The notes under the pieces are model-generated. The model was not told the DNA's origin, searched no databases, and worked only from the letters and a program-made list of their open reading frames with translations. A stretch of 64,000 nucleotides of DNA from NCBI GenBank assembly GCA_033551855.1, contig JAWSUI010000015.1, positions 1 through 64,000 on the forward strand, in the 5' to 3' direction. The DNA comes from Deferrisomatales bacterium. GTDB lineage: Bacteria > Desulfobacterota > Deferrisomatia > Deferrisomatales > JACRMM01. Shown here piece by piece: positions 1 through 64,000 of this stretch. The position numbers were made by a program, and so were the translations under genes. Within the stretch, counting starts at the first letter, position 1. The number at the start of each line of letters is the position of its first letter.

Positions 1-1
1 G

Positions 2-391
2 CTCGGCCACGAGCCCGATCTCGACCTCGGGGGCCCGGGCCTGGAGCAACTCTTCCACGAACCTCCGGTTGTGGGCTCCGTCGGGCTTCTGGCGGAACCC
101 GGCCGGGTCCGCCGGGAAGGGCCAGAGGCGGTAGACGTCCCCCAGGAACCCCACGTGGCGGACGCCGCGGATCGCACCCATGAGGTCGCCGATCTCCTCG
201 GGGCCGGCAAGGGCGAAGCCCCGAAGGGAGCTCGAGGCCCCCTCCGGCCCACCGGCCGCCAACTCGACGGCGGCCCGACAGAAGTCGGTGCAGAAGAAGA
301 AGAGGCGGTCCAGCAGGAGGCCGTCGGTCTCGACGTTGTAGAAACCGAACGCGACGGTGCCGTGGCTGAGGGACGGGAAGGCCAGGGGCAT
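2..391 (-). CDS. Conserved hypothetical protein, runs off the window edge
   Basis: Manually read ORF MPLAFPSLSHGTVAFGFYNVETDGLLLDRLFFF... from ATG 391 with host-like codon usage; no stop before the window start; absent from the ORF track. Confidence 0.6.
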   Translation of the reverse strand, partial: MPLAFPSLSHGTVAFGFYNVETDGLLLDRLFFFCTDFCRAAVELAAGGPEGASSSLRGFALAGPEEIGDLMGAIRGVRHVGFLGDVYRLWPFPADPAGFRQKPDGAHNRRFVEELLQARAPEVEIGLVAE

Positions 392-530
392 GGGCGACTC
401 CTCGACGGGCTGGAGGCCGGGGAACAGCGGGCCGGCTACGTGCGTTGACACGTCGAGACCGACCCCCCTAGAATCCGCGCGGCGGAAGAGGTCCGGGGCC
501 GAAGGGCCGCCCGACGAGGAGGAACCAGCG

Positions 531-980
531 ATGGAAGGCTACCCGGTCACGGCTCGGATCGAGGTCCGGTGGCGCGACGTGGACGCCCTGGGCCACGTGA
601 ACAACGCCGTGTACTTTACGTACTTCGAGATCGCCCGGACCCGGTACTACGAGGAGGTCTTCCGCGCGTCGACCATCGACGACATCAACTTCCTCCTGGC
701 CTCCATCCAGTGTGACTTCCTGAGCCCCACGCGGCACGGGGAGACCGTCGAGGTGGGGATCCGCATTCCCTTGGCCGGCCGCACGAGCTTCGACTTCGAG
801 TACGCGGCCCGCGCCCTGGGGGACGGCCGGCTCGTGGCCCGTGCCCGGAGCACCCAGGTCCTGTACGACCACCGGGCCGACCGGAAGCTCCCCATCGGAG
901 CCGCCTGGCTCGACCAGGTGGCGGCCGCCCAGGGGTCCTACCCCAGCCCCCGCCCCCCCAAGGACCCCGTTTCCCCGTAG
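531..980 (+). CDS. Acyl-CoA thioesterase (4HBT/FcbC hot-dog fold)
   Basis: VRWRDVDALGHVNNAVY motif; GGAGG RBS before ATG 531. Confidence 0.9.
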   Translation: MEGYPVTARIEVRWRDVDALGHVNNAVYFTYFEIARTRYYEEVFRASTIDDINFLLASIQCDFLSPTRHGETVEVGIRIPLAGRTSFDFEYAARALGDGRLVARARSTQVLYDHRADRKLPIGAAWLDQVAAAQGSYPSPRPPKDPVSP

Positions 981-1110
981 GAGAGGCGTCCACCCCGCGG
1001 CCCCTGCCGCCCCCCCGGAATCGGGACCGGGATCGACCGCGTTCCGGACGGCAACCTCGTTCCCGTGAGTGATCCCGAGGGCGCCGGCGATCCTTGGGGA
1101 TGACACGCTC

Positions 1111-2415
1111 TCAGTACAGCAGGCTGGGGAGGAAGGTGGCCGTCGCGGGAAACGCCATCATGATCCCGATGCACGCCGCAAAGGCCGCCAGGAAATACGC
1201 CACCCCCCGGAACACCGTCGTGATGGGCACGTCCCGGGCCATCGCGGCCACCACGAAGGCATTGACCCCCACCGGCGGGGTGACGGCTCCCAGGGTGGTG
1301 ACCACCGTGATCACCACCGAGAACCAGAGCGGGTCGTACCCCAACCGCACGGCGACGGGGAAGAAGATCGGGATCATGATCATCAGGAGCCCCAGGGCGT
1401 CCATGATCGCCCCGCCCACGGCGAAGATCAGGAGCATCAGGAGCAGGATGACCCCCCGAGGGATGGGGAGCCCGGTGATCCACTCCGCCGCCTCGAAGGG
1501 GATGCGGGTGATGGTGAGGAACCGCCCGAAGATGACGGCCCCGGCCACGATCACCAGGATCATGCAGGACATGCGGATGGTGTCGTCGAGCGCCCCGACG
1601 AACCCCTTCCACGAGAGGTGGCGCCCGGCGACGCTGATGACGATGGCGAAGAAGGCTGCTGCAGCCCCCGCCTCGGTGGGCGTGAACCACCCGGCGAAGA
1701 GGCCGCCCATGATCAGGGCGAAGAGGATCAGCATCTCCACCGAGCCCGGCAGGCTCCGAACCCGCTCCTTCAGGCTGACCTTCGGCCCCCGGGGCCCGGC
1801 GGAGGGCTGGAGAAAGCACACGGCCCACACGGTCGCCAGGAACAGGCCGGTGAGGATGAGACCGGGCACCAGGGCCGCGAAGAAGAGCCGGGCGATGGAG
1901 TCCCCCGTGGACAGGCCGATGAGGATCAGCACCACGCTCGGGGGGATCACCACGCCCAGGGTCGCCCCGCAGGCGACGGACCCGGTGCTGAGGGCGTTGT
2001 CGTACCCGAACCGGCGCATCTCGGGCAGCGCCACGGTGCTCATGGTGGCGGCGGTGGCCGCGTTGGAACCGCAGATTGCCGCGAACCCGGCACAGGCCAG
2101 CACCGTCGCCATGGCCAGCCCCCCGCGGATGTGCCCCAGCCAGGTGTAGGCGGCCCGGTAGATGCGCTCGCTCAGCCCCGCGGCGAAGCAGATGTTCCCC
2201 ATGAGGATGAAGAAGGGGATCACGGTCAGCCCGTAGGAGGAGAAGGTCTGCCACAGGGAGCTGCCCACCATGTTCAGGGCCGCCCGGGGGTTGACCACCA
2301 CCGCGAAACCCAGGTAGCCCACCAGCGCCATGGCAAACCCCACGGGCATGCGAAACAGGAAGATCATCGCCATCAGGCCGGCGACTCCCGTGAGGCCGAT
2401 GGTCACAGGGTCCAT
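1111..2415 (-). CDS. dctM: TRAP transporter large permease
   Basis: Highly hydrophobic; GATLGVVIPPS, FTPTEA and TPPVG motifs. Confidence 0.93.
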   Translation of the reverse strand: MDPVTIGLTGVAGLMAMIFLFRMPVGFAMALVGYLGFAVVVNPRAALNMVGSSLWQTFSSYGLTVIPFFILMGNICFAAGLSERIYRAAYTWLGHIRGGLAMATVLACAGFAAICGSNAATAATMSTVALPEMRRFGYDNALSTGSVACGATLGVVIPPSVVLILIGLSTGDSIARLFFAALVPGLILTGLFLATVWAVCFLQPSAGPRGPKVSLKERVRSLPGSVEMLILFALIMGGLFAGWFTPTEAGAAAAFFAIVISVAGRHLSWKGFVGALDDTIRMSCMILVIVAGAVIFGRFLTITRIPFEAAEWITGLPIPRGVILLLMLLIFAVGGAIMDALGLLMIMIPIFFPVAVRLGYDPLWFSVVITVVTTLGAVTPPVGVNAFVVAAMARDVPITTVFRGVAYFLAAFAACIGIMMAFPATATFLPSLLY

Positions 2416-2903
2416 CAGCCGCCCCCCCGCCCCGGCCGCAGGGCGGCGATCCCGTCGAGCCCGAGCCGCAGGCACAGCCCCCAGACCCCCAGGGCGACGC
2501 AGAACACGATGGGGTAGAACGCCACTCGGAGCGTCTCGGAGAGCTCTCCCGTGCGCATCAGGTCCACACCGAGGCGGGCGAGGCGATACCCCGCAAGGCC
2601 GAAGAAGGCCGAGCACGCCAGGTGGGAGACCGCGTCCAAGACCCGCTGGAGGCGCGGTCCCAGGCGCTCGAACAAGAGATCCACCGAAATGTGGTTGCGG
2701 CGCTCCTGGGTGTAGCCGAGGGCGAACGCCGCGATCACCGCCCCCCCGAATCCCATCAGCTCGAAGGACCCCTGGACCGGGCGGCCCATGGGGCGCAGCA
2801 CCATGTTGAGCACGGCGATCGCCATGGTGGCCAGCAAGGCCGCCGACGCCGCCCTGAGCATCCAGCGGTTCAGGAGCTGCGAGGCTCTACCCAGCCATTC
2901 CAT
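2415..2903 (-). CDS. dctQ: TRAP transporter small permease
   Basis: About four TM segments, HISVDL motif, lies between dctP and dctM. Confidence 0.9.
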   Translation of the reverse strand: MEWLGRASQLLNRWMLRAASAALLATMAIAVLNMVLRPMGRPVQGSFELMGFGGAVIAAFALGYTQERRNHISVDLLFERLGPRLQRVLDAVSHLACSAFFGLAGYRLARLGVDLMRTGELSETLRVAFYPIVFCVALGVWGLCLRLGLDGIAALRPGRGGG

Positions 2904-2925
2904 GGCGGGATCTCCCGTGCCAGGC

Positions 2926-2956
2926 CCGGGGCGGCCCTCCCGGAGGGCCGCCCCGG
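2926..2956. terminator. GC-rich hairpin between dctP and dctQ (mRNA stabiliser/attenuator)
   Basis: CCGGGGCGGCCCTCC-C-GGAGGGCCGCCCCGG inverted repeat. Confidence 0.55.
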
Positions 2957-2964
2957 AGAGCGTG

Positions 2965-3990
2965 TCACTTCCCCAGCTCCGCCTCGTACTTCTGCTTCAG
3001 GGCGAAGAGGTCTTCGAGGAACGCCTTGGCCGGCAGGCCCTTGGCTTCCAGGCTCGCGGCCCACTCGTCGATGACCGGCTTCATCGTTTCGTGGGCCTTT
3101 CGGTATTCCTCGGGTGCCAGCCGGATCAGCTCCAGGTTGTACTTCTCCACCGACCATTCCACCGACTCCCTGCCGTGGTTATCGACGTACTCGCCCACCC
3201 AGAGGGAGTGCTCGCGCGCCGCGTCGTCGAACACCTTCTTCACGTCCGCCGGCAGGGACTCCCACTTCTTCCGGTTCATCACCACCCCGAAGGCCGTGGT
3301 CTGCATATCGGTGATCGTGGCGTAGCGGAGCATCTCCGCAAAGTTGAAGTCCTTGAGCACGTCGAGGGAGGAGAACACCCCCTTCACGATCCCCTTCTGC
3401 AGCGCTTCCGGGGTCTCGGACTGGGGCATGGCCACCGGGACCGCACCCAAGAGCTGCAGGGGCTTCACCCCGGCCCCCGTGGCCCGCAGCTCGTATCCGC
3501 GCAGGTCCGCCAGCTGCCGAATGGGGGTCCTGGACATGATCTGCGCCGGCGGCGCCGTGAAGAGGGCGAGCACCTTCACGTTCTCCAGGGACTTCGGCTG
3601 GTACTTCACGTACAGGTCCCAGAGGACCGCGTTGGCCACCTTCGAGCTCGTGAAGCCCACCGGCAGGTCGACCCCCTCCAACAGCTCGAACCGGCCCGGC
3701 TGATAGGGGAAGGCCAGGCAGCCGATGTCCGCGACCCCGTCGATGACGCCGTCCATCATTCCCCGGGCGTCCAGCAGGGTGGAGCCGGGGAAGGTCTTGA
3801 CCTCCACCTTGCCCCCCGTGCGCTGCTCCACGGTCTCCCTCCACTTCTCCATCTGGACCGAGGGAAAGGTGGGGGCCGGAGGGAAGTTGGCGTAGGTCAG
3901 GCTGATCTTGTCCGCTGCCGTGGCGGCCGAGGCGACGAGCCCCAGGGCCAGGCAAGCTCCGAGGGCGGAGAACATGGTGCGACGTTTCAT
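2965..3990 (-). CDS. dctP: TRAP transporter substrate-binding protein
   Basis: Signal peptide MKRRTMFSALGACLALG; DctP features (TGGKVEV, DLRGYELR, EALQKGIV). Confidence 0.92.
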   Translation of the reverse strand: MKRRTMFSALGACLALGLVASAATAADKISLTYANFPPAPTFPSVQMEKWRETVEQRTGGKVEVKTFPGSTLLDARGMMDGVIDGVADIGCLAFPYQPGRFELLEGVDLPVGFTSSKVANAVLWDLYVKYQPKSLENVKVLALFTAPPAQIMSRTPIRQLADLRGYELRATGAGVKPLQLLGAVPVAMPQSETPEALQKGIVKGVFSSLDVLKDFNFAEMLRYATITDMQTTAFGVVMNRKKWESLPADVKKVFDDAAREHSLWVGEYVDNHGRESVEWSVEKYNLELIRLAPEEYRKAHETMKPVIDEWAASLEAKGLPAKAFLEDLFALKQKYEAELGK

Positions 3991-4366
3991 CGTGTCCCTC
4001 CTGTTCGTGGTGGGTGCCTCCCCTTCAGGCCGGGGACCGGGCACGTCCTCCGAAGAGGCGTCCGGGCGCCGGCCCTGCGGCAAGGCGGTGACCTGTCGGC
4101 AATACACCCCTAACGAGGCTCCGCCTCAGACCGTCGAGGCGTGGGTTTCAGAAACATAGAGGGCTCCGGGTGGCGTAGGGCGTGGTATGGTCCACGGCCC
4201 ATGAGATCGCGCAGCGATCGGTGACCGTTGTGGTCGAAGTCGCACCCGGAGCCCGTGGCCATGATACCAAAGAGCGTTGCCGAGATCGTCCGTGAGCGCG
4301 TCGTGCTCTAGTTCCTCACCGTACCACAGAAACCCAGACGCCGTATGTGTGGGGACACCTCGCGGC

Positions 4367-5182
4367 TCACCCGTTGAAGCGGGACAGGAGTGCCTCGAGG
4401 GCGCTCCCCCCGAGGGCGCGGGCCTTGTCCGAGATGGTGAAGCACATCCCCCGGTCTCCCCGGGGATCCACATCCCCTGCTTTCAGGCCCGCGTGCACCC
4501 GGACCCCGGGTCGCAGGAGCCCCCTCAGGATGCCGCCGATCTGCGCCCGCAGCTCCACGGGGCCCACCCGGGCCACGGCTTGCCCCCGGGAGACCGGGTC
4601 CCCGATCTCCGCCAACCCCTCGAGGACGCCCTCGCCGGGGCACCGGAGCACCCGTTCGACCGTGTAGCCCGCCGTGCTTCCGGGGACCCCCGTGTTGGGC
4701 TGGGCGCTGCCGTCGACGATCAGGCGGCCCAGGTCGTGGCCCCGGTTGGTCTCCACCACGACGTCCGCGTCCACCCCGGCGGTGAAGCCCGGGCCGAAGC
4801 CCACCACCAGCTCGGCCATGTCGCGGTGGGTCCCCAGGTTGCGCTTGGCCAGCACCGCATCCAGGACGGCGTGGGGACCCCAGGTCGCGAGGCACGAGAG
4901 GTGCGGGTCGACCAGCACCGGGATCTCCCCCCGGTCGAGCACCGGGTCGAGCTCGGCCGCGGTCTCCACCCGCCGGCCCCGGACCCCCTCCACCTCACTG
5001 GTGCCGTCCCACACGGCCTCGCAGAAGCTCACCTTCCGCCGGACCGCGAGGGGTTGGGGCACCTCGGTCATCGCGACCCGGAAGTGGCTCCGGAAGAGCC
5101 GGTGGGCGATGCCGGAGGCCATCTCCCCCGCCCCCCGGACGAGGACCCGGAGGTCGGTCAGACTCGAGTGCAGGCGCATCAA
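4367..5182 (-). CDS. yqeB: Selenium-dependent molybdenum hydroxylase system protein (YqeB/EF2563 family)
   Basis: VRGAGEMASG, AVRRKVSFCEA, ETNRGHDLGR, KAGDVDPRG, ISDKARALGG motifs. Confidence 0.9.
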   Translation of the reverse strand: MMRLHSSLTDLRVLVRGAGEMASGIAHRLFRSHFRVAMTEVPQPLAVRRKVSFCEAVWDGTSEVEGVRGRRVETAAELDPVLDRGEIPVLVDPHLSCLATWGPHAVLDAVLAKRNLGTHRDMAELVVGFGPGFTAGVDADVVVETNRGHDLGRLIVDGSAQPNTGVPGSTAGYTVERVLRCPGEGVLEGLAEIGDPVSRGQAVARVGPVELRAQIGGILRGLLRPGVRVHAGLKAGDVDPRGDRGMCFTISDKARALGGSALEALLSRFNG

Positions 5183-5198
5183 CGCCGCGCCCCGCGTC

Positions 5199-7514
5199 TC
5201 AGCACGACCTGCCCTTCTTCTCCAGGATCGCCGCCAGCACCGCCTCGGGCTTCATGGGGAGCCGGCGCAGCCGCACGCCCACGGCGTCGTAGATCGCGTT
5301 GGCGATCGCCGGCGCGGTCGGCACCAGCCCGGGCTCGCCGATCCCCTTGGCCCCGAAGGGCCCCGAGGGGTCGTGGGTCTCCACCAGCACCGGCTCCACG
5401 GGAAGGGTGTCGACTGCGGTGAGGATCTTGTAATCGCGGAAGTTGGGGTTCAACAGGCGGCCGTCGCGGTAGATCATCTCCTCGGTCAAAGCGTACCCCA
5501 CCCCCATGAGCGCCGCCCCGTACACCTGGCCCCTGAGCAGCATCGGATTGATCGCCCGGCCCACGTCGTGGGCGGCCACGTAGCGCACCACCTCCACGTG
5601 GCCCGTCTCCGTGTCCACCTCCACCTCCACCCCGTGGCACCCCCAGGCGTAGGACGCGGAGAAATTGCCCTTGAAGTCACCGGCGAGCAGATCGGTCTTC
5701 GGCTCGTAGAAGTGGGCGGCGAGGAACATGGTGTTGCCGCTGGAAGCGAAGTGCGCCTTCCGGAGGATCTTGTCCAAAGGGGTGTTCTTGGAGGCGTCTT
5801 CCCGGCAGACGACCTGGGACCCCTCCAGCGCCAAGATCTCTTTGGGAGCTTCCAGCACCTCCTCCGCAAAGGCCAGGATCTGGTCCCGCACCATGCGGGC
5901 GGCCTCGAGGGCGGAGTTGCCGGCGACGAAGGTGGAGCGGCTCGCGTGCACCCCCACGTCCCAGGGGCAGACGTCCGTGTCCCCGATCACCACGTTGACG
6001 TGGGAGACCGGTATTCCCAAGGTTTCGGCCACGATCTGCCGCAGTACGGTGTCGAGCCCCTGCCCGATGTCCATCGAGCCGCTGAACACGTCCACCCGGC
6101 CCTGGTCGTCCATCTTGATCATGGTGCCGCAGCCGTCGGACTTGTAGATCTTGGCCCCGCCCCCGACGTGCATCAGGCACGCCAGGCCCACCCCCCGGGC
6201 CTTCCGGCCCGGGGTCTTGGGCCGGGCACGCAGCGCCACCCAGTCGAGCCGCCGGGCGACCTCCTCCAGGCAGGCCCGGTGGCCGCAGGTCTCCGGACGG
6301 AACCCCTGGGGGGTGACCTCCCCCGCCTCGTTCGCGTTGCGCAGGCGCATCTCCCACGGGTCGATGCCGGCCTTCTCCGCCAGCTCGTCCAGGTTCGACT
6401 CGATGGCAAAGGTCACCTGGGGTGTCCCGTAGCCCCGCATCGCCTGGGAATAGGTGTTGTTGGTGTAGACGCACGTCGCCTGGAACCGGACGTTGGAGAC
6501 CCGGTACAGGCTCGTGGAGGGCATCATCATCACGGTCGGGGTGGTGGCACCCCAGGAGGTGTAGGCCCCGTTGTCCAGGACCATGGAGATGTCGCGAAAC
6601 GTCAGGCGCCCCTCGGCGTCGCACCCCTGGCGGATGCGGATCCGCACGGGCTGCCGGGGCGAGGTCGCCGTGAACTCCTCCTCCCGGTCGAACACGATCT
6701 TCACCGGGCGGCGGGTCCGGTGGGCGAGCAGGATGGCGATGTACTCGTAGGCGTAGGTGTCGAGCTTCGACCCGAACCCCCCGCCGATCGCCGCATTCAC
6801 CACCCGGACGCGCCCCTTCACCCCCATGGCCTTCAGGGCCTCCTGGAAGTCGTTCTTCGCCAGGCTCGGGATCTGGGTGTTGGAGTGGACCGTGAGGTTG
6901 TCGCCGGTGTCGAAGCTCGCCACGCACCCCGAGGTGCCCATGCAGCAGTGCGTCACCCACCCCGCTTCGTACTCCCCCTCGGCGGCGAACGCCGCCTGGG
7001 CCTCCCCGGCGGCCAGGTCTCCCGCCTCCACCTTCCAGGGGAGCCGGAGCCGGTTGTCCTTGAGAGGCTTGCCCCTGGCGTCGGTCTCGTGGAGCAGCGG
7101 GGCGTCCGGGGCCAGCGCGGCCTCCGGGTCGAAGACCGCCGGCAGGTCCTCGTACACCACCCGGATCCGGGCCAGGGCCTCCTCGGCGGCCTCGGGGGTC
7201 GCGGCCGCCACGGCCGCGATCTCGTCCCGGTACTGGCGCACCCTGCCCCCCTTGAGGGCCGTGTTGTCCTTGAGGAAACCGAAGCGGATCTCCGGGGTGT
7301 TCCCCGCGGTGACGACCGCCTTGACCCCTGGCACCCTCTCGGCCTCGGAGGTGTCGAGCTCCACGATCCGGGCGGAGGCCCGGTCCGAGTAGAGGATGCG
7401 TCCGTGGAGCATCCCGGGCAGGACGAGATCCTGGATGTAGACGCTGCGCCCCTCGACCTTCTCGGAGGCGTCCGCCTTGGGCAGCGCCTTCCCGACCGCG
7501 CACAGCTCAGACAT
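5199..7514 (-). CDS. Xanthine oxidase family Mo-hydroxylase, molybdopterin-binding large subunit
   Basis: GGGFGSK, AMRGYG, DIGQG, HDVGRAINP, GAKGIGE (catalytic Glu present). Confidence 0.93.
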   Translation of the reverse strand: MSELCAVGKALPKADASEKVEGRSVYIQDLVLPGMLHGRILYSDRASARIVELDTSEAERVPGVKAVVTAGNTPEIRFGFLKDNTALKGGRVRQYRDEIAAVAAATPEAAEEALARIRVVYEDLPAVFDPEAALAPDAPLLHETDARGKPLKDNRLRLPWKVEAGDLAAGEAQAAFAAEGEYEAGWVTHCCMGTSGCVASFDTGDNLTVHSNTQIPSLAKNDFQEALKAMGVKGRVRVVNAAIGGGFGSKLDTYAYEYIAILLAHRTRRPVKIVFDREEEFTATSPRQPVRIRIRQGCDAEGRLTFRDISMVLDNGAYTSWGATTPTVMMMPSTSLYRVSNVRFQATCVYTNNTYSQAMRGYGTPQVTFAIESNLDELAEKAGIDPWEMRLRNANEAGEVTPQGFRPETCGHRACLEEVARRLDWVALRARPKTPGRKARGVGLACLMHVGGGAKIYKSDGCGTMIKMDDQGRVDVFSGSMDIGQGLDTVLRQIVAETLGIPVSHVNVVIGDTDVCPWDVGVHASRSTFVAGNSALEAARMVRDQILAFAEEVLEAPKEILALEGSQVVCREDASKNTPLDKILRKAHFASSGNTMFLAAHFYEPKTDLLAGDFKGNFSASYAWGCHGVEVEVDTETGHVEVVRYVAAHDVGRAINPMLLRGQVYGAALMGVGYALTEEMIYRDGRLLNPNFRDYKILTAVDTLPVEPVLVETHDPSGPFGAKGIGEPGLVPTAPAIANAIYDAVGVRLRRLPMKPEAVLAAILEKKGRSC

Positions 7515-7998
7515 GGGAACCCTCCTCCCCCCGCAGCTGCCGCGACGCCGCCCCGACGGCCTCGAGGATCTGGTTGTACCCGGTGCACCGGCACAGGTTC
7601 CCCGCGAGCGCCGTGCGGACCTCCTCCTCGCTCGGCTCGGGGACCCGGTCCAGCAGGGCTTTGGCCGACAGCACCATCCCCGGGGTGCAGAACCCGCACT
7701 GGACGGCCCCGTGACGGACGAAAGCCTCCTGGAGGGGGTGTGGCTTCCCTCCGGGCCCCGCAAGCCCCTCGATGGTCACCACCTCCTTGCCCTCCGCCTC
7801 CAGGGCGGGGAACAGGCAGGAGTTCACCGCCGCGCCGTCCACCAGCACGGTGCACGCCCCGCACTCCCCGGCCCCGCACCCCTCCTTTGCCCCGGTGAGG
7901 CCGACCTCGTCCCGCAGCAGGCGCAGCAGGCTCCACTCGGGCCGCGCCCGCACCGCCGCCGCCTCCCCGTTCACGGTGAATCGGATGATCTCGTCCAT
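7507..7998 (-). CDS. Mo-hydroxylase 2Fe-2S small subunit (CoxS-like)
   Basis: GCGAGECGACT, QCGFCTPG, NLCRCTGY. Confidence 0.95.
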   Translation of the reverse strand: MDEIIRFTVNGEAAAVRARPEWSLLRLLRDEVGLTGAKEGCGAGECGACTVLVDGAAVNSCLFPALEAEGKEVVTIEGLAGPGGKPHPLQEAFVRHGAVQCGFCTPGMVLSAKALLDRVPEPSEEEVRTALAGNLCRCTGYNQILEAVGAASRQLRGEEGSHV

Positions 7999-8068
7999 GG
8001 TGGAAACCCCGATCGTCAGTGGTCAGCCGCCAGTCTTCCGTCGTCAGGTGCGTCCGGGGCCCGTACCG

Positions 8069-8929
8069 TCACCCGGCCAACGCCCCCGCTCTCTCCAGCA
8101 CCCGGGGGATGAGCACCCGGATCATCTCCCGCCGGTACCACGCCTGGCCCCGCCACGAATCCCGCACCTGGGCCCCCCGGGCCGCGGCGTCGGCCGCCTC
8201 CCCCACGCTCTCCCGGGTCAGCGGCCGGCCCTCCAGGAGGGCCTCCGCCTCCCGCGCCCGCAGGGGCGTCGGCCCGGCGACCCCGAGGGCGATCCGGGCC
8301 TGGCGGACCGTACCCTCCCCGTCGAGGGTCACCAGCGCCCCGACGCCGAGGATCGGAAGCTCCACCGCCTTGCGCCGGGTGAGCTTCCAGTAGTCCCCGT
8401 GGGTCCCGGGCGCGGGGGCGGGCACCCGGATCTCCGTCAGCAGCTCCCCGGCAGCCAGCGCGTTCTTCCCGGGCCCGAGGAAGAGCTCCTCCACCGGGAA
8501 GGACCGCTCCCCCCGGGGGCCGCGGGCGACGCACACCGCGTCGTACAGGAGCAGGGGCACCGCGCTGTCCGCCGAAGGAGCGGCATTGCACAGGTTCCCC
8601 CCCACGGTGCCGACGTTGCGCACCTGCCGGGACCCCACCGCCGAACAGGCCCGGTGCAGGGCCGGGAACCGCTCCCGAACGGCCGCGGAGTCTTCGATCT
8701 CGGCGTGGGTGGTGGTGGCGCCCAGGACCAAGCCACCCTCCCCTTCCCGGATCCCGCGAAGCCCCGCCACCCGCCGCAGGGAGACCAGGGCGCCCGGGGC
8801 GAGCTTCTTCGCCTGGACCCCCACCCACACATCGGTCGCCCCCGCGACCGGGACGGCGCCCTCCCGCTCTGCGAGCAGCGCCAGCGCCTCTTCCAGAGTT
8901 TCGGGACGCAGGTACGTGAACGTCTGCAT
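8069..8929 (-). CDS. Mo-hydroxylase FAD-binding medium subunit (CoxM-like)
   Basis: AGATD, QVRNVGTVGGNLCNAAPSAD; no Fe-S insert. Confidence 0.93.
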   Translation of the reverse strand: MQTFTYLRPETLEEALALLAEREGAVPVAGATDVWVGVQAKKLAPGALVSLRRVAGLRGIREGEGGLVLGATTTHAEIEDSAAVRERFPALHRACSAVGSRQVRNVGTVGGNLCNAAPSADSAVPLLLYDAVCVARGPRGERSFPVEELFLGPGKNALAAGELLTEIRVPAPAPGTHGDYWKLTRRKAVELPILGVGALVTLDGEGTVRQARIALGVAGPTPLRAREAEALLEGRPLTRESVGEAADAAARGAQVRDSWRGQAWYRREMIRVLIPRVLERAGALAG

Positions 8930-8987
8930 GGGGGCTTCTCCTCCGTTCCCTCTCTGCCTCCCCCCCCACGGGCCGGGGAAGGGACGC

Positions 8988-10271
8988 CTACCGTCGGTCG
9001 AACACGCGCTGGACCCGCTGGTTGCTCCGGGGCAGCGCCGCGTAGTCCACCATCTTCACCTCGGCGGACACCAGGATCTGGCTCTTGATCCGGTGCTCGA
9101 TATCCGCCTCGATCCTTTCGTCGTTGAGGGGATTCCCCGCCGGGTCCCGCTCGACGCGCACCGACATGAGGTCCCTGCCGTAGCGCCGCTCCAGCACGAT
9201 CTCGTACTCGCTCGACACCCCAGGGCTCTCCGAGATGATCTCCTCGATCTGCCCCGGGTAGACGTTGACGGCCCGGTAGATGAACATGTCGTCGTCGCGA
9301 CCCAGGATCCGGTCGTGGCGGGGGTAGACCGAACCGCAGGGGCACGGCCCCGGCAGGAGCCGCGTGAGGTCTCGGGTGCGGTAGCGGATGAGGGGGGAAC
9401 CCTCCTTGGTCAGGGTCGTCACCACCATCTCCCCAACCTCGCCGTCGGGCACGGGACGCAAGGTCGCCGGGTCGAGCACCTCCAGGAGATACCAGTCGGA
9501 CCAGTAGTGGATGCCCCGGCGGCGGCGGCACTCGATCCCGGCCCCCGGACCGTAGAGCTCCGTGAAACCGCTCAGGTCGTGGAGGTGCTCCGCGCCCAGG
9601 AGCTCCAGGATGCGCCGGCGCATGCCCTCGCTGCAGCGCTCTGCCCCCTGGATCACCGTGCGGACCCGGATGCGGCTGCGCAGGTTGCGGCGGGCGACCT
9701 CTTCCGCGAGGAGCAGGGCCATGCTCGGGGTGCAGCACAGCACGTTCGGCTCCAGGTCCGTGAGCATCTGGCACTGCATGTCCAGGTTGCCGGGCCCCAC
9801 CGGGATCGCCAGGGCCCCGACGGCCTCGCAGGCGGCCTGGAAGCCCGAACCCGCCGTCCAGAGGCCGTAGCCGACCGAGATCTGCACCGCGTCCCCGGGG
9901 CCCACGCCGGCCGTCTCGAAGCAGCGGGCGAAGTGGCGGGTCCAGTCCTCCAGGTCCTTGCGCGTGTAGCACAGGATCTTGCGCTTGCCCGTGGTGCCCG
10001 ACGAGGAGTGGACCCGGACCAGCCGATCCCGGGGTACGCAACGCAGGGGCAGGGGGTAGCCCGCCCTCAGGTCCTCGGCCGTGGTGAAGGGCAGCCGCTG
10101 GAGGTCCTCCAGGGTCCGGACGTCCTCCGGCCGCACCCGGGCCCCGTCGAAGCGCTGTCGGTAGAACGCGCTGCCCTCGTAGGCGTGCCGCACCGTCCAG
10201 CGCAGGCCGCGCAGCTGCGCCTCGGCCAGGGGCTCGTCCCGGGCCGGCTCCAGGCGGGGCGCGGTCAGCAC
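8988..10271 (-). CDS. Phenylacetate-CoA ligase family protein
   Basis: HSSSGTTGK, GYGLWTAG, PLIRYRTRD, GRDDDM. Confidence 0.9.
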   Translation of the reverse strand: MLTAPRLEPARDEPLAEAQLRGLRWTVRHAYEGSAFYRQRFDGARVRPEDVRTLEDLQRLPFTTAEDLRAGYPLPLRCVPRDRLVRVHSSSGTTGKRKILCYTRKDLEDWTRHFARCFETAGVGPGDAVQISVGYGLWTAGSGFQAACEAVGALAIPVGPGNLDMQCQMLTDLEPNVLCCTPSMALLLAEEVARRNLRSRIRVRTVIQGAERCSEGMRRRILELLGAEHLHDLSGFTELYGPGAGIECRRRRGIHYWSDWYLLEVLDPATLRPVPDGEVGEMVVTTLTKEGSPLIRYRTRDLTRLLPGPCPCGSVYPRHDRILGRDDDMFIYRAVNVYPGQIEEIISESPGVSSEYEIVLERRYGRDLMSVRVERDPAGNPLNDERIEADIEHRIKSQILVSAEVKMVDYAALPRSNQRVQRVFDRR

Positions 10272-10365
10272 GGCCCCCCCTCCCGCCCGTCCCCGCCGGC
10301 CCGCCGCAGGAGCCGGCGCTCGGCCGGACCCCCGGCTCCCAGCGGCGCTGCGCCCCAGGACACGC

Positions 10366-11655
10366 TCACGCCGTGCGCTCGTCGTACACGCGGCGGGACT
10401 TCCTCTCGCTGCGCGGCAGCATCCCGTACTCCACCACCTCCACCTCCGCGGACACCAGGACCCGGGTCTTGATCCTCTGCTCGATCTCCCGTGCGAGCTC
10501 CCGCTCCCGCCCCGCCGGGGCGCCGGGGTCGCGCTCGACCCGGACGGTCATGAAGTCCTTCCCCTCCCGGGTCTCCAGGTGGATGGTGTACTCGCTGGAA
10601 ACACCCTCCACGTCGGACAGAAGCTCGTCGATCTGCCCCGGGTAGATGTTGACCGCCCGAAAGATGATCATGTCGTCGTCGCGACCCAGGAGCCGGTCGT
10701 GGCGCGGGAGCACCGACCCGCAGGGGCAGGGCTCCGGGAGGGCCCGGGTGAGATCCCGGGTGCGGTACCGGATCAGGGGGGACCCCTCCTTGGCCAGGGT
10801 CGTCACGACCATCTCGCCGATCTCCCCAGGAGCCACCGGTTGCAGGCTCTCCGGGTCCAGGAGCTCGAGCAGGTAGTAGTCCGCCCAGTAGTGGATCCCC
10901 TCGTGCCGGGAGCAGTCGATCCCGGCACCGGGGCCGTAGAGCTCGGTCATCCCGGTGATGTCGTAGAGGTGCTCGGCCCCCAGGAGCTCGAGAATGCGGC
11001 GGCGCATGGCCTCGCTGCACCGCTCGGAGCCCTGGATCACGGTCCGGACGCGGATCCGGTCCCGCACGCCCCGCCGCTCCACTTCTTCCGCCAGGAGCAG
11101 CGCCATGCTGGCGGTGCAGCAGATCACGGTGGGCTGGAGGTCCACCAGGAAGTGGCACTGCATGTCCAGGTTGCCGGGCCCTACCGGGATCGCTAGGGCC
11201 CCCACCGCCTCGCACCCGGCCTGGAAGCCGACCCCTGCGGTCCACAGGCCGTACCCGACCGCGATCTGGACACGGTCCCCCGGACCGACCCCGGCCATCT
11301 CGTAGCACCGGGCGAAGAAGTGGGTCCAGTCCTCCACGTCCTTGCGCGTGTAGCACAGCACCTTGCGCTTCCCCGTCGTTCCCGAGGAGGAGTGGATCCG
11401 GACGAGCTCCTCGAAGGGCGCGCTGCGCAAGGGGAAGGGGTAGCCCTCCCGCAGGTCGTCGGCGGCGGTGAAGGGCAGACGTCGCAGGTCCCCGAGGGAG
11501 CGAATCCCCTCTGGGGCCACCCCCGCCCCCTCCAGGCGGCGGCGGTAGAAGGGGCTGCCCTCCCAGGCGTGCCGCACGGTCCACTGGAGGCCCCGGAGCT
11601 GGTGGGCGGCGAGCTCCTCTTCCGTGCGGAAGCCCGGCATGAACGTCTTGGCCAT
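10366..11655 (-). CDS. Phenylacetate-CoA ligase family protein (tandem paralogue)
   Basis: Same PaaK motifs; ATG 11655 with GGGAG RBS. Confidence 0.9.
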   Translation of the reverse strand: MAKTFMPGFRTEEELAAHQLRGLQWTVRHAWEGSPFYRRRLEGAGVAPEGIRSLGDLRRLPFTAADDLREGYPFPLRSAPFEELVRIHSSSGTTGKRKVLCYTRKDVEDWTHFFARCYEMAGVGPGDRVQIAVGYGLWTAGVGFQAGCEAVGALAIPVGPGNLDMQCHFLVDLQPTVICCTASMALLLAEEVERRGVRDRIRVRTVIQGSERCSEAMRRRILELLGAEHLYDITGMTELYGPGAGIDCSRHEGIHYWADYYLLELLDPESLQPVAPGEIGEMVVTTLAKEGSPLIRYRTRDLTRALPEPCPCGSVLPRHDRLLGRDDDMIIFRAVNIYPGQIDELLSDVEGVSSEYTIHLETREGKDFMTVRVERDPGAPAGRERELAREIEQRIKTRVLVSAEVEVVEYGMLPRSERKSRRVYDERTA

Positions 11656-11927
11656 CTCCCTCTCCCTCGGGCTGTCCCCGGTCCGTTTCCCGACCCTGCA
11701 ACGGAAAGGAGCCCTATCCCGGTACCATCTCGCCCCGCAGGCCGCCGATCCCTTCCCGCCGCCTTCCCGGGACACGGCGACCCGGTCATGGCCCCAAAGA
11801 ACGAAACATTACAGACGACATCAATTGTCCATCTCCAACTTTCTGCAATCGTTGCTATCTGGAGATCGCGGACAAGCCCACTCCAACCCGGCGCCGCCGC
11901 TCTCTGCGGTGCCCGGACCCGGGGCGC

Positions 11928-13670
11928 TCACCGCCCTCGCAGCCGCCCGGTCTCGGCCGCGTCCACGGTCCACGTGAGGGTGTCCACGGCTACCCCGTAC
12001 TCCGAGCGGGCGCGCTCGGGGGAGACGACGCCGTTGCGGACGTCGGCCAGCACCTTCTCCGCGGCGCGCTCCCGGGGGTCGCCCCACCCCCCGCCTCCGC
12101 CCGCCTGTTGGAAGTACAGGGTTCCCTCCGGGACGCCGGCCACCAGGTCCTTGGTCGTGCAGGTGTACCAGGTGCCGTCCGGGTACCGGAGCTTGATGAC
12201 GTTCAGGGTGCCGTCCTTCCCCCCGGCGGCCCCCAGGGCCGGCTCCACGTCCCCGTCGCCGAAGGTTACGAGCTTGACCGCCTCTCCCCCGATCACGAAC
12301 TCGGTTTCCACCCCCAGGCCGCCCCGCCACCGGCCCGCCCCGGCGGAGTCGGTCCAGTACTCGTGCCGCAGCAGCAGATGGGGGGTCTGCTGCTCGAAGA
12401 TCTCGTAGTCCTGGTCGAGGACCCCCCCCGAGGCGTCGATCATGCCGATGTGGTCGTACCCGTCGCACCCCTGGATCGCCCCCGAGCCCCCTTTGAGCCC
12501 CATGAACCCGATGTCCACGAAGGGCTCCCCGCCCTTTCGGGGGTCGCGACCCGTCGTGAGGCTGCACAGGAGCTCCCCCCACTCGGCGGTGACCCGGTCC
12601 GGGATCGCCGGGGCCAGGGCCCGCATGATCGCGTCCGCGTTGTTGGGGCAGAGGTGGTTGCCGTAGGTCGTGGCCGCCGGGTAGGAGGCGTTGAGGATGG
12701 TGCCTTCCGGGATGGTGATCCGGATCGGCCGCACCATCCCCTCGTTGTGGGGGATGTGGGGGTTGACCATCTGCAGGAAGGTCAGGATGGTGGCCGAGGC
12801 GCTGGAGGTGAAGGTGCCGTTGACGAAACCGGTCGTCTGGGGGTCCGTGCCGGTGTAATCGAAGTGGATGTCCCCCTCCTCCACCGTGACGGCGACCCGG
12901 ATCGCGTAGGAGGAGCCGGGGTTCTTGCCGTCGTAGTAGGCCCGGGCCTCCCCCCGGTACACACCGTCGGGGATGGTGCGGATCTCCTGGCGCATCATCT
13001 TCTCCGTGGCGTCGAACAGGTGCGCCACGTGAGCCTCGAAGACGTCGCGGCCGTACCGCTCGAGGATCTTGAGCACGCCCCGCTCCCCCACCACGCAGGA
13101 GCCGATCTCCGCGCGCATGTCCTCCTCGACGATGTCGAGCCGGATGTTGGCGAAGATCAGGTCCCAGACGTCCTTGCGGAGCTTCCCCCTCTCGTAGACC
13201 TTGACCGGGGGGATGCGGAGCGCCTCCTGCCACACCTCCGTGGCCTGGGGGTTGTACCCCCCCTGGACCGCCCCCCCGATGTCGGCCTGGTGCCCCTTGC
13301 AGGCCGCCCAGGCCACCAGCACCCCCTCGTGGAAGATGGGCTTGTAGACGGCGACGTCGTTGTTCTGGTTCCCCATGCTGAAGACGTCGTTGTGGAAGAT
13401 CACGTCCCCTGGGTGCAGGTCGTCGCCGAAGTACTCCAGGATGTACTTGCACACCGGCGCCAGGCTGAAGGCCAGGATGGGCAGATTCTCGGTCTGCTCG
13501 AGCATGTTGCCCCGGGCGTCGTAGAGCCCGGTGACGAAGTCCTTCGCCTCGCACAGGATCGGGGACCGGGTGGTCCGCGTCATCGCGATGCTCATCTCCT
13601 CCGTGATGCTCTTCAGTCGGCGCTGGAGGATGGAGACCAGGACCTTGTCGATGGGGATCTCACGGCTCAT
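11928..13670 (-). CDS. Hydantoinase B / oxoprolinase family subunit
   Basis: EEMSIAMTRTTRSP, HQADIGG, DSAGAGRWRGG, GGGGGWGDP. Confidence 0.92.
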   Translation of the reverse strand: MSREIPIDKVLVSILQRRLKSITEEMSIAMTRTTRSPILCEAKDFVTGLYDARGNMLEQTENLPILAFSLAPVCKYILEYFGDDLHPGDVIFHNDVFSMGNQNNDVAVYKPIFHEGVLVAWAACKGHQADIGGAVQGGYNPQATEVWQEALRIPPVKVYERGKLRKDVWDLIFANIRLDIVEEDMRAEIGSCVVGERGVLKILERYGRDVFEAHVAHLFDATEKMMRQEIRTIPDGVYRGEARAYYDGKNPGSSYAIRVAVTVEEGDIHFDYTGTDPQTTGFVNGTFTSSASATILTFLQMVNPHIPHNEGMVRPIRITIPEGTILNASYPAATTYGNHLCPNNADAIMRALAPAIPDRVTAEWGELLCSLTTGRDPRKGGEPFVDIGFMGLKGGSGAIQGCDGYDHIGMIDASGGVLDQDYEIFEQQTPHLLLRHEYWTDSAGAGRWRGGLGVETEFVIGGEAVKLVTFGDGDVEPALGAAGGKDGTLNVIKLRYPDGTWYTCTTKDLVAGVPEGTLYFQQAGGGGGWGDPRERAAEKVLADVRNGVVSPERARSEYGVAVDTLTWTVDAAETGRLRGR

Positions 13671-15772
13671 GGCAGGACCCTCCGCAGGATCTCCTCCTCC
13701 TGCTCCCTCAGATACAGTGTGTACGTCCCGAAGCGGTCCACGACGACGTCGAACTCCGGCGTGACGAAGGTGGTGGTGTTCACCTGCTCGATGATCACCG
13801 GCCCCTCGAGGCGGTTCCCGTGGCGCAGCCCCATGCCGTCGAAGACGTCGACGTTGGTGAAGCGCTTCTCCCGGGGCAGGTACGCCCGGCGCTTCCCCTT
13901 GAAGGCCGGCGAAGGGTCGGCGCCGGCCCGGGGCTCCGGGACCAGGCTCGGCTTTTCGGTGCGCCCCACGGCGGACAGCCGCAGGTTGATCAGCTCCACG
14001 GGGGTACCCTTGTCCTCCAGGGAGTACCCGTAGAGGGCGTCGTGCTGGGGGTGGAACCTTCGGGCGACGGCGTGGGGATCGCAGGCCTCGGCCTCCTCCC
14101 AGGGAAGCTCGACCCCCACCTCGTGGTACTGCCGCACGTAGCGCAGGTCGGCCGTCACCTGGAACGTGACCCGCTCCTCGGGAATCCCCTCGCTCTCCAG
14201 GAGCTCCAGGCCCTCCCGGCGCATCTCCTGCAGCAGGGACCGGAAGTGGCCCCGGTCCAGGGCGTCCAGCCGGGTCGGGTAGGTGCGCACGAAGTCGTGC
14301 TTGAGGTCGGATCGCAGCATCCCGGCAGCGCAGAAGATCGAGGACTCCCGCGGGATGAGCACGACCGGGATCCCGAGCTCCAGGGCGATCTGGCAGGCGT
14401 GATTGGGGCCGGCGCCGCCGGCCGTGACCAGGGGGAAGTCGCGGGGGTCGTACCCGTTCTTGACGGCGATCTCCCGCACCGCGGCAGCCATGGAGACGTT
14501 GATCACCTCGTACATCCCGGCGGCCGCCCGGGCCAGGTCCATCCCCAGGGGCTCGGCCACGTGGACCCGGATGGCCTCCTCGGCAGCCTGCCGGTCCAGT
14601 CGGATGCGCCCCCCCGCGAAGAAATCGGGGTCCAGGTACCCCAGCACCAGGTCGGCGTCGGAGCAGGTGGGGAGCTTGCCGCCCCGACCGTAGCACGCGG
14701 GCCCCGGGTCCGCCCCGGCGCTCTGGGGGCCCATCCGCAGGAGGCCGCCCTCGTCGATCCACCCGATGGAGCCGCCCCCGGCGCCGATGGTCACCACGTT
14801 GAGCATGGGCAGGCTGATGCGGAGCCGGTCGATGTCCCCTTCGGTGGTCGTGAGGGGCCTCCCGTCCTTGACCAGGGCCACGTCGAAGCTGGTGCCCCCC
14901 ATGTCGCAGGTGATGCAGTCCCGGTGCCCCTGGCCCGAGGAGAAGGCGAGGCCCGCCACCGGCCCCCCCGCCGGGCCGGAGAGGAGCGTCATGGCAGGCT
15001 TGGAGATGGCGGCCTCCGGGGAGATGACCCCCCCGTTGGAGGCCATGATCAGGAGCACGCCCCGGTACCGCAGCCCTTCGAGACGACGGATGAGGCTGCG
15101 CAGGTAGCGCTCGAGCACGGGCCCCACGTAGGCGTTGAGCGCGGCGGTGGAGACCCGGTCGTAGAAGCGGATGGCCGGAACGACCTCGGTGGAGACCGAG
15201 ACGAAGGCGCCGGGCAGCGCCTCGCGGACGAGCTCGGCCGCCCGGGCCTCGTGGGCCGGGTTGGCGAAGGAGTTCATGAAGCAGATGGCGACCGCCTCGA
15301 CCCCCTCCCGGCGGAAGGTCTCGACGGCGGCGGCCACGGACTCCTCGTCCAGGGGCGTGAGCACCTCGCCCCGATAGTCGAGCCTCTCGTCCACGGGGAG
15401 GCGGAGGCGGCGCTCCACCACGGGCCGCACGTTCTCGTACCGGTTGTTGTACTGCTCCTCCCGGATGCCCCGGCGCATCTCCAGCGCGTCCCGAACGCCC
15501 CGGGTGGTGAGGAGCCCGGTCCGGGCGCCGCGGTGGGTCAGGGTGGCGTTGGTGGTGACCGTGGTGCCGTGGACGATGGTGGTCACCTTCTCCAGGAACG
15601 GCTCGGTCTCGAGGCCCCGGTCCCGCGCCATCTCCTCGATCCCCTGGATCGTCGCGATGGCGGGGTCCGCCGGCGTCGAGAGGACCTTGTAGATGTGGCT
15701 CGTCCCGTCCTCCTCGGTGAGGAGGAAGTCGGTGAAGGTCCCCCCCACGTCGATGCCGATCTTGTAGGACAT
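13667..15772 (-). CDS. Hydantoinase A / oxoprolinase family ATP-binding subunit
   Basis: IGIDVGGTFTD, HGTTVTTNA, SGPAGG, DMGGTS, GAGGGS, SAGADPGPACY. Confidence 0.95.
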   Translation of the reverse strand: MSYKIGIDVGGTFTDFLLTEEDGTSHIYKVLSTPADPAIATIQGIEEMARDRGLETEPFLEKVTTIVHGTTVTTNATLTHRGARTGLLTTRGVRDALEMRRGIREEQYNNRYENVRPVVERRLRLPVDERLDYRGEVLTPLDEESVAAAVETFRREGVEAVAICFMNSFANPAHEARAAELVREALPGAFVSVSTEVVPAIRFYDRVSTAALNAYVGPVLERYLRSLIRRLEGLRYRGVLLIMASNGGVISPEAAISKPAMTLLSGPAGGPVAGLAFSSGQGHRDCITCDMGGTSFDVALVKDGRPLTTTEGDIDRLRISLPMLNVVTIGAGGGSIGWIDEGGLLRMGPQSAGADPGPACYGRGGKLPTCSDADLVLGYLDPDFFAGGRIRLDRQAAEEAIRVHVAEPLGMDLARAAAGMYEVINVSMAAAVREIAVKNGYDPRDFPLVTAGGAGPNHACQIALELGIPVVLIPRESSIFCAAGMLRSDLKHDFVRTYPTRLDALDRGHFRSLLQEMRREGLELLESEGIPEERVTFQVTADLRYVRQYHEVGVELPWEEAEACDPHAVARRFHPQHDALYGYSLEDKGTPVELINLRLSAVGRTEKPSLVPEPRAGADPSPAFKGKRRAYLPREKRFTNVDVFDGMGLRHGNRLEGPVIIEQVNTTTFVTPEFDVVVDRFGTYTLYLREQEEEILRRVLP

Positions 15773-15866
15773 GGCGACTCCTGGCCTTGCTATTGGTCCC
15801 ATCGGTCCCATGGGTCCCAGGCCACCCACAGGGCCCACGGGACGCATGTGACCCATGAAGAACCCG

Positions 15867-17501
15867 CTAAAAAATCTTCGGTTCCTCGAACTCCCCGAAC
15901 GCCTCCCGGAAAACGTCCGCCATCTCGCCCACGGTGGCGTAGGCGCGGCAGCATGCCACCAGGGGCGGCATCACATTCGCCCCCTCCCGGGCGCCCTTCG
16001 CCAGGGCCTTCAGGGAGTCGGCCGCCTCCCGCCCGTTGCGGGACCGGCGCAGCTCCTTCAGGTCCGCGAGCTTCTCCTCCGCCCAGGAATCGTCGTACTC
16101 GTGCAGTTCCACCTCGTGCTCCCCCTCGGTGACGTACTTGTTCACCCCCACCTTCACCAGCTCCCCGCGCTCCAGGGCCGCCTGGAACTCGAAGGCCTGC
16201 CGCGCCACCTTGCGCTGCACGTAGCCGTCCTTCACGCAGGCGAGCATCCCTCCCCGGCGGTCCACGTCCTCCATCTCCTCCCGGATCTTCTCCTCCATCT
16301 GCTTGGTCAGGGTCTCCACGAAGTAGGAGCCGGCCAGCGGGTCCACCGTGTCCCGCATCCCCACCTCCTCCATCAGGATCTGGCAGGTGCGCAGGGAGAG
16401 GAGCGCCGACCGGGGCGTGGGGATGGTGTAGGCCTCGTCGAAGGAGCACAGGGCCGTGGTCTGGGCCCCGGACAACGCCGCCGCCAGGGCGTAGTACGCC
16501 CCCCGGATGATGTTGTTCTCCGGCTCGGCCTTCGTCAGACCGGACCCGCCGCCGGCGAAGAGGCCCCGGAGCCAGAGGTTCCGCGGGTCCTTGACCCCGT
16601 ACCGGTCCCTGAGGTTCTGGGCCCACACCTTCCGGCCGGCGCGGAACTTGGCCACCTGCTCCCACAGGTTCCCGAAGATGTTGAGGTTGAAGCTGAAGCG
16701 CCCCACGAACTGGTCCGGGTGGTAGCCTCGGCGCACCACCTCGTCGATGTAGGCGTTGGCGATGCCGAAGGCGTAGGCCATCTCCTGGGCCGGGGTGGCC
16801 CCCGACTCCCGGATGTGGTACCCGCAGATGCTCACCGGGTTCGTGCGGGGCATGGCCTCGATGGAGTATTCGATGGTGTCCCCGATCAGCCGCACCGCCG
16901 GGTCCAGGGCGTAGATCCAGGCGCCCCGGCCGATGACCTCCTTGAGGATGTCGTTCTGGGGGGTCGCGGAGATTCGGGTCCGGTCGAACCCCAACTTCTC
17001 GCCCACGGCCTGGTACATGGCCAACATGATCGAGGCCACGGCGTTGATCGTGAGCCCGGCGCCGACCTTGTCGAGGTCGATGCCGGCGAAAGCGACCTCG
17101 AAGTCCCGCAGGCTGTCGACCGCCATGCCGACGCGACCCACCTCGCCCTCGGCCATGGGGTGGTCGGAGTCCAGACCCATCTGGGTCGGCAGGTCGAACG
17201 CCACGTTGAGGCCCGTCTGGCCGTGGGCGATCATGAGCCGGAAGCGCTCGTTGGTCTCCCGGGGGGTCCCGAACCCCGTGTACTGCCGGGTCGTCCACTC
17301 CCGCGACCGGTACCCTTCGGCGAAGAGGTTCCGGGTGAAGGGGTACTCCCCCGGCTCCCCCAGGTCGGTCCCGTAGTCGAACCCGACCGCGGCCAGGTCC
17401 TCCGGCCCGTACTTGGCCTTGACCGGGATGCCGGAGGCCAGAATCACCTCCCGGATGCGGTCCTTTTCGTCTTTCACATATCGCGCGACGTCCATGAACA
17501 C
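15867..17501 (-). CDS. B12-dependent acyl-CoA mutase large subunit (methylmalonyl-CoA mutase N-terminal family)
   Basis: RQYTGFG, AFDLPTQMGLDSD, QNDILKE, GYHIRESG, DPLAGSYFVE. Confidence 0.93.
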   Translation of the reverse strand: MFMDVARYVKDEKDRIREVILASGIPVKAKYGPEDLAAVGFDYGTDLGEPGEYPFTRNLFAEGYRSREWTTRQYTGFGTPRETNERFRLMIAHGQTGLNVAFDLPTQMGLDSDHPMAEGEVGRVGMAVDSLRDFEVAFAGIDLDKVGAGLTINAVASIMLAMYQAVGEKLGFDRTRISATPQNDILKEVIGRGAWIYALDPAVRLIGDTIEYSIEAMPRTNPVSICGYHIRESGATPAQEMAYAFGIANAYIDEVVRRGYHPDQFVGRFSFNLNIFGNLWEQVAKFRAGRKVWAQNLRDRYGVKDPRNLWLRGLFAGGGSGLTKAEPENNIIRGAYYALAAALSGAQTTALCSFDEAYTIPTPRSALLSLRTCQILMEEVGMRDTVDPLAGSYFVETLTKQMEEKIREEMEDVDRRGGMLACVKDGYVQRKVARQAFEFQAALERGELVKVGVNKYVTEGEHEVELHEYDDSWAEEKLADLKELRRSRNGREAADSLKALAKGAREGANVMPPLVACCRAYATVGEMADVFREAFGEFEEPKIF

Positions 17502-17580
17502 CTCGTTGACAGGGGATCGTTGGGACGAACACGACCGATGGGCCCCATGGGACCGCTACGTCCCGTCGGTCCTGTGGGTC

Positions 17581-17991
17581 CTATTCTCGCGGCGCCCCTC
17601 GCCCCACGTTCTCCCGGATGAACCGGATCGTCTCCTCCAGGGGCGTGCCGCCGGGGAAGATCCCCTTCACCCCCAGCTCACGCAGGGCATCGAAATCCCG
17701 GCTGGGGATCACCCCGCCCACGCACACCAGCTTGTCCGCCGCCCCCTTGTCCCGCAGGAGCCCCATGAGCTTGCGGCAGATGGGGAGGTGACCCCCGGTC
17801 ATCACCGAGAGGCCCACCACGTCCACGTCCTCCTGGACCGCCGCCTGGACGATGGACTCGACGCTCTGGTGAAGGCCGGTGTAGACGACCTCCATGCCGG
17901 CCTCCTTGAGCGCGTGGGCTACCACCTTTGCCCCCCGGTCGTGTCCGTCCAGGCCGGGCTTCGCCACCAGAACCTTGATCTTACGGCTCAA
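17581..17991 (-). CDS. Acyl-CoA mutase cobalamin-binding small subunit
   Basis: KPGLDGHDRG (DxHxxG), GLS, GGVIP. Confidence 0.95.
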   Translation of the reverse strand: MSRKIKVLVAKPGLDGHDRGAKVVAHALKEAGMEVVYTGLHQSVESIVQAAVQEDVDVVGLSVMTGGHLPICRKLMGLLRDKGAADKLVCVGGVIPSRDFDALRELGVKGIFPGGTPLEETIRFIRENVGRGAPRE

Positions 17992-18104
17992 CTTGGCCTC
18001 CGTCTTCGTCCCCCGATTCCGGTCTCGGTCACGGCTCCGATACCGATAGCGATCCCGATGCCGATGTCCTCACCGAACACCCGTCACGCGTCGATCGTCG
18101 CCCG

Positions 18105-18398
18105 TCACCCGTGGCGGTACTGGACGCCGCAGCCTCCCCGCGGGTACCTCCAGGAGAGGGCATCCTCCCGGCAGGCGACGAGGCAGGTGCCGCACTCCAG
18201 GCACCCGGCGTACTCCACCACCATCTGCTGGGCCTCGTCGTTCCACTCGTACAGCGCAGCCGGGCACACCCGGATGCAGTACCGGTCGGAGCACCGGTCC
18301 CGGCAGATCTCGGCGTCCACCGCGATGTGGCTCTCGGCGTCGTGCTTGATGGCGTTCTTCGTGAGCTTCGCCGCGACGTCCACGTCCTCGCTCCTCAT
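18105..18398 (-). CDS. fixX: FixX-like ferredoxin
   Basis: CIRVCPAALY, GCLECGTC, WRYPRGG; follows fixC. Confidence 0.88.
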   Translation of the reverse strand: MRSEDVDVAAKLTKNAIKHDAESHIAVDAEICRDRCSDRYCIRVCPAALYEWNDEAQQMVVEYAGCLECGTCLVACREDALSWRYPRGGCGVQYRHG

Positions 18399-18448
18399 CG
18401 TTGCGCCCCTCGGACGGGTCGGACGCGTCCGACCCGTCCGAGGGGCGC

Positions 18449-19735
18449 TCAGATCTTCCGCCAGGGCGCCAGGGCCTTCAGATCCCCCCAGTTCAGCACG
18501 TTCCTCCGCAGAAAACCCCACAACTTCGACGAGACCTTGCCTGGCCGCCCCTTCTCCAGCCGGACCAGGTCGCCCAGGAGCCCGCAGACCTCCCGGGGAT
18601 ACCGGTCGAAGAGGGCTGGGTTCTCCAGCAGCCGCGGCATCCCCCTATAGGCCTCCAGGTACTTCCAGACGAAGCTCTCCCGAAGCCGCCGGGGGTACCC
18701 CGCCAAGCCCGCCTCCGACCAGTCACCCCTCTCCCGGGCCTCGATGACCGCCTCGGCGGCCATCCGGCCGCTGGCGATGGCGAACTCCATCCCGCGTACG
18801 GTGTAGCCCATGTTGAGGGCCAGCCCGGCGGCGTCACCGGCGAGGAGGAGCCCGTCCGCCGCCAGGGGCGGGACCGCATCGAGTCCCCCTTCGGGGATCA
18901 GGTGGGCGGAGTACTCCAGCAGCTCCCCCCCGCGCACCAGGCTCCTCACCCGGGGGTGCGCCTTGAACGCCTCATAGAGCTCCGGGACCTTCATCGAAGC
19001 CCCCTTCTCCATGAGGTCCCCCACCCCGACGACGAGCCCGAGGGAGAGGGAGTCGCGGTTGGTGTAGCAGAACCCCCCGCCCAGGAGCCCCCGGGTGACC
19101 GTGCCGACGAAGAGCTCGGCGCAGCCCTCGCCGGCCTCCAGCTGGAACCGGTCCTCGATGACCCCTGACGGGAGCCCCACCACTTCCTTCACCCCGATCG
19201 CCACGGTCCGCGGGGCGGGGCGGTCCCGCAACCCCCCGGCCTTCCCCACGAAGGAGAGGAGTCCGTCGCAGGCGATCACCGCGTGGGCGGGGATGTCTTC
19301 GCCGTCCACCCGCACGCCGGCCACCGCGCCGCCCTCCCGGAGGAGCTCGGTCACCGGCTTCTGGGGGATGACGTAGGCGCCCTTTGCCCCGACCCGCTCG
19401 GCGAGCCAGCCGTCGAGGCGGGCCCGCAGGACCGTGTAGCTGCGGGGGCGCTCCCCCCCGAGCCCCTCGTCCTGGAAGTCCAGGCGGAGGCTCCGGCCCT
19501 CGTCCAGGAGCGTCCACGCCTCGTGGGTGACCGGCCGTTCCAGGGGGGCCTCCTCCCACCACTCCGGGAACAGGTCCCGCACGCTGTCGACGTAGAGACG
19601 GCCGCCCGTCACGTTCTTGGAACCCGGGGCGTCCCCCCGCTCCAGGACCACGACCTGGAGGCCGGCGTCCGCCAGGGTCTCTGCGGCGGCGAGGCCCGCG
19701 AGACCCGCGCCGACGACGACGGCGTCCATCTTCAC
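18449..19735 (-). CDS. fixC: FixC-like flavoprotein (ETF:quinone oxidoreductase)
   Basis: VVGAGLAG, PGSKNVTGG, EYSAHLIPEGG, GDAAG. Confidence 0.9.
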   Translation of the reverse strand: MKMDAVVVGAGLAGLAAAETLADAGLQVVVLERGDAPGSKNVTGGRLYVDSVRDLFPEWWEEAPLERPVTHEAWTLLDEGRSLRLDFQDEGLGGERPRSYTVLRARLDGWLAERVGAKGAYVIPQKPVTELLREGGAVAGVRVDGEDIPAHAVIACDGLLSFVGKAGGLRDRPAPRTVAIGVKEVVGLPSGVIEDRFQLEAGEGCAELFVGTVTRGLLGGGFCYTNRDSLSLGLVVGVGDLMEKGASMKVPELYEAFKAHPRVRSLVRGGELLEYSAHLIPEGGLDAVPPLAADGLLLAGDAAGLALNMGYTVRGMEFAIASGRMAAEAVIEARERGDWSEAGLAGYPRRLRESFVWKYLEAYRGMPRLLENPALFDRYPREVCGLLGDLVRLEKGRPGKVSSKLWGFLRRNVLNWGDLKALAPWRKI

Positions 19736-19765
19736 GGCCGCGCCTCCCCCGAGGGCCGTGACGCG

Positions 19766-20731
19766 TTACCCTTCACCCGTCACCTTCTTCACCGCAGCCG
19801 TGAGCGCGGGCAGCACCTCGAGCGCGTCCCCCACCACCGCATAGTCGGCGTACTGGAAGATCGGGGCCTTCGGGTCGGTGTTGATCGCCACGACCACCTT
19901 CGCGGTGTCCATGCCCATGGTGTGGTGCACCGCCCCCGACACGCCGGCGACGATGTAGAGGGCGGGGGAGACGGTCTTCCCGGACTTCCCCACCTGGATC
20001 GCGTGGTCGGCCCACCCGGCGTCCACGATCGCGCGGCTCACCCCCACGGCCCCCCCGAGGGCGTCCGCCAGGTCTTCGAGGAGGCGCAGATTCTCCGGCG
20101 CGCGCATCCCGCGGCCCCCGGCCACCACGCGCTGGGCCTCCACGAGGGCCACCCTTCGCGACTCCCGCGGTCGCTCCTCGAGCACCTCCACCCGGCTCGG
20201 GCCTGGGAACGCCGAGACCGCTTCCACCGCGGTCCCGGGCACCGGCGCCGCCCCCCGGTCGAAGCTGTTCGGGCGGAAGGCCGCCAGGCATGTCCGGCCT
20301 CCGCACCGATAGGTGGCATAGGCCTTTCCTCCGAAGACGGGCCGGGTCAGGAGCAGCCCGGCGCCCTCCCGCTGCAGGTCCAGGGCGTTGGTGAAGGCCG
20401 CGGCACCCAGTCGTGCCGCGAGGCGGGGCACCAGGTCCCGGGCCCGCGCCCCCTCGCCGAAGAGGACGATCTCGGGCCCCGCGGCCGCCAGCAGCCCGCC
20501 CAGGACCTCGGTCCAGGCGTCGGAGCAGTAGGGGTCGAGGCCTGCCCCCGCGACCTTCAGCACCCGGTGCGCGGCACCGTCCAGGGCCTGGGCCGCCTCG
20601 CCGTCCGCCCCGAGGACGACCGCCACGACCTCTCCCTCGGGCCCCGCGAGCCTCCTTCCCTGGGACAGGAGCTCCCAGGTGGATGCCCGGTACCCGCCCC
20701 CCTGCCCTTCGCAGACCACCCAGATCGCCAT
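19766..20731 (-). CDS. etfA: Electron transfer flavoprotein alpha subunit
   Basis: VAGGRG, QVGKSGKTV, GVSGAVHH, AINTDPKAPIF. Confidence 0.93.
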   Translation of the reverse strand: MAIWVVCEGQGGGYRASTWELLSQGRRLAGPEGEVVAVVLGADGEAAQALDGAAHRVLKVAGAGLDPYCSDAWTEVLGGLLAAAGPEIVLFGEGARARDLVPRLAARLGAAAFTNALDLQREGAGLLLTRPVFGGKAYATYRCGGRTCLAAFRPNSFDRGAAPVPGTAVEAVSAFPGPSRVEVLEERPRESRRVALVEAQRVVAGGRGMRAPENLRLLEDLADALGGAVGVSRAIVDAGWADHAIQVGKSGKTVSPALYIVAGVSGAVHHTMGMDTAKVVVAINTDPKAPIFQYADYAVVGDALEVLPALTAAVKKVTGEG

Positions 20732-20786
20732 GGGAACCTCCCGCCCGTGACGTGTGACGCCCCCGGGAACCCCTACCGGCCCCCGG

Positions 20787-21551
20787 TCACAACACCCTCG
20801 CCTCTTCCCGGAGCAGCCGCACCAACTCGGCCGCGGCCGCAGCCGGCTCGCCCTCGACCCGTTTCGCCGGCGGGCGCTGGGTCGGTCCCCGGTAGCTCTC
20901 GATCCCCAGGGGGGGCGCCGCCTCGACGCCGAGCTCGGCCAGGGCAGCCTTGGGCACCTGGGCCTTCATGGCCTTCATCAGCCCCATCACCTGGGGCACC
21001 CGGGGCTCGCAGAGCCCCTTCTCCGCGGTCAGCACCGCGGGGAGGGCCACCCGCAGGGTCTCGCTCCCCCGGTCGGTCTCCCGCGACACCTGCACCGCAC
21101 CGTCCCGGACTTCCATGGACGTGACCCCCACGACGCACGCAACCCCCAGGATCTCTGCCGTCATCGGGCCCACCAGGCCGGCCTCGTCGTCGGTGGCCTG
21201 GCGCCCCGCCAGGACCAGATCGAAGCCCTCCCGCCGGCACACGGCCGCCAGGGCCCGGGCTACGGTGAGGGGATCGGCGTCCGAGAGGGCCGGGTCGTCC
21301 ACCAGGAACCCGGCGTCGGCCCCCATGGCCAGGGCCCGCCGGACCGCCTCGGCGCCGGTGCCGGCGCCGGCGGAGACGGCGTAGACCGTCCCCCCCGCCG
21401 CCTGCTTCGCCCGCAGCGCGGCCTCCACGGCGATCTCGTCGAAGAAATTGATGCAGCGCTTCTTCTCGACGTCCACGGATTTCCCGCCCTCGGCCACCTT
21501 GACCAGGGCCTCCAGATCCGGGACCTCCTTGACGAGGACGGCGATCTTCAT
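20787..21551 (-). CDS. etfB: Electron transfer flavoprotein beta subunit
   Basis: VKEVPD, ALAMGAD, GRQATDD. Confidence 0.93.
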   Translation of the reverse strand: MKIAVLVKEVPDLEALVKVAEGGKSVDVEKKRCINFFDEIAVEAALRAKQAAGGTVYAVSAGAGTGAEAVRRALAMGADAGFLVDDPALSDADPLTVARALAAVCRREGFDLVLAGRQATDDEAGLVGPMTAEILGVACVVGVTSMEVRDGAVQVSRETDRGSETLRVALPAVLTAEKGLCEPRVPQVMGLMKAMKAQVPKAALAELGVEAAPPLGIESYRGPTQRPPAKRVEGEPAAAAAELVRLLREEARVL

Positions 21552-21635
21552 GGCATGGCTCCTGAAAGGACGAAAGGGACCGAAAGGACGAACAGGACAA
21601 GGAGTCGCTGTGGTCCCTTTCGTCTTGTACGTCCC

Positions 21636-22784
21636 TTACCGCTCCCGCACGATCTCGCGGCCCACGAAATCCTTGATGATCTCGTGGGTACCGCCCCCGT
21701 ACAGGAGGAAGCGGGCGTCCCGGAAGTACCGCTGGGGCCCGTACTCCGAGGCGAACCCGTTCGCGCCGTAAATGCGGGTGACCTCGTCCACCACCTTCAG
21801 GCACGTCTCCGTGGCGAACATCTTCGCCATGGCGGCCTCCCGCCGGGGGTTCATCCCCTCGCCGATCATCCAGGCCACCCAGTAGACCATCAGGCGGGAG
21901 GCCTCCATCTCGGTGGCCATCTCCGCCAGCTTCGCCCGGATGAGCTGGTACTCGCCGATCGCCTTCCCAAACGCCCGCCGCTTCCGGGCGTACTCCAGGC
22001 CGTCGGCGAACGCCGTGCGGGCCATGCCGAGGGCCATGGCCCCCGTCATGCAGCGAACCTCGTTGAGGATCTCTCCCAGGTAGACCACCCCCTTGCCCTG
22101 CTCCTCCCCCAGCAGGTGCTCGTCGGGCACGAAGACGTCGTCCAGCACCAGCTCGCCGCAGGCCGGGCCCCGGGCCCCCAGCTTGTGGAGGAGCTGCCCG
22201 GGCTGGAACCCCGAAGTTCCCTTCTCCACCAGGAAGAAGTTCAGGGCCTTCATCCCCTGGGAGGGATCCGTCGTCGCCAGCACCGTCGCGAAGTCCGCTG
22301 TGGGGCCGTTGGTGATCCAGTTCTTCGTGCCGGTGAGCCGCCACCCCCCGTCGACCTTCGCAGCCAGGGTGCGGGTGGCCGCGAGGTCCGAGCCGGACTG
22401 GTCCTCCGTGAAGCACATGGTGGCGATCTTCTCCCCGCGCAGGGCCGGCAGGAGACACCGCTCCCGGATTCCAGGGCTCCCGAACCGGTACAGGAAGTGG
22501 GTGCCCATCAGCATGTTCATGATCACGGCTTGGGCGAACCCCACGGAACCCCGGGAGAGCTCCTCGTAGAAGAGCATGCAGGTCACCGGGTCGGCGTTCA
22601 TCCCCCCGAGCTCCTCCGGGTAGCGCAACCCCAGGTACCCGAGCTCGGCAAACTCGCGCCACAGGGAGGCGGGAATCTCGTCCGCCTCGTCGATGTGCTC
22701 CACGTGGGGAAGGACCAGCCGGTCCACCGTGTCGGCCACAGCCCTCCGGAAGAACTCCTGCTCCTCGGTCAGTCGAAAATCCAT
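21636..22784 (-). CDS. Acyl-CoA dehydrogenase family protein (candidate IaaF-like, decarboxylating)
   Basis: FTEDQSGSD, GTKNWITN, RRAFGKAI, YFRDA; canonical catalytic Glu position reads YGGGTHEI. Confidence 0.9.
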   Translation of the reverse strand: MDFRLTEEQEFFRRAVADTVDRLVLPHVEHIDEADEIPASLWREFAELGYLGLRYPEELGGMNADPVTCMLFYEELSRGSVGFAQAVIMNMLMGTHFLYRFGSPGIRERCLLPALRGEKIATMCFTEDQSGSDLAATRTLAAKVDGGWRLTGTKNWITNGPTADFATVLATTDPSQGMKALNFFLVEKGTSGFQPGQLLHKLGARGPACGELVLDDVFVPDEHLLGEEQGKGVVYLGEILNEVRCMTGAMALGMARTAFADGLEYARKRRAFGKAIGEYQLIRAKLAEMATEMEASRLMVYWVAWMIGEGMNPRREAAMAKMFATETCLKVVDEVTRIYGANGFASEYGPQRYFRDARFLLYGGGTHEIIKDFVGREIVRER

Positions 22785-22924
22785 GTGTCTCGTCCGCTGT
22801 CAGTTGTTTATTGTCCGTGGCCGGTTGTCAGTGGTCCGTTGTCCGTTGTGGGAAAGACCCGGCAGCGACCCGGCGCGGTCCGAGCGGCCTCCCCGGGCGA
22901 CGGGCAGCGGACAATGGACACACT

Positions 22925-24118
22925 TCAAATGACCCCCTCAGCCTTCAACCCCGCGAGCTCGTCGGCGCCGATTCCCAGCTCTCCGCCGTAGACGGCCCGG
23001 TTGTGCTCCGCCGTCCGAGGGGGGAACGGCAGCGTCCGGCCCTGCTCCCGCAGGTATGGGGTCATGAAGGGTGGGGGCGCCAGGGTCACCCGGAAGCCGG
23101 TGCGGGGGTCGACGGCGGCTAGGAGCTTCGGCTTCACTGCCGGGTCCTCGCACACCTCCAGGACGTTCTGCACCTTGGAGACGGGGATGAGCGCCTGGCG
23201 GAAGGTCGCGAGGATCTCCTCGGTGGTGTACTTCCCGGTGGCCTCCGCGATCCGCCGGTTCAGCCGCTCCACGTCCGCGATGCGGCCCGCGTTGGTCGCA
23301 TAGGCGGGGTCGTCGAGCCCCTCGAAGCCGGGGAGCGCCAGGAGTCGCTTCCACTGCACGTCGTTCCCCAAGGCGACGTACACGTACCCGTCGCGGGTCG
23401 GATAGACGCTCACCGGGGCAAAGAATTCGTGGGTCGCGCCCCGCCGGGTCATCACCTTGTCGAAGCTCTTGGCCATGGTCACGGGCTGGGTGAGCCAGGA
23501 CACCGTGGAATCGATCATGGCCAGGTCGATCCGGCTCCCCTCCCCCGTCACCGCACGCCGGTACAGCGCCCGCATCAGGAGGCCGTACGCGTGCTCGCTG
23601 GTGCCCATGTCGGGCAGTGGGATTCCCACCACCTGGGGTATTCCACCGGCTTCCCCCGTCAGGTCCATCAGTCCTCCCCGCGCCTGGAGCACGGGGTCGT
23701 AGGCCGCCTCGTTCGAGTCGGGGCCGAACCCCGTCAACCCGAGCCAGATGAGGTCCGGCTTCACCTCCCGCAGCACCTCGTAGTCGATCCCCAGGGGGCC
23801 GTAGTTCTTCGGGAGCTGGTTCGTGGCGAAGATGTCCACCCCGAGCCTGACGATGAGGTCCTTGAGGATCGCCTGGCCCCTGGGGTCCTTGAGGTTGAGG
23901 GTCAGGGCCTCCTTCCCGGCGTTGATGGAGAGGAAGTAGCTCCCCATGTCCTCCTCGCCGGGGGCGAAGGGCCGGCCCACCTTGCGGTTGGGGTCGCCCA
24001 GCACCGGGTGCTCCAGGCGGATGACCCGGACCCCGTCCTGGGCGAGCCGGTAGGTGAGGTACGGGAGGACCGTGGCCTGTTCGAGGCTCAAGACGGTGAG
24101 CTTCCGGAATACGTCCAT
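22925..24118 (-). CDS. Class III CoA-transferase (CaiB/BaiF family)
   Basis: INAGKEALTLNLK, LTGFG, YDPVLQA, LPDMG with catalytic Asp. Confidence 0.9.
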   Translation of the reverse strand: MDVFRKLTVLSLEQATVLPYLTYRLAQDGVRVIRLEHPVLGDPNRKVGRPFAPGEEDMGSYFLSINAGKEALTLNLKDPRGQAILKDLIVRLGVDIFATNQLPKNYGPLGIDYEVLREVKPDLIWLGLTGFGPDSNEAAYDPVLQARGGLMDLTGEAGGIPQVVGIPLPDMGTSEHAYGLLMRALYRRAVTGEGSRIDLAMIDSTVSWLTQPVTMAKSFDKVMTRRGATHEFFAPVSVYPTRDGYVYVALGNDVQWKRLLALPGFEGLDDPAYATNAGRIADVERLNRRIAEATGKYTTEEILATFRQALIPVSKVQNVLEVCEDPAVKPKLLAAVDPRTGFRVTLAPPPFMTPYLREQGRTLPFPPRTAEHNRAVYGGELGIGADELAGLKAEGVI

Positions 24119-24150
24119 CGGGACCTCTTCTCCGGATGTGTTTGTTTTTG

Positions 24151-24172
24151 ACTGTGTATTGTTCTACTCAGT
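24151..24172. promoter_or_regulatory. Putative operator palindrome in the leader of the minus-strand operon
   Basis: ACTGTGTA-TTGTTC-TACTCAGT (ACTGnGTA-N6-TACnCAGT) in an AT-rich stretch. Confidence 0.5.
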
Positions 24173-24204
24173 ATAAAAATCCGTTTGTCACATTTCGAAG
24201 TCGC

Positions 24205-24233
24205 AGTCTAGAGCCCTCTTTGGGCTCTGTCAA
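24205..24233 (-). promoter_or_regulatory. Sigma70 promoter for the minus-strand catabolic operon
   Basis: TTGACA-17 bp-TAGACT on the minus strand; spacer is the palindrome AGAGCCC-N5-GGGCTCT. Confidence 0.75.
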
Positions 24234-24293
24234 CCGGGGGCGTTTACGATTCCTAGCGCGACCCTTCACATCGTCGGAAATCCTTTTGTAGCG

Positions 24294-24322
24294 TTGACAG
24301 AAGCGAGACCCTCTGCTACGGT
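24294..24322 (+). promoter_or_regulatory. Sigma70 promoter for the hcr-like operon
   Basis: TTGACA-17 bp-TACGGT with extended -10 TGn. Confidence 0.65.
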
Positions 24323-24453
24323 CCCTCCCTGCAGCGGGTCGGCTTCGGGTGCGGTCCGCACACAAACAGTGTTTGGGCAACGCGCAACCGGCGTTGCGGC
24401 CCATTCGGCGCAGACCGGGCGCCCCGCCGCCGCTGGGCATCCGGGAGGAGACG

Positions 24454-25461
24454 ATGCTCCGACTTCCTCCGCTCGACGTCCTCCAGCCCGAAGCCCTCGA
24501 CGGCGCCCTGGCCGCCCTCGGCGCGCCCGCGCCCCCACGCGTCCTGGCGGGGGGCACCGACCTCCTGGTCTCCCTCAAACAAGGACACACTCCCGGAAAC
24601 GCGGGGGTCCTGCTCAGCATCGCCCGCCTCCCCCTGCGGGGAATCTCCCCGGGAGAGGCCCGGTGGGAGCTGGGGGCGGGGACCTCGCTCGCCGAGGTGA
24701 CCCGCTGGGCTGCCCCGGGGGCGCTCGCCGTCGTTCCCCGGGCCGCAGCCTTGGTCGCCGCACCTCCACTCCGGACCCGGGCCACGGTGGGGGGCAACCT
24801 GTGCCTCGACACCCGCTGCGCGTTCTACAACCAGTCCGCCTTCTGGCGCAGCGGGAGGCCCCCGTGCCACAAGGCGGGGGGAGAAGTCTGCCACGCGGTG
24901 CCCGGGAGCCCACGGTGCCACGCCTGCCACCAGGCAGACCTCCCGCCGGTGTTGATCGCCCTGGGGGCCGAAGTCGAGGCGAGGGGCCCCGCCGGGGCAA
25001 GGGTCTTTCCCCTGGAGGAGCTCTACTCGGGGGACGGCCGGGAGCCCCTGCGCCTGGCGGCCTCCGAGCTCCTGACCCGCGTCCTGCTCCCCCTCCCCCC
25101 TCCGGCCGCCGGGGCGGGGTACGAGAAGCTCCGCCCCCGGAAAGGCCTGGACTTCCCGGCCGCTTCCGCGGCGGTCTACCTGGAGCGGTCCGAGGTCGGG
25201 CTGTGCCGGGAGGCCCGGATCGCGGTGGGGGCCGTGGGGTCCGGCCCGCTGCGGGTGCCGGAAGCCGAGAGGTGCCTGGTGGGCTCCGACCTCGGGGCCT
25301 CGGCCCTCGAGGCGGCGGCCGCCGAGGCCCGGCGGGCCGCGCGGCCGGTCAAGAACGCGGACTTTACGCCGGCCTACCGGCGGCAAGTGGTGGGGACCCT
25401 GGTCGCGCGCGCTGCCCGTACCGCGTGGGAGGCGGCCCAGAGAGGGAGGTCCGAGTCGTGA
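24454..25461 (+). CDS. 4-hydroxybenzoyl-CoA reductase beta-like FAD/[4Fe-4S] subunit
   Basis: AGGTDL, ATVGGNLCLDTRC..YNQS.FWR...CHK.GG.VC...C Cys insert typical of HcrB/HbaD. Confidence 0.88.
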   Translation: MLRLPPLDVLQPEALDGALAALGAPAPPRVLAGGTDLLVSLKQGHTPGNAGVLLSIARLPLRGISPGEARWELGAGTSLAEVTRWAAPGALAVVPRAAALVAAPPLRTRATVGGNLCLDTRCAFYNQSAFWRSGRPPCHKAGGEVCHAVPGSPRCHACHQADLPPVLIALGAEVEARGPAGARVFPLEELYSGDGREPLRLAASELLTRVLLPLPPPAAGAGYEKLRPRKGLDFPAASAAVYLERSEVGLCREARIAVGAVGSGPLRVPEAERCLVGSDLGASALEAAAAEARRAARPVKNADFTPAYRRQVVGTLVARAARTAWEAAQRGRSES

Positions 25462-25967
25462 GCGGGGCACAGAAGGCCATCCTGGAGCTCAGGGTGAACG
25501 GCAACCGGCACACGGTCCTCGCGGCCCCAGGGCGCACCCTGCTCGAGGTCCTGCGGGAGGACCTGGGCCTGACCGGCGCCAAGGAGGGGTGCGGCGTGGG
25601 GGCCTGCGGGACGTGCACGGTGCTGCTGGACGGGGCCCCGGTACGCTCCTGTCTGACCCTGGCCTGTGAAGCCCAGGGCAGTGAGATCCTGACGATCGAA
25701 GGGTTGGCGGAGACCTGGGCAGACCGGGCCGAGGGGGAGCTCCACCCCGTCCAGGAGGCCTTCGTGGAGGGCCACGGGATTCAGTGCGGCTTCTGCACGC
25801 CCGGCATGATCCTCACGGCCAAGGCGCTGCTGGACGAGAACCCGGACCCCACCGAGGCCGAGGTGCGGGCCGCCCTGTCCGGGCAGGTGTGCCGCTGCAC
25901 GGGGTACGCCAAGATCGTGGAGTCGGTCCTGGGCGCCGCCCGCCGCCTCCGGGAGGTGCAGCCGTGA
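25458..25967 (+). CDS. HcrC-like 2Fe-2S subunit
   Basis: GCGVGACGTC, QCGFCTPG, CRCTGY; GTG start overlaps the upstream stop. Confidence 0.92.
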   Translation: MSGAQKAILELRVNGNRHTVLAAPGRTLLEVLREDLGLTGAKEGCGVGACGTCTVLLDGAPVRSCLTLACEAQGSEILTIEGLAETWADRAEGELHPVQEAFVEGHGIQCGFCTPGMILTAKALLDENPDPTEAEVRAALSGQVCRCTGYAKIVESVLGAARRLREVQP

Positions 25968-28261
25968 AGCCCGGCCGAGTGATCGGTACCAGCATCCCGC
26001 GGCGGGACGCGCGCCTGAAGGCCACGGGCGAGGCCCGCTACGCGGCGGACGTGAGCCTGCCCTTCATGCTCCACGCCGCGGTCCTGCGCAGCCCCCTTCC
26101 CCACGCCCGGATCGTGCGGCTCGATGCCGCCCCGGCCCTCGCACTGCCCGGGGTCAAGGCGGTCGTGACCGCCGCCGACGCCTCCGGCGTCAAGTGGGGC
26201 GTCTTCCGCTACACGCGGGATCAGGAATTCCTGGCACGGGACGTGGTGCGCTACATCGGCGAGGAGGTCGCGGCGGTGGCGGCCGAGACCGAGGAACTCG
26301 CCCGGGAGGCGGTGTCCCGGATCGTCGTGGAGTACGAGCCGCTGCCCGCGGTCTTCGACCCCCTTTCCGCCATGGCGCCCGGCGCACCGCGGGTGCACGC
26401 GCACGCGGAGCGCAACGTGAACATCCACGTGCCCATACACGTGGGCGACGTGGACGCGGCCCTGGGCGAGTGCGCGCACGTGCACACCGAGCGCACCGAG
26501 AGCGAGGAGGAGAGCTACTTCATGACCGAGCCCTACGCGGTGGTCGCCCACTGCGACCGCCAGGGCACGGTCGAGGTCTGGATGCCCAACGCAAGCCCCC
26601 ACACCAAGGCCAAGGGGCTGGCGAACGCCCTCGAGCTCCCCGTCTCCAAGGTCCACGTGCGCCACGTCACCGTAGGGGGTGCCTTCGGGGGGCGCAGCGA
26701 CATGTTCCCGGGGGAGTACATCGCCGCGCTCCTCTCCCGCAAGACCCGCCGGCCGGTCAAGCTCGTCTACACCCGGGAAGAGAACTCCATCGCCGTGCGC
26801 CAGGGACACTCCATGGTGGTGGAGAGCACCTTCGGGTTCCTGCAGGACGGCACCCTCCACGCCGCCGACGTCACCGCGCACATGGACGGCGGCGCCTACT
26901 CCTCCACCGGCCCCATCGCCACGAGCGTCCCCTTCCTGTGCTTCGAGCAGACCTACCGGGTCCCGAACGTCCGGTACAACGGGTACCGGGTCTACACCAA
27001 CAAGCCCATCCGGGGGATGATCCGCACCCACGGCCGCGCCTGGGCGTGCAACGTGGACATGCAGCTCGATCTCGCGGCCCGGGCCCTGGGCCTGGACCCC
27101 ATCGAGATCCGGCGCCGGAACGCCCTCCGGGGCGGCGAGCACACGCCCACCCGCAGCTTCATCCCGGTGATGGCGAGCCGCGAGACCATCGACGCCGTCG
27201 CCGAGGCGAGCCGCTTCCGGGAGAAGTGGGGCAAGCTCCCCCCCTGGCACGGCATCGGGGTGGGCTGCGTGAGCGTGATGAGCGGCTTCCCCATGGGCAT
27301 CCGGGGCGGCTCCGCGGCCATGATCAAGTTCGACGAGGACGGCGGCGCCACCCTGATCTCGGGGGTGGTGGACAACGGCCAGGGCAACGAGGGTGTGGTG
27401 CTGCAGATCGCGGCCGAGGCCCTGGGGATCCCCGTGGACCAGATCCAGCTCACCGCCTCGGACACCGAGGTCACCCCCATCGACCAGGGGGCCTACTCCC
27501 AGGCCACCACCTTGGTGAGCGGCAACGCCGTGCGCCTCGCCTGCGAGGACGCCCGGCGACAGATCCTGGAGATCGCGGCCGAGGCCATGGAGGCCAGCGC
27601 CGCGGATCTGGACATCGAGGACGGGCGCATCTTCGTGCGGGGCTCCCCGTCGCGGGCCATGCCCGTGGCCAAGGCCATCCGCACAGGCCTGCTCCAGGGC
27701 AAGGCGGTGCTCGGCCAGGGCAGCTTCGGGCCCAACGTGGACCAGACCCGGGAGTGGATCACCAACCCAAAGGGCCAGCTCGCGGCGGCCTTCAGCTACG
27801 GCAGCGCCGTGGTGGAAGTGGCGGTGGACCCGGAGACCGGGCTGGTGGACGTCCTGGACGTGTGGGTGGCCCACGACTGCGGGCGTGCCATCAACCCCGC
27901 GGAGGTGGAAGGCCAAATGGAAGCGGGGGTCGCCATGGGGGGCCACGGCGGCATCCTGCTGGAGGCCTGCAAGTGGCACCAGGGCGCCAACCTGAACACC
28001 GGCTTCCTGGACTACAAGGTGCCCCTTGCCCCGGACATGCCCCCCATCCACAACTTCATCATCGAGTCCGAGGACCCGGTCGGCCCCTTCGGCGCCAAGG
28101 AGGGGGGGCTCTCGATCTCCATGTGCACGGCCCAGGCGTACACCAACGCCATCGCCGACGCCATCGGGACCTACCTCCGGGAGTTCCCCCACACCCCGGA
28201 CCGGATCCTGGACGCGATCGAGAAAAAGGGAGGGGATGCAGGTTGGACGGAAAGCACATGA
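25964..28261 (+). CDS. HcrA-like molybdopterin-binding subunit
   Basis: GGAFGGR, DNGQG, HDCGRAINP, GPFGAKEGGL; in operon with HcrB/C-like genes. Confidence 0.88.
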   Translation: MKPGRVIGTSIPRRDARLKATGEARYAADVSLPFMLHAAVLRSPLPHARIVRLDAAPALALPGVKAVVTAADASGVKWGVFRYTRDQEFLARDVVRYIGEEVAAVAAETEELAREAVSRIVVEYEPLPAVFDPLSAMAPGAPRVHAHAERNVNIHVPIHVGDVDAALGECAHVHTERTESEEESYFMTEPYAVVAHCDRQGTVEVWMPNASPHTKAKGLANALELPVSKVHVRHVTVGGAFGGRSDMFPGEYIAALLSRKTRRPVKLVYTREENSIAVRQGHSMVVESTFGFLQDGTLHAADVTAHMDGGAYSSTGPIATSVPFLCFEQTYRVPNVRYNGYRVYTNKPIRGMIRTHGRAWACNVDMQLDLAARALGLDPIEIRRRNALRGGEHTPTRSFIPVMASRETIDAVAEASRFREKWGKLPPWHGIGVGCVSVMSGFPMGIRGGSAAMIKFDEDGGATLISGVVDNGQGNEGVVLQIAAEALGIPVDQIQLTASDTEVTPIDQGAYSQATTLVSGNAVRLACEDARRQILEIAAEAMEASAADLDIEDGRIFVRGSPSRAMPVAKAIRTGLLQGKAVLGQGSFGPNVDQTREWITNPKGQLAAAFSYGSAVVEVAVDPETGLVDVLDVWVAHDCGRAINPAEVEGQMEAGVAMGGHGGILLEACKWHQGANLNTGFLDYKVPLAPDMPPIHNFIIESEDPVGPFGAKEGGLSISMCTAQAYTNAIADAIGTYLREFPHTPDRILDAIEKKGGDAGWTEST

Positions 28262-28382
28262 GCAAAGACACGGCAAGTCTTGACAGGATAACAGGATAGA
28301 TTGGATGAAGTCTGGCAATACACTCCCATAGCGACAGATATCCCGTCCATCCCGTTATCCCGTCCACGAAAGGTCTGTTCCC

Positions 28383-28817
28383 ATGAAAGCCAAGGCCATC
28401 GACCACATCTGCTTCGTCGTGCGCGACCTCGACGAAGCCGTCGCGCGCTACCGCGACACCCTGGGGATGGAGCCCGACGGGTACTACACGGCTCCCTCGG
28501 AGAGCATCCGGGTGGCCCGGTACTACCTGGAGAACGTCGCCCTCGAGCTCATGGAGCCCACCCGGCCGGACAGCGAGGTGGGCCGCTTCCTCGAGAGGCG
28601 CGGGGAGGGCTTCTTCCTCATCTCCTACCGGGTGGACGATGTGTCCGAGGGACTTGCGGAGCTCGCCGAAAAGGGGCATCGGACCATCGACCGGGTGCCC
28701 CGGGAGCTCATGGGCAACCGGTACGCCTTCCTTGCCCCGCCCCCCCAGATGTACGGCGTGCTCACCGAGATCCTCGACGGGGAGTTCGACCGGGGCTACG
28801 ATGAGGGCGGCGGATGA
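28383..28817 (+). CDS. VOC family protein, methylmalonyl-CoA epimerase-like
   Basis: IDHICFVVRDLDEA, LELMEP, FLERRGEG, GVLTE. Confidence 0.82.
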   Translation: MKAKAIDHICFVVRDLDEAVARYRDTLGMEPDGYYTAPSESIRVARYYLENVALELMEPTRPDSEVGRFLERRGEGFFLISYRVDDVSEGLAELAEKGHRTIDRVPRELMGNRYAFLAPPPQMYGVLTEILDGEFDRGYDEGGG

Positions 28818-28868
28818 GGGGCCGGCCGGGCCCCTCGGCGGCCGAGCGAGCGCGGCAAGCGGGGAACC

Positions 28869-29792
28869 GTGAACCCTGACCCGACCTTCTCTTCCGTCGA
28901 CGCCATCATCCGGGCGTTCCGGGAGCACCACTACGTGGCGGACCCCGCGGTCGCCACGATCCTCTACCTCAGCCGGGCGCTGCAGAAGCCCCTGTTCCTG
29001 GAGGGTGCGCCCGGCGTGGGGAAGACCGAGCTGGCCGTGGTCCTGGCGCGGGCCATGGACACCGAGCTCATCCGCCTGCAGTGCTACGAAGGGCTGGACG
29101 CCTCCATGGCCCTCTACGAGTGGAACTACCCCCGCCAGATCCTGGAGATCAAGCTCCAGGAGGTGTGCGGGGACCGGGATCGGCTGGCGCGGACGATCTT
29201 CAGCGAGGAGTTCCTGATCAAGCGGCCCCTGCTCCAGGCCATCCAGCACCCCGGTCCACAGCCCGCGGTGCTGCTCATCGACGAGCTGGACCGGGCCGAC
29301 GAGGAGTTCGAGGCCTTCCTGCTGGAGCTCCTGGCGGACTACCAGATCACCGTCCCGGAGCTCGGCACCCTGCGCGCCGTGGTGAAGCCGATGGTCATCG
29401 TCACCTCCAACCGCACTCGGGACGTCCACGACGCCCTCAAGCGCCGATGCCTGTACCACTGGATCGACTACCCGGACTTCGACAAGGAGTACGCCATCGT
29501 CCGGAGCCGCCTGCCGGGCGTGGAGGAGCGGCTGGCCGCCCAGGTGTGCCGCTTCATGGAGCGCATCCGGACCGAGGACTTCCTCAAGCGGCCCGGTGTC
29601 GCGGAGACCCTCGACTGGGCCGCCGCCCTCCTCGCGCTCAACCACCACACCCTGGACGCCCCGGTGGTGGAGGCCACCCTGGGATGCATCTTCAAGAACC
29701 AGCAGGACATCCAGGTCTTCCGGGAGCAGATCTGGGGGGACGAGGGCCGCCGCCGGGAGTACCTGCAGGACGTGAAGGAGAACGTGTGTTGA
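28869..29792 (+). CDS. MoxR-family AAA+ ATPase (CoxD-like)
   Basis: EGAPGVGKTE, IRLQCYEGLD, LIDELDR, ALKRRCLY. Confidence 0.92.
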   Translation: MNPDPTFSSVDAIIRAFREHHYVADPAVATILYLSRALQKPLFLEGAPGVGKTELAVVLARAMDTELIRLQCYEGLDASMALYEWNYPRQILEIKLQEVCGDRDRLARTIFSEEFLIKRPLLQAIQHPGPQPAVLLIDELDRADEEFEAFLLELLADYQITVPELGTLRAVVKPMVIVTSNRTRDVHDALKRRCLYHWIDYPDFDKEYAIVRSRLPGVEERLAAQVCRFMERIRTEDFLKRPGVAETLDWAAALLALNHHTLDAPVVEATLGCIFKNQQDIQVFREQIWGDEGRRREYLQDVKENVC

Positions 29793-29832
29793 GCGCTGCC
29801 CCTGCGCGGCCCGCCCGGGCGCCGAGGCCTCG

Positions 29833-30615
29833 GTGACGCCGGCCGGGGACGGGCCCCGGCCCCGCATCCGGGAGCTCCTGGAGGCCGGCGAAGCCTTCTG
29901 CCTGGCCACCGTCGTCGCCTCCCGCGACCCGGCGGTGCGGGTGGGGGCGAGAGCCGTCGTCCGAGGGGACGGGACCGCCGAGGGGGAGCTCGGCGACGAG
30001 GGGGTGGGCCGGGAAGTGCACCGCCTCGCGCGGGAGGCACTGGGGCGCCGGCGCAGGGGCCTCGTGGAGCCGCGCCCCGGTCTGCAGGTCTTCCTGGACG
30101 TGATGGCACCGGAGGCCGAGCTCCTGGTGTGCGGGGCGGGCCACATCGCCGTGCCGCTGGCCGCATTCGCCCGGCAGCTCGGTTTCGCGGTGACCGTACT
30201 GGACGACCGGGCCGACTTCGCGCGCCCGGACCGGTTTCCGGGCTGCGAGGTCGTGGCCGAGGACTTCGTGGGCGCCCTCCGGCGGCTGCCCCTGGGGCCC
30301 GACACCTATGTGGTGGTCATCACCCGGGGGCACGAGCACGACGCCGAGTGCCTGGCGGAGGTCCTCCCGAAGCCGACCGCCTACGTGGGCCTCATCGGGA
30401 GCCGGCGGCGGGTGGCCTTCGTCCTGGAGATGCTCGGCCGCGAGGGCGTCCCCGCGGAGCGGCTGACCGAGGTCTTCACTCCCATCGGGGTTCCCCTGGG
30501 GGCCGAATCGCCGGAGGAGATCGCCCTGTCGATCGCCTCCGAGCTGGTCTGCGTGCGCCGCAAGGGGCCGGAACAGGCCCGCGCCCTGCGGGACGCCGCA
30601 GGGGGAAGCCGATGA
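29833..30615 (+). CDS. XdhC/CoxF family molybdenum cofactor insertion protein
   Basis: CGAGHIA, DDRADFA, TRGHEHD, YVGLIGSRRR, PEEIALSI. Confidence 0.9.
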   Translation: MTPAGDGPRPRIRELLEAGEAFCLATVVASRDPAVRVGARAVVRGDGTAEGELGDEGVGREVHRLAREALGRRRRGLVEPRPGLQVFLDVMAPEAELLVCGAGHIAVPLAAFARQLGFAVTVLDDRADFARPDRFPGCEVVAEDFVGALRRLPLGPDTYVVVITRGHEHDAECLAEVLPKPTAYVGLIGSRRRVAFVLEMLGREGVPAERLTEVFTPIGVPLGAESPEEIALSIASELVCVRRKGPEQARALRDAAGGSR

Positions 30616-30929
30616 CCGACCGGGAGATCTTCGCGCGCCTCGCTGCGCTCCGGCAGGACGGGAAGGAGGTCTGCCTGGCCACCATCGTGGAGGCGGCCGG
30701 CTCCACGCCCCGCGACGTGGGGGCCAAGATGCTCGTGTGCGCCGACGGCACCACCTTCGGCTCGGTCGGGGGAGGCTGCGGCGAACGCCAGGTGAAGACC
30801 GCGGCGCTCCGGTGCCTCCTGACCACCCGTGCCCCGGAGCTGGTGGAGGTCGACCTCACCGACGATCTCGGCACCCGGGGCGGCGACGTCTGCGGCGGCC
30901 ACATGCGGATCTTCGTCGAGCCGGCCTGA
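30612..30929 (+). CDS. Stand-alone XdhC/CoxI N-terminal domain protein
   Basis: GSTPRDVGAKM, GSVGGGC, CGGHM. Confidence 0.85.
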   Translation: MTDREIFARLAALRQDGKEVCLATIVEAAGSTPRDVGAKMLVCADGTTFGSVGGGCGERQVKTAALRCLLTTRAPELVEVDLTDDLGTRGGDVCGGHMRIFVEPA

Positions 30930-31157
30930 CCCCCCGGCACCGCTGCCGTCATCGCCATCGGTATCGGTGTCGCGATCGGAATCGATCCCGATCCCGATGG
31001 GGATGGCGAGCTCGAGGAACAGGCGCCGCCGGTCTGGTTAGGGCGCCGTAAAATGCGGGCTGCATCCCCGCCCTTCGGGGGGGCCCGGTGGCATTTCGGT
31101 CTTCACTTCGGGAGCCTTGGGAGGAGAGAGATGACGACGCACGAAGACTGAGCGCCG

Positions 31158-32312
31158 ATGTCCGACCTCTCCACGCCCCCGCGCCCCGGCCGCCCGGAGT
31201 CCCCCGACGGACCGTTGGGCATGGCGGGGAACATCGTTGCCTTCTCCCGGCTCCTCAAGGACGCCGGGCTCCCCACCCACCCCCAGGCGGTGGTCGATGC
31301 CTGCCGATCCGTGGCCCTGCTGGACCTCGGCGACCGCCGGCAGGTCTACTGGGCGCTCCGGGGCAACCTGGTCACCGACCGGCAGCGCTACGAGGCCTTC
31401 GACCGCCTCTACCGCCTGTTCTGGGAAGAGGGGGTCCGCCGGCTCCCCCGCCGGCAGCCGGCCCCGCTGGGCCGGATCCCCGTCTTCGCCCCCGTCCCCC
31501 CCGGCGGGGAAGGGGTGGGGCGGACCGCCCCCGACGCCTCCGGCGGCGCCAGCCCCGACGAGCTCTTGATCCGCAAGGACCTGCGCACCCTCGCCCCGGA
31601 AGAGGAACCGCGGCTCCGGGAGATCCTCCAGTCCCTCCTCGCCAAGCTCGCCACCCGGCCGGGCCGCAGGTACCGGCCCACCTTCCGGGGCCGCGGCCTG
31701 GAGCTCCGCCGCACCTTCCGGCGCAACGCCGCCCTGGGCGGCGAGCTCGTCCGGCTCGTCCGCCGGGCGAGAAGGGTCCGCCGCCTTCGGGTGGTGTTCC
31801 TCGGGGACGTCTCCGGGTCCATGGACGCCTACAGCCGCTTCTTCCTCCTGGTGGCCCACGCCCTCGGGCGGCAGGAACCCGGGGTCGAGGTCTACGCGTT
31901 CTCCACGCGGCTGTTCCGGCTCACCGAGTTCGTGCGGGACCGGGACGCCAGCCGCGCCCTGGAGCGCCTGGCGCAGCAGACCCTGGGCTGGTCCGGGGGG
32001 ACGAGGATCGGCCAGTGCCTCGGCGAGCTGCACCGGGCGCTGGCCCGCCGCCCCCGCCTCCGGGACACCGTGGTGGTCATCCTGAGCGACGGCTGGGACC
32101 GGGGGGACCCCGGCCTGGTGCGGCGGGAGATGGCTCGCCTCAAGGGGGCCGTCTCACGGATCTACTGGCTCAACCCCCTGAAGGGCGACCCCGATTACCG
32201 TCCCCTGTGCCAGGGCATGGCCGCCGCCCTGCCCTACGTGGACGGCTTCTACCCGGCCCACAACGTGGAATCCCTGGCCCGCTTCACCCGGCAGCTCGTC
32301 CGCGTGCGGTGA
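31158..32312 (+). CDS. vWA-domain protein (CoxE-like)
   Basis: DVSGSM MIDAS, FSTRL, WSGGTRIG, SDGWD, WLNP; start may be 31221. Confidence 0.9.
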   Translation: MSDLSTPPRPGRPESPDGPLGMAGNIVAFSRLLKDAGLPTHPQAVVDACRSVALLDLGDRRQVYWALRGNLVTDRQRYEAFDRLYRLFWEEGVRRLPRRQPAPLGRIPVFAPVPPGGEGVGRTAPDASGGASPDELLIRKDLRTLAPEEEPRLREILQSLLAKLATRPGRRYRPTFRGRGLELRRTFRRNAALGGELVRLVRRARRVRRLRVVFLGDVSGSMDAYSRFFLLVAHALGRQEPGVEVYAFSTRLFRLTEFVRDRDASRALERLAQQTLGWSGGTRIGQCLGELHRALARRPRLRDTVVVILSDGWDRGDPGLVRREMARLKGAVSRIYWLNPLKGDPDYRPLCQGMAAALPYVDGFYPAHNVESLARFTRQLVRVR

Positions 32313-32393
32313 GCCCACGCCGAAGGAGGTGACCCCCCGACAACCACCGAACGACCGCAGCGCCGTCTCAACCCACCAGGAAAGGAGCCCCCC

Positions 32394-33758
32394 ATGGACC
32401 AGACGAAGTACCTCCTCACCGAGAAGGACATCCCGCGGCAGTGGTACAACATCGCCGCCGACATGCCCAACCCGATGAAGCCGCCGCTGCACCCCGGCAC
32501 CGGACAGCCCGTGGGCCCCGACGCCCTCGCACCGCTCTTCCCCATGAGCCTCATCGAGCAGGAGGTGAGCTCTCAGCGGTGGGTGGACATCCCCTCGGAG
32601 ATCCTCGACATCCTCAGCCTGTGGCGCCCGACCCCGCTCTACCGCGCCCACCGTCTGGAGAAGGCCCTGGGGACCCCCGCCAAGATCTACTACAAGTACG
32701 AGGGGACGAGCCCGGCGGGCAGCCACAAGCCCAACACCAGCGTGGCGCAGGCCTACTACAACATGAAGGAGGGCGTGAAGCGCATCGCCACCGAGACCGG
32801 GGCCGGCCAGTGGGGCAGCGCGCTCTCCCTTGCCTGCAACTTCTTCGGCATCGAGGCGAAGGTGTACATGGTCAAGATCTCCTACGAGCAGAAGCCTTAC
32901 CGGCGCATGCTCATGGAGACCTGGGGCGGCAAGGTCATCCCGAGCCCGTCCAACGAGACGGCGGCGGGCCGGAAGATCCTGGCCGAGAACCCGAATTCCA
33001 CGGGCTCCCTGGGCATCGCCATCTCCGAGGCGGTCGAGGACGCCGCCGGCCGCGACGACACCAAGTACGCCCTGGGGTCGGTGCTCAACCACGTCCTGCT
33101 GCACCAGACCGTGGTCGGCCAGGAGGCCCAGAAACAGATGGAGATGGCCGGCGACTACCCCGACGTGATCCTGGGGTGCTGCGGCGGGGGCTCGAACTTC
33201 GCCGGGCTCGCCTTCCCCTTCCTGCGGGACAAGATCGCCGGGAAGGCGATCGACGTGATCGGGTGCGAGCCCACGGCGTGCCCCACCCTCACCAAGGGGC
33301 ACTTCCACTACGACTTCGGCGACACGGTGGGGATGACCCCCCTGCTGCCCATGCACACCCTCGGCCACACCTTCGTCCCGGCCGGCATCCACGCGGGGGG
33401 GCTCCGGTACCATGGGATGGCGCCCCTCGTGAGCCAGCTGCTCAAGGACGACCTGATCCGGGCCATGGCCTTCCACCAGGTGGAGTGCTTCGACGCCGGA
33501 GTGCTCTTCGCCCGGAGCGAGGGCATCGTGCCGGCCCCCGAGTCGAACCACGCGATCCGGGGCGCCGTGGTGGAGGCCCTCAAGGCCAAGGAGGAGGGAA
33601 AGGAAAAGACGATCCTGTTCCTGCTCTCGGGCCACGGCCACTTCGACATGTCGGCGTATGAGGCCTATTTCGCCAAGACCCTCGAGGAGTACGAGCTCCC
33701 CGGGGCGGAGCTCGACAAGGCCTGGGACGCGATCAAGGGGCTGCCCTCGGCCGCCTGA
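32394..33758 (+). CDS. trpB: TrpB2 tryptophan synthase beta-like PLP enzyme (indole salvage type)
   Basis: GSHKPN PLP Lys, [31 protein letters not shown]; no trpA adjacent. Confidence 0.93.
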
Positions 33759-33766
33759 GGAACCGA

Positions 33767-33798
33767 GGGGGGGCGGGGCCCGGCCCCGCCCCCCCTTC
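33767..33798. terminator. Hairpin between convergent trpB2 and trpD-like genes
   Basis: AGGGGGGCGGGGCC-C-GGCCCCGCCCCCCTT. Confidence 0.6.
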
Positions 33799-33825
33799 CC
33801 GGCAACGAGCCGTGTCCCGCTCGGG

Positions 33826-34905
33826 CTACGCCTCCCGGAACCAACCCCGGCTCAGCCGCTGGGTGCGCTCCGCCAGGGCCTCGAGCTTCGCTCTCGCCCC
33901 GCCCGAATCCAGGCCCTGCAAGGCCATCCGGACCCCCTCCGGCAGGCCCTTGGCGACCCCGGCCGCGTAGAGGGCCGCCCCGGCGTTCAGGACCACGATG
34001 TCCCGCCGGGGACCCTGCTCTCCTCCCAGCACGGCCCGAACGATCGCCGCGTTCTCCCGGGCGTCGCCCCCCGCGATGTCCTCCGGCGACGCGCGCCCCA
34101 GGCCGAGCTCCTCCGGCGTCACCGCGTACTCCCGGATCGCCCCCTCCCGCACCTCGGCCACCTCGGTCGCCCCGCACACGGTGATCTCGTCCAGCCCGTC
34201 CTCCCCGCGCACCACCAGGGCCCGCTCCGCCCCCAGGGCGAGGAGCGCCTCGGCCAGCACCCGCGGGGACTCCCTGGCCCCCACCCCCACGAAGTGGCAG
34301 CGGGCCCCGGCCGGGTTTGCCAGGGGGCCGAGGAGGTTGAAGATCGTCCGAAGCCCCAGCTCCCGCCGCGGGCCGACCACGTGCCGGATGGTGGAGTGGA
34401 AGAGGGGCTCGTAGAAGAAGCCGATCCCGACGGTCTCGAGGCAGTCCTCCACGGCCGACGGGGTGAGGTCCGGCTCCACCCCCAGGGCCGCCAGGACGTC
34501 CGCACTCCCGCACAGGGGCGCCACCGCCCGCAGCCCGTGCCGCACCACCCGGACCCCGCAGGCAGCCACCGCGAAGGCGGTGGCGGTGGAGACGTTGAAG
34601 GTCCGGGTGCCGGAGCTCCCCGAGGCCATGAAGGCGGCGATCGTCTCTTGGTCCACGTTGATCTCGTCGCGGTCGATCGCCACCAGGGGCGCCCCGGCCC
34701 GGATCGAGGGCCCCAGGGAGCGCAGCACCCGGGCCGCCCCGGCGAGCTCCGAGCCGGTCACCCCCTTCACCCGCAGGGCCATGAGGAAGGCCCCGATCTG
34801 GGCGGCAGTCGCCTCCCCCCGGGTCACCTCGGTCATGACCGCGATCATCTCACCCTCGGACAGGTCCTCGCGCCCCGCCAGTCTCGCCAGCGCCTCCCGG
34901 ATCAT
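33826..34905 (-). CDS. trpD: Anthranilate phosphoribosyltransferase-like protein with degenerate substrate motifs
   Basis: AQIGAFLMALRVKG, TFNVST, GSADVL, RTIFNLLGPL, DGLDE; GTGGD and KHGN are altered. Confidence 0.82.
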   Translation of the reverse strand: MIREALARLAGREDLSEGEMIAVMTEVTRGEATAAQIGAFLMALRVKGVTGSELAGAARVLRSLGPSIRAGAPLVAIDRDEINVDQETIAAFMASGSSGTRTFNVSTATAFAVAACGVRVVRHGLRAVAPLCGSADVLAALGVEPDLTPSAVEDCLETVGIGFFYEPLFHSTIRHVVGPRRELGLRTIFNLLGPLANPAGARCHFVGVGARESPRVLAEALLALGAERALVVRGEDGLDEITVCGATEVAEVREGAIREYAVTPEELGLGRASPEDIAGGDARENAAIVRAVLGGEQGPRRDIVVLNAGAALYAAGVAKGLPEGVRMALQGLDSGGARAKLEALAERTQRLSRGWFREA

Positions 34906-35243
34906 GCGACCTCCCTTCCCCTTCCCGGTTCCCCCGCATCGTCCCACCGCCGCAACGCCGCGAGCTTACCCGCTGCCGCGGTGTTCTGCCAGACCTCGGG
35001 TCCCAACAGACCCCAAGTGCCCCTGTGTCCCCCTGTACCCCCCTCGGGACCGGCGGGAGGCTCCCGCAGGTTCCCATGGAACCCATCCCCCCGCCACCGC
35101 TACGATGGGGGCACACGGCGGACCGCTCGGCGTTCGGGAGTCGGGGGTCCGGCGTCGAGGATCCGGGTTGCGGGTTGCGCGTCCCCGTGTCGAGCGGCCC
35201 GGCGTCGAGCGTCCCAGCGACCCAACTCCACCGGAGGAAGACC

Positions 35244-35954
35244 ATGAGGCACCTGCTTCGAAGCCCTGACGCCCGGACCGTCTTTGCCCTGGCGGCCGCT
35301 GTGGGATTGGCGGCGTGCGAAAACGCCCCCGCCCCACCGGCGGCGGGTCAGGAGCCGGGCTGGAGCCTGGCGGTCGGCGGCGGGCGTCTCGATCTGGACC
35401 TGGACTACGGCGGGCAGTCCCTGAACCTGCCCCTCCTGGTCGCAGAGCAGGCCGGCGGCGTCACCCGCTACCGGGCGGCGGAGCCGGGGCACGCCGCCGT
35501 GGTCTCCGCGGCCCGCCGAGTCTGCCGGGACACCATGAGCGGCGTGCCTCACCCCTTCACCGTGGAGGTGCAGATCGACGGCGACCGCCTGGCCGGCTGC
35601 GGCGGCCAGCCCGTGAGCCTGCTCGCCGGCTCCTGGGAGGTCGAACAACTGGACGGCGGGGGGCTCCTGGCAGGCTCCCGCATCACCCTGGAGGTCTCCG
35701 CCGAGGACCGGCGGGTCTCCGGCCTGGCCTCCTGCAATCGGTTCACCGCCGGCTTCGAGCTCGGCGGCGAGGGCCTGACGGTGGCGGGCCCCGCCTCGAC
35801 CCGGATGGCCTGCGCCCCTGAGGTGATGGAGCAGGAAGAACGGTTCCTTCACCTGTTGGCGGGAGCGCGCGCCTTCGACCTCGACAGCGGCGGGAAGCTG
35901 ATCCTCTCCGGCCCCGCCGGCCGCCTGACGGCCCGCCGCGCACCGGCCCCATAG
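35244..35954 (+). CDS. META/HslJ-domain lipoprotein
   Basis: Lipobox LAAC; CRDTMSG..GCGG; SGLASCNRF; STRMAC..MEQE. Confidence 0.85.
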   Translation: MRHLLRSPDARTVFALAAAVGLAACENAPAPPAAGQEPGWSLAVGGGRLDLDLDYGGQSLNLPLLVAEQAGGVTRYRAAEPGHAAVVSAARRVCRDTMSGVPHPFTVEVQIDGDRLAGCGGQPVSLLAGSWEVEQLDGGGLLAGSRITLEVSAEDRRVSGLASCNRFTAGFELGGEGLTVAGPASTRMACAPEVMEQEERFLHLLAGARAFDLDSGGKLILSGPAGRLTARRAPAP

Positions 35955-36035
35955 CGCCGGACGCTCACGAGCCTCCAACAGCGGCCCCTCCGGCGCCTCC
36001 CCGGTTCCAGCCGGCGAGGGTAAGGTCTGCTACAC

Positions 36036-36620
36036 CTACGCGCCCCCAGCCGTTCGTTCGTCTTTCCCGGCGCACGGCAAGGTCTGGAGAAACGCCTCAG
36101 CAGTGACGATGGGGCACGGGAGCCGGCCGGCAAGGGCCAGCAGGTGTTGATCGCCGGTGACCAGGAAGTCGGCCCTGCCCTCTACGGCGAGCAGCAGAAA
36201 GGCTACGTCAAGAGGGTCCCGGCACGGGGGTACGGTGGGCCCTCGGGCCGGGACCTCAGCCGGCGCGGCGTAGGGCAGGTAGTCGGCCAGAAGCACCTCT
36301 TTCTCTGCGGGGCTGAGGCGGAACTTGGGACAGGCCAGAACCCGCACGAGCTCCGCCGCGGTATCCCAGGACTCCAGGGGCCTGAAGGCGCCGCGCTGCC
36401 AGGCCCAGCGAAACTCGGCCACGACCTCAGCGACGTCTTCCTCCCCGAGATCGAGCTCGGCCAGCTTGGCGCGGGGCGCATCGGCGCGCTGGATGCGCAC
36501 CGGCGTCAGCACGATCTGACCGTTTCTGACCTCGATGTCGAAGTACTCGGCGGGACCGATCGCGTTGGTGATCTTCTTGGGCAGGGTGAGCCGGTTCTTG
36601 GACGTGAGCTTTCCCAGCAT
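36036..36620 (-). pseudogene. In-frame fusion of AbrB/MazE-type antitoxin and N-terminally truncated PIN toxin
   Basis: MLGKLTSKNRLTLPK...GQIVLTP joined to PIN segment ELVRVL..PKF..CRDPLD..LVTGDQHLL; PIN N-terminal DTN motif absent. Confidence 0.7.
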
Positions 36621-36788
36621 GGCCGGCCTCCCAACGCAAGGATACAAGGAGTCCTTACTACACCCTTCGGTTTCACTCCTCTCAAGCAGCAGCTCGCCCT
36701 TGGGTTGGGCGGGGATCTGGTGAGCTGGAGCGCGTTTCCCCGTGGGCACCTGCGGCTTCGCGCCCTAGCGGGAGGGGGCTTGCAGATG

Positions 36789-36822
36789 AAGAAGGCCGGC
36801 CCCCTCGGGCGCCGGCCTTCTT
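36789..36822 (-). terminator. Intrinsic terminator-like hairpin downstream of the enoyl-CoA hydratase
   Basis: AAGAAGGCCGGC-N10-GCCGGCCTTCTT. Confidence 0.7.
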
Positions 36823-36872
36823 GTACCTGGAATGTCTTTCGTCGCTTCGCGGCGTTCGGGCCCTACCACGCC

Positions 36873-37646
36873 TCAGCGGTCCTGGAAGATCGGCGTGCGC
36901 CTCTCGGCGAGCGCCCGCTTTCCCTCCGCGAGGTCCTCGGTGGCGAGAGACCGGGCGAACAGCGCGGCGAGCTCCCCCTCGTCCTCCGAGGAGCCCTCTG
37001 GGCCCAGTGCCAGGTGGCGGAGGATTCTCTTCGTCCCGCGCAGGGACAGCGGGGCGTTGCCGGCGATCTCGCGCACGAGGGCGAGGGCCTCGCCCTCGGC
37101 GCCCGTCGCGGGGACGACCACCGAGACCAGGCCGAGGCGGCGGCAGTCCGGCGCCGTGTACAGGCGCCCGGAGAAGAAGATCTCCTTGGCTGCGGCCAGC
37201 CCCACCGTGCGCTGGAAGCGGGCGTAGCCCGCCAGGGGGTAGACGAGGCCGAGGCGGGCGGGCGGCATCCCCATGCGCACGTCGTCCCCCGCGACGCGCA
37301 CGTCGCAGGCCAGGGCGAGCTCGCACCCCCCTCCGACCGCGTAGCCTCGGAGCAGCGCCACCACCGGGTACGGGTAGCGCTCGATCCGGTCCAGGAGCGC
37401 GTGGAGGTCGTCGCTCCGCGCCGCCGGCCCCGACGCGGAGAGGCCGGTCAGGTCGTAGCCGGCCGAGAACGCCTCCTCGCCGGCTCCCCGCAGGAGCACA
37501 CAGCGCGTCGCCGGGTCCCGCTCCAACTCGTCGAACACGGCGCTCAACTCGGCGATTCCCTCGTCCGTCAGGGTATTGCGCTTGGACGGGCGCTGGATGG
37601 TCACCCGAGCGAACCCTTCTTCCCGGGTCAGCACGATCTCTGCCAC
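36873..37646 (-). CDS. Enoyl-CoA hydratase/isomerase family protein
   Basis: FSAGYDL, AVGGGCELALACD, GMPPARLG. Confidence 0.9.
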   Translation of the reverse strand: MAEIVLTREEGFARVTIQRPSKRNTLTDEGIAELSAVFDELERDPATRCVLLRGAGEEAFSAGYDLTGLSASGPAARSDDLHALLDRIERYPYPVVALLRGYAVGGGCELALACDVRVAGDDVRMGMPPARLGLVYPLAGYARFQRTVGLAAAKEIFFSGRLYTAPDCRRLGLVSVVVPATGAEGEALALVREIAGNAPLSLRGTKRILRHLALGPEGSSEDEGELAALFARSLATEDLAEGKRALAERRTPIFQDR

Positions 37647-38140
37647 GGCCCTCTCCCCTTGGTCTTCGATGAATGCGGGCCACGCCGCCTTCTCCGGCTT
37701 CCGAGGGACCGCGTCCGGGAACGCCCACGGCAGCTCCCCGCTATCCCTCCTCCGGACGGGCGATCTCCTCCGCTCAGAGACCCGCCCCGTGCCCCATCCG
37801 GACCGGCAAAGTATCAGATCTGCGCTCCCCACGAAAAGGCGAGCGCCCAGGGCAAACGAGGGGACGGGGGATGGGCGAGGCGACCCCAACGGAACCGTGG
37901 GCGGCGACGTGGCGTCGCAGGACATGGCGGTCCGCAGATCGCGATCCCAGGGAGCTCGTCCGAGACGTCACTGCTTTGGAGGACCGGAAGCCCGGTGTCC
38001 TCGGTGGTCTTCCTCTCCGCCCTGGATGCGCTTCGGATTGCGGACCTGTCCCCAATCGAATCCCCCTGGGCGGCGCACCGGGCCCCCCTTCCCTTCCGGT
38101 CCGTCCTGCGGTACGAGTGGGAAGGTAGGAGGACCGCATC

Positions 38141-39007
38141 GTGCCCACAGCCGACGCCATCACGAACGCCCACGTCGCGGACCGCCTCCGGGAGGCGGCG
38201 GATCTCCTGGCGCAGCAGGGCGCCAACCCCTACCGGGTGGGTGCCTACCGCCGGGCGGCCGAGACCGTGTCCCGCCTCGACCGGGGCCTGGAAGAGCTCT
38301 TGGAGAGCGGCGGCGTGGAGGGCCTCGTCGCCCTACCCGGCATCGGCCAGGGCATCGCCGGCGCCATCCGCGAGCTCCTGACCACGGGTCGCTGGGGTCA
38401 GCTCGAACGCCTGCGGGGCGCCTCCGGGCCGGAGGAGATCTTTCAGGGCGTCCCCGGGCTCGGCCCCAGGCTCGCCCGGCGACTCCACGAAGCACTCCAC
38501 GTGGAGACTCTGGAGGGCCTGGAGGCGGCGGCCTTCGATGGTCGCCTCGAGACCGTGCGGGGGATCGGTCCCCGCCGCGCGGCCGCCTTGCGGGCCACCC
38601 TCGAGCGCATGCTGGGCCGGCGCACCCCGCGCACGCGCCCCGAGGTCGAGGGGCCCCCCGTCGCCCTCCTCCTGGACGTGGACCGCGAGTACCGGGAGCG
38701 GGCCGCCGCGGAAGAGCTCCCCACGATCGCCCCCCGACGCCTGAACCCGGCGGGCGAAGCCTGGCTCCCCATCCTCCACACCCAGCGGGAGAACTGGCAT
38801 TTCACGGCGCTTTTCTCCAACACGGCCAGGGCCCACGAGCTCGGAACGACCCGCGACTGGGTCGTGCTCTACTTCCATCAGGGCGACGGCGAGGAGGGCC
38901 AGCACACCGTGGTCACCGAGACCCGGGGCCCGTTGGTCGGCCGGCGCGTCGTGCGCGGCCGAGAGCGCGAGTGCCGCAGCCACTACGAGGCGGCGCGGAC
39001 CCCTTGA
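38141..39007 (+). CDS. Helix-hairpin-helix DNA-binding protein with PolX-like N-terminus
   Basis: ANPYRVGAYRRAA, LPGIG, VPGLGP, VRGIGP HhH repeats; no nucleotidyltransferase or PHP domain recognised. Confidence 0.8.
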   Translation: MPTADAITNAHVADRLREAADLLAQQGANPYRVGAYRRAAETVSRLDRGLEELLESGGVEGLVALPGIGQGIAGAIRELLTTGRWGQLERLRGASGPEEIFQGVPGLGPRLARRLHEALHVETLEGLEAAAFDGRLETVRGIGPRRAAALRATLERMLGRRTPRTRPEVEGPPVALLLDVDREYRERAAAEELPTIAPRRLNPAGEAWLPILHTQRENWHFTALFSNTARAHELGTTRDWVVLYFHQGDGEEGQHTVVTETRGPLVGRRVVRGRERECRSHYEAARTP

Positions 39008-39112
39008 CGTCCGTGCTCGGCCGGGTGCCGTTTCGAGCGACGGGGAAGAGAGGATCCTTTCGTCCCCCCTCCCTGCGGCGAAGCAGAGGCCGGGGCGCTC
39101 TCGACACCGGCA

Positions 39113-39583
39113 TCACCGGAAAGGCGCCGGCCCAGGCTGCACCTGGACCGGCGACTGGGTTTCCCCGGCGCCGGAGATGCCGGCGTACTTGCCGGTGCCG
39201 CCCGAGATCTCCAACGTCGTCTTGGGGCCCGCGGCTTGGAACCTTGCGAAGACCCTGTCCCCGTCTGCGTCCATGAACTGGCACCGATGGGTGCCGGACG
39301 GCGTCCCGCCCTTGATCTCGCCCAACCCGACGCAGTGAACGGAGGTCATGTCCAGAAACGAGCCCGGCGTCTCGGCACGTACGGGACCGGTCAGCTCGAA
39401 GCTGAAGGCGAGGTCGGTCTTCGACTCGACGAGGGTGGCAGAGTTCCCGACGAAACAGTAGGTGGCGCTGAAGTCGCCCTCCCGCGCGAGCTCGGCGGCC
39501 GGGGCAGCTCCAGCCCAGAAGGCCGCCGCAGCGAGCGCGAGCGCGTGGACCGCAGGGAATGACCGGATGCGCGTTGGGATCAT
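39113..39583 (-). CDS. Secreted hypothetical protein (C-terminus possibly truncated)
   Basis: Signal peptide; DADGDRVF and GGTGKYAGISG motifs; GAGGAG RBS. Confidence 0.65.
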   Translation of the reverse strand: MIPTRIRSFPAVHALALAAAAFWAGAAPAAELAREGDFSATYCFVGNSATLVESKTDLAFSFELTGPVRAETPGSFLDMTSVHCVGLGEIKGGTPSGTHRCQFMDADGDRVFARFQAAGPKTTLEISGGTGKYAGISGAGETQSPVQVQPGPAPFR

Positions 39584-39717
39584 GTCGTCCTCCTCTCGTG
39601 TGTGCCCGGAGCCTCGCGCCCGACCCGTTCGGGAGCTTGTCAGACACATCCGATAGGGTATCCTCGGGTCGCCGACCTGACGGTTCGAACCGTCAGATTT
39701 TCGCGGGGGAGAAGCCC

Positions 39718-41703
39718 ATGGCCGCGGAGTCCGCCCAGCCGATCCGGATCGACCTCTCCAGCGACAAGCTGCACGCCTGCCTGAGACCAGGCCACAGCGT
39801 CACCTTCCACTTCAACACCCCCTCGCGCCGCTTCTACCTGGCCCTGATCGCGTTCCTGGTGATCTGCATGAAGCGGGCGGGGAAGATCGCCTGGGTGCCC
39901 CTGCAGGAGCACCTGGACGTTCTCGCGCTGCTGAACGAAACCGTGGGAGGGTCGGCCGGCTCGTCGGACGCGGCAAGCCTGCTGGGCCGGATCTACAGGA
40001 AATGGAAGGGTGCCCTGCCCGATCTCCAGAACGCGCCGCTGTTCCGGGTCCTCGGCAGAGCGAGGGGCACCGAGGCGGAGCGCGGCGCGCCCCCCTCTTT
40101 CGCCGAGCGCGAGCGCGACCTCTGGGCCAACCTCTTCGACTACACGGGCAGCGAGGAAAACGTCAGGCTGCGGTTCTCCCTGGACCGGATCGGGCTGGGA
40201 CTCGACGACGTGTTGGTCACCTGGGGGGGCCTTCGCGATCTCGAGGCGTGGGACCGCTTCGTGTCCAGCCTGCAGCGGCCCCGCCTCGAGGGAGCGGAGC
40301 TCGCCGCGCCGACGGGGCCGCGGTCTTCGCAACCGGCGACTGATCCTGTGCGCGAGGTCCCTCCCAACCGGGAGAGCTCCCGTGCGCGACGGCTGGCCCT
40401 GTGCGCCCTCGCCCTGCTCCTGGCCGGGGGCGCCGCCCTGACGGCCTGGAAGATGCGGGGCGCGTCCCCCTCCGGAGAAGCCCCGGTGGCAGCCCGCGCC
40501 CCGGCCGCCACGGACAAACCGGCCCTCGCGGTGCTTCCCTTCGAAAACATGAGCGGCGACCAGGACCGGGAGTACTTCAGCGACGGCCTCACGGAAGACC
40601 TCATCACCGCCCTCGCGAAGCTCCCCGACATCCTCGTGATCTCACGGAGCTCCAGCTTCACCTACAAGGGCTCTCCCGTGAAGGTCCAGAAGGTCGCCGA
40701 GGATCTGGGCGTGCGGTACGTGCTCGAAGGCAGCGTGCAGGCGGCCGGCGATCGGGTGCGCATCACGGCGCAGCTGATCGACGCCGAGAGTGGGCATCAC
40801 CTCTGGTCGGAGCGCTACGACCGGGAGCTCAAGGACATCTTCGCCGTACAGGACGACATTACCTTCGAGATCACAAAGATCCTCTCGATCAGACTGTCGG
40901 GGACCGGAGAGGGATCGCACCTGTTCGCGAAGGGCACCGACAACCTGGAGGCGTATCTCAAGCTCCTGCGGGGCAAGAGCCTGATGGGGCAGTTCAGCGG
41001 GGACGCCAACCTGCAGGCCCGGCAGCTCGCCGAAGAGGTGATCGGGCTCGATCCCCGGTACCCGAGCGCCTACTACCTCCTCGCCACGACCACCATGATG
41101 GAGGTGTGGCTGGGGGTCAGCAGATCGCCCAGGGAGTCCATGATGAAGGCCATCGAGGCGGCGCAGACAACGGTCTCCCTCGACGACGGCCACGCCGCGG
41201 CCTGGGCGCTGCTCGGGTTCCTGTACGCCCAGGTCGGCCAGCACGAAAAAGGGCTTCAAGCGGGCGAGCTGGCGGTCGAGAAGGCCCCGAGCTCCGCGGA
41301 AGCCCACTCCTTCTTGGCGCAGATCCTGAACTTCTCGGGGAGGCCCGAGGAGGCCGTCGCTCACAACGACAAGGCCTTCCGCCTCACCCCGCTGGGCCGA
41401 CCCGGCCCCATCTATCTGCACGCGGCCCACACCTATCGCCTCCTGGGCCGCTACGGGGACGCCATCGAAGTGTCCAAGGAGCTCCTCGCTCGCACGCCCA
41501 ACAGCGTTCCGGCCCGCGTGCAGGTCGTGCTCGCCTATCAGGGCTGGAGGCGGCCGGAGGAAGCGCGCTCGGCGGCCCAGGAGGTCCTCCGGTACGATCC
41601 CGGGTTCTCGGCCCGGCGCTACGCGAACGCACTGAAGTACAAGGATCCGACGCTTTCCGCCGATGCACTGGAACAAATGCTGGCGGCGGGCCTGCCGGAG
41701 TGA
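39718..41703 (+). CDS. Membrane-anchored TolB-like/TPR signalling protein with unrecognised N-terminal domain
   Basis: TM segment, then AVLPFENMSGD..YFSDGLTED..VRYVLEGSV..LWSERYDR, then TPR repeats. Confidence 0.85.
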   Translation: MAAESAQPIRIDLSSDKLHACLRPGHSVTFHFNTPSRRFYLALIAFLVICMKRAGKIAWVPLQEHLDVLALLNETVGGSAGSSDAASLLGRIYRKWKGALPDLQNAPLFRVLGRARGTEAERGAPPSFAERERDLWANLFDYTGSEENVRLRFSLDRIGLGLDDVLVTWGGLRDLEAWDRFVSSLQRPRLEGAELAAPTGPRSSQPATDPVREVPPNRESSRARRLALCALALLLAGGAALTAWKMRGASPSGEAPVAARAPAATDKPALAVLPFENMSGDQDREYFSDGLTEDLITALAKLPDILVISRSSSFTYKGSPVKVQKVAEDLGVRYVLEGSVQAAGDRVRITAQLIDAESGHHLWSERYDRELKDIFAVQDDITFEITKILSIRLSGTGEGSHLFAKGTDNLEAYLKLLRGKSLMGQFSGDANLQARQLAEEVIGLDPRYPSAYYLLATTTMMEVWLGVSRSPRESMMKAIEAAQTTVSLDDGHAAAWALLGFLYAQVGQHEKGLQAGELAVEKAPSSAEAHSFLAQILNFSGRPEEAVAHNDKAFRLTPLGRPGPIYLHAAHTYRLLGRYGDAIEVSKELLARTPNSVPARVQVVLAYQGWRRPEEARSAAQEVLRYDPGFSARRYANALKYKDPTLSADALEQMLAAGLPE

Positions 41704-41762
41704 GTTGCCCACGACCTCCGGTCACCCCGAGCAACGAGACGCCCACCGGTCGCCGCTCGACG

Positions 41763-41798
41763 CCCTCACCCCAGGCCCCTCTCCCGGGGGGAGAGGGG
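41763..41798. repeat. REP-like palindromic element
   Basis: CCCTCACCCCAGG-CCCCTCTCCC-GG-GGGGAGAGGGG; same architecture as the units inside the MITE at 44114. Confidence 0.6.
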
Positions 41799-42014
41799 AT
41801 TCAAGGAATGGGGGTTTCTTTATAGGGAACCGGCAATGCCGGCGACCCGGAACGCCGTCGGGTCCTGGGAAGGCGCGGCGCCACCCCTCCCGCGTTCCGA
41901 TCGCCGACGGGTCGTCGAACAGCCCCGCTTCCTCGCACGCGAACGTCAGGGCCGCGAAGGCCACCCACCGCGGGTTCCACTTTCCGGAATCCCGGGCCGG
42001 GACGCCGACCCTCG

Positions 42015-43034
42015 TCAGGCCGCCCCTTGCGCTAGCGCGTACTGCCCGAGCGCGGTGGCGAGCGCGCACTCGACCTCCTCGCGCAGGTCCTCCGGGGCCA
42101 GGACCTCGGCGTTCGCCCCGAAGCCCAGGACCCACGAGACGACCTCCGTGGGGCTCGTCGCGGTGAACCCCAACTCCACGCAGCCGGCCCCCGGTTCGGA
42201 GAACGTCTGGTCGGCGCTCCAGACCCGCTCCTTCGCGAACCCCGCGGCCCACCCCCGCAAGCGCACCCGCACCCGGAAGGGCTCCCCCGAGACCACGCCG
42301 AAGAACGGCGCGCCTTCCCCCTCGCCCTCCTCCGGAGGGAAGGTGCGCTTGGTCGGCTCCAGGTCCTCGATGCGGTGCACCGCGAGGAGCATGTCGTCGT
42401 GGTCCGGATTGCCCTCCCCGTCCTCCGAGACGTAGGAGCAGCGCACGTAGAGGGTGTCCCGATAGGACACGAGCCGCCTGGGGGCCACCGCGTAGGTCGC
42501 GGGCCCGTCACGGGCGGGGGAGCGGTAGGTCACCCGGCAGACGCGGTGCTCCGCGAGGGCGAAGAGCAGGCTCTCCAGGATCTCCTGCCGGGGGGAGTAG
42601 TCGATGGAGCCGCGCGCCCGCACGAGGCCCCCGAGGGCGTGGGCCGCCTCGGCTTGGCCCATCCGGGGAAGGAGCGTCGCGGCGGTTGCGATCGCCTCGG
42701 AGACGTCGTGGCGCAGCCCCTCGGGAAGGAGGTGCGCCGAGAGGTCCCGGCACAGCGTGAGGTTCTGGAGGTCGGTCGGCGAGAGGGTCAGGCGGGGGCG
42801 CTGCTCGAGGGGCACGGCCTGGAACCACTTCCGGCCCCCCTCGAACCAAGTGTGGACGACGCCGGCGCCGCTGGCGTTGATCTGGTCCGCCATCGCCGAC
42901 ACGGTCTGCTTGGAGCAGTCGAGCTCCTGGGCGAGCTGGGGGAGCGAGTACTTGCGGCCCGTGAAGAAGAGGAGCCGGAAGAGCCGCAAAATCCGCTCGG
43001 ACCGCGTCGTGTCCGCGTCGTGCTTCTTCGCCAT
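42015..43034 (-). CDS. HTH-WYL-WCX transcriptional regulator
   Basis: N-terminal HTH (LAQELDCSKQTV), VTYRSP, TLYV, AVHRI, WVLGFGANAEVLAPEDLR. Confidence 0.9.
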   Translation of the reverse strand: MAKKHDADTTRSERILRLFRLLFFTGRKYSLPQLAQELDCSKQTVSAMADQINASGAGVVHTWFEGGRKWFQAVPLEQRPRLTLSPTDLQNLTLCRDLSAHLLPEGLRHDVSEAIATAATLLPRMGQAEAAHALGGLVRARGSIDYSPRQEILESLLFALAEHRVCRVTYRSPARDGPATYAVAPRRLVSYRDTLYVRCSYVSEDGEGNPDHDDMLLAVHRIEDLEPTKRTFPPEEGEGEGAPFFGVVSGEPFRVRVRLRGWAAGFAKERVWSADQTFSEPGAGCVELGFTATSPTEVVSWVLGFGANAEVLAPEDLREEVECALATALGQYALAQGAA

Positions 43035-43163
43035 GGCACCGTCCCGCACCGAGGGCATTCCGGAAAATAGAACGCCACCGGCCCATCTTCGACCGAGAGG
43101 AACGCAACCTTGAGGAGCCCGAGCCCCGCCGGCCCCGCGGTTGGAGTTGGGAGACCGGTGGAC

Positions 43164-43335
43164 GGTAGATTCACATCAGAAGTGCACCACGGGAGAGGGG
43201 GCAGAGAGGAGGACATGGTGAGCGTCCGGTAGCGTCAGGTTCGCGCCAACCAACCCTCGCTCCAGGGGGTGCTCACCATGTCCTACCACCACCTTACACC
43301 GGAGGAACGCTGCGTCATCGCCCACCGTGAGCAGG
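43164..43335 (+). mobile_element. IS30-family left end with transposase N-terminal stub
   Basis: IR-like GGTAGATTCACATCAGAAGTGCACC, then MSYHHLTPEERCVIAH from 43278, after which similarity stops. Confidence 0.7.
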
Positions 43336-43427
43336 GGAGCCGCCACGAATCGTCTCTCCTCCATCCTCATCACCACTCTCGGCCAGGGGGGCGGCCACGT
43401 TCGGCGCGTGCCGACGACGGCGGCCTC

Positions 43428-44533
43428 TCAGGGCCGGAGCTCGGCCAAGAGCTCCTCGATCGTCTCGTCGCCCACGGCCGGCAGCTCGGCCAGGGGGCCG
43501 GCGGCGATCTTCTCGCGGAAGCGCCCGCCGAAGACGGGTCTCGGGTCGGAGCGTAAGAGCACGCCGATGGGCAGGCGGTCCTCGCCCCACTCCCGGGTCT
43601 TGGCCAGGGCAGCCTGGGAATCGGCGGGGTCGTAGTCCCCCCCCCAGCTCGTAGACCCGCTCCTTGTACCAGCTGACCGAGTGGGGGCCCCAGGTGATGC
43701 AGGGCTGGATCACGTCCACCACCGAGAGGCCGGGGTGCCGGATGGCCCCCACCAGGAGGTCTGCGAGGTGTTCGGTCTCGGCGGCGAAGCCGCGGGCCAC
43801 GAAGGTGCACCCCTGGACGATGGCGATGCCGAGCGGGTTCAGGGGCTCGAGATCCATCCCCTCGAACTGGATGCTCCGGGGCTCCCCCAGGGGAGTGGTG
43901 GGGGAGCCCTGCCCCTTGGTGAGGGCGTAGATCCGGTTGTCGTGGACCACCACCGTGAGGTTGGGGTTTCGGCGCAGCGCGTGCAGGTAGTGGTTTCCCC
44001 CCTCCCCGTAGCAGTCCCCTTCCCCCGTCACCACCACGGTGGTGAGCTCCGGGTTGGTCACGGCGATGGCGGTGGCCGCCGGCAGGGCCCGGCCGTGGAG
44101 GCCGTTGAAGAAGGGCTCTGTTCCGATCTGTGTGGGCTGACAGGAGTAAGCGGCATCCGCCCCCTCGTGCTCCTCCCCCTTCAAGGGGGAGGTTGGGAGG
44201 GGGATGGGGTGCAGCCCCGGCGCTGGCCGGACGACAACCCATCCCCACCCTCGCCCTCTCCTTGAAGGGGAGGGAAGTTGGATCTCGTTCGAGCGGTGTA
44301 CGAGGGCGCGGGAGACGGGCCCCACACGATCCGAAACAGAACCTGAAGAAGTTGCTCTTCACATAGTGGGGAAGCTTGGCCGCCTGCCCGATGCCGGAGA
44401 CCAGACACACCCGGTGGGGCTCCAGCTCCAGGCGGGCCAGGGCGGCCCGGAACGCCTTGAGGATGGAGAAGTTCGGGCACCCGGGGCACCACTGGATCTC
44501 GGCTTCGGTCCGGAACCGCCCGTCATCGGACAT
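43428..44533 (-). pseudogene. 2-oxoacid:ferredoxin oxidoreductase beta subunit, interrupted by a MITE and a poly-G frameshift
   Basis: WCPGCP, SGIGQ, NGLHGR, GEGDCYGEG, NRIYALTKGQ; insertion at 44114-44343 and G9 run at 43637-43645. Confidence 0.88.
44114..44343. mobile_element. 230-bp MITE with imperfect TIRs and 8-bp target duplication
   Basis: TGAAGAAG at 44106-44113 and 44344-44351; ends GGCTCTGTTCCGATCTGTGTGGG / revcomp GGTTCTGTTTCGGATCGTGTGGG. Confidence 0.88.
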
Positions 44534-46201
44534 CGACCTGCCTCCGTATGCTCGCGCCGGTGAGGGGGAGCCCGTCGTAGCGAAGAACCTCTCCCCGGAG
44601 CCCCACCCCGTATTCGGAGCGCAGGAGGCGCGCCAGCTGGCCCGTGGCGTTGCTCTCCACGACCCAGTACCGCTTCCCCTCCGGGAACCGGTAGTCCGGA
44701 AGGGGCCACAGCTCGGTAAAGTGGATCCGGCCGGCCTCGACGCCGTCCTTTCGGAGGAGCTCCACCGCCTCCCGGATCGCCCCGCCCCCCGGGAGGAGCC
44801 CCACCCCACCAGGACGTGCGCCGCCTCGTCCACGCCCTCCTCCTCCGGGGGCTTCATCGCCCGTCGTAGAGCCCGGAGCTTGGCCAGGCGCTTTTCCATC
44901 ATGGGCACCGCGGTGCCCGCAAGGTCCTCGGCAATGTGCCCGTGCTCGTCGTGCTCGTCGCTGTCCGCCGCCACCAGGTGCTCGCTCTGCCCCGGGTAGA
45001 GGCGGGGGGAGACCCCGTCCTCCGTGAGCCGGTAGCGGCGGTACTCGTCGATCTCTTCGGGGTCCGCGAGATGGGTCTCGGGGGCGGACCGGCCGAGCTC
45101 GAAGTCTTCCACGGAGAACAGGGACTCGGCGAGGAACTGATCGGTGAGCACGATCACCGGCACTTGATACCGGTCGGCGAGGTCGAAGGCCCGCACCGCC
45201 TGATGGAAGGCATCCACCGGGTCGGACGGAGCCAGGACCGCCTTGGGGAAGTCCCCGTGGCCGGCGTGGACGGCGAAGAGCAGATCGGCCTGAGCCGTCC
45301 GGGTGGGCAGGCCGGTGGCCGGGCCGGGCCGCTGCGCCAGCACGATCACCACAGGGGTCTCGGTCATGCCGGCCAGGCTCAGCCCTTCCGCCATGAGGGC
45401 GAAGCCCCCCCCCGAGGTGGCGGTCATGGACCGGGCCCCCGCGTAACCGGCCCCGACTGCCATGTTGATGGCGGCGATCTCGTCCTCGGCCTGCTCCACG
45501 AAGACCCCGGGGCGCTCTTGCTCCTTGGCGAGGAACGTGAGGATGCCGGTGGACGGGCTCATCGGATAGGCGCTCAGGAACCGACACCCGGCGCGCACCG
45601 CGCCCAGGGCCAGGGCCTTGTGGCCGTCCGCCAGGTGGTAGCGGCCCCCGCTTCCGGTGAGCTTCCACGGGCAGCGATCGCCGCAGCGCTCGGCAGCCTC
45701 CCTGTATCCCGCCTCCGCGGCCTTCCGGTTGCCCTTCAGCACCTCCTCCCCCTTGGCCCCGAACCGCTTCTCCAGAACTCTCTCCAAGGGATCCAACTCC
45801 ATGCCCAGGGCCGCCATCAAGGCGCCCACCGCCACCGTGTTGGCGTAGAGCTTCTTGCCCGCCTCCTCGTCGGCGAGCTGCGCGAAGGGGATACCGATCC
45901 CCCCGTCGGTTTCCTCTTCCGAGGAGATCAGGAGGCCGCCCTCGGCGAGCAGCGGCCGGTACTTCCTGGCGGCGCCCTCGTTGAGGGCGAGGAGGATGTG
46001 GGCCCCCTCCAGAGCCGCGTTCCGGGGTGCCTCCCCGATCCGGAGGGAGAAGCGGCTGTGGCCTCCCCGGATCCGCGACTCGTACTCCTGCCAGGCGAAG
46101 ACCGCATACCCGTGCGCGCTCACGGTCTCCGCGAGCACGCCGCCGATCACCTGGATGCCCTCACCGGCCGCGCCGGTCACTACGACGTTGAGGTCGTCCA
46201 C
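44523..46201 (-). pseudogene. 2-oxoacid:ferredoxin oxidoreductase alpha subunit, frameshifted near the C-terminus
   Basis: GAAGEG, ESRIRGGH, YPMSPST, QAEDEIAA, TATSGGGF, QRPGPATGLPT; 5-bp duplication near 44778-44790 shifts GWGSSRGA|IREA. Confidence 0.88.
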
Positions 46202-46585
46202 TGAGCTCCTCCGCCCGCTGTCCGCGGCCCCGGCCCCCGGCGGCCTTCGCCGCGCGCTCGCCGTCCGGCGCCCCTCCACCGTCATCCCTCCTCGCTTCCG
46301 GCTGCCGCCGGCCTTCCCTCTCCATCGTTGGCCAGGAAGCGCGACCGGTCAAGGCCTCGGGCGCCCTCCGAGCGGATCGGATAAAACCTTTACCCGTTCG
46401 GTCCGACGCCGGGCTCCGACGCCGCAAGACTCGCGGCGCGAGCCGAATCGGCGGTGCCCCCGCCTTGCGCTCGAAGCAGTGTCTGTTATCCAAGAGATCG
46501 AGAAATCCCGAGGCGGGCACCCCCCCGGGGCGAGCTACCCGCGACGGCTCCCCGCCGCGGTGCCCCTGGCAGAGGAGCTGCAGAC

Positions 46586-47110
46586 ATGACACAGCTCGTG
46601 GAGCGGATGCTCCGGGCGGCGAAGCTCGACCCTTCACTCTATGAGGAGGTGGAGGCCGACCCCGCCGCCCTGGGTCAGGCACTGGGGGTGGTGGTCCTCT
46701 CCAGCGTGGCAGGGGGCCTCGGAGCGCCGGGGGTAGGGGGGGCCGCGCTCGTGGCGCTGGGGACGGTCTCCGCCCTCCTCAGCTGGTTCATCTGGGCATA
46801 CCTGACCTACTTGATCGGTGTGAAGGTCATGCCCGAGCCCCAGACCCGCTCGAGCCCGGGGGAGCTCCTGAGGACCATCGGGTTCTCCAGCGCCCCGGGC
46901 CTCGTGCGGATCCTGGGTCTGATCCGGCCGCTGGCCTGGATCGTCTTCGCCGTGGCCACGGTGTGGATGCTCGCCGCCATGGTGGTCGCCGTGCGGCAGG
47001 CCCTCGACTACCGGAGCACGGGCCGTGCGGTCGGGGTGTGCGTCATCGCCTGGGCCATCCAGGCGGTGGTCCTGGCGCTCATGCTGACGGTCTTCGGAGG
47101 CGCCCCGTGA
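46586..47110 (+). CDS. Yip1-domain membrane protein
   Basis: YEEVEAD..QAL.VV, LLRTIGFSSAPG, AVRQALDY; about five TM segments. Confidence 0.8.
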   Translation: MTQLVERMLRAAKLDPSLYEEVEADPAALGQALGVVVLSSVAGGLGAPGVGGAALVALGTVSALLSWFIWAYLTYLIGVKVMPEPQTRSSPGELLRTIGFSSAPGLVRILGLIRPLAWIVFAVATVWMLAAMVVAVRQALDYRSTGRAVGVCVIAWAIQAVVLALMLTVFGGAP

Positions 47111-47246
47111 GCCGTGGGAACCTCCGGCACCCGGAGCGGGCCCCGGAGAGCGGAAGGCGGGCAGGTGGGAACAGCGCCCGTGGGTCCTCCCGGGTCCGGA
47201 ACCGTGCCCGCAGGACCCGGAGACCGCGCAGACGCGGAGGGAACGG

Positions 47247-49130
47247 GTGAGAGAGCCGCCCCGGAGAGGGCCGAGGATTCCGAGCTGGCGGGTGATGGTC
47301 TGGTTCGTGGCCGTCTGGGTGCTGATGAGCTACTTCCTCCAGACCGCCCGTACGCCGGACCGCCTGGAGCTCTCCTACACCGACTTCCTCTCCCATCTGG
47401 AGGAGGATCGTGTCGCAGAGATCACGATCCGCGAAGACCGGATCACGGGCACCTTTCGCGATCCGGTCTCCCCCGAGCCCGAGTCCGAGGTCGAGACGCC
47501 GGCCGAACCCCGGGAGCACACCCGTTTCGTCACCGTCATCCCCTCCTTCGGCGATCCGGACCTGTTGGGGAGCCTGCGGGAGAAGGGTGTGACCGTCCGG
47601 GCCGAGAGCTCGGCGAGCCCCTGGTACGTGGCCCTGCTGGTAAGCTTCCTCCCCTGGGTCCTCCTGATCGGGATCTTCGTCTACATGAGCCGGAAGGCCA
47701 GGGAACGCATGGGCGGCATGATGGGCGGGCAGAACCCGTTCTCCTTCGGAAAGTCCAAGGCCCGTCTCTACGAGAGGTCCGAGAGCAAGACCACCTTCGA
47801 GGACGTCGCCGGCCTGGCCAACGCGAAACGGGAGCTCACCGAGGTGGTGGAGTTCCTCAAGGAGCCCAAACGCTTTCGCTCCCTGGGGGCCGAGCTCCCC
47901 AACGGCATCCTGCTGGTGGGGCCGCCCGGGACCGGCAAGACCCTCATGGCCCGGGCTGTGGCGGGAGAGGCCGGTGTTCCCTTCCTGAGCATCAGCGGCT
48001 CCGAGTTCATCGAGATGTTCGTGGGGGTGGGGGCGTCGCGGGTGCGGGACATGTTCCAGAAGGCGAAGAAGGAGGCTCCGTCCATCGTGTTCATCGACGA
48101 GGTCGACTCCATCGGGCGGGTTCGGGGCACGGGGCTGGGGGGCGGCCACGACGAGCGGGAGCAGACCCTGAACCAGATCCTCGCGGAGATGGACGGGTTC
48201 GAGCCCCACGAATCCGTCGTGGTGCTGGCCGCGACCAACCGCCCCGACGTGCTGGACCCGGCGCTGATCCGGCCCGGGCGCTTCGATCGTCGGGTAGCCG
48301 TGGAGATGCCCCAGCGCGACGCCCGCCGGGAGATCCTCGAGATCCACACCCGGGGGGTTCCCCTGGCCGAGGGCGTGGACCTCGACGCCCTGGCCGCGCG
48401 CACCGTCGGCTTCTCCGGTGCGGACCTGAAGAACCTGGCGAACGAGGCCTCCCTGCTGGCGGCCCGAAAGAAGAAGGAGGTCGTGGACGCCGAGGACTTC
48501 GCCGAAGCCGTCGACAAGATCCGCATGGGGGTGGAGCGGGAGGACCTCCTGAACGAGGAGGAGCGAAGGATCGTCGCCTACCACGAAGCCGGCCACGCCC
48601 TGGTGGCGCGGCTTCTCCCCGGCACCGATCCGGTGGAGAAGGTCACCATCGTCCCTCGGGGGCGCTCCCTCGGGCTCACCGAGCAGGTGCCGGAAGAGGA
48701 CCGCCACAACCTCAAGCGCTCCTATCTGCAGAACCGCCTCGCCGTCTTGCTGGGAGGACGGGTCGCGGAGCTGCTGGTCTTCGAGGAGCTTACCTCCGGC
48801 GCCGAAAACGATCTCGAGAACGCCACCGAGCTGGCCCGGCGCATGATCTGCCGCTGGGGCATGAGCGAGAAGCTGGGCGCCGTGAGCTACCGGCAGGGAG
48901 AGCACCACCCCTTCCTGGGTCGCGAGCTCGCCCAGGCCAAGGACTTCAGTGAGCACACGGCGCGCCTCATCGACGAAGAGGTGCACCGCACGGTCCAGGA
49001 GATGGAGGACAAGGCCGAAGATCTTCTCCGGTCGCAGCGGGACAAGCTCGATCTCCTCGCCCGGGCGCTGCTCGAGCAGGAGAGCCTTTCCCGGGACGAG
49101 CTCGACCGTCTCCTGGGGGAGGGCGGGTGA
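47247..49130 (+). CDS. ftsH: ATP-dependent zinc metalloprotease FtsH
   Basis: Two TMs, [26 protein letters not shown]. Confidence 0.96.
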
Positions 49131-49275
49131 GGCTCGCCGGATGGGGGGGAGGCCATCGGCCGGACCCGATCCCGGCTCGGCCGCCGGGCGCGGCACGGAA
49201 CGCCGGTGACCACCGGACTGCAGCGGCCTGACGGGAGCCGGGTTCGAGGCGGCAAGCGAAGGGGCGCAGGCAACG

Positions 49276-49450
49276 GTGCGGGGGCGCCTCCTCACCTTCG
49301 CCGTCGTCGGCGGAGGAGCGACGGGAGTGGAGTGCGCCGGGGAGCTGGCCGGGCTCCTCCGCGGGCCCATCGCCCGGGACTACCCCACGCTGCGCCCGCA
49401 CCGCGCCCGGATCACCCTCGTGGAAGCAGGTCCCACCCTCCTCCCCGGCA
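49276..49450 (+). pseudogene. Internal fragment of type II NADH dehydrogenase
   Basis: LTFAVVGGGATGVECAGEL...ITLVEAGPTLLPG with no N- or C-terminal part. Confidence 0.7.
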
Positions 49451-49533
49451 CCCGGAGCCGGGCAAGGATCTCCTGGGCCGCCGAGCAGGCGGCCGGCGCG
49501 TCGCTCCTCGCTTCAGTACGATTCGGCTTCTCC

Positions 49534-50901
49534 TCACGCCACCCAGACGGTCTTGATGTTCACGAACTCCCGAATGCCGAAGGCCGAGAGCTCCCGGCCG
49601 TAGCCGCTCCGCTTGATACCGCCGAAGGGGAGGCGGGGGTCGGAGCGCACGCTGGCGTTCACGAAACAGCAGCCCGCTTGGAGCTCCTCGGTGGCGAGGC
49701 TCTCCCCGATGGCCGGATCCCCGGTGAAGACCGCGGCGCCCAGGCCGAACGCGGTGTCGTTGGCCATCCGCACTGCGTCCCGGTCGTCCTTTGCCGACAG
49801 GATCGCGGCTACGGGGCCGAAGAGCTCCTCTTCGTAGGCGGGCATTCCGGACGCCACCTCGGTGAGCACGGTCGGCGGGTAGAAGAAACCGGGGCCGGCG
49901 GGAAGCTGGCCGCCCAGGAGGCAGCGGGCGCCCCGGTCCACGCTCTCGGCAACCTGGCGGTGGAGGCGCCGGCGAAGGTCTTCCCGGGCGAGGGGCCCGA
50001 CGTCGGTGTCTTCCCGGAGCGGGTCACCGGTGTGGGCTGCACCCATGCCCTCCACGACGCGCGCCTCGAACTCCGCCCGCAGGCATTCCACGACGATGAG
50101 CCGCTTGGCCGCGATACAGCTCTGGCCCGAATTGGTCAGGCGGCTTTCCACGCAGGTCCTCGCCGCGGCCTCCACGTCCGCGTCGGAGAGGACCACATAG
50201 GGATCGCTCCCGCCCAGTTCCAGGACGGTCTTCTTCAGAGCCTGACCGGCCTGGCGGGCCACTTCGCGGCCGGCGCGGACGCTGCCGGTGAGGGTGACGC
50301 CCTGGACCCGAGGGTCCTCGATCAACGCCCCCACCTGCTCCACGGGCACCAGGAGCGAGCGGAAGAGGCCCTTCGGAAACCCGGCCTGCCGGAAGAGCTG
50401 CTCCAGGGCAAGGGCGCACCCCGGCACGTTGGGGGCGTGCTTGAGAAGCGCCGCATTACCGGCCATCAGGTTCGGAGCCGCGAAGCGGAAGACCTGCCAG
50501 AAGGGAAAGTTCCAGGGCATGATCGCCAGGATGGACCCCAGGGGCTGAAAGCTCACGAAGCTGCGCGAGGCGTCGGTTGCCACCGCTTCGGGGGCAAGCT
50601 GGAGGGGGCCGCGCTCCGCAACGTACTCGCAGACCCAGGCGCACTTTTCCGCCTCGGCCCGCCCCGCGCGGACAGGTTTGCCCATCTCCTCGGCCATGAG
50701 CCGGGCATACTCGCCGGCCCGGGCCCGGAGGAGCCGGGCCGCTTCCCGCAGGCAGCGGCTGCGCTCCGGGAAGCCCGAACGGCGCCAACTCCGGAAGGCG
50801 TGCCCGGCCTCCCCGACGGCTCGTTCGAGCTCGGCGGGCGATGCCGCGGGGTACGAGCGGATGGGCCGGCCCGTGTTCGGGTTCACCGACGTGAAGGTCA
50901 A
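49534..50901 (-). CDS. NAD(P)-dependent succinate-semialdehyde dehydrogenase (Sad/GabD1 type)
   Basis: IMPWNFP, LTGS, LELGGSD, GQSCIAAKR, EELFGP, PFGGIKRSG; TTG start after AGGAGG. Confidence 0.9.
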   Translation of the reverse strand: MTFTSVNPNTGRPIRSYPAASPAELERAVGEAGHAFRSWRRSGFPERSRCLREAARLLRARAGEYARLMAEEMGKPVRAGRAEAEKCAWVCEYVAERGPLQLAPEAVATDASRSFVSFQPLGSILAIMPWNFPFWQVFRFAAPNLMAGNAALLKHAPNVPGCALALEQLFRQAGFPKGLFRSLLVPVEQVGALIEDPRVQGVTLTGSVRAGREVARQAGQALKKTVLELGGSDPYVVLSDADVEAAARTCVESRLTNSGQSCIAAKRLIVVECLRAEFEARVVEGMGAAHTGDPLREDTDVGPLAREDLRRRLHRQVAESVDRGARCLLGGQLPAGPGFFYPPTVLTEVASGMPAYEEELFGPVAAILSAKDDRDAVRMANDTAFGLGAAVFTGDPAIGESLATEELQAGCCFVNASVRSDPRLPFGGIKRSGYGRELSAFGIREFVNIKTVWVA

Positions 50902-51167
50902 GAGGCCCTCCTTCCCGTGTGTGACCGCTCCGGCAGGCCGTCCTTCGAGGGCCTGTTGGCACGACAGCGACAGTTGCGTCCGAGTCGGGCGCGGGGCCTT
51001 CCCGGAGAGCGGGCAGGCGGCCTTGGAACGCGATGCTCCGGGCGCACCGAAGGGCCGGAGGGCCGCCCCAAACCGCCTCGCGAGCTGCACTGCGCGCCGG
51101 GGTCTGGCCCGCCGGAGGGAAGGATTTACGCCGAACGCAGGCGGAGAGCCGATCGCTCGTTGTAGTA

Positions 51168-52097
51168 TTAGCCGCACAACTGCCGGAAGAGCGCCTCCGC
51201 GTCGTCCCTCCGGCAGAGCTCGGTGCCCGGGGTGGCCAGGGCCGCGGTGCCCGCGGCCACGCCGAAGCAGAAGGCCTCTTCCACGTCCTTGCCCCGGGAC
51301 AGGGCCAGCACCATGCCCGCCACGAAGCTGTCGCCGGCGCCCACGTCGCTTCGGATCTCGACCTCGGGCACGCGCACGCGCCGGTGGCCGCCCTCCCAGG
51401 TGAGGAGGGCTCCCTCGGAGCCCAAGCTCAGGGCCAGGACCCGGCAAGCTCCCTTCTCCACCAGGTCCCGGCTCGCCTCCCGGAGCGCTTCCTCGTCTTC
51501 GAGACGGCTCCCGGTCACGGCCTCGAGCTCGGTGCGATTGGGCTTGGCCAGGTAGACCCCCTCCTCCAGGGCGGCCGCAAGGCCGGCACCCGACGAGTCC
51601 ACCACCATGCGTGCCCCGCCCGTCCTGGCCACCCGGGAGACCCGGGCCCAGAAGTCCTCCGGGGCGCCGGGGGGGAGGCTGCCGCTTCCCACCAGGTAGT
51701 CCGGGACCGGGGCCCAGGCAGCCAAGAGGTCGAGACAGCGGCGCCACTCCTCTTCCCTCACCTCCGGGCCCGGCAGAACCAGGCGGTACTCCCGGCCCGA
51801 CCCGGCCTCCAGGACCACCAGACTTTCCCGAACTTCCCCCGAGATCGGCACCGGGTAGTGCTCCACACCCTCTTCGGTCAGCATCCGGCCGAGCGCCTCC
51901 CCCATGACTCCCCCCGAGTGGTAGACGGCGACCGCCTCCCCTCCCAGGTTTCGGACGGCCCGCGCCACATTGACGCCCCCGCCGCCCGGGTCTCGCCGGG
52001 GCATTCGGCACCGCAGCTTCTGGCGGGGGACCAGGCGGTCCACGGTCACGTACAGGTCCACGGCCGGGTTCGCCGTGACCGTGAGGATGGCCTTCAT
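51168..52097 (-). CDS. PfkB-family 1-/6-phosphofructokinase
   Basis: TANPAVD, GGGGVNVAR, KPNRTEL, VGAGDSF. Confidence 0.9.
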   Translation of the reverse strand: MKAILTVTANPAVDLYVTVDRLVPRQKLRCRMPRRDPGGGGVNVARAVRNLGGEAVAVYHSGGVMGEALGRMLTEEGVEHYPVPISGEVRESLVVLEAGSGREYRLVLPGPEVREEEWRRCLDLLAAWAPVPDYLVGSGSLPPGAPEDFWARVSRVARTGGARMVVDSSGAGLAAALEEGVYLAKPNRTELEAVTGSRLEDEEALREASRDLVEKGACRVLALSLGSEGALLTWEGGHRRVRVPEVEIRSDVGAGDSFVAGMVLALSRGKDVEEAFCFGVAAGTAALATPGTELCRRDDAEALFRQLCG

Positions 52098-52173
52098 GTG
52101 CCCGTCCCCGTCGCCGGGCGAACGAGGCCGGTGCACGAGGCCGCATCCCTCTGTCCCCCCGTGCCCACCAGGC

Positions 52174-52875
52174 TCACGTCTCTCCCTCACCCAGGTAGCG
52201 GCTCTCCCGGGGTCTCAGGTCCTCTCCGAGCTCGTACACGAGAGGGACTCCGGTGGGGATCTCCACGCCGGGGATCTCCTCGTCGGAGACCCCGTCCAGG
52301 TGCTTGATCAAGGCGCGCAGGCTGTTGCCGTGGGCCGCGACCAGGACGGCCTCCCCCCTGCGAAGCACCGGCTCCACGGTCGCCCGCCAGTAGGGAAGGA
52401 CCCGCCGGACGGTGTCCTCCAGGCTCTCGGTCCGCGGCAGCTCCCAGGGCTCCAGAGATGCGTAACGGGGGTCCTTGCCGGGGAACCGCTCGTCGGTGGG
52501 GTCGAGGGCCGGAGGTCGCACGTCGTAGCTGCGGCGCCAGGTGAACACCTGCTCCTCACCCACCCGCTCGGCCATCTCTTTCTTGTTCAGCCCCTGGAGC
52601 GCGCCGTAGTGGCGCTCATTGAGCCTCCAGCTCTTGTGGACCGGCAGCCACAGGCGGTCCAGCTCATCGAGAGCCGCCCAGAGGGTCCGTATGGCGCGCT
52701 TGAGAAGCGAGGTGAAGCAGACCGTCACCTCGATGTCCGCACTCCGGAGGCGCCGGCCGGCCTCCCGCGCCTCTTCGAGGCCCTTCTCCGTGAGGTCCAC
52801 GTCGGTCCACCCGGTGAACCGGTTATCCCGGTTCCAGGTGCTCTCCCCGTGGCGCAGCAGGATCAGTGTGGGCAC
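52174..52875 (-). CDS. gpmA: 2,3-bisphosphoglycerate-dependent phosphoglycerate mutase
   Basis: [26 protein letters not shown]. Confidence 0.95.
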
Positions 52876-52984
52876 GTCCCCAGCCCCCTTCCCGCAAGTC
52901 ACTGGAACGATACGGTCTTTCCGAAAGTGTCAGGGGGGCCCCGTTCTCTCCTGCAGGCGCTGCCGGGCTATCCTGCTCTCCCCC

Positions 52985-53284
52985 CTACGGCACCGCCTGG
53001 AGCCGTGTCCCCTCCGACGCCAGGACCTCGTCGACCTCTCTCTCGGCCTCCAGCCAGTCCTGTTCCGGGCTGCCCCCGCGAAATCCCCGCCGCTCGGCCC
53101 TGAGGTAGGCCGCCCGGCGAACCATCTCCAACCGGTCCACGGCGTGCTCCCCTCCGGTGGCGGCCGCCAGCGCCTCGCCGCTGCCGGCCCCGGGCTCGGT
53201 CGTCACCCGCGCCCGGCGCGTCCGAGGGGTCTTTGCCGGAGTCTGGACCGGGTCCTTCTTTCCCTTCGTCCTGGCCTGGGCCAT
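52985..53284 (-). CDS. DUF2934-domain small protein
   Basis: RRAAYLRAERRG...DWLEAERE. Confidence 0.8.
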   Translation of the reverse strand: MAQARTKGKKDPVQTPAKTPRTRRARVTTEPGAGSGEALAAATGGEHAVDRLEMVRRAAYLRAERRGFRGGSPEQDWLEAEREVDEVLASEGTRLQAVP

Positions 53285-53676
53285 GTGCGTCGTCTCCCCT
53301 AAAAGGGTGAATTGGTCGGCGGACGAGAGCCGAAGCGGGTTTGCGCGGAGCTCTCCTTCCCGGCCTCTTGCCCGGGGTCGGCCTCCCGTCCGACCGTCAC
53401 TATACCCGAGTTTCCACGACCCGCCGAGCCCCACCGGGACGGAATTGGACGACCGGCCACTCCAATTATCCGAAGGGATCATGCCATCCTCGAAGGACGC
53501 CCCCTAGCACCTCCGCCGGCCGGGCGTTGTCCATCCGGACATGCGGATAAATCCGGTAACCGAAAGGTTCAAACCCGAGGGGACCGCTTGACGCGCCCCC
53601 TCCCTGAAGAAAGGCTGTTTGCGAGGGACCCGTTCGCAAAGAGGCGTCCGGTTTCCCCTCGTACAGAGGAGGGGCC

Positions 53677-54390
53677 ATGCCCGCGGAACAATACGTCTGC
53701 CTGGTCTGCGGCTACAACATGGTGGGGGCCCGCCCCCCGCAGTGCCCGTTCTGCGGGGCCGCCTCGGACCGCTTCATCTCCGGCGAGGAGTGCTCCGCCC
53801 GATACCGGGTGGTGGAGACCCCGGTGGCCGACGGCGTCTTCCAGCTTCGCTCGACTCCGGAGCTGGGGTTGGAACACGCAGCCTACAGGGTGGAGACGGG
53901 CTCCCGCACCTGGTGGATCGACTGCCCTTCGAGCTTCGACCGACGCCTGCCTCGCGCCGACGTGATCACCTTCACCCACCACCACTTCCTCGGCGCTTCG
54001 AATCGGTACCGGGAGCTCTTCGCGTGCGAGGTCTGGATCCATCAACTCGACTCCGGCCACGACTTGTGCCGAGGGTTCCCCTTCGACCGCCGGTTCGCCC
54101 CCGACTTCGTCGAGGACGGGGTCGAGGCCATCCACCGCAACGGCCACACCCCGGGCTTCACCTTCTACGCCTTCGAGGGCGTGCTCTTCGCGTGCGACTA
54201 CGTCTTCCTCGAGGAGGGGCGGATGAAGCTCAACCCCTTCGGCCCCGCCGACGCGACGCTTCAAGGAGCCCGCCGTCTGCTCGCGGCGCTGCGCGGCCGG
54301 AAGCTCCACACGGTTTGCAGCTACCGTTCCGTGACCCCCTTCGAGCCGTGGAGCCGCCAACTGGAGGCGCTGTTGGAAGAGAAGCCCTGA
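53677..54390 (+). CDS. Rubredoxin-like domain fused to metallo-beta-lactamase-fold domain
   Basis: YVCLVCGY..CPFCGA; FTHHHFLG, GHTPG, CDY. Confidence 0.75.
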   Translation: MPAEQYVCLVCGYNMVGARPPQCPFCGAASDRFISGEECSARYRVVETPVADGVFQLRSTPELGLEHAAYRVETGSRTWWIDCPSSFDRRLPRADVITFTHHHFLGASNRYRELFACEVWIHQLDSGHDLCRGFPFDRRFAPDFVEDGVEAIHRNGHTPGFTFYAFEGVLFACDYVFLEEGRMKLNPFGPADATLQGARRLLAALRGRKLHTVCSYRSVTPFEPWSRQLEALLEEKP

Positions 54391-54422
54391 CCGAATCGGG
54401 GCGCGGCCGCCCCGGCAGGCGC

Positions 54423-54938
54423 TCACGCGAGTGACTCGATCAGTGTGCGGCAGAAAGCGGGCAGGTCGTCGGGCGTGCGGGAAGTGATCAGGTTTCCATC
54501 CCGCACGACCTCCCGATCCAGCCACTCGGCCCCGGCGTGCACGAGGTCGTCCTTGATGGAGAAGAAGCCCGTCACCTTGCGGCCCTTCACGATCTCGGCC
54601 GACGCGAGCATCCAGCCGGCGTGGCAGATGGCCGCTACCACCTTGCCCTCGTCGTGCATCTCCCGAACGAAGTCGACCATGGCAGGCACGCGGCGCATGT
54701 GGTCCGGGGCGTAGCCGCCTGGGATGACCAGGGCATCGAAGTGCTCGGCCCTGGCGTCGCCCACGGCGATGTCGGCCCTGGCCGGCGCTCCGTGCTTGCT
54801 CGCGTAGGAGTCGGCACGTGGGGCGACCACGGTCACCTCGGCTCCTTCCTCCCGGAGGCGCCGGTAAGGGTACCAGAACTCCTGGTCCTCATAGAGATTC
54901 TCCAGGAAGAGGGCAATCTTCCTTCCTTTGAGCCGCAT
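54423..54938 (-). CDS. PfpI/DJ-1 family protein
   Basis: YEDQE, IPGGYAPD, AICHAG, ITSRTPDD. Confidence 0.92.
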   Translation of the reverse strand: MRLKGRKIALFLENLYEDQEFWYPYRRLREEGAEVTVVAPRADSYASKHGAPARADIAVGDARAEHFDALVIPGGYAPDHMRRVPAMVDFVREMHDEGKVVAAICHAGWMLASAEIVKGRKVTGFFSIKDDLVHAGAEWLDREVVRDGNLITSRTPDDLPAFCRTLIESLA

Positions 54939-55488
54939 GTTCGATCCTCCTTCCCGGGAGCCGGGCCGGGCGGGCACAGGTCTCTGCCCTGCCCGCCCGG
55001 AACCACGGTCCTCATCGACGTGTCACTGCCGGCCAGCCGTCCGCTCCTCCCCCCCGGAGGATCCCCCGGGTCGGGAGGTCCGGAGGGGGCGGGCGGGAGC
55101 CCTCGACCGGGTCCCCACCGAGACCGGCGCCGCGAGGGCGACCCCCGGGCGTCGGTCGTGGACCTGGAGATGACCCGGGTGGTGGACGGGACCCTCTTCC
55201 GGTGCTGAGCCGATACGACAACGAGTGGGGTTGTGCCAGCCAGGTGGTGCGGGCAGCCGTGCGGGTGCCGGGGGAGCGGTTCGGACCCCTCTGACCCCGT
55301 CCTGCCTGGTCCCCGACCCGGAGGCAAACCGCTCTCCCGCTTTACCCTCGGACCTTCGGCCTTCCCGGACCCCGGCCTCAGCGTCAAACAGAACAGCCCG
55401 GCCGATTTGGTCGACCTCCTCCCCGCGGCCGGGCCGTACCGTCTCCCGGAGGCTTCTCCGCAGCCTGCGGACGGCACCCGCCCATCTC

Positions 55489-55779
55489 CTAGCGCTTGAA
55501 GCGGGCTGAGGCGGAACGCACCGCTTCGCCCAGTTTCTCCATGGCCCCTTCGACGCCTGCCTTGAAGTCCTCCCAGGCGCCCTTCCCGGCTGTTTGAAGC
55601 TCCTTCAGGCGGGCCTCCGCCTCCTTCTGCTTCTTGCGAAGGTCTTCGATCTTCTCCTTATAGGCGATCTGTGCATCCGCCTCGGCCTGGTCTGCCTTGG
55701 CCTTCAACTCATCGATCTGTGCGCTCCATTCGTCCATCTTCGCCTTGAGCTTCTGAACATAGGCATCTTTCTTCTCCAT
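55489..55779 (-). CDS. Small coiled-coil protein
   Basis: MEKKDAYVQKLKAKMDEW...AWEDFKAGVEGA. Confidence 0.8.
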   Translation of the reverse strand: MEKKDAYVQKLKAKMDEWSAQIDELKAKADQAEADAQIAYKEKIEDLRKKQKEAEARLKELQTAGKGAWEDFKAGVEGAMEKLGEAVRSASARFKR

Positions 55780-56021
55780 GGGATACCCCTTTCTCACGAT
55801 GTCGGGGCTACGGAATACCGCAGCTCCCCTGGGACGCTACCGGCATCACTCTTGGAAAGCTGGCACTTTGAGCCACAGGCCATACAGACAACGGCCGGCA
55901 TAGATCCAACATCCGCATTGTATGGCCTGAAAAACGGAAGGCAAGGAACCGAGCGGATAATAAGGATATCCGAGAGTCCACACCGTGCCCAATGCGGCGA
56001 CCGGCTGTCCGGGGGGCAGCC

Positions 56022-56201
56022 TCACACCTCTTCCCTCGTGACCCTTCCCGCGCTCTCCCGCACGGCCTGCACGTCTCTCTCGGTAAAGACGGTCTCGAAT
56101 CCGCAACCGGGGCACTCCATCACCCGGCCCGGCAGGATGTCGGCCAGCGGCCACGCGAACTTGGCCTTGCAGCGGGGACACTCGATGTCGATGTGGACCA
56201 T
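56022..56201 (-). CDS. Small zinc-ribbon protein
   Basis: CPRC and CPGC pairs in 59 aa; GGAGG RBS. Confidence 0.6.
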   Translation of the reverse strand: MVHIDIECPRCKAKFAWPLADILPGRVMECPGCGFETVFTERDVQAVRESAGRVTREEV

Positions 56202-56401
56202 GGGTCGTCCCTCCGGGAAGTGCCGGGAAGAGAGTCCCTCTCTCCCCGGGGAGTGGGGCACCGCTCTCCTCCTCCCCCGTCACCCGGTCCCCCGGCGGTG
56301 CTGCACACCCGTCCGACGAGCGGCGTGGGCGAGGCGCCCGCCGAGCTCCTCGAGGCCGGGGCGGGAAACGGGGAGCGGCCGGAAACGGTCGGCCCTCGCG
56401 G

Positions 56402-56956
56402 TCAGGCGGTTCGCGGCGGTACCACGAGGCCCAACCCCAGGGCCCGGATCGCGGCCTCGGTGCGGTTGCTCACCCCGAGCTTCTCGTTCACCTGCATGAG
56501 GTCGTGCTTGACGGTCTGCTCCGAGACGAAGAGGCGCTCGGCCAACTCAGCGTTGGTGCAGCCCTCGCAAAGCCCCTGGAGAAGCTCCCGCTCGCGTTGG
56601 GAGATCCGGCCGAGCATGCGCGTGCGGTCACCCTGGAGCTTGCGGTCCACCAGGTGGGGAGACTGGACGGCCTCGCCCGGCTCACTCTGTGCTGTCTTCC
56701 CGGTAGATCGATCGGGTGAGCACCTTGCTCCCCGGAGCCCGGTCGTCAACGAGCCGGGTCGCATCCACGCCGTCCAGGTCCGGCATGGCCAGATCCATCA
56801 GGACGACATCGGGGCGGTGCTCCATGGACAAGAGCACCGCCTCCCTCCCCCTGTGGCACACCCGACGATCTCTATTTCCGGGTCAGAGGCCAGCACCCGT
56901 TCGAAGCACTGGCGGATCAAGCGCGGATCGTCTGCCACGAGCACCCGAACGGGCAT
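56402..56956 (-). pseudogene. NarL/LuxR response regulator, frameshifted with internal deletion
   Basis: [21 protein letters not shown] and ISQRERELL..LFVSEQTVK HTH are not in one continuous frame. Confidence 0.75.
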
Positions 56957-57291
56957 GCGCAGGCCTCCTCTCCGAGACACGAGATTCCCCGGCAAGGTAG
57001 CCCATTCCGCAGCTTCGTCAACCGGCTTCGAGGGCGGCGGCGAGACTTCTGGGAGCGACAGCGCGGTGATTCCTGCCGGAAGATCCGACCCGGTCCTTGC
57101 TCCAGCACCACTCACTACCTGCCTCCGGTGCACCGGACCCCGCCGCCCGGTCCAGCACCTGACCGAGCAACTCCTCCCGCTCCCACAATGGGGAGGTCCG
57201 GAGCATCCGGGCCTCTTTACCGGGAGAGCTCCTTCAGGATCCTGCCGAGCTTCGACTGGTGCAGGCGGCTACTTGGAAGCGGTGGGGGTCC

Positions 57292-57644
57292 TCAGTTCCT
57301 GATTCGCCGCAGGGCCTCGAACGAGCGGAGGAAGATGTCGGTTCCGATGCCCCAGGCACCGTTGATCAGGAAGGCGGCCACCCAGCACCCCCCTCCGCAC
57401 GGAAAGCGGCGGTCCAGCACGGCGTACGCGCACCCCCACACGCCGCCCCAGAAGGCGAGCGAGATCACCGCCGGCACCCCAAGGGCCGGGTCGCAGCCAT
57501 GAAAAAGGGCCCGAAGGGCGCGATCCCCGCACCCCAGAGCGACGCCAGGGTGAGCTGGTGGAAGACCAGCGTGGCCAGGAACCCCGCGAGGAATCCGAAG
57601 AGCCACCGGGAAGGCGACGCAACAGGGATGGCCGATCTCGGCAT
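57292..57644 (-). pseudogene. Membrane protein gene with frameshift
   Basis: GFLAGFLATLVFHQ..MAATRP shifts frame near 57480 into GVPAVISLAFWGGVWG. Confidence 0.6.
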
Positions 57645-57744
57645 GGGAACCCTCCTCGAAAGATGCCTCCGGAGGCGCTTTCCCCCCTCGGCACGGCCGG
57701 GGACCGGCGCACCGGAGAGCCCGGTGCCTCGGCCCCGAGCGGGG

Positions 57745-58926
57745 TCAGGCCTCCAGGACGCGCTTGACCTCCAGCAGGCGGGCCAGACCGGCCTTGGTGA
57801 GGATACCCACCAGCCGGTCGCCCTCCATCACGAGGAGCCGCCCGGTGCCCTGCGCCGCCATCTTCCGGAGCGCCTCCGCGAGCGAGACCTCCGGCGCCAC
57901 CCGGTCCCCGTCCCCGATCTCCACCATGAGCTGGCCGGCGGTGGTGCGTTCGCGCTCCGACTTGTCGAGGTGCTTCACGTTCCGCAGCGCCACGATGCCG
58001 GCCACGCGCTCCCCGTCCAGGACGGGAAAGCCCTTGTACCCGAAGTGGAGAAAGTAGCGGTCGACGAGCTCCGCCACCGTGACGTCGGGGCTCACGGTCA
58101 CGACGTCCTCCACCATCACGTCCCCCACCCGCACTCCCTCCAGGGACCGGCGCATCACCGTCTGCTGATACTCGCCCTCGGCGACGGTCCGCAGGAACAT
58201 CCCGATGAGGATGAACCACAGCCCGCCGACCAGGGCCCCGCCGAAGATCTGGAGCGCGCCGATCGCCATCAGGGCGTATGCGAATCCCTTGCCCACGTCC
58301 GACGCCCACCGGGTGGCCATGGTCAGGGAGCCTGTCTTCCACCACAGCGCCGAGCGCAGGATCCGGCCGCCGTCCAGAGGGAAGCCGGGGACCAGGTTGA
58401 AAACCCCCAACGCGAGGTTGATCCACGCGAGGTACCGGAGCACGGCCGCCGTCAGGGAAGGCTCGCCCTTCCACAGGGCCGTGATGCCCCAGAACAGCAG
58501 GGCCAGGGCGAAGCTGCACAGGGGCCCCACGACCGCCACCTTCATCTCGGTCTTCGGGTCCCTGGCATTCTCGGCGATCTGAGAGACCCCCCCGAACACG
58601 AACAAGGTGATCCCGGTCACGGGGATCCCGGCCCCTTGAGCCACGAAGGAGTGAGCCAGCTCGTGGGCCAGGACCGACGCGAAGAAGAGCACCGTGGCCA
58701 CGAGTCCGGCCAGCCAGTAGGAGCCGGGGCTCTGGTCCGGGTAGATGCGCGGCAGGTAACCGGCCGAGAGGCTCCAGAGGATGAGCACGAAGATGATCAT
58801 CCACGAGGAGTGGACACGGATACGGATTCCCCGGATGGCGAAGAGCTCGATTCCCGACTGCAGGCCTCCGGCCGGAAAGCGCTGCATCGGGGAACCGGAG
58901 CGGGAATCGCGCAGCGGCTGGCTCAT
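57745..58926 (-). CDS. Site-2 protease (M50) with tandem CBS domains
   Basis: HELAH, FNLVPGFPLDGG, C-terminal CBS pair. Confidence 0.93.
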   Translation of the reverse strand: MSQPLRDSRSGSPMQRFPAGGLQSGIELFAIRGIRIRVHSSWMIIFVLILWSLSAGYLPRIYPDQSPGSYWLAGLVATVLFFASVLAHELAHSFVAQGAGIPVTGITLFVFGGVSQIAENARDPKTEMKVAVVGPLCSFALALLFWGITALWKGEPSLTAAVLRYLAWINLALGVFNLVPGFPLDGGRILRSALWWKTGSLTMATRWASDVGKGFAYALMAIGALQIFGGALVGGLWFILIGMFLRTVAEGEYQQTVMRRSLEGVRVGDVMVEDVVTVSPDVTVAELVDRYFLHFGYKGFPVLDGERVAGIVALRNVKHLDKSERERTTAGQLMVEIGDGDRVAPEVSLAEALRKMAAQGTGRLLVMEGDRLVGILTKAGLARLLEVKRVLEA

Positions 58927-59187
58927 GGGAATGGACGGGCCTCCCCTGTTCTCGTGTGGTCGTTTCGCCGCCAAGAAGCCAGCCCCACGCAAGACGTCCC
59001 GAACGGGCTCGCGTGCTCCACGACGATCTCTTCCGCCACCGGCCCGTCAGAGTACCGGAGACTCTGGGGAACCGACAGCGGAACGCGGTCGATTTACCCG
59101 CCCTGCCACCCAAATTATCCGACCGTTCCGCCCGGCGGTGATCCGGCGGCCGCCCGCGGGGGGTCCGAGTCGGAGTGGGGGATGACG

Positions 59188-59301
59188 ATCGTCGATCACC
59201 ACCCGCCGTCCCCGGCAATCGACCCGGGTCGATGTGTGGCGGCGATGCCGGCAGGTCGAGGGCTCGATGTGGCCCCGGATACCGAGAAAGCTGAGCTTCA
59301 T
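59188..59301 (-). pseudogene. N-terminal remnant of an MBL-fold hydrolase
   Basis: MKLSFLGIRG...RHTS...RVVID, then similarity is lost. Confidence 0.5.
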
Positions 59302-59797
59302 CGCGCCTCGGACCTCGGGGGTCGCACCCCGTCCGCCGCCCCGGTCCCACCCCGCTCCGGAACGGGAGTGTGCGTCTTCCCTTCTCCGCCCGATCTTCCC
59401 CGGAAACTCAGACGCTTCCCGGAATCGACCCCGGCGGACCGGGAGGTCGTCGCCGGGGAGATGGATTGCGAGCACCAGGGACGACCCCGGATGGCGGGCG
59501 AAGACCACGGGAAGCTTCGGGTGTACGGGACCGCCGAGGACGGCCGGCTTCTCGGGGCCGAGACGGCCGCCCCGGGCGGGGAGCACCTCGCGCACCTCCC
59601 GGCGTGGGCCATCGGCCAGGGCGAGACGGTCTGGACGCTCCTGCGCAGGCCCTTCGATCTCCCGGTCTTCGGGGAGGGGCTTCGCCGCGCCCTGCAGGAC
59701 GCGGTGGCCAAGCTCGAGGGGCCGACCGGCACCGAGCTGCTCCTGTGCGAGGCGGCCCCCCCGGAAGAGCCTGTGCCGAGGCCTGGAGGGGAGGGGG

Positions 59798-62221
59798 TCA
59801 GGGGCTCGACTCCTGCCCCAGGTCCCACTCCCGGGTCTTCCCGGCCTCGATCTCGCAGACCTTCCCCTTCACCCCGACCTGGATGCACCGCTCGGTACAG
59901 CGAAGGGCGGCGACCTTGAGCTTCCCGCCGTCGATCTCGAGGCCCAGGCTGTGACCCCGATAGCGGAGATCCATCCGCAGGCTCTCCAACTCTTCGGGCA
60001 GCAGGGGGTTGAGCCAGAGCACGTCGCCTCGGGTCTCCAGCCCGGTGTAGCACCGCCGGATCAGGTCCACCGTCCCCGCCATGGCGCCCAGGTGGATTCC
60101 CTCCGGCGTCGTCCCCCCCTGGATGTCCGCCACGTCGCTGTGCAGGGCCTCGTGAAAGAGCTTCCAGGACCTCTTCCGGTCGGACCGGGCCAGGACCCAG
60201 GAGTGCACGACCCGGCTCAGGGAGGAACCGTGGGAGGTCCGAGCCATGTAGTAGGCGATGTTCTTGGGAATGGTCTCCCGGCTGAAGGAATACCCCAAGG
60301 CCTCGAAGAGCTCCTTCAGCTGCTCTGCGGAGAACAGGTAGAACAGCATCAACACGTCCGCCTGTTTCGAGGCCCGGTACCGGTTCGGGGTGTCGCCCTC
60401 CGCCTCCAGGATCCGATCGAGGCGTTCGATGTTCCCGTGTTCTTCCCGATAGCCTTCCCAGTCGAGCTCCTCCAGGTTCTCGTACCCCTCGAACTGGCTG
60501 ATGATGCCGTCCCCGTGGAACGGCACGAACATCCGGCTCGCGATGTCCTCCCACCGCCTGAGCTCCTTGGGGGCCAGGCCCAAGACCTGCCTGAGCTCCT
60601 CGCTCCGGCTCTCCGGAAGGACGTCGAGCGCCTGCGCGGCAGCCCTCAGGACCCAGACCGCGAAGACGTTGGTGTACGCGCTGTTGTTCAGGCCAGGCTC
60701 GTCCGCCTCGGGGTAGCCGTCGTGGTACTCGTCGGGCCCCATGACCCCGCGGATCTCGTAGCGCTCCCGGTCGGGGTTGTAGGTGGCCAGGCTCGCCCAG
60801 AACCGGGCAATCTCGAGCATCATCTCCGCCCCGTAGGCATAGAGGAACTCCATGTCCCGGGTCGCCTGGTAGTACTGCCACACGTTGTAGGCGATGGCCG
60901 CGTTCACGTGCCTCTGGAGCCGGCTGTTGTCGGGAATCCAGCGGCCGGACTTGGGGTTGAGGTGCAGGCGCTGGCTCTCCTCCCGTCCGTCGCTCCCGCT
61001 CTGCCAGGGGTACATGGCGCCGCGGTAGCCCGCCTCCCGTGCCGACGCCCGGGCCTCGTCGAGGCGGCGGAACCGGTACATCAGGAGCGACCGGGTGATC
61101 TCGGGCAGCCGCAGGTTGAAGAAGGGAAAGATGAAGAGCTCGTCCCAGAAGATGTGGCCCCGGTAGGCCTCCCCGTGCCAGCCCCGGGACGGGACCCCCA
61201 CGTCGAGGTCCATGCTGTGGGGGGAGACGCTCTGCAGCAGGTGGAAGATGTGCAGGCGCAGGATGCGGCTGGTCCAGGCACCGTCCGCCCCTTCGCGCAG
61301 CGAGAGGCGCAGATCGAAGCGGCTCCACAGGTGCTCCCAGGCCCCGACGTGATCGTGGAGGAGATCCTCGAAGCTCCCCGCCCGGCCGACCTCGGTGCGA
61401 GCCGCCAAGCCGCACTCGGAGATCGCCCGGTCTCGGGAGTTGAAGAGGGCGACCACCTTCTCCACCGTGACCTCGTCGCCCTGGGACACGGGCACGCGGA
61501 TGGTGTGGCACGCGTATCCCTCCCGAAGCACTCGGCCCCGATCGGCCAGTACCAGCTCGCCCCCCCTGCGCACCCGGGTCCGGGCCGCCAACGCGACCTC
61601 CCGCAGGGACTGGACGGTCCGTGACTTGAGGAAGAGGGTCTCCTCGTTCACCTCCTCCGAGGACACCGCTTCCAGGTGGCGGCCGTCGAGCCGGCGGTAG
61701 CGCTCCACGCCCTGGTTGGTGACCCGGCCGTCCAGGGCGCTTCGGAGCTCCACGGTCCCCGACCAGTTCTCGGCGGTCAGGGTGGTCTCCAGTGCCGCCA
61801 GGTGGTTATTGCCCATGTGGACCAGCCGCCGTTCCGAGAGCCGGCTCTCGCGCCCCGCCACGTCCCGGAACCGGATCTCCAGCTTGAGCACCCCGTGCTT
61901 CAGGTCCAGCTCCTGGCGGTAGGAGAGCACGTCCTCCCGCGCCAGCTCGAACCAGCTCCCCCCGTCGACCCGAAAGGTGAGGGCCAGCCAGTTGGGAAGG
62001 TTCACCAGGTCCTCGTTCTCCACCACCCGCCCGGAGATCTCGGTCTGCAGCCGGTTATAGCCGCAGGCCAGGTAGGTGCCCGGGTAGTGCACCTCCCCCG
62101 CGTCCGCCTCCGGAGCCGCCCCCCGGGTGGCGAAGTACCCGTTTCCCAGGGTGCAGAGCGCCTCCCTCAGCCTCTCCTGGTCCGGATCGAATCGGTCGTA
62201 GACGAGGGTCCAGGGGCTCAT
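59798..62221 (-). CDS. Glycoside hydrolase family 65 phosphorylase (trehalose/trehalose-6-phosphate type)
   Basis: LGNGYFATRG, GEAYRGHIFWDE, GPDEYH, KQADV, HGSSLS. Confidence 0.93.
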   Translation of the reverse strand: MSPWTLVYDRFDPDQERLREALCTLGNGYFATRGAAPEADAGEVHYPGTYLACGYNRLQTEISGRVVENEDLVNLPNWLALTFRVDGGSWFELAREDVLSYRQELDLKHGVLKLEIRFRDVAGRESRLSERRLVHMGNNHLAALETTLTAENWSGTVELRSALDGRVTNQGVERYRRLDGRHLEAVSSEEVNEETLFLKSRTVQSLREVALAARTRVRRGGELVLADRGRVLREGYACHTIRVPVSQGDEVTVEKVVALFNSRDRAISECGLAARTEVGRAGSFEDLLHDHVGAWEHLWSRFDLRLSLREGADGAWTSRILRLHIFHLLQSVSPHSMDLDVGVPSRGWHGEAYRGHIFWDELFIFPFFNLRLPEITRSLLMYRFRRLDEARASAREAGYRGAMYPWQSGSDGREESQRLHLNPKSGRWIPDNSRLQRHVNAAIAYNVWQYYQATRDMEFLYAYGAEMMLEIARFWASLATYNPDRERYEIRGVMGPDEYHDGYPEADEPGLNNSAYTNVFAVWVLRAAAQALDVLPESRSEELRQVLGLAPKELRRWEDIASRMFVPFHGDGIISQFEGYENLEELDWEGYREEHGNIERLDRILEAEGDTPNRYRASKQADVLMLFYLFSAEQLKELFEALGYSFSRETIPKNIAYYMARTSHGSSLSRVVHSWVLARSDRKRSWKLFHEALHSDVADIQGGTTPEGIHLGAMAGTVDLIRRCYTGLETRGDVLWLNPLLPEELESLRMDLRYRGHSLGLEIDGGKLKVAALRCTERCIQVGVKGKVCEIEAGKTREWDLGQESSP

Positions 62222-63774
62222 CGGGCTTCCCTCTCCCGGTGCGAGGCGAGCTCCTCCAAGAACCGGCGGACCTCCCCGGGATCCTCCAGGCCGTAGCGGG
62301 CCCACGTGGACCGCGGCCCGTCCCGCACCACGATACCCACGCCCCGCCCTCGGAGGGCCCGAAAGGCGTCCTCGTCGGTGACGTCGTCGCCGAGATAGAG
62401 GGGGACCACCCCGGGGCGGTCGAGGCCGAGGCGCTCGAGCAGCCAGCCGACGGCCCGGCCCTTGTCCCAGTCCACGTCGGGCCGGAGCTCGAAGATCTTC
62501 TTTCCGGTGCCCTTGCGCAGCTTCGGCTGTTCGCCGAGAACCCTGTCCACCGCCTCCTCCACCTCCGGCTCCCGCCCCGGGTCGGCCCCGCGGAAGTGGA
62601 CCGCGATCGCGTACTTCTTCCGCTCCACCCGAACCCCGGCGACGCCCTCGAGCTCGTCCCTCACCCTGCCCTCGGCCTCGTCCAGTGCGGGCAGGAACGG
62701 GTCGCCCACCGAGTTTTCCAGCCGGCGGTCGCCGGGACCGTGGAGGTCGAAGCCGTGGCTGCCTGCGTAGATCAGATCATCCAGGCCCACCAGCCTCCGG
62801 ACGTCGGGGAGGTCCCGGCCGCTCACCACCGCGACCGTGCAGAGCCCGGCCAGACGCCGCACGACCTCTCGGGTCCGATCATCCAGAACCGCCGCAGCGG
62901 GGTCCTCCACGATCGGGGTGAGGGTCCCGTCGTAGTCCAGGAACGCCGCGATCTCGTCCGCCTCCCCGACGATCGCAGCCGCCTGGCCCAGCGCCGACGG
63001 CAGGTCACCCATGGGCCCCGGCCGTTCCGGGTCCACCCGGACGGAAGCGAAATCGCGGACCACCACGTCCGCTCCGCTCTCCAACAACTCCTCCGCCCCA
63101 TTCTGCCGGGCCACGCCCACCACGAGCCCGAAGTGTCCTCTCCGGCCCGCCTCCACGCCGGCTCGGGCGTCCTCCCAGACCACCGCCCGGTTCGGGGCGG
63201 CGCCCACCCGCTGCGCGGCCTCGAGGAACAGGTCCGGCGCCGGTTTGCCCTCGAGCCCCAGCCGCTCTGCCTCCACCCCGTCCACCCGGGCCTCGAACCG
63301 GCCGGCCAGGCCGGCCGCCTCCAGCACGGCCCGGCAGTTCCGGCTCGAGGAGACCACGGCGAGCCGGAACTCCGCGGCCTCGAGGGCGTCGAGGAGGGGT
63401 TCGGCGTCCGGGAAGACCGTCACCCCGTCCTTCTTCAGGCGCTCCAGGAAGAGCTCGTTCTTTCGGTTCCCCAGCCCGCACACGGTCTCGCGGGCCGGGG
63501 GGTCATCCGGCTCTCCCCGCGGCAGCGAGATGCCCCGGGCCTCCAGGAAGCTCTGGACGCCGTCATACCGAGGCTTGCCGTCCACGTACCGGCGGTAGTC
63601 CTCCTCTTCGAAGGGGGAAACCTCCCTCCCCTCCCGTTCGCCCCGCGCCGCAAGGAAGTCGTCGAACATCTCCTTCCAGGCGGCCTCGTGCACCCGCGCG
63701 GTCTTGGTCAAGACCCCGTCCAGGTCGAAGATCGCCGCGTCGTAGTCGCGGCGGCCGAGGGTGAGATCGGGCAT
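62218..63774 (-). CDS. otsB: Beta-phosphoglucomutase-like HAD fused to trehalose-6-phosphate phosphatase
   Basis: N-terminal FDLDGV..GKPAPD..EDA; C-terminal FLDYDGTL, SGR, YAGSHG, DKG, GDDVTDEDAF. Confidence 0.9.
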   Translation of the reverse strand: MPDLTLGRRDYDAAIFDLDGVLTKTARVHEAAWKEMFDDFLAARGEREGREVSPFEEEDYRRYVDGKPRYDGVQSFLEARGISLPRGEPDDPPARETVCGLGNRKNELFLERLKKDGVTVFPDAEPLLDALEAAEFRLAVVSSSRNCRAVLEAAGLAGRFEARVDGVEAERLGLEGKPAPDLFLEAAQRVGAAPNRAVVWEDARAGVEAGRRGHFGLVVGVARQNGAEELLESGADVVVRDFASVRVDPERPGPMGDLPSALGQAAAIVGEADEIAAFLDYDGTLTPIVEDPAAAVLDDRTREVVRRLAGLCTVAVVSGRDLPDVRRLVGLDDLIYAGSHGFDLHGPGDRRLENSVGDPFLPALDEAEGRVRDELEGVAGVRVERKKYAIAVHFRGADPGREPEVEEAVDRVLGEQPKLRKGTGKKIFELRPDVDWDKGRAVGWLLERLGLDRPGVVPLYLGDDVTDEDAFRALRGRGVGIVVRDGPRSTWARYGLEDPGEVRRFLEELASHREREAR

Positions 63775-64000
63775 GCGGAAGAGGCTCCGGGTCGCGGTTC
63801 GCCGAGGCAGGTGTCGTTTCCCATATAGCCGCGGGTCTCGGGGCCCGCAAGCGGACCCGCGTCGCGGAACGGGAGACGAACGGCCTTTCCTCTTATCCGA
63901 ACGGTTGTTTCGGACCGGCGGGGCCGCGGCAGCCCCTCGGAGGACCGACGGGCCGGCATGCCCGAACGTCCCAAGCGGCGTCGCCCGCCGGGACGGGAAG

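Follow-up and report, generated by a model that had tools for sequence, protein, structure and literature searches.

A predicted indoleacetate-type degradation locus of a Deferrisomatales bacterium and its co-encoded Hcr-derived clade devoid of the catalytic glutamate

The anaerobic degradation of indole-3-acetate (IAA) follows a known pathway, whose iaa cluster in Aromatoleum aromaticum EbN1 and A. evansii encodes IaaB, IaaIJK, IaaCE, IaaL, IaaGH and IaaF, as described in PMC8360864. Iaa operons have moreover been predicted for Desulfatiglans anilini, other sulfate reducers and Ferroglobus placidus (PMC8360864, Discussion, citing Schuhle 2016), and versions from anaerobes that bear ETF genes are already in print. 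With respect to the nitrogen of aromatic amines, locus 03876 of D. anilini is described as encoding an Hcr-like putative 4-aminobenzoyl-CoA reductase, which concerns the para isomer (PMC7500099). A 2-aminobenzoyl-CoA reductase of A. evansii is described as an activity, for which the pertinent passages of PMC4539516 give no gene.

The locus considered here occupies positions 1111-34905 of the window, i.e. the whole stretch of 64,000 nucleotides that was analysed from a Deferrisomatales bacterium. Pfam and NCBIfam profiles together with translations recovered all genes that a preceding sequence-only reading had named in this span, and the core enzymes listed there do share one direction (minus strand, 24118 down to 1111). 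The single transcription unit it had assumed, however, resolves into two divergent units and a trpD gene on the minus strand, which is convergent to the plus-strand unit. In the order in which it is read, the minus-strand run comprises, followed by the region that separates both units:

22925..24118, minus: class III CoA-transferase, IaaL orthologue, predicted arylsuccinyl-CoA transferase (PF02515, best match, tree)
21636..22784, minus: acyl-CoA dehydrogenase (ACAD), IaaF orthologue, decarboxylating benzylmalonyl-CoA dehydrogenase type (GGG replaces YEG; tree)
20787-21551, minus: etfB (Pfam/NCBIfam profiles)
19766-20731, minus: etfA (Pfam/NCBIfam profiles)
18449-19735, minus: fixC, ETF:quinone oxidoreductase type
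18105-18398, minus: fixX, ETF:quinone oxidoreductase type
17581-17991, minus: mutB/IaaG, split B12 mutase (59% to reference L102, see below)
15867-17495, minus: mutA/IaaH, split B12 mutase (55% to L102)
13667-15772, minus: hydantoinase A (hydA)/IaaC, ATP-dependent lactam hydrolase type (58% to L102)
11928-13670, minus: hydantoinase B (hydB)/IaaE, ATP-dependent lactam hydrolase type (70% to L102; PF02538)
8988..11655, minus: PaaK-type CoA ligases, two genes in tandem (mutual identity 72%)
8069-8929 (medium), 7507-7998 (small), 5199-7514 (large), minus: Mo hydroxylase 1 (Mo1), IaaIJK orthologue
4367..5182, minus: yqeB, marker of selenium-dependent Mo hydroxylases (TIGR03309, 343 bits, cut-off 220)
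2965-3990, minus: TRAP transporter dctP (Pfam/NCBIfam profiles)
2415-2903, minus: TRAP transporter dctQ (Pfam/NCBIfam profiles)
1111-2415, minus: TRAP transporter dctM (Pfam/NCBIfam profiles)
24119..24453, no strand: predicted divergent promoter region, 335-bp gap with sigma70-like sites pointing both ways

Intergenic gaps on the minus strand amount to at most 140 bp, except for 272 bp between hydB and the first ligase gene and 376 bp between yqeB and dctP, the latter of which implies that the TRAP genes may possess a transcript of their own. The sigma70-like site directed towards the minus-strand unit is located at 24233, and the plus-strand TTGACA of the 335-bp gap recurs in two further genomes (G104 and G026). 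A scan of ORFs within the span found no member of the thiolase, hydratase-dehydrogenase or regulator families, as had been stated before; a crotonase gene (36873-37646) is situated just beyond it. Many further genomes of the phylum contain these genes as a cluster too, which places the arrangement well outside chance.

A primer-anchored Aromatoleum-type iaa cluster (L102/L103) served as proxy for the EbN1 and F. placidus proteins; L102 fits the published reverse primer, not the forward primer. Each core protein of L102, nine in number (IaaC, E, F, G, H, I, J, K and L), finds its best match of the genome inside the window, and the nine proteins concerned (CoA-transferase, ACAD, mutase A/B, hydantoinase A/B and the three Mo1 subunits) are 38-70% identical to this reference. 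Moreover, all five proteins placed on trees (CoA-transferase, HydB, ACAD, MutA and the large subunit Mo1L) group with Iaa. The CoA-transferase, whose tree holds a single outgroup row, shares 41% identity with IaaL of L102 versus 27% for the next paralogue; together with the ACAD it attains only 41-44%. The ACAD resides within the IaaF clade (SH-aLRT 100), and its GGG motif, conserved in 120/120 homologues, is the one reported for the IaaF subclass (PMC8360864). MutA forms a clade with IaaH (support 100/100) that is distinct from methylmalonyl-CoA mutase, and both feature the signatures GGG.GL and ALC.YDE, which are missing from the two paralogues of the genome, while HydB joins IaaE (100/99). 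Mo1L belongs to the IaaK clade (SH-aLRT 97-99), is 48% identical to IaaK, with which it has the motifs WDVGVHASR and AYTSWGATTP in common, and contains the catalytic Glu and the pocket Gln. Best matches, trees, the GGG motif and the active-site signatures of mutase and IaaK agree on the iaa-type assignment made earlier; the clade check proposed with it for mutase, hydantoinase and CoA-transferase, conducted against the proxy L102, placed all of them with Iaa. The minus-strand unit very probably (at roughly 0.85) encodes the upper part of an anaerobic IAA-type pathway in a Deferrisomatales-like strict anaerobe, a figure that covers the pathway assignment only: genes, orthology, motifs and co-occurrence were observed directly, and from them we infer all substrates and reactions. 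What speaks against the assignment is the proxy status of L102, the modest identity of CoA-transferase and ACAD, and the lack of an IaaB orthologue in the window and of a clear IaaP orthologue in the genome (see below).

Accordingly worded as a scheme, the TRAP transporter would take up IAA, and PaaK-type ligases would form IAA-CoA, which indolepyruvate oxidoreductase (IOR) might alternatively supply from tryptophan. IaaIJK would hydroxylate C2 with water, IaaCE would open the lactam with ATP to yield (2-aminophenyl)succinate, IaaL would provide the latter with CoA, and the B12 mutase would generate (2-aminobenzyl)malonyl-CoA. Oxidative decarboxylation by IaaF to 2-aminocinnamoyl-CoA would then deliver electrons to the co-encoded EtfBA-FixCX. 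Subsequently, beta-oxidation genes outside the locus would lead to 2-aminobenzoyl-CoA, the ring of which would be processed by class II benzoyl-CoA reductase (BamB, contig C16, 1259 bits to 4Z3W). The locus itself stops at 2-aminocinnamoyl-CoA, and not at 2-aminobenzoyl-CoA as previously proposed, the IaaA-like thiolase (50%) being encoded on contig C3 beside IOR, as it is also found in 4/5 relatives. A clear IaaP orthologue was not found in the genome, the best match to an IaaP-like fusion being 30%.

EtfBA is a candidate for the dedicated electron acceptor of IaaF: of 13 IaaF-like loci compared, all contain etfBA and 11 contain fixC. The ligases had been equated with IaaB; they constitute a PaaK-type tandem duplicate that gave no match to an IaaB-type ligase at E 1e-5, and best matches to IaaB elsewhere in the genome do not exceed 34%. 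They are likely functional stand-ins for IaaB and not its orthologues. A yqeC gene is present on contig C41. DctP homologues (47-54%) adjoin the cluster in other families, and no TRAP genes occur at the corresponding place in G104, G026, G687 and G573. The term expanded super-cluster overstates the novelty of the locus, because the Discussion of PMC8360864 already reports strict anaerobes whose iaa operons include ETF genes.

The divergent plus-strand unit (24454-33758) and the convergent trpD gene comprise:

24454..25461, plus: medium subunit of the second Mo enzyme (Mo2), HcrB-type (TIGR03195, 232 bits, under the cut-off of 404)
25458..25967, plus: Mo2 small subunit, 2x[2Fe-2S] (profile search)
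25964..28261, plus: Mo2 large subunit (Mo2L), Hcr-derived clade with remodelled Mo pocket (alignments, tree, model)
28383..28817, plus: VOC-fold protein, MCE-like (TIGR03081, 83.7 bits versus cut-off 114.95)
28869-29792, plus: CoxD-like AAA maturase (Pfam/NCBIfam profiles)
29833-30615, plus: XdhC maturase (Pfam/NCBIfam profiles)
30612-30929, plus: XdhC, N-domain only (Pfam/NCBIfam profiles)
31158-32312, plus: CoxE-like vWA maturase (Pfam/NCBIfam profiles)
32394..33758, plus: TrpB2 (TIGR01415 above cut-off; the only copy of the genome)
33826..34905, minus: trpD duplicate, degenerate (58% identity with its trp-operon counterpart on contig C18)

The new element of the locus is Mo2, which represents an Hcr-derived clade without catalytic Glu and pocket Gln. 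Mo2L constitutes a clade of its own (support 100) among Hcr-like proteins, with 1RM6 as best sequence match (E 7.7e-113) and a TM of 0.91 to 1RM6 for its predicted apo model, in which the active-site loops are of low confidence. Ala210 (codon 26591) replaces the pocket Gln, Thr355 (27026) a Gly, Gln513 (27500) a Ser and Leu716 (28109) the catalytic Glu. None of 120 Mo2L homologues retains this Glu, all of them having Leu or Met instead; it is likewise absent from 17/17 Mo2 genome rows of the alignment, and present in 19/19 other rows and in 20/21 next-nearest Hcr-like proteins. The residue is termed essential in the respective statements of PMC10420851 and PMC13753352. The rebuilt pocket is invariant (PNA.PH, GRS[DE], H.R, YS[QM], KE.G[ML]), and the cofactor motifs GQG, EGQ and GAKE persist in 120/120 homologues, exceptions in MCD-binding motifs, seen in other alignments, being L203 (Gln of GQG lost), G016 and G095. 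In 4-5 of the 17 rows, the RG loop has lost its pterin-side Arg (Gly in G090, G124 and G060; Pro in G016 and G095). The medium subunit carries a Cys-rich [4Fe-4S] insert after GGN, which IaaI does not have. The remodelled active site was not part of the earlier reading, and JGI annotations often name Mo2 4-hydroxybenzoyl-CoA reductase. The latter function is unlikely, given scores below both TIGR cut-offs (595 bits versus 994 for Mo2L in TIGR03194) and loss of the Glu726 and Gln214 equivalents; furthermore, the genome separately encodes a true HcrA (1164 bits, cut-off 994), so that Mo2 is not needed for 4-hydroxybenzoyl-CoA.

Mo2 was detected in 66/381 genomes of the phylum, about one in six sampled, of which 65 have iaa markers: an IaaK orthologue is present in 51, and an IaaH-type mutase in 14 of the remaining 15. 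BamB, scored at E 1e-250, occurs in 58/66 Mo2-positive versus 4/10 IaaK-positive Mo2-negative genomes (5/11 counting G018), all of these counts including kin and thus not being independent. On these grounds, Mo2 might reductively deaminate 2-aminobenzoyl-CoA to benzoyl-CoA in a pocket rebuilt without Glu and Gln, a tentative reading somewhat short of even odds, in which low-potential electrons would enter through the HcrB-type [4Fe-4S]/FAD subunit. It is favoured by the separate Hcr-like clade, the [4Fe-4S] insert, the co-occurrence with iaa and BamB, the separate true HcrA, the lack of a Mo2 match in G030, the sole IaaK-positive genome with class I BzdN above cut-off, and the proposal, in PMC7500099, that Hcr-like genes of D. 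anilini act on the para isomer. More tentatively still, Mo2 may be the deaminating 2-aminobenzoyl-CoA reductase of those strict anaerobes that possess class II benzoyl-CoA reductase, possibly partnered by the VOC protein, and hence a widespread clade that cleaves aryl C-N bonds without catalytic Glu and pocket Gln. Deamination is weakened by the losses of the RG-loop Arg and, in L203, of the GQG Gln, by the eight Mo2 genomes without BamB, and by the BamB-positive members of the ten IaaK-positive Mo2-negative genomes, which manage without detectable Mo2. Class I BzdN was not found in 5/6 Mo2-negative BamB-negative genomes, which weakens it as well.

Loss of the Glu could equally mean that no Mo chemistry takes place. 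According to this main rival, which we consider unlikely, the large subunit would be Mo-free or pterin-only, and the HcrB-type and 2Fe-2S subunits would relay electrons for IaaIJK or form its partner half, joining IAA-CoA hydroxylation to ferredoxin in strict anaerobes. All four Mo-proximal positions differ, three being bulkier, pterin-binding motifs are eroded further in some members, and the low-confidence loops of the apo model as well as the 51 genomes with IaaK are in line with it; so are G013, where Mo2L directly follows the IaaK orthologue, and G086, where both share an operon. On the contrary, the invariance of the replacement pocket is unlike a decaying pseudo-enzyme, the three cofactor motifs are retained throughout the 120 homologues, Mo2 often occupies a separate operon that includes medium and small subunits of its own but not IaaIJK, and the ten IaaK-positive genomes gave no Mo2.

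It is rather unlikely that Mo2 acts on 2-aminobenzoyl-CoA or a later N-bearing intermediate without releasing ammonia, leaving removal of the nitrogen to partners, namely the VOC protein, a saccharopine-dehydrogenase-like (SDH-like) protein and a GSAM-like class III aminotransferase. Among 27 fetched Mo2 loci, an SDH-like gene, nearly always accompanied by the aminotransferase, flanks Mo2 in 12 from several families, and in 19 the distance between a VOC gene and Mo2L is about 3 kb or less. However, the present genome yielded no SDH-like match and an aminotransferase match of only 31% although Mo2 is retained, which makes the pair dispensable. The VOC protein had been called an epimerase, which is unproven in view of its score below cut-off and of FLISY in place of HHIAY, whereby one His is gone that we take to be a metal ligand.

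That the locus also degrades free indole, with TrpB2 forming tryptophan that would proceed via indolepyruvate and IOR to IAA-CoA, appears improbable. The single trpB2 is co-directional with Mo2, the canonical trpB and trp operon reside on contig C18, two IOR alpha genes score above cut-off, and trpB2 adjoins Mo2 genes in 6/27 loci, one of which is from an unrelated family (G095). The five other cases are close kin, though, a tryptophan aminotransferase is absent from the window, and TrpB2 has a salvage role that needs no catabolic link. The trpD copy does not provide the independent support it had been credited with: MASGSSG replaces CGTGGD and RHGL replaces KHGN, and a search of four other genomes found nothing closely corresponding to it; although its TIGR01245 score still passes, loss of GTGGD and KHGN, presumably functional motifs of anthranilate phosphoribosyltransferase, speaks against an intact enzyme. 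Quite improbable is Iaa-type chemistry on another substrate (ring-substituted IAA, benzofuran- or benzothiophene-acetate, or the six-membered lactam of quinoline-4-carboxylate), for although many sister clusters re-use the module of mutase, ACAD and IaaK together with another hydantoinase clade of only 31-38% identity, and the window ligases are unlike IaaB, the window hydantoinase is of the IaaCE type (70% and 58%) and the pocket motifs of IaaK hardly differ from those of the reference.

The physiological electron acceptor of IaaF is a question raised in PMC8360864, which the layout with its own EtfBA and FixCX renders testable. Irrespective of the function of Mo2, conservation of a xanthine-oxidase-family clade that has lost the catalytic Glu implies that the Mo chemistry is new or that the fold is employed without Mo. 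For reductive deamination of aryl amines in anaerobes, as proposed in PMC7500099 and PMC4539516, Mo2 is a concrete candidate enzyme; if it deaminates, aryl C-N cleavage would be accomplished by a xanthine-oxidase-family clade devoid of catalytic glutamate and pocket glutamine.

Compared with the iaa clusters of EbN1 and A. evansii, the locus shares orthologues of IaaC, E, F, G, H, I, J, K and L (38-70% to the proxy), the GGG motif and the signatures of mutase and Mo pocket. It differs in gene order, in PaaK-type ligases for IaaB and TRAP for IaaM, and in the absence of IaaA, IaaP, IaaQ and IaaR, while EtfBA-FixCX, YqeB, the maturases and Mo2 are additional. Like the predicted iaa operons of strict anaerobes, it combines an iaaF orthologue with co-encoded ETF; unlike the account of these operons in the Discussion of PMC8360864, which mentions neither, it features FixCX and an Hcr-like second Mo enzyme, both of which Schuhle 2016 may show. 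HcrCAB of Thauera aromatica (1RM6) is the best sequence and fold match of Mo2L and has the [4Fe-4S] insert of the medium subunit in common with Mo2, whereas Mo2 stays below the cut-offs (595 versus 994; 232 versus 404) and is devoid of the Glu726 and Gln214 equivalents. Locus 03876 of D. anilini resembles Mo2, by description, in its Hcr-like genes and proposed reductive deamination, with the para isomer as substrate, and the ortho activity described for A. evansii in PMC4539516 is the same reaction as that proposed for Mo2.

Open reading frames of the window were called by GC frame and then scanned for protein families, which recovered all genes named by the sequence-only reading. The single transcription unit proposed there resolves instead into a divergent pair of units, followed by a trpD copy in convergent orientation:

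24118 to 1111, minus strand: class III CoA-transferase, acyl-CoA dehydrogenase (ACAD), etfB, etfA, fixC, fixX, mutB, mutA, hydA, hydB, two CoA ligases, medium, small and large subunits of Mo enzyme 1 (Mo1), yqeB, dctPQM
24454 to 33758, plus strand: medium, small and large subunits of the second Mo enzyme (Mo2), VOC protein, coxD, xdhC, short xdhC, coxE, trpB2
33826 to 34905, convergent: trpD copy

The 335-bp gap between the divergent units carries sigma70-like sites, one in each direction. An Rfam search of the window gave no credible match, terminators in it are no more numerous than expected by chance, and its repeats are paralogous genes. Similar short repetitive intergenic elements with many ATCCCG/ATCGGT units lie at 18020-18066 and 30959-31017. 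A crotonase-family gene (36873-37646) is located 2 kb past trpD and was not seen at this position in the genomes G026, G104 and G573. Further along, a WYL/WCX-domain gene (42015-43058) lies near an HhH gene (38141-39007) and a TPR gene (39559-41703), while the 2-oxoacid:ferredoxin oxidoreductase alpha/beta region at 43370-46285 is apparently frameshifted or broken, its long ORF running out of frame past about residue 500. Proteins of Deferrisoma and Deferrisomatales are the best named matches of the ACAD (up to 85%), and BamB, a subunit of class II benzoyl-CoA reductase, is encoded in the genome (1259 bits to 4Z3W); on these grounds the host can fairly be regarded as a strict anaerobe.

Two metagenome loci were found with the reverse primer for iaaF given in PMC8360864. 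One of them, L102, comprises genes for TetR, GntR, thiolase, ligase, hydantoinase A/B, ACAD, mutase B/A, Mo enzyme M/S/L subunits, CoA-transferase and a binding protein. Because the reverse primer matched L102 and the forward primer did not, this locus serves as a proxy for the iaa cluster of Aromatoleum EbN1, not as EbN1 itself. A genome-collection search with the ACAD as query returned 3 close loci among 80; a search of 301 genomes for the denitrifier reference yielded one iaa-like cluster, in G160, and not the reference cluster itself, and a plasmid search gave CoA-transferases at ~34% only.

For nine proteins of L102 (IaaL, K, J, I, H, G, F, E and C), the best match in the whole genome lies within the window, with identities of 70% for HydB, 58% for HydA, 59% and 55% for the mutase subunits, 48% for the Mo large subunit, 44% for the ACAD and 41% for the CoA-transferase. 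In trees, HydB groups with IaaE (support 100/99) and the Mo1 large subunit with IaaK, MutA stands apart from both genome paralogues in a clade supported at 100/100, and the ACAD falls inside a 24-row IaaF clade (SH-aLRT 100, quick tree); the CoA-transferase tree was built with FastTree. In addition, the ACAD features GGG in place of the usual YEG, as do 120/120 homologues, a motif that PMC8360864 describes as the mark of IaaF, and the mutase motifs GGG.GL and ALC.YDE are common to IaaH and absent from the genome paralogues. The GGG motif in G160 was dropped as a counter-example to this mark, given that the gene sits in an iaa context. Since best matches, trees, GGG and mutase motifs agree with Iaa, the proposed pathway was not refuted in the comparison with the L102 proxy: mutase and hydantoinase fall inside the Iaa clades, and the CoA-transferase groups with IaaL in a tree with one outgroup row. 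Many sister clusters (L002, L003, L097, L099, L101, L123, L134, L140, L142) retain mutase, ACAD and IaaK, but in the place of IaaCE they have hydantoinases of a second clade, only 31-38% identical.

The upper pathway would follow the scheme in PMC8360864, the part encoded by the locus presumably ending at 2-aminocinnamoyl-CoA, and EtfBA-FixCX would constitute the electron sink. Iaa operons with ETF genes are already on record for D. anilini, for other sulfate reducers and for F. placidus (PMC8360864, which leaves the electron acceptor of IaaF open); in one set of fetched IaaF-like loci, EtfBA occurs in 13/13 and fixC in 11/13. The CoA ligases, formerly assigned to IaaB, are a PaaK-type duplicate (72% identical) without a match to IaaB at E 1e-5. 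An IaaA-like thiolase (50%) is encoded on contig C3 next to indolepyruvate oxidoreductase (IOR) genes and is present in 4/5 relatives, while no IaaP orthologue was clearly found in the genome. A GntR gene precedes mutB in several relatives and is absent from this position in the window. At ~97700-108000 of C3 (L104), a Sigma54 regulator, an ACAD, a long-chain-type ligase, the IaaA-like thiolase, IOR alpha/beta and TRAP genes form one run, which is likely a shared route for arylpropionate/cinnamate beta-oxidation with arylpyruvate entry; its ligase and thiolase are kept together in G642, G104, G026 and G101. Beside yqeB, locus L113 (G026) encodes an additional hydantoinase B (55%) together with one PaaK-type and one IaaB-like (38%) ligase, ABC genes replacing TRAP, and locus L172 (G687) contains ABC genes with IaaM-like and IaaB-like (40%) genes. 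The presence of yqeB in the operon (4367-5182), yqeC on contig C41 and tRNA-Sec calls in the genome suggests that the Mo site of IaaIJK or Mo2 depends on selenium.

The trpD copy, previously cited as support for the pathway, loses that role: its PRPP (GTGGD) and KHGN motifs are degenerate in an intact reading frame, and a search of four other genomes turned up no close counterpart. The copy may bind anthranilate without catalysis, or it may be in decay. G106 has a second trpD, 40% identical. The supposed epimerase is a VOC gene scoring under the epimerase cut-off, which lies near the Mo2 large-subunit gene in 19/27 fetched Mo2 loci, some of them far from a mutase. A genuine epimerase role is nevertheless possible because IaaF is enantiospecific (PMC8360864).

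The best match of Mo2 in both sequence and fold is 4-hydroxybenzoyl-CoA reductase (Hcr; TM 0.91), an AlphaFold model confirming the fold of the large subunit without giving pocket geometry. Its medium subunit carries the HcrB-type Cys insert, which is absent in IaaI, and Mo2 scores below both Hcr cut-offs. Mo2 as the cell's Hcr is rejected, the genome having a true HcrA and another Hcr-like enzyme on contig C29. There, positions 1-27000 (L105, L106) encode the true Hcr, PEP-synthase-like genes, probably of the phenol activation type, and the second Hcr-like enzyme, which retains the Glu and is neighboured by genes for a CoA ligase and TRAP.

Alignment with 1RM6 places Leu716 at Glu726 and Ala210 at the pocket residue Gln214. 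Among 120 listed homologues, the Glu position is Met in 95 and Leu in 25, Ala occupies the Gln position in each of the 117 that cover it, the RG glycine is replaced by Thr, Val or Ile, and a conserved Ser by Met or Gln. The Mo2 clade has full support in trees, and Glu is absent in 17/17 of its genome rows and kept in 19/19 other rows. The next-nearest Hcr-like proteins keep it in 20/21, which rejects the notion of a Glu-less partner as a general feature of tandem Hcr-like large subunits. This glutamate is described as conserved and essential, reductive dehydroxylation included (PMC10420851, PMC13753352). The literature searched, with most subscription papers outside its scope, contained no account of a Glu-less Hcr-like clade and no gene for ortho deamination. 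Eight consecutive Hcr-like large-subunit genes, with no medium or small subunits among them, occupy one 20-kb contig (L189, G031:C52), and two more lie beside a mutase (L191, C98); one of these genes codes for Gln in place of the catalytic Glu.

Across 381 genomes of the phylum, each 90% complete or better, with three candidates scored per genome and misses possible, the Mo2 large subunit was detected in 66, an IaaK orthologue in 61 and both in 51; these counts include kin, so the genomes are not independent. An IaaH-type mutase occurs in 14 of the 15 Mo2 genomes without IaaK. BamB is found in 58/66 Mo2 genomes compared with 4/10 IaaK-positive, Mo2-negative ones. Mo2 was not detected in G030, an IaaK-positive genome with the class I marker BzdN above cut-off, in G160, or along the 20-kb L102 locus. 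The pattern has exceptions: Mo2 was not detected in several BamB hosts, and in five Mo2-negative genomes neither reductase type (BamB, BzdN) was found.

We favour, at a probability of roughly 40%, that Mo2 carries out reductive deamination of 2-aminobenzoyl-CoA, because it combines a reductive electron-entry architecture with an association with iaa genes and with hosts of the class II reductase, and because deamination of the para isomer has been proposed for D. anilini (PMC7500099). The main rival, an unlikely one, is a Mo-free relay, owing to loss of the pterin-side Arg as well in 5/17 Mo2 members and of GQG in one further copy. Slightly less likely still is a step that retains the nitrogen for partner enzymes to act upon: saccharopine-dehydrogenase-like and GSAM-like class III aminotransferase genes lie beside Mo2 in 12/27 loci, whereas the source genome lacks both. 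Conserved at 68-85%, these genes are neighbours of Mo2 in more than one family, as in L133, L135, L137, L138, L143, L144, L115, L119, L098, L177 and L203. A CODH-like Cu site is rejected, the loop-position Cys occurring in some members only.

As a candidate for reductive deamination, Mo2 offers a testable assignment for a reaction without an assigned enzyme. Taken together, the locus is a variant of a known pathway, and the remodelled Mo enzyme is its surprising part for specialists.

Follow-up and report, generated by a model that had tools for sequence, protein, structure and literature searches.

Gene content of the locus

We have analyzed a stretch of DNA of 64,000 nucleotides from a Deferrisomatales bacterium (hereafter the window, i.e., the whole stretch) and found in it three overlapping genes, in the order FAD-FeS-Mo, that code for the subunits of a molybdenum enzyme (Table 1). 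A ribosome-binding site (GGGAGGAG) precedes the ATG at 24454, and the genes for the small and the Mo subunit both start with GTG, each start overlapping the stop of the gene before it. The three products gave full-length matches to models of the xanthine oxidase / CO dehydrogenase family, which is made of a large subunit with a hammerhead and two molybdopterin-binding domains, a subunit with two [2Fe-2S] clusters and a FAD subunit, and the architecture of the trio fits this family. As a previous reading made from the sequence alone (the sequence-only reading) had described, the trio is divergent from an iaa-like operon. The first gene of this operon codes for a family III CoA-transferase; two sigma-70-like sites, both on the minus strand, were detected in the 335-base spacer.

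Table 1. Features of the window discussed in the text.
Feature	Position	Strand	Remarks
TRAP transporter	1111-4107	-	
YqeB	4367-5182	-	
Mo subunit of hydroxylase-type Mo enzyme	5199-7508	-	GAKGIGE
FeS subunit of hydroxylase-type Mo enzyme	7507-7998	-	
FAD subunit of hydroxylase-type Mo enzyme	8069-8929	-	Without Cys insert
Two PaaK-like CoA ligases	8988-11775	-	Distal operon part
iaa-type operon, distal part	1111-11775	-	
Hydantoinase-like B	12075-13649	-	
Hydantoinase-like A	13667-15856	-	
B12 mutase, small and large subunits	15867-17991	-	IaaGH-like
FixC-like oxidoreductase	18449-19735	-	
EtfB and EtfA	19766-21551	-	
IaaF-like acyl-CoA dehydrogenase	21636-22784	-	GGG for YEG
IaaL-like family III CoA-transferase	22925-24118	-	First operon gene
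iaa-type operon, core	12075-24118	-	
Divergent spacer	24119-24453		335 bases, between iaa-type operon (-) and trio operon (+)
FAD subunit, HcrB-like	24454-25461	+	335 aa; TIGR03195 and 1RM6 chain B matches
Small subunit, two [2Fe-2S] motifs	25458-25967	+	169 aa; family-model match, codons checked
Molybdopterin subunit, HcrA-like	25964-28261	+	765 aa; family-model and PDB matches
VOC-fold protein, methylmalonyl-CoA epimerase-like	28383-28817	+	Directly 3' of trio
MoxR-type AAA ATPase	28869-29792	+	Putative maturation gene
XdhC-family factor	29833-30615	+	Putative maturation gene
CoxE-like VWA protein	31158-32312	+	Putative maturation gene

The dehydrogenase of the minus-strand operon reads YGGGTHEI near its C-terminus. 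The replacement of YEG by GGG is a hallmark of IaaF (PMC8360864), and on this motif the protein would be of the IaaF type found in the iaa cluster. A CoA-transferase, a B12 mutase, hydantoinases A and B, a PaaK-like ligase and a Mo hydroxylase are, at the level of predicted protein families, found together with it in 1111-24118. For hydantoinase B we discarded an ORF at 11821-13554, which had no Pfam match, and took the gene in another frame. The GAKGIGE motif that the sequence-only reading had attributed to the other Mo subunit of the window was indeed read in the hydroxylase-type enzyme; a protein search with this second Mo subunit retrieved no named Aromatoleum protein among the best 120 matches. 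We infer that indoleacetate is the substrate of iaa-type operons in strict anaerobes.

A reductase-type enzyme outside the 4-hydroxybenzoyl-CoA reductase clade

The Mo subunit matched 42 family members in the PDB, and the closest solved structure to the trio was 4-hydroxybenzoyl-CoA reductase (4-HBCR; E = 7.7e-113 for the Mo subunit against 1RM6_A). A comparison of the predicted structure with the Thauera aromatica enzyme, proposed as a check in the sequence-only reading, points to a shared overall fold: the Mo-subunit model (pLDDT 92) gave TM-scores of 0.81-0.94 to structures of the family, with 0.94 and an rmsd of 2.0 A to 1RM6_A. The alignment of the FAD subunit with 1RM6 chain B (E = 4.3e-46) extended across the insert specific to HcrB, and the four-Cys [4Fe-4S] insert of 4-HBCR that had been recognized there could be placed at Cys122, Cys138, Cys146 and Cys155 (codons within 24817-24918). 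The four cysteines are invariant in the FAD subunits encoded beside relatives of the Mo subunit (62/62), and the extra [4Fe-4S] cluster typical of 4-HBCR is predicted for the trio.

With 4-HBCR as the best match by both family and structure, the trio might be taken for an ordinary 4-HBCR, but we find this hardly credible. The scores of all three subunits were far under the NCBIfam equivalog cut-offs for HcrCAB/HbaBCD (Mo subunit, TIGR03194, 595.9 bits vs 994.55; FAD subunit, TIGR03195, 232.7 vs 404.55; small subunit, TIGR03193, 173.9 vs 257.8), while a separate HcrA encoded on contig C29 of the same genome passes TIGR03194 with 1164 bits (cut-off 994.55). On these two grounds a canonical 4-HBCR was rejected. 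The genome codes also for a third Hcr-type Mo-subunit paralog that, like the HcrA of C29, keeps the active-site Glu discussed below. In the trees the Mo subunit of the trio was nested in the GAKE-type group as part of a separate clade, with the genome's own equivalog in a neighbouring one, and not alongside sequences scoring above the equivalog threshold. The clade was set off from the rest by a branch supported at 99 (FastTree, 96 rows) and 100 (IQ-TREE quick, 44 rows). Grouping with bona fide HcrA, one part of an outcome that the sequence-only reading had named as speaking against it, was not seen. The loss of active-site Gln and Glu and the iaa-type context also disagree with an ordinary 4-HBCR.

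A remodelled molybdenum site

The Mo-subunit motif GPFGAKEGGLSI aligned gap-free to the HcrA motif GPFGAKEASEGM (1RM6 chain A) and also to GIKGMGES of the quinoline oxidoreductase 1T3Q, and therefore Leu716 (codon 28109-28111) is at the family Glu position, matching Glu726 of T. aromatica HcrA. The substitution of Leu for the conserved Glu claimed previously is thus borne out. The GAKGxGE motif used then for comparison was right in that the canonical Glu is lost, but the closest (Hcr-type) relatives read GAKExxEG, and within this motif the first Glu (Glu713) is kept and the canonical one alone is missing. A misalignment of the Glu was considered and appears to be ruled out by the absence of gaps against both structures and by a local model confidence of about 90.

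The conserved Gln of the Mo site is also gone, with Ala210 (codon 26591-26593) in the place of HcrA Gln214, and Ala514 (codon 27503-27505) is found at the conserved Arg position (HcrA Arg524). The loss of the Arg is not specific to the clade, being shared by two relatives that bear the Glu and by the sister sequence. The second-sphere Gln and Glu have roles at the Mo site that are described for this family, and in the alignments the trio carries neither. In the aligned full-length relatives (n=187), position 716 was Met in 121 and Leu in 66, and position 210 was always Ala (187/187); over the remaining family rows Gln was kept in 75-95% and Glu was the majority residue. Sequencing error, chance or a lone mutant can be ruled out as the origin of Leu716 because the motif, readable in 70 of 79 related loci, had Leu in 46, Met in 24 and Glu in none of them, i.e., the substitution is clade-wide.

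The disappearance of a Gln and a Glu conserved in most of the aligned family would suit a catalytically dead paralog, or a redox module without substrate chemistry at the Mo site that serves the IaaF-like dehydrogenase as electron sink or relay, and no physiological acceptor has been established for IaaF (PMC8360864). We consider this improbable. The cofactor-binding motifs are kept, and EtfAB and a FixC-like protein are encoded beside the dehydrogenase in the window. Besides, many positions are newly invariant in members from both phyla, among them Glu328, Arg447, Met352, a GVKWGVFRYT motif and a REW insert, which argues for a selected, specific active site; Glu328, Met352 and Arg447 are clade-specific and invariant in 187/187 aligned full-length relatives.

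That the trio works oxidatively, as an iaa-pathway hydroxylase of e.g., indoleacetyl-CoA, seems to us more improbable still. The trio enzyme belongs to the same superfamily, and a Mo hydroxylase is reportedly needed in the known iaa pathway, as described by Ebenau-Jehle in 2012. However, hydroxylases of the xanthine oxidase family use the conserved Glu as base, and this residue is missing in 187/187 relatives. The FAD subunit has the reductase-type insert, and the same operons code for another enzyme, of hydroxylase type, which has both Gln and Glu, lacks the insert and is accompanied by an adjacent YqeB.

The clade can be recognized by a signature of Ala210, Met or Leu at 716, Glu328, Arg447 and the four-Cys insert, which divides the true 4-hydroxybenzoyl-CoA reductases from look-alikes that receive the same label by automatic annotation. 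It is also a natural experiment on the function of the Mo-site Gln and Glu in the family.

Association with iaa-type genes

The trio was found inside or beside iaa-type operons in several orders of two phyla. At least one iaa-type gene was present in the available flanks of 51 out of 79 related loci, and in 20 of the 24 that had at least 8 kb at both sides. In sequence records from Anaerolineales, Syntrophorhabdales, Desulfarculales and Desulfobacteraceae the trio is co-directional between iaa-type genes, often directly after the hydroxylase-type Mo enzyme. In the other four wide-flank loci (L040, L045, L059 and L068) no iaa-type gene was seen over a distance of about 10 kb, and the trio was surrounded by maturation genes of the Fe-S and NifB-like kinds, by a gene for a PEP-utilising enzyme and by unrelated genes.

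We have also surveyed 401 genomes of the phylum, counting as orthologs the proteins with 50% identity or more. At least 74 genomes carried an ortholog, 81 an IaaL-like CoA-transferase and at least 67 both, while 313 had neither among the matches listed. The co-occurrence with iaa genes, another check named in the sequence-only reading, was thus observed in at least 67 of the 74 listed carriers. The related genomes are not independent, and therefore a Fisher test overstates the association. The exceptions, always among the matches listed, were 14 genomes, out of the 81 that had the IaaL-like gene, in which no ortholog was found, and 7 of the 74 carriers without IaaL-like gene, most of them from genomes 73-94% complete. 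Weaker Hcr-family matches only were found in 66 genomes among the matches listed, 12 of them with an IaaL-like transferase.

An aryl-CoA reductase for another substrate, such as 4-aminobenzoyl-CoA (as in the aniline route), an amino-aryl compound from an earlier step of the pathway like 2-aminocinnamoyl-CoA or a hydroxylated analogue, would account equally for the family, the fold and the insert. Some members of the clade are outside iaa-type clusters, L045 adjoins a PEP-utilising enzyme of the kind that activates phenol or aniline, and Hcr-like proteins of Desulfatiglans anilini are linked to 4-aminobenzoate in the available text of PMC7500099. The link to iaa-type genes is nevertheless strong and specific to the clade devoid of Glu, and we regard another substrate as unlikely, if less so than the alternatives above.

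A candidate 2-aminobenzoyl-CoA reductive deaminase

Among the candidates so far for the enzyme that removes the amino group of 2-aminobenzoyl-CoA the trio is the best, and we are inclined to view it as a ferredoxin-driven reductive deaminase that yields benzoyl-CoA. What had been proposed from the sequence is partly supported, namely by the 4-HBCR branch, the [4Fe-4S] insert, the status of the trio as a paralog apart from the genome's own HcrA and its tight association with iaa-type genes; that the amino group is lost and benzoyl-CoA formed is suggested by context and chemistry. The available text of PMC9613470 gives 2-aminobenzoyl-CoA as the known product of the iaa pathway.

The enzyme would be a heterotrimeric 4-HBCR-type molybdenum enzyme working as a reductase. 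Electrons of low potential, probably from reduced ferredoxin, would enter at the extra [4Fe-4S] cluster of the FAD subunit and flow via FAD and the two [2Fe-2S] clusters to the molybdopterin site, a direction proposed by analogy with that of 4-HBCR. There, the end product of the neighbouring iaa-type pathway would be reduced, with the ortho amino group leaving as ammonia and the benzoyl-CoA formed becoming available to the benzoyl-CoA pathway of the organism. The loss of Gln and Glu would adapt the Mo site to an ortho amine as leaving group.

We searched for the reductases of that pathway. No class I benzoyl-CoA reductase B subunit (BcrB) above cut-off was found in the source genome, nor did any sampled genome with iaa genes have one; the cut-off was passed by 6 of the 401 genomes of the phylum, none of these with iaa or Hcr-like genes. 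There were six AOR-family matches in the genome, and five were scanned as possible BamB; NCBIfam matched these five only as generic aldehyde:ferredoxin oxidoreductase and under the cut-off.

The reductive deamination of aminobenzoyl-CoA esters is an activity known for decades according to the available text of PMC4539516 and PMC7500099, in which no gene is assigned to an aminobenzoyl-CoA reductase. In the literature that we searched, from which two key iaa papers were missing so that an earlier mention is possible, there was no gene-to-function assignment for this reaction and nothing that joined 2-aminobenzoyl-CoA with 4-hydroxybenzoyl-CoA reductase. Quite possibly, although we say it with more reserve than for the reaction itself, the clade contains the first reductive aryl C-N cleaver of the xanthine oxidase family, with a Mo site rebuilt without Gln and Glu, and provides the long-missing gene for anaerobic 2-aminobenzoyl-CoA deamination, finishing indoleacetate breakdown in strict anaerobes of at least two phyla. 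If true, its role would perhaps extend to the breakdown of tryptophan, indole and anthranilate. The clade is sharply defined, widespread and has a diagnostic signature and a cultured carrier, Dethiosulfatarculus sandiegensis (L036), which makes the question directly testable.

Comparison with known systems

The trio resembles HcrCAB of T. aromatica (PDB 1RM6/1SB3) in the three-subunit architecture, the fold, the Cys-rich [4Fe-4S] insert and an active-site motif that begins with GAKE. It differs in sequence (identity about 33-40%), in the change of Gln214/Arg524/Glu726 to Ala210/Ala514/Leu716, in the FAD-FeS-Mo gene order and in its surroundings, which are those of an iaa-type cluster instead of genes for phenol or hydroxybenzoate. 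With the Hcr-like proteins 03875/03876 of D. anilini it shares a proposed reductive removal of an aryl amino group from a CoA ester; there, as far as the available text describes (the comparison is by description only), the amino group is in para and the cluster is for aniline, and the 4-aminobenzoyl-CoA reductase is putative, proposed from induction on aniline and 4-aminobenzoate (PMC7500099). The reaction that we propose is the same as that of the deaminating 2-aminobenzoyl-CoA reductase of Azoarcus/Aromatoleum evansii, an activity of a denitrifier cited without assigned gene in the available text of PMC4539516, which in that organism may be carried out by a different enzyme.

The operon next to the trio is similar, at family level, to the iaa operon of Aromatoleum aromaticum / A. 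evansii (PMC8360864), with IaaL-, IaaGH- and IaaF-like (with GGG) proteins, hydantoinase-like and PaaK-like proteins and a hydroxylase-type Mo enzyme. Beyond the iaa genes listed in PMC8360864 and in the available text of PMC9613470, the window contains the Hcr-like trio, EtfAB together with the FixC-like protein, and the VOC epimerase-like gene; extra ETF genes in strict anaerobes are noted in PMC8360864. A homolog of the VOC protein was present in 37 of 79 related loci. Its probable role is that of an epimerase acting on the malonyl-CoA intermediate, and the genes in 28869-32312 have a probable role in maturation. This MoxR/XdhC/CoxE-like set is kept downstream of the trio only where the locus is a close one, of the Deferrisomatales type.

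Gene trio and family assignment

Because the window has about 70% G+C, we picked genes by third-position G+C and then checked them against family models. The Hcr-like trio consists of three translationally coupled plus-strand genes, the first and last of which agree with the limits (24454..28261) that the sequence-only reading had set for a reductase lacking the active-site Glu, a candidate 2-aminobenzoyl-CoA deaminase. Among NCBIfam models the Mo and FAD subunits matched those of 4-hydroxybenzoyl-CoA reductase (4-HBCR) best, at 595.9 and 232.7 bits, but both fell far short of the curated cut-offs (994.55 and 404.55), and the small subunit scored 173.9 bits against the gamma model, also below the cut-off of 257.8. 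The nearest solved structures are chains of the Thauera aromatica 4-HBCR, 1RM6_A (HcrA) for the Mo subunit (E 7.7e-113) and 1RM6_B (HcrB) for the FAD subunit (E 4.3e-46). An AlphaFold2 model of the Mo subunit, from an input alignment of 48 rows (mean pLDDT 92, pTM 0.91), had 1RM6 chains A and D as top PDB matches, with a TM-score of 0.94 and an rmsd of 2.0 Å. The FAD subunit does carry the four-Cys insert attributed to it, with Cys 122, 138, 146 and 155 aligned across the HcrB-specific insert. In 4-HBCR the extra cluster bound by this insert probably supplies the Mo site with low-potential electrons.

Features of the Hcr-like trio, its surroundings and two loci on other records (operon genes in transcription order)
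Feature	Record	Coordinates	Strand	Remarks
FAD subunit gene	window	24454-25461	+	ATG start, GGGAGGAG site before it
Small iron-sulfur subunit gene	window	25458-25967	+	GTG start overlapping FAD gene stop
Mo (molybdopterin) subunit gene	window	25964-28261	+	GTG start overlapping small-subunit stop; 765 aa
VOC-fold epimerase-like gene	window			3' of trio
MoxR-type ATPase, XdhC-family, CoxE-like VWA genes	window	28869-32312	+	in this order
TrpB2-type tryptophan synthase beta gene	window	32394-33758	+	
trpD	window	33826-34947	-	
Pyruvate/indolepyruvate:ferredoxin oxidoreductase-like gene pair	window	43315-46285	-	
IaaL-like CoA-transferase	window		-	operon start; family match
Acyl-CoA dehydrogenase (IaaF-like)	window		-	family match
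EtfB, EtfA, FixC-like oxidoreductase	window	18449-21551	-	
B12 mutase, two subunits	window		-	
Hydantoinase-like A, B	window		-	
Two PaaK-like ligases	window		-	
Hydroxylase-type Mo enzyme	window	5199-8929	-	
YqeB	window	4367-5182	-	343 bits, cut-off 220
TRAP transporter	window		-	
Mo subunit above 4-HBCR cut-off with paired FAD subunit	contig C29	15103-20337 (L080; L096:12580-16553)		
Clade member with PEP-utilising enzyme/HAD hydrolase	L045	2169-7666		

A remodelled molybdenum site

The window motif GPFGAKEGGLSI aligned opposite GPFGAKEASEGM of 1RM6_A with no gap in the motif row and therefore Leu716 occupies the position of HcrA Glu726, bearing out the proposed replacement of the conserved Glu by Leu. 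Alignment with quinoline oxidoreductase (GIKGMGES) gave the identical pairing of Leu716 with the family Glu.

We compared residues between three sets: 41 relatives without the Glu, 19 Hcr-type sequences that keep it and 36 further members of the family. Among the Hcr-type rows 95% retain the Gln of the (S/T)TQxP motif (HcrA Gln214), and among the further members 75% do; the window has Ala210 there, and Ala514 in place of the Arg of the SR motif (HcrA Arg524). In xanthine oxidase, CO dehydrogenase and the D. gigas aldehyde oxidoreductase the roles usually ascribed to the Gln, Arg and Glu are contacts to the Mo oxo/hydroxo ligands and that of general base. The 41 relatives have invariant residues of their own (Glu328, Met352, Arg447, Asn475 and Trp671), together with a motif GVKWGVFRYT at 75-84 and a REW insertion at 596-598. 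The pattern was followed in 187 full-length clade members, made up of numbered homologs (P0001-P0120) of at least 700 aa and of proteins from the related loci, two sets that may overlap. Position 210 was Ala in 187/187, position 716 was Met in 121 and Leu in 66, position 514 was Arg in 0/187, and Glu328, Met352 and Arg447 were invariant. The Arg is also missing in two Glu-bearing relatives and in the sister sequence of the clade, and its loss is therefore not clade-specific. As a speculation, the loss of Gln and Glu and the gain of Glu328 and Arg447 may be an adaptation to nitrogen as the leaving group, with the ring turned.

A separate clade and a paralog

When 1.84 billion cluster representatives were searched, the three closest (52, 48 and 43% identity) carried Leu, Met and Ile where the family has Glu. 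Elsewhere in that alignment Glu far outnumbers every other residue at this site (132 of 164 aligned rows; those lacking it include 15 that we had added from the clade, the window among them). FastTree, run on 96 rows, placed the 41 that have a hydrophobic residue at the Glu position in one clade, nested among GAKExxEG sequences, and IQ-TREE in quick mode recovered the identical split from 44 selected rows. The window Mo subunit falls in this separate clade (support 99 and SH-aLRT 100, respectively). In the FastTree tree two unrelated xanthine-oxidase-family representatives outside the clade, P0153 and P0173, also carry Met at this site, so loss of the Glu has occurred on more than one occasion in the family.

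The genome carrying the window (132 contigs, 100% complete by marker genes) codes for three Hcr-type Mo subunits, one in the window and two on contig C29. The first of the latter reached 1164 bits, above the TIGR03194 cut-off, and has the motif GVKEIGEG; the second, at 730 bits, has GAKEAGEG. The window enzyme is thus a paralog and not the organism's own 4-HBCR. The FAD subunit paired with the first C29 protein best matches XdhB (221 bits), with a partial match to the 4-HBCR beta model, and seems to be without the [4Fe-4S] insert. The second C29 paralog has the insert and adjoins an acyl-CoA ligase gene.

Genes around the trio

The trio was described as divergent from an operon of anaerobic indoleacetate (iaa) type, and the neighbouring minus-strand operon does begin with a family III CoA-transferase. 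The acyl-CoA dehydrogenase that follows has GGG at the position of the YEG found in most acyl-CoA dehydrogenases, a feature by which PMC8360864 sets the IaaF subclass apart. The hydroxylase-type Mo enzyme of this operon has a FAD subunit without the insert, a FeS subunit and a Mo subunit with GAKGIGE, the motif previously read for the second Mo subunit of the window; every element of the sequence-only observation thus held and could be widened. Directly after this enzyme lies YqeB, whose presence marks selenium-dependent molybdenum hydroxylases, and the enzyme may therefore be selenium-dependent. According to PMC8360864 it is not known to which acceptor IaaF passes its electrons in nature, and strict anaerobes have an extra ETF in their iaa operons. 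The EtfAB and FixC-like genes adjoining the IaaF-like dehydrogenase are a candidate route from it to the quinone pool.

The stretch from the Mo subunit gene to the VOC gene showed no terminator-like site. Helpers of the MoxR, XdhC and CoxE-like types mature the active site of CO dehydrogenase; the three genes found here are conserved only in Deferrisomatales-type loci. A TrpB2-type gene comes behind them and also follows the cluster in 8 close loci; trpD and the oxidoreductase-like pair lie in the neighbourhood. The TrpB2-type and oxidoreductase-like genes hint that indole or tryptophan may enter the pathway.

Co-occurrence and related loci

We analyzed 401 genomes from the phylum of the window, taking as orthologs matches of at least 50% identity and as IaaL-like transferases those with E 1e-100 or better. 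An Hcr-like ortholog was present in at least 74 genomes among the matches listed, a tally from which fragmentary orthologs may be missing, and the next matches, at no more than 44% identity, were separated by a clear gap; the transferase was present in 81. The co-occurrence with iaa genes proposed as a check was found: 67 genomes had both, 7 the Hcr-like gene only, 14 the transferase only and 313 neither, among the matches listed, although the P value overstates the case because related genomes are not independent. The seven genomes with the Hcr-like gene alone are mostly 73-94% complete. Where there were weaker Hcr-family matches only, the transferase appeared in 12 of 66 genomes (among the matches listed).

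A scan of one genome per species gave 79 loci with relatives of the window enzyme (49-93% identity), which were then searched by tblastn with the window proteins. The motif was readable in 70 (Leu in 46, Met in 24, Glu in none). Carriers of the trio include an organism in culture, Dethiosulfatarculus sandiegensis SPR (L036). Within the sequence available per locus, at least one iaa-type gene was found in 51 of the 79, a CoA-transferase, mutase or dehydrogenase in 28 and the VOC gene in 37. With at least 8 kb on each side, the proportion with at least one iaa-type gene was 20 of 24. In L026 (Anaerolineales) a hydroxylase-type Mo enzyme, CoA-transferase, two dehydrogenases, the Hcr-like trio, VOC and mutase are all co-directional. 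The order is mutase, hydantoinase-like, ligase, hydroxylase-type Mo enzyme and trio in L053 and L060; TRAP, ligase, hydroxylase-type Mo enzyme and trio in L039; and Hcr-like, VOC, mutase and hydantoinase-like in L079.

In the other four wide-flank loci (L040, L045, L059 and L068) tblastn found no iaa-type genes, and the neighbours were Fe-S and NifB-like maturation genes, an HdrD-like protein, a PEP-utilising enzyme, an aminotransferase and unrelated genes. The clade member of L045, outside an iaa-type cluster, adjoins a fused PEP-utilising enzyme and HAD hydrolase, and those of L040 and L059 adjoin NifB-like, ParA/NUBPL-like, NifU-like and HdrD-like genes. These could be substrate-activating or electron-donating partners.

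A candidate reductive deaminase

The anaerobic iaa pathway is described as leading to 2-aminobenzoyl-CoA (PMC9613470), with the steps to 2-aminocinnamoyl-CoA and beta-oxidation set out and iaa operons noted in strict anaerobes (PMC8360864). A 2-aminobenzoyl-CoA reductase activity of A. evansii is cited in a review without a gene name (PMC4539516), and cells of Desulfatiglans anilini had detectable Hcr-like proteins only when grown on aniline or 4-aminobenzoate (PMC7500099); the portions of these two papers covered here assign no gene to an aminobenzoyl-CoA reductase. In the literature searched we found nothing joining 2-aminobenzoyl-CoA with 4-hydroxybenzoyl-CoA reductase. We do not claim that the deaminase idea is new in print because the search did not cover Ebenau-Jehle 2012 and Schuhle 2016, the likeliest places for a mention of Hcr-like genes in iaa clusters.

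Class I benzoyl-CoA reductase has been reported to tolerate 2-aminobenzoyl-CoA. No class I B subunit above cut-off was found in the genome of the window or in the iaa-bearing genomes of the 401-genome sample, therefore these organisms cannot rely on that tolerance. The Hcr-like enzyme is a dedicated paralog encoded within iaa-type operons beside a separate hydroxylase-type enzyme, and the 4-HBCR type is, to our knowledge, the one known enzyme type that removes a ring substituent of a benzoyl-CoA ester by reduction. The most economical and best-supported reading of these sequence data, towards which we lean with modest confidence, is that the trio codes for a reductive deaminase of 2-aminobenzoyl-CoA, which would give benzoyl-CoA and ammonia. 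Radical-type chemistry as in 4-HBCR would be plausible because an amino group at the ortho position conjugates with the thioester as the para hydroxyl does. The clade has a clear sequence signature and a specific pathway context.
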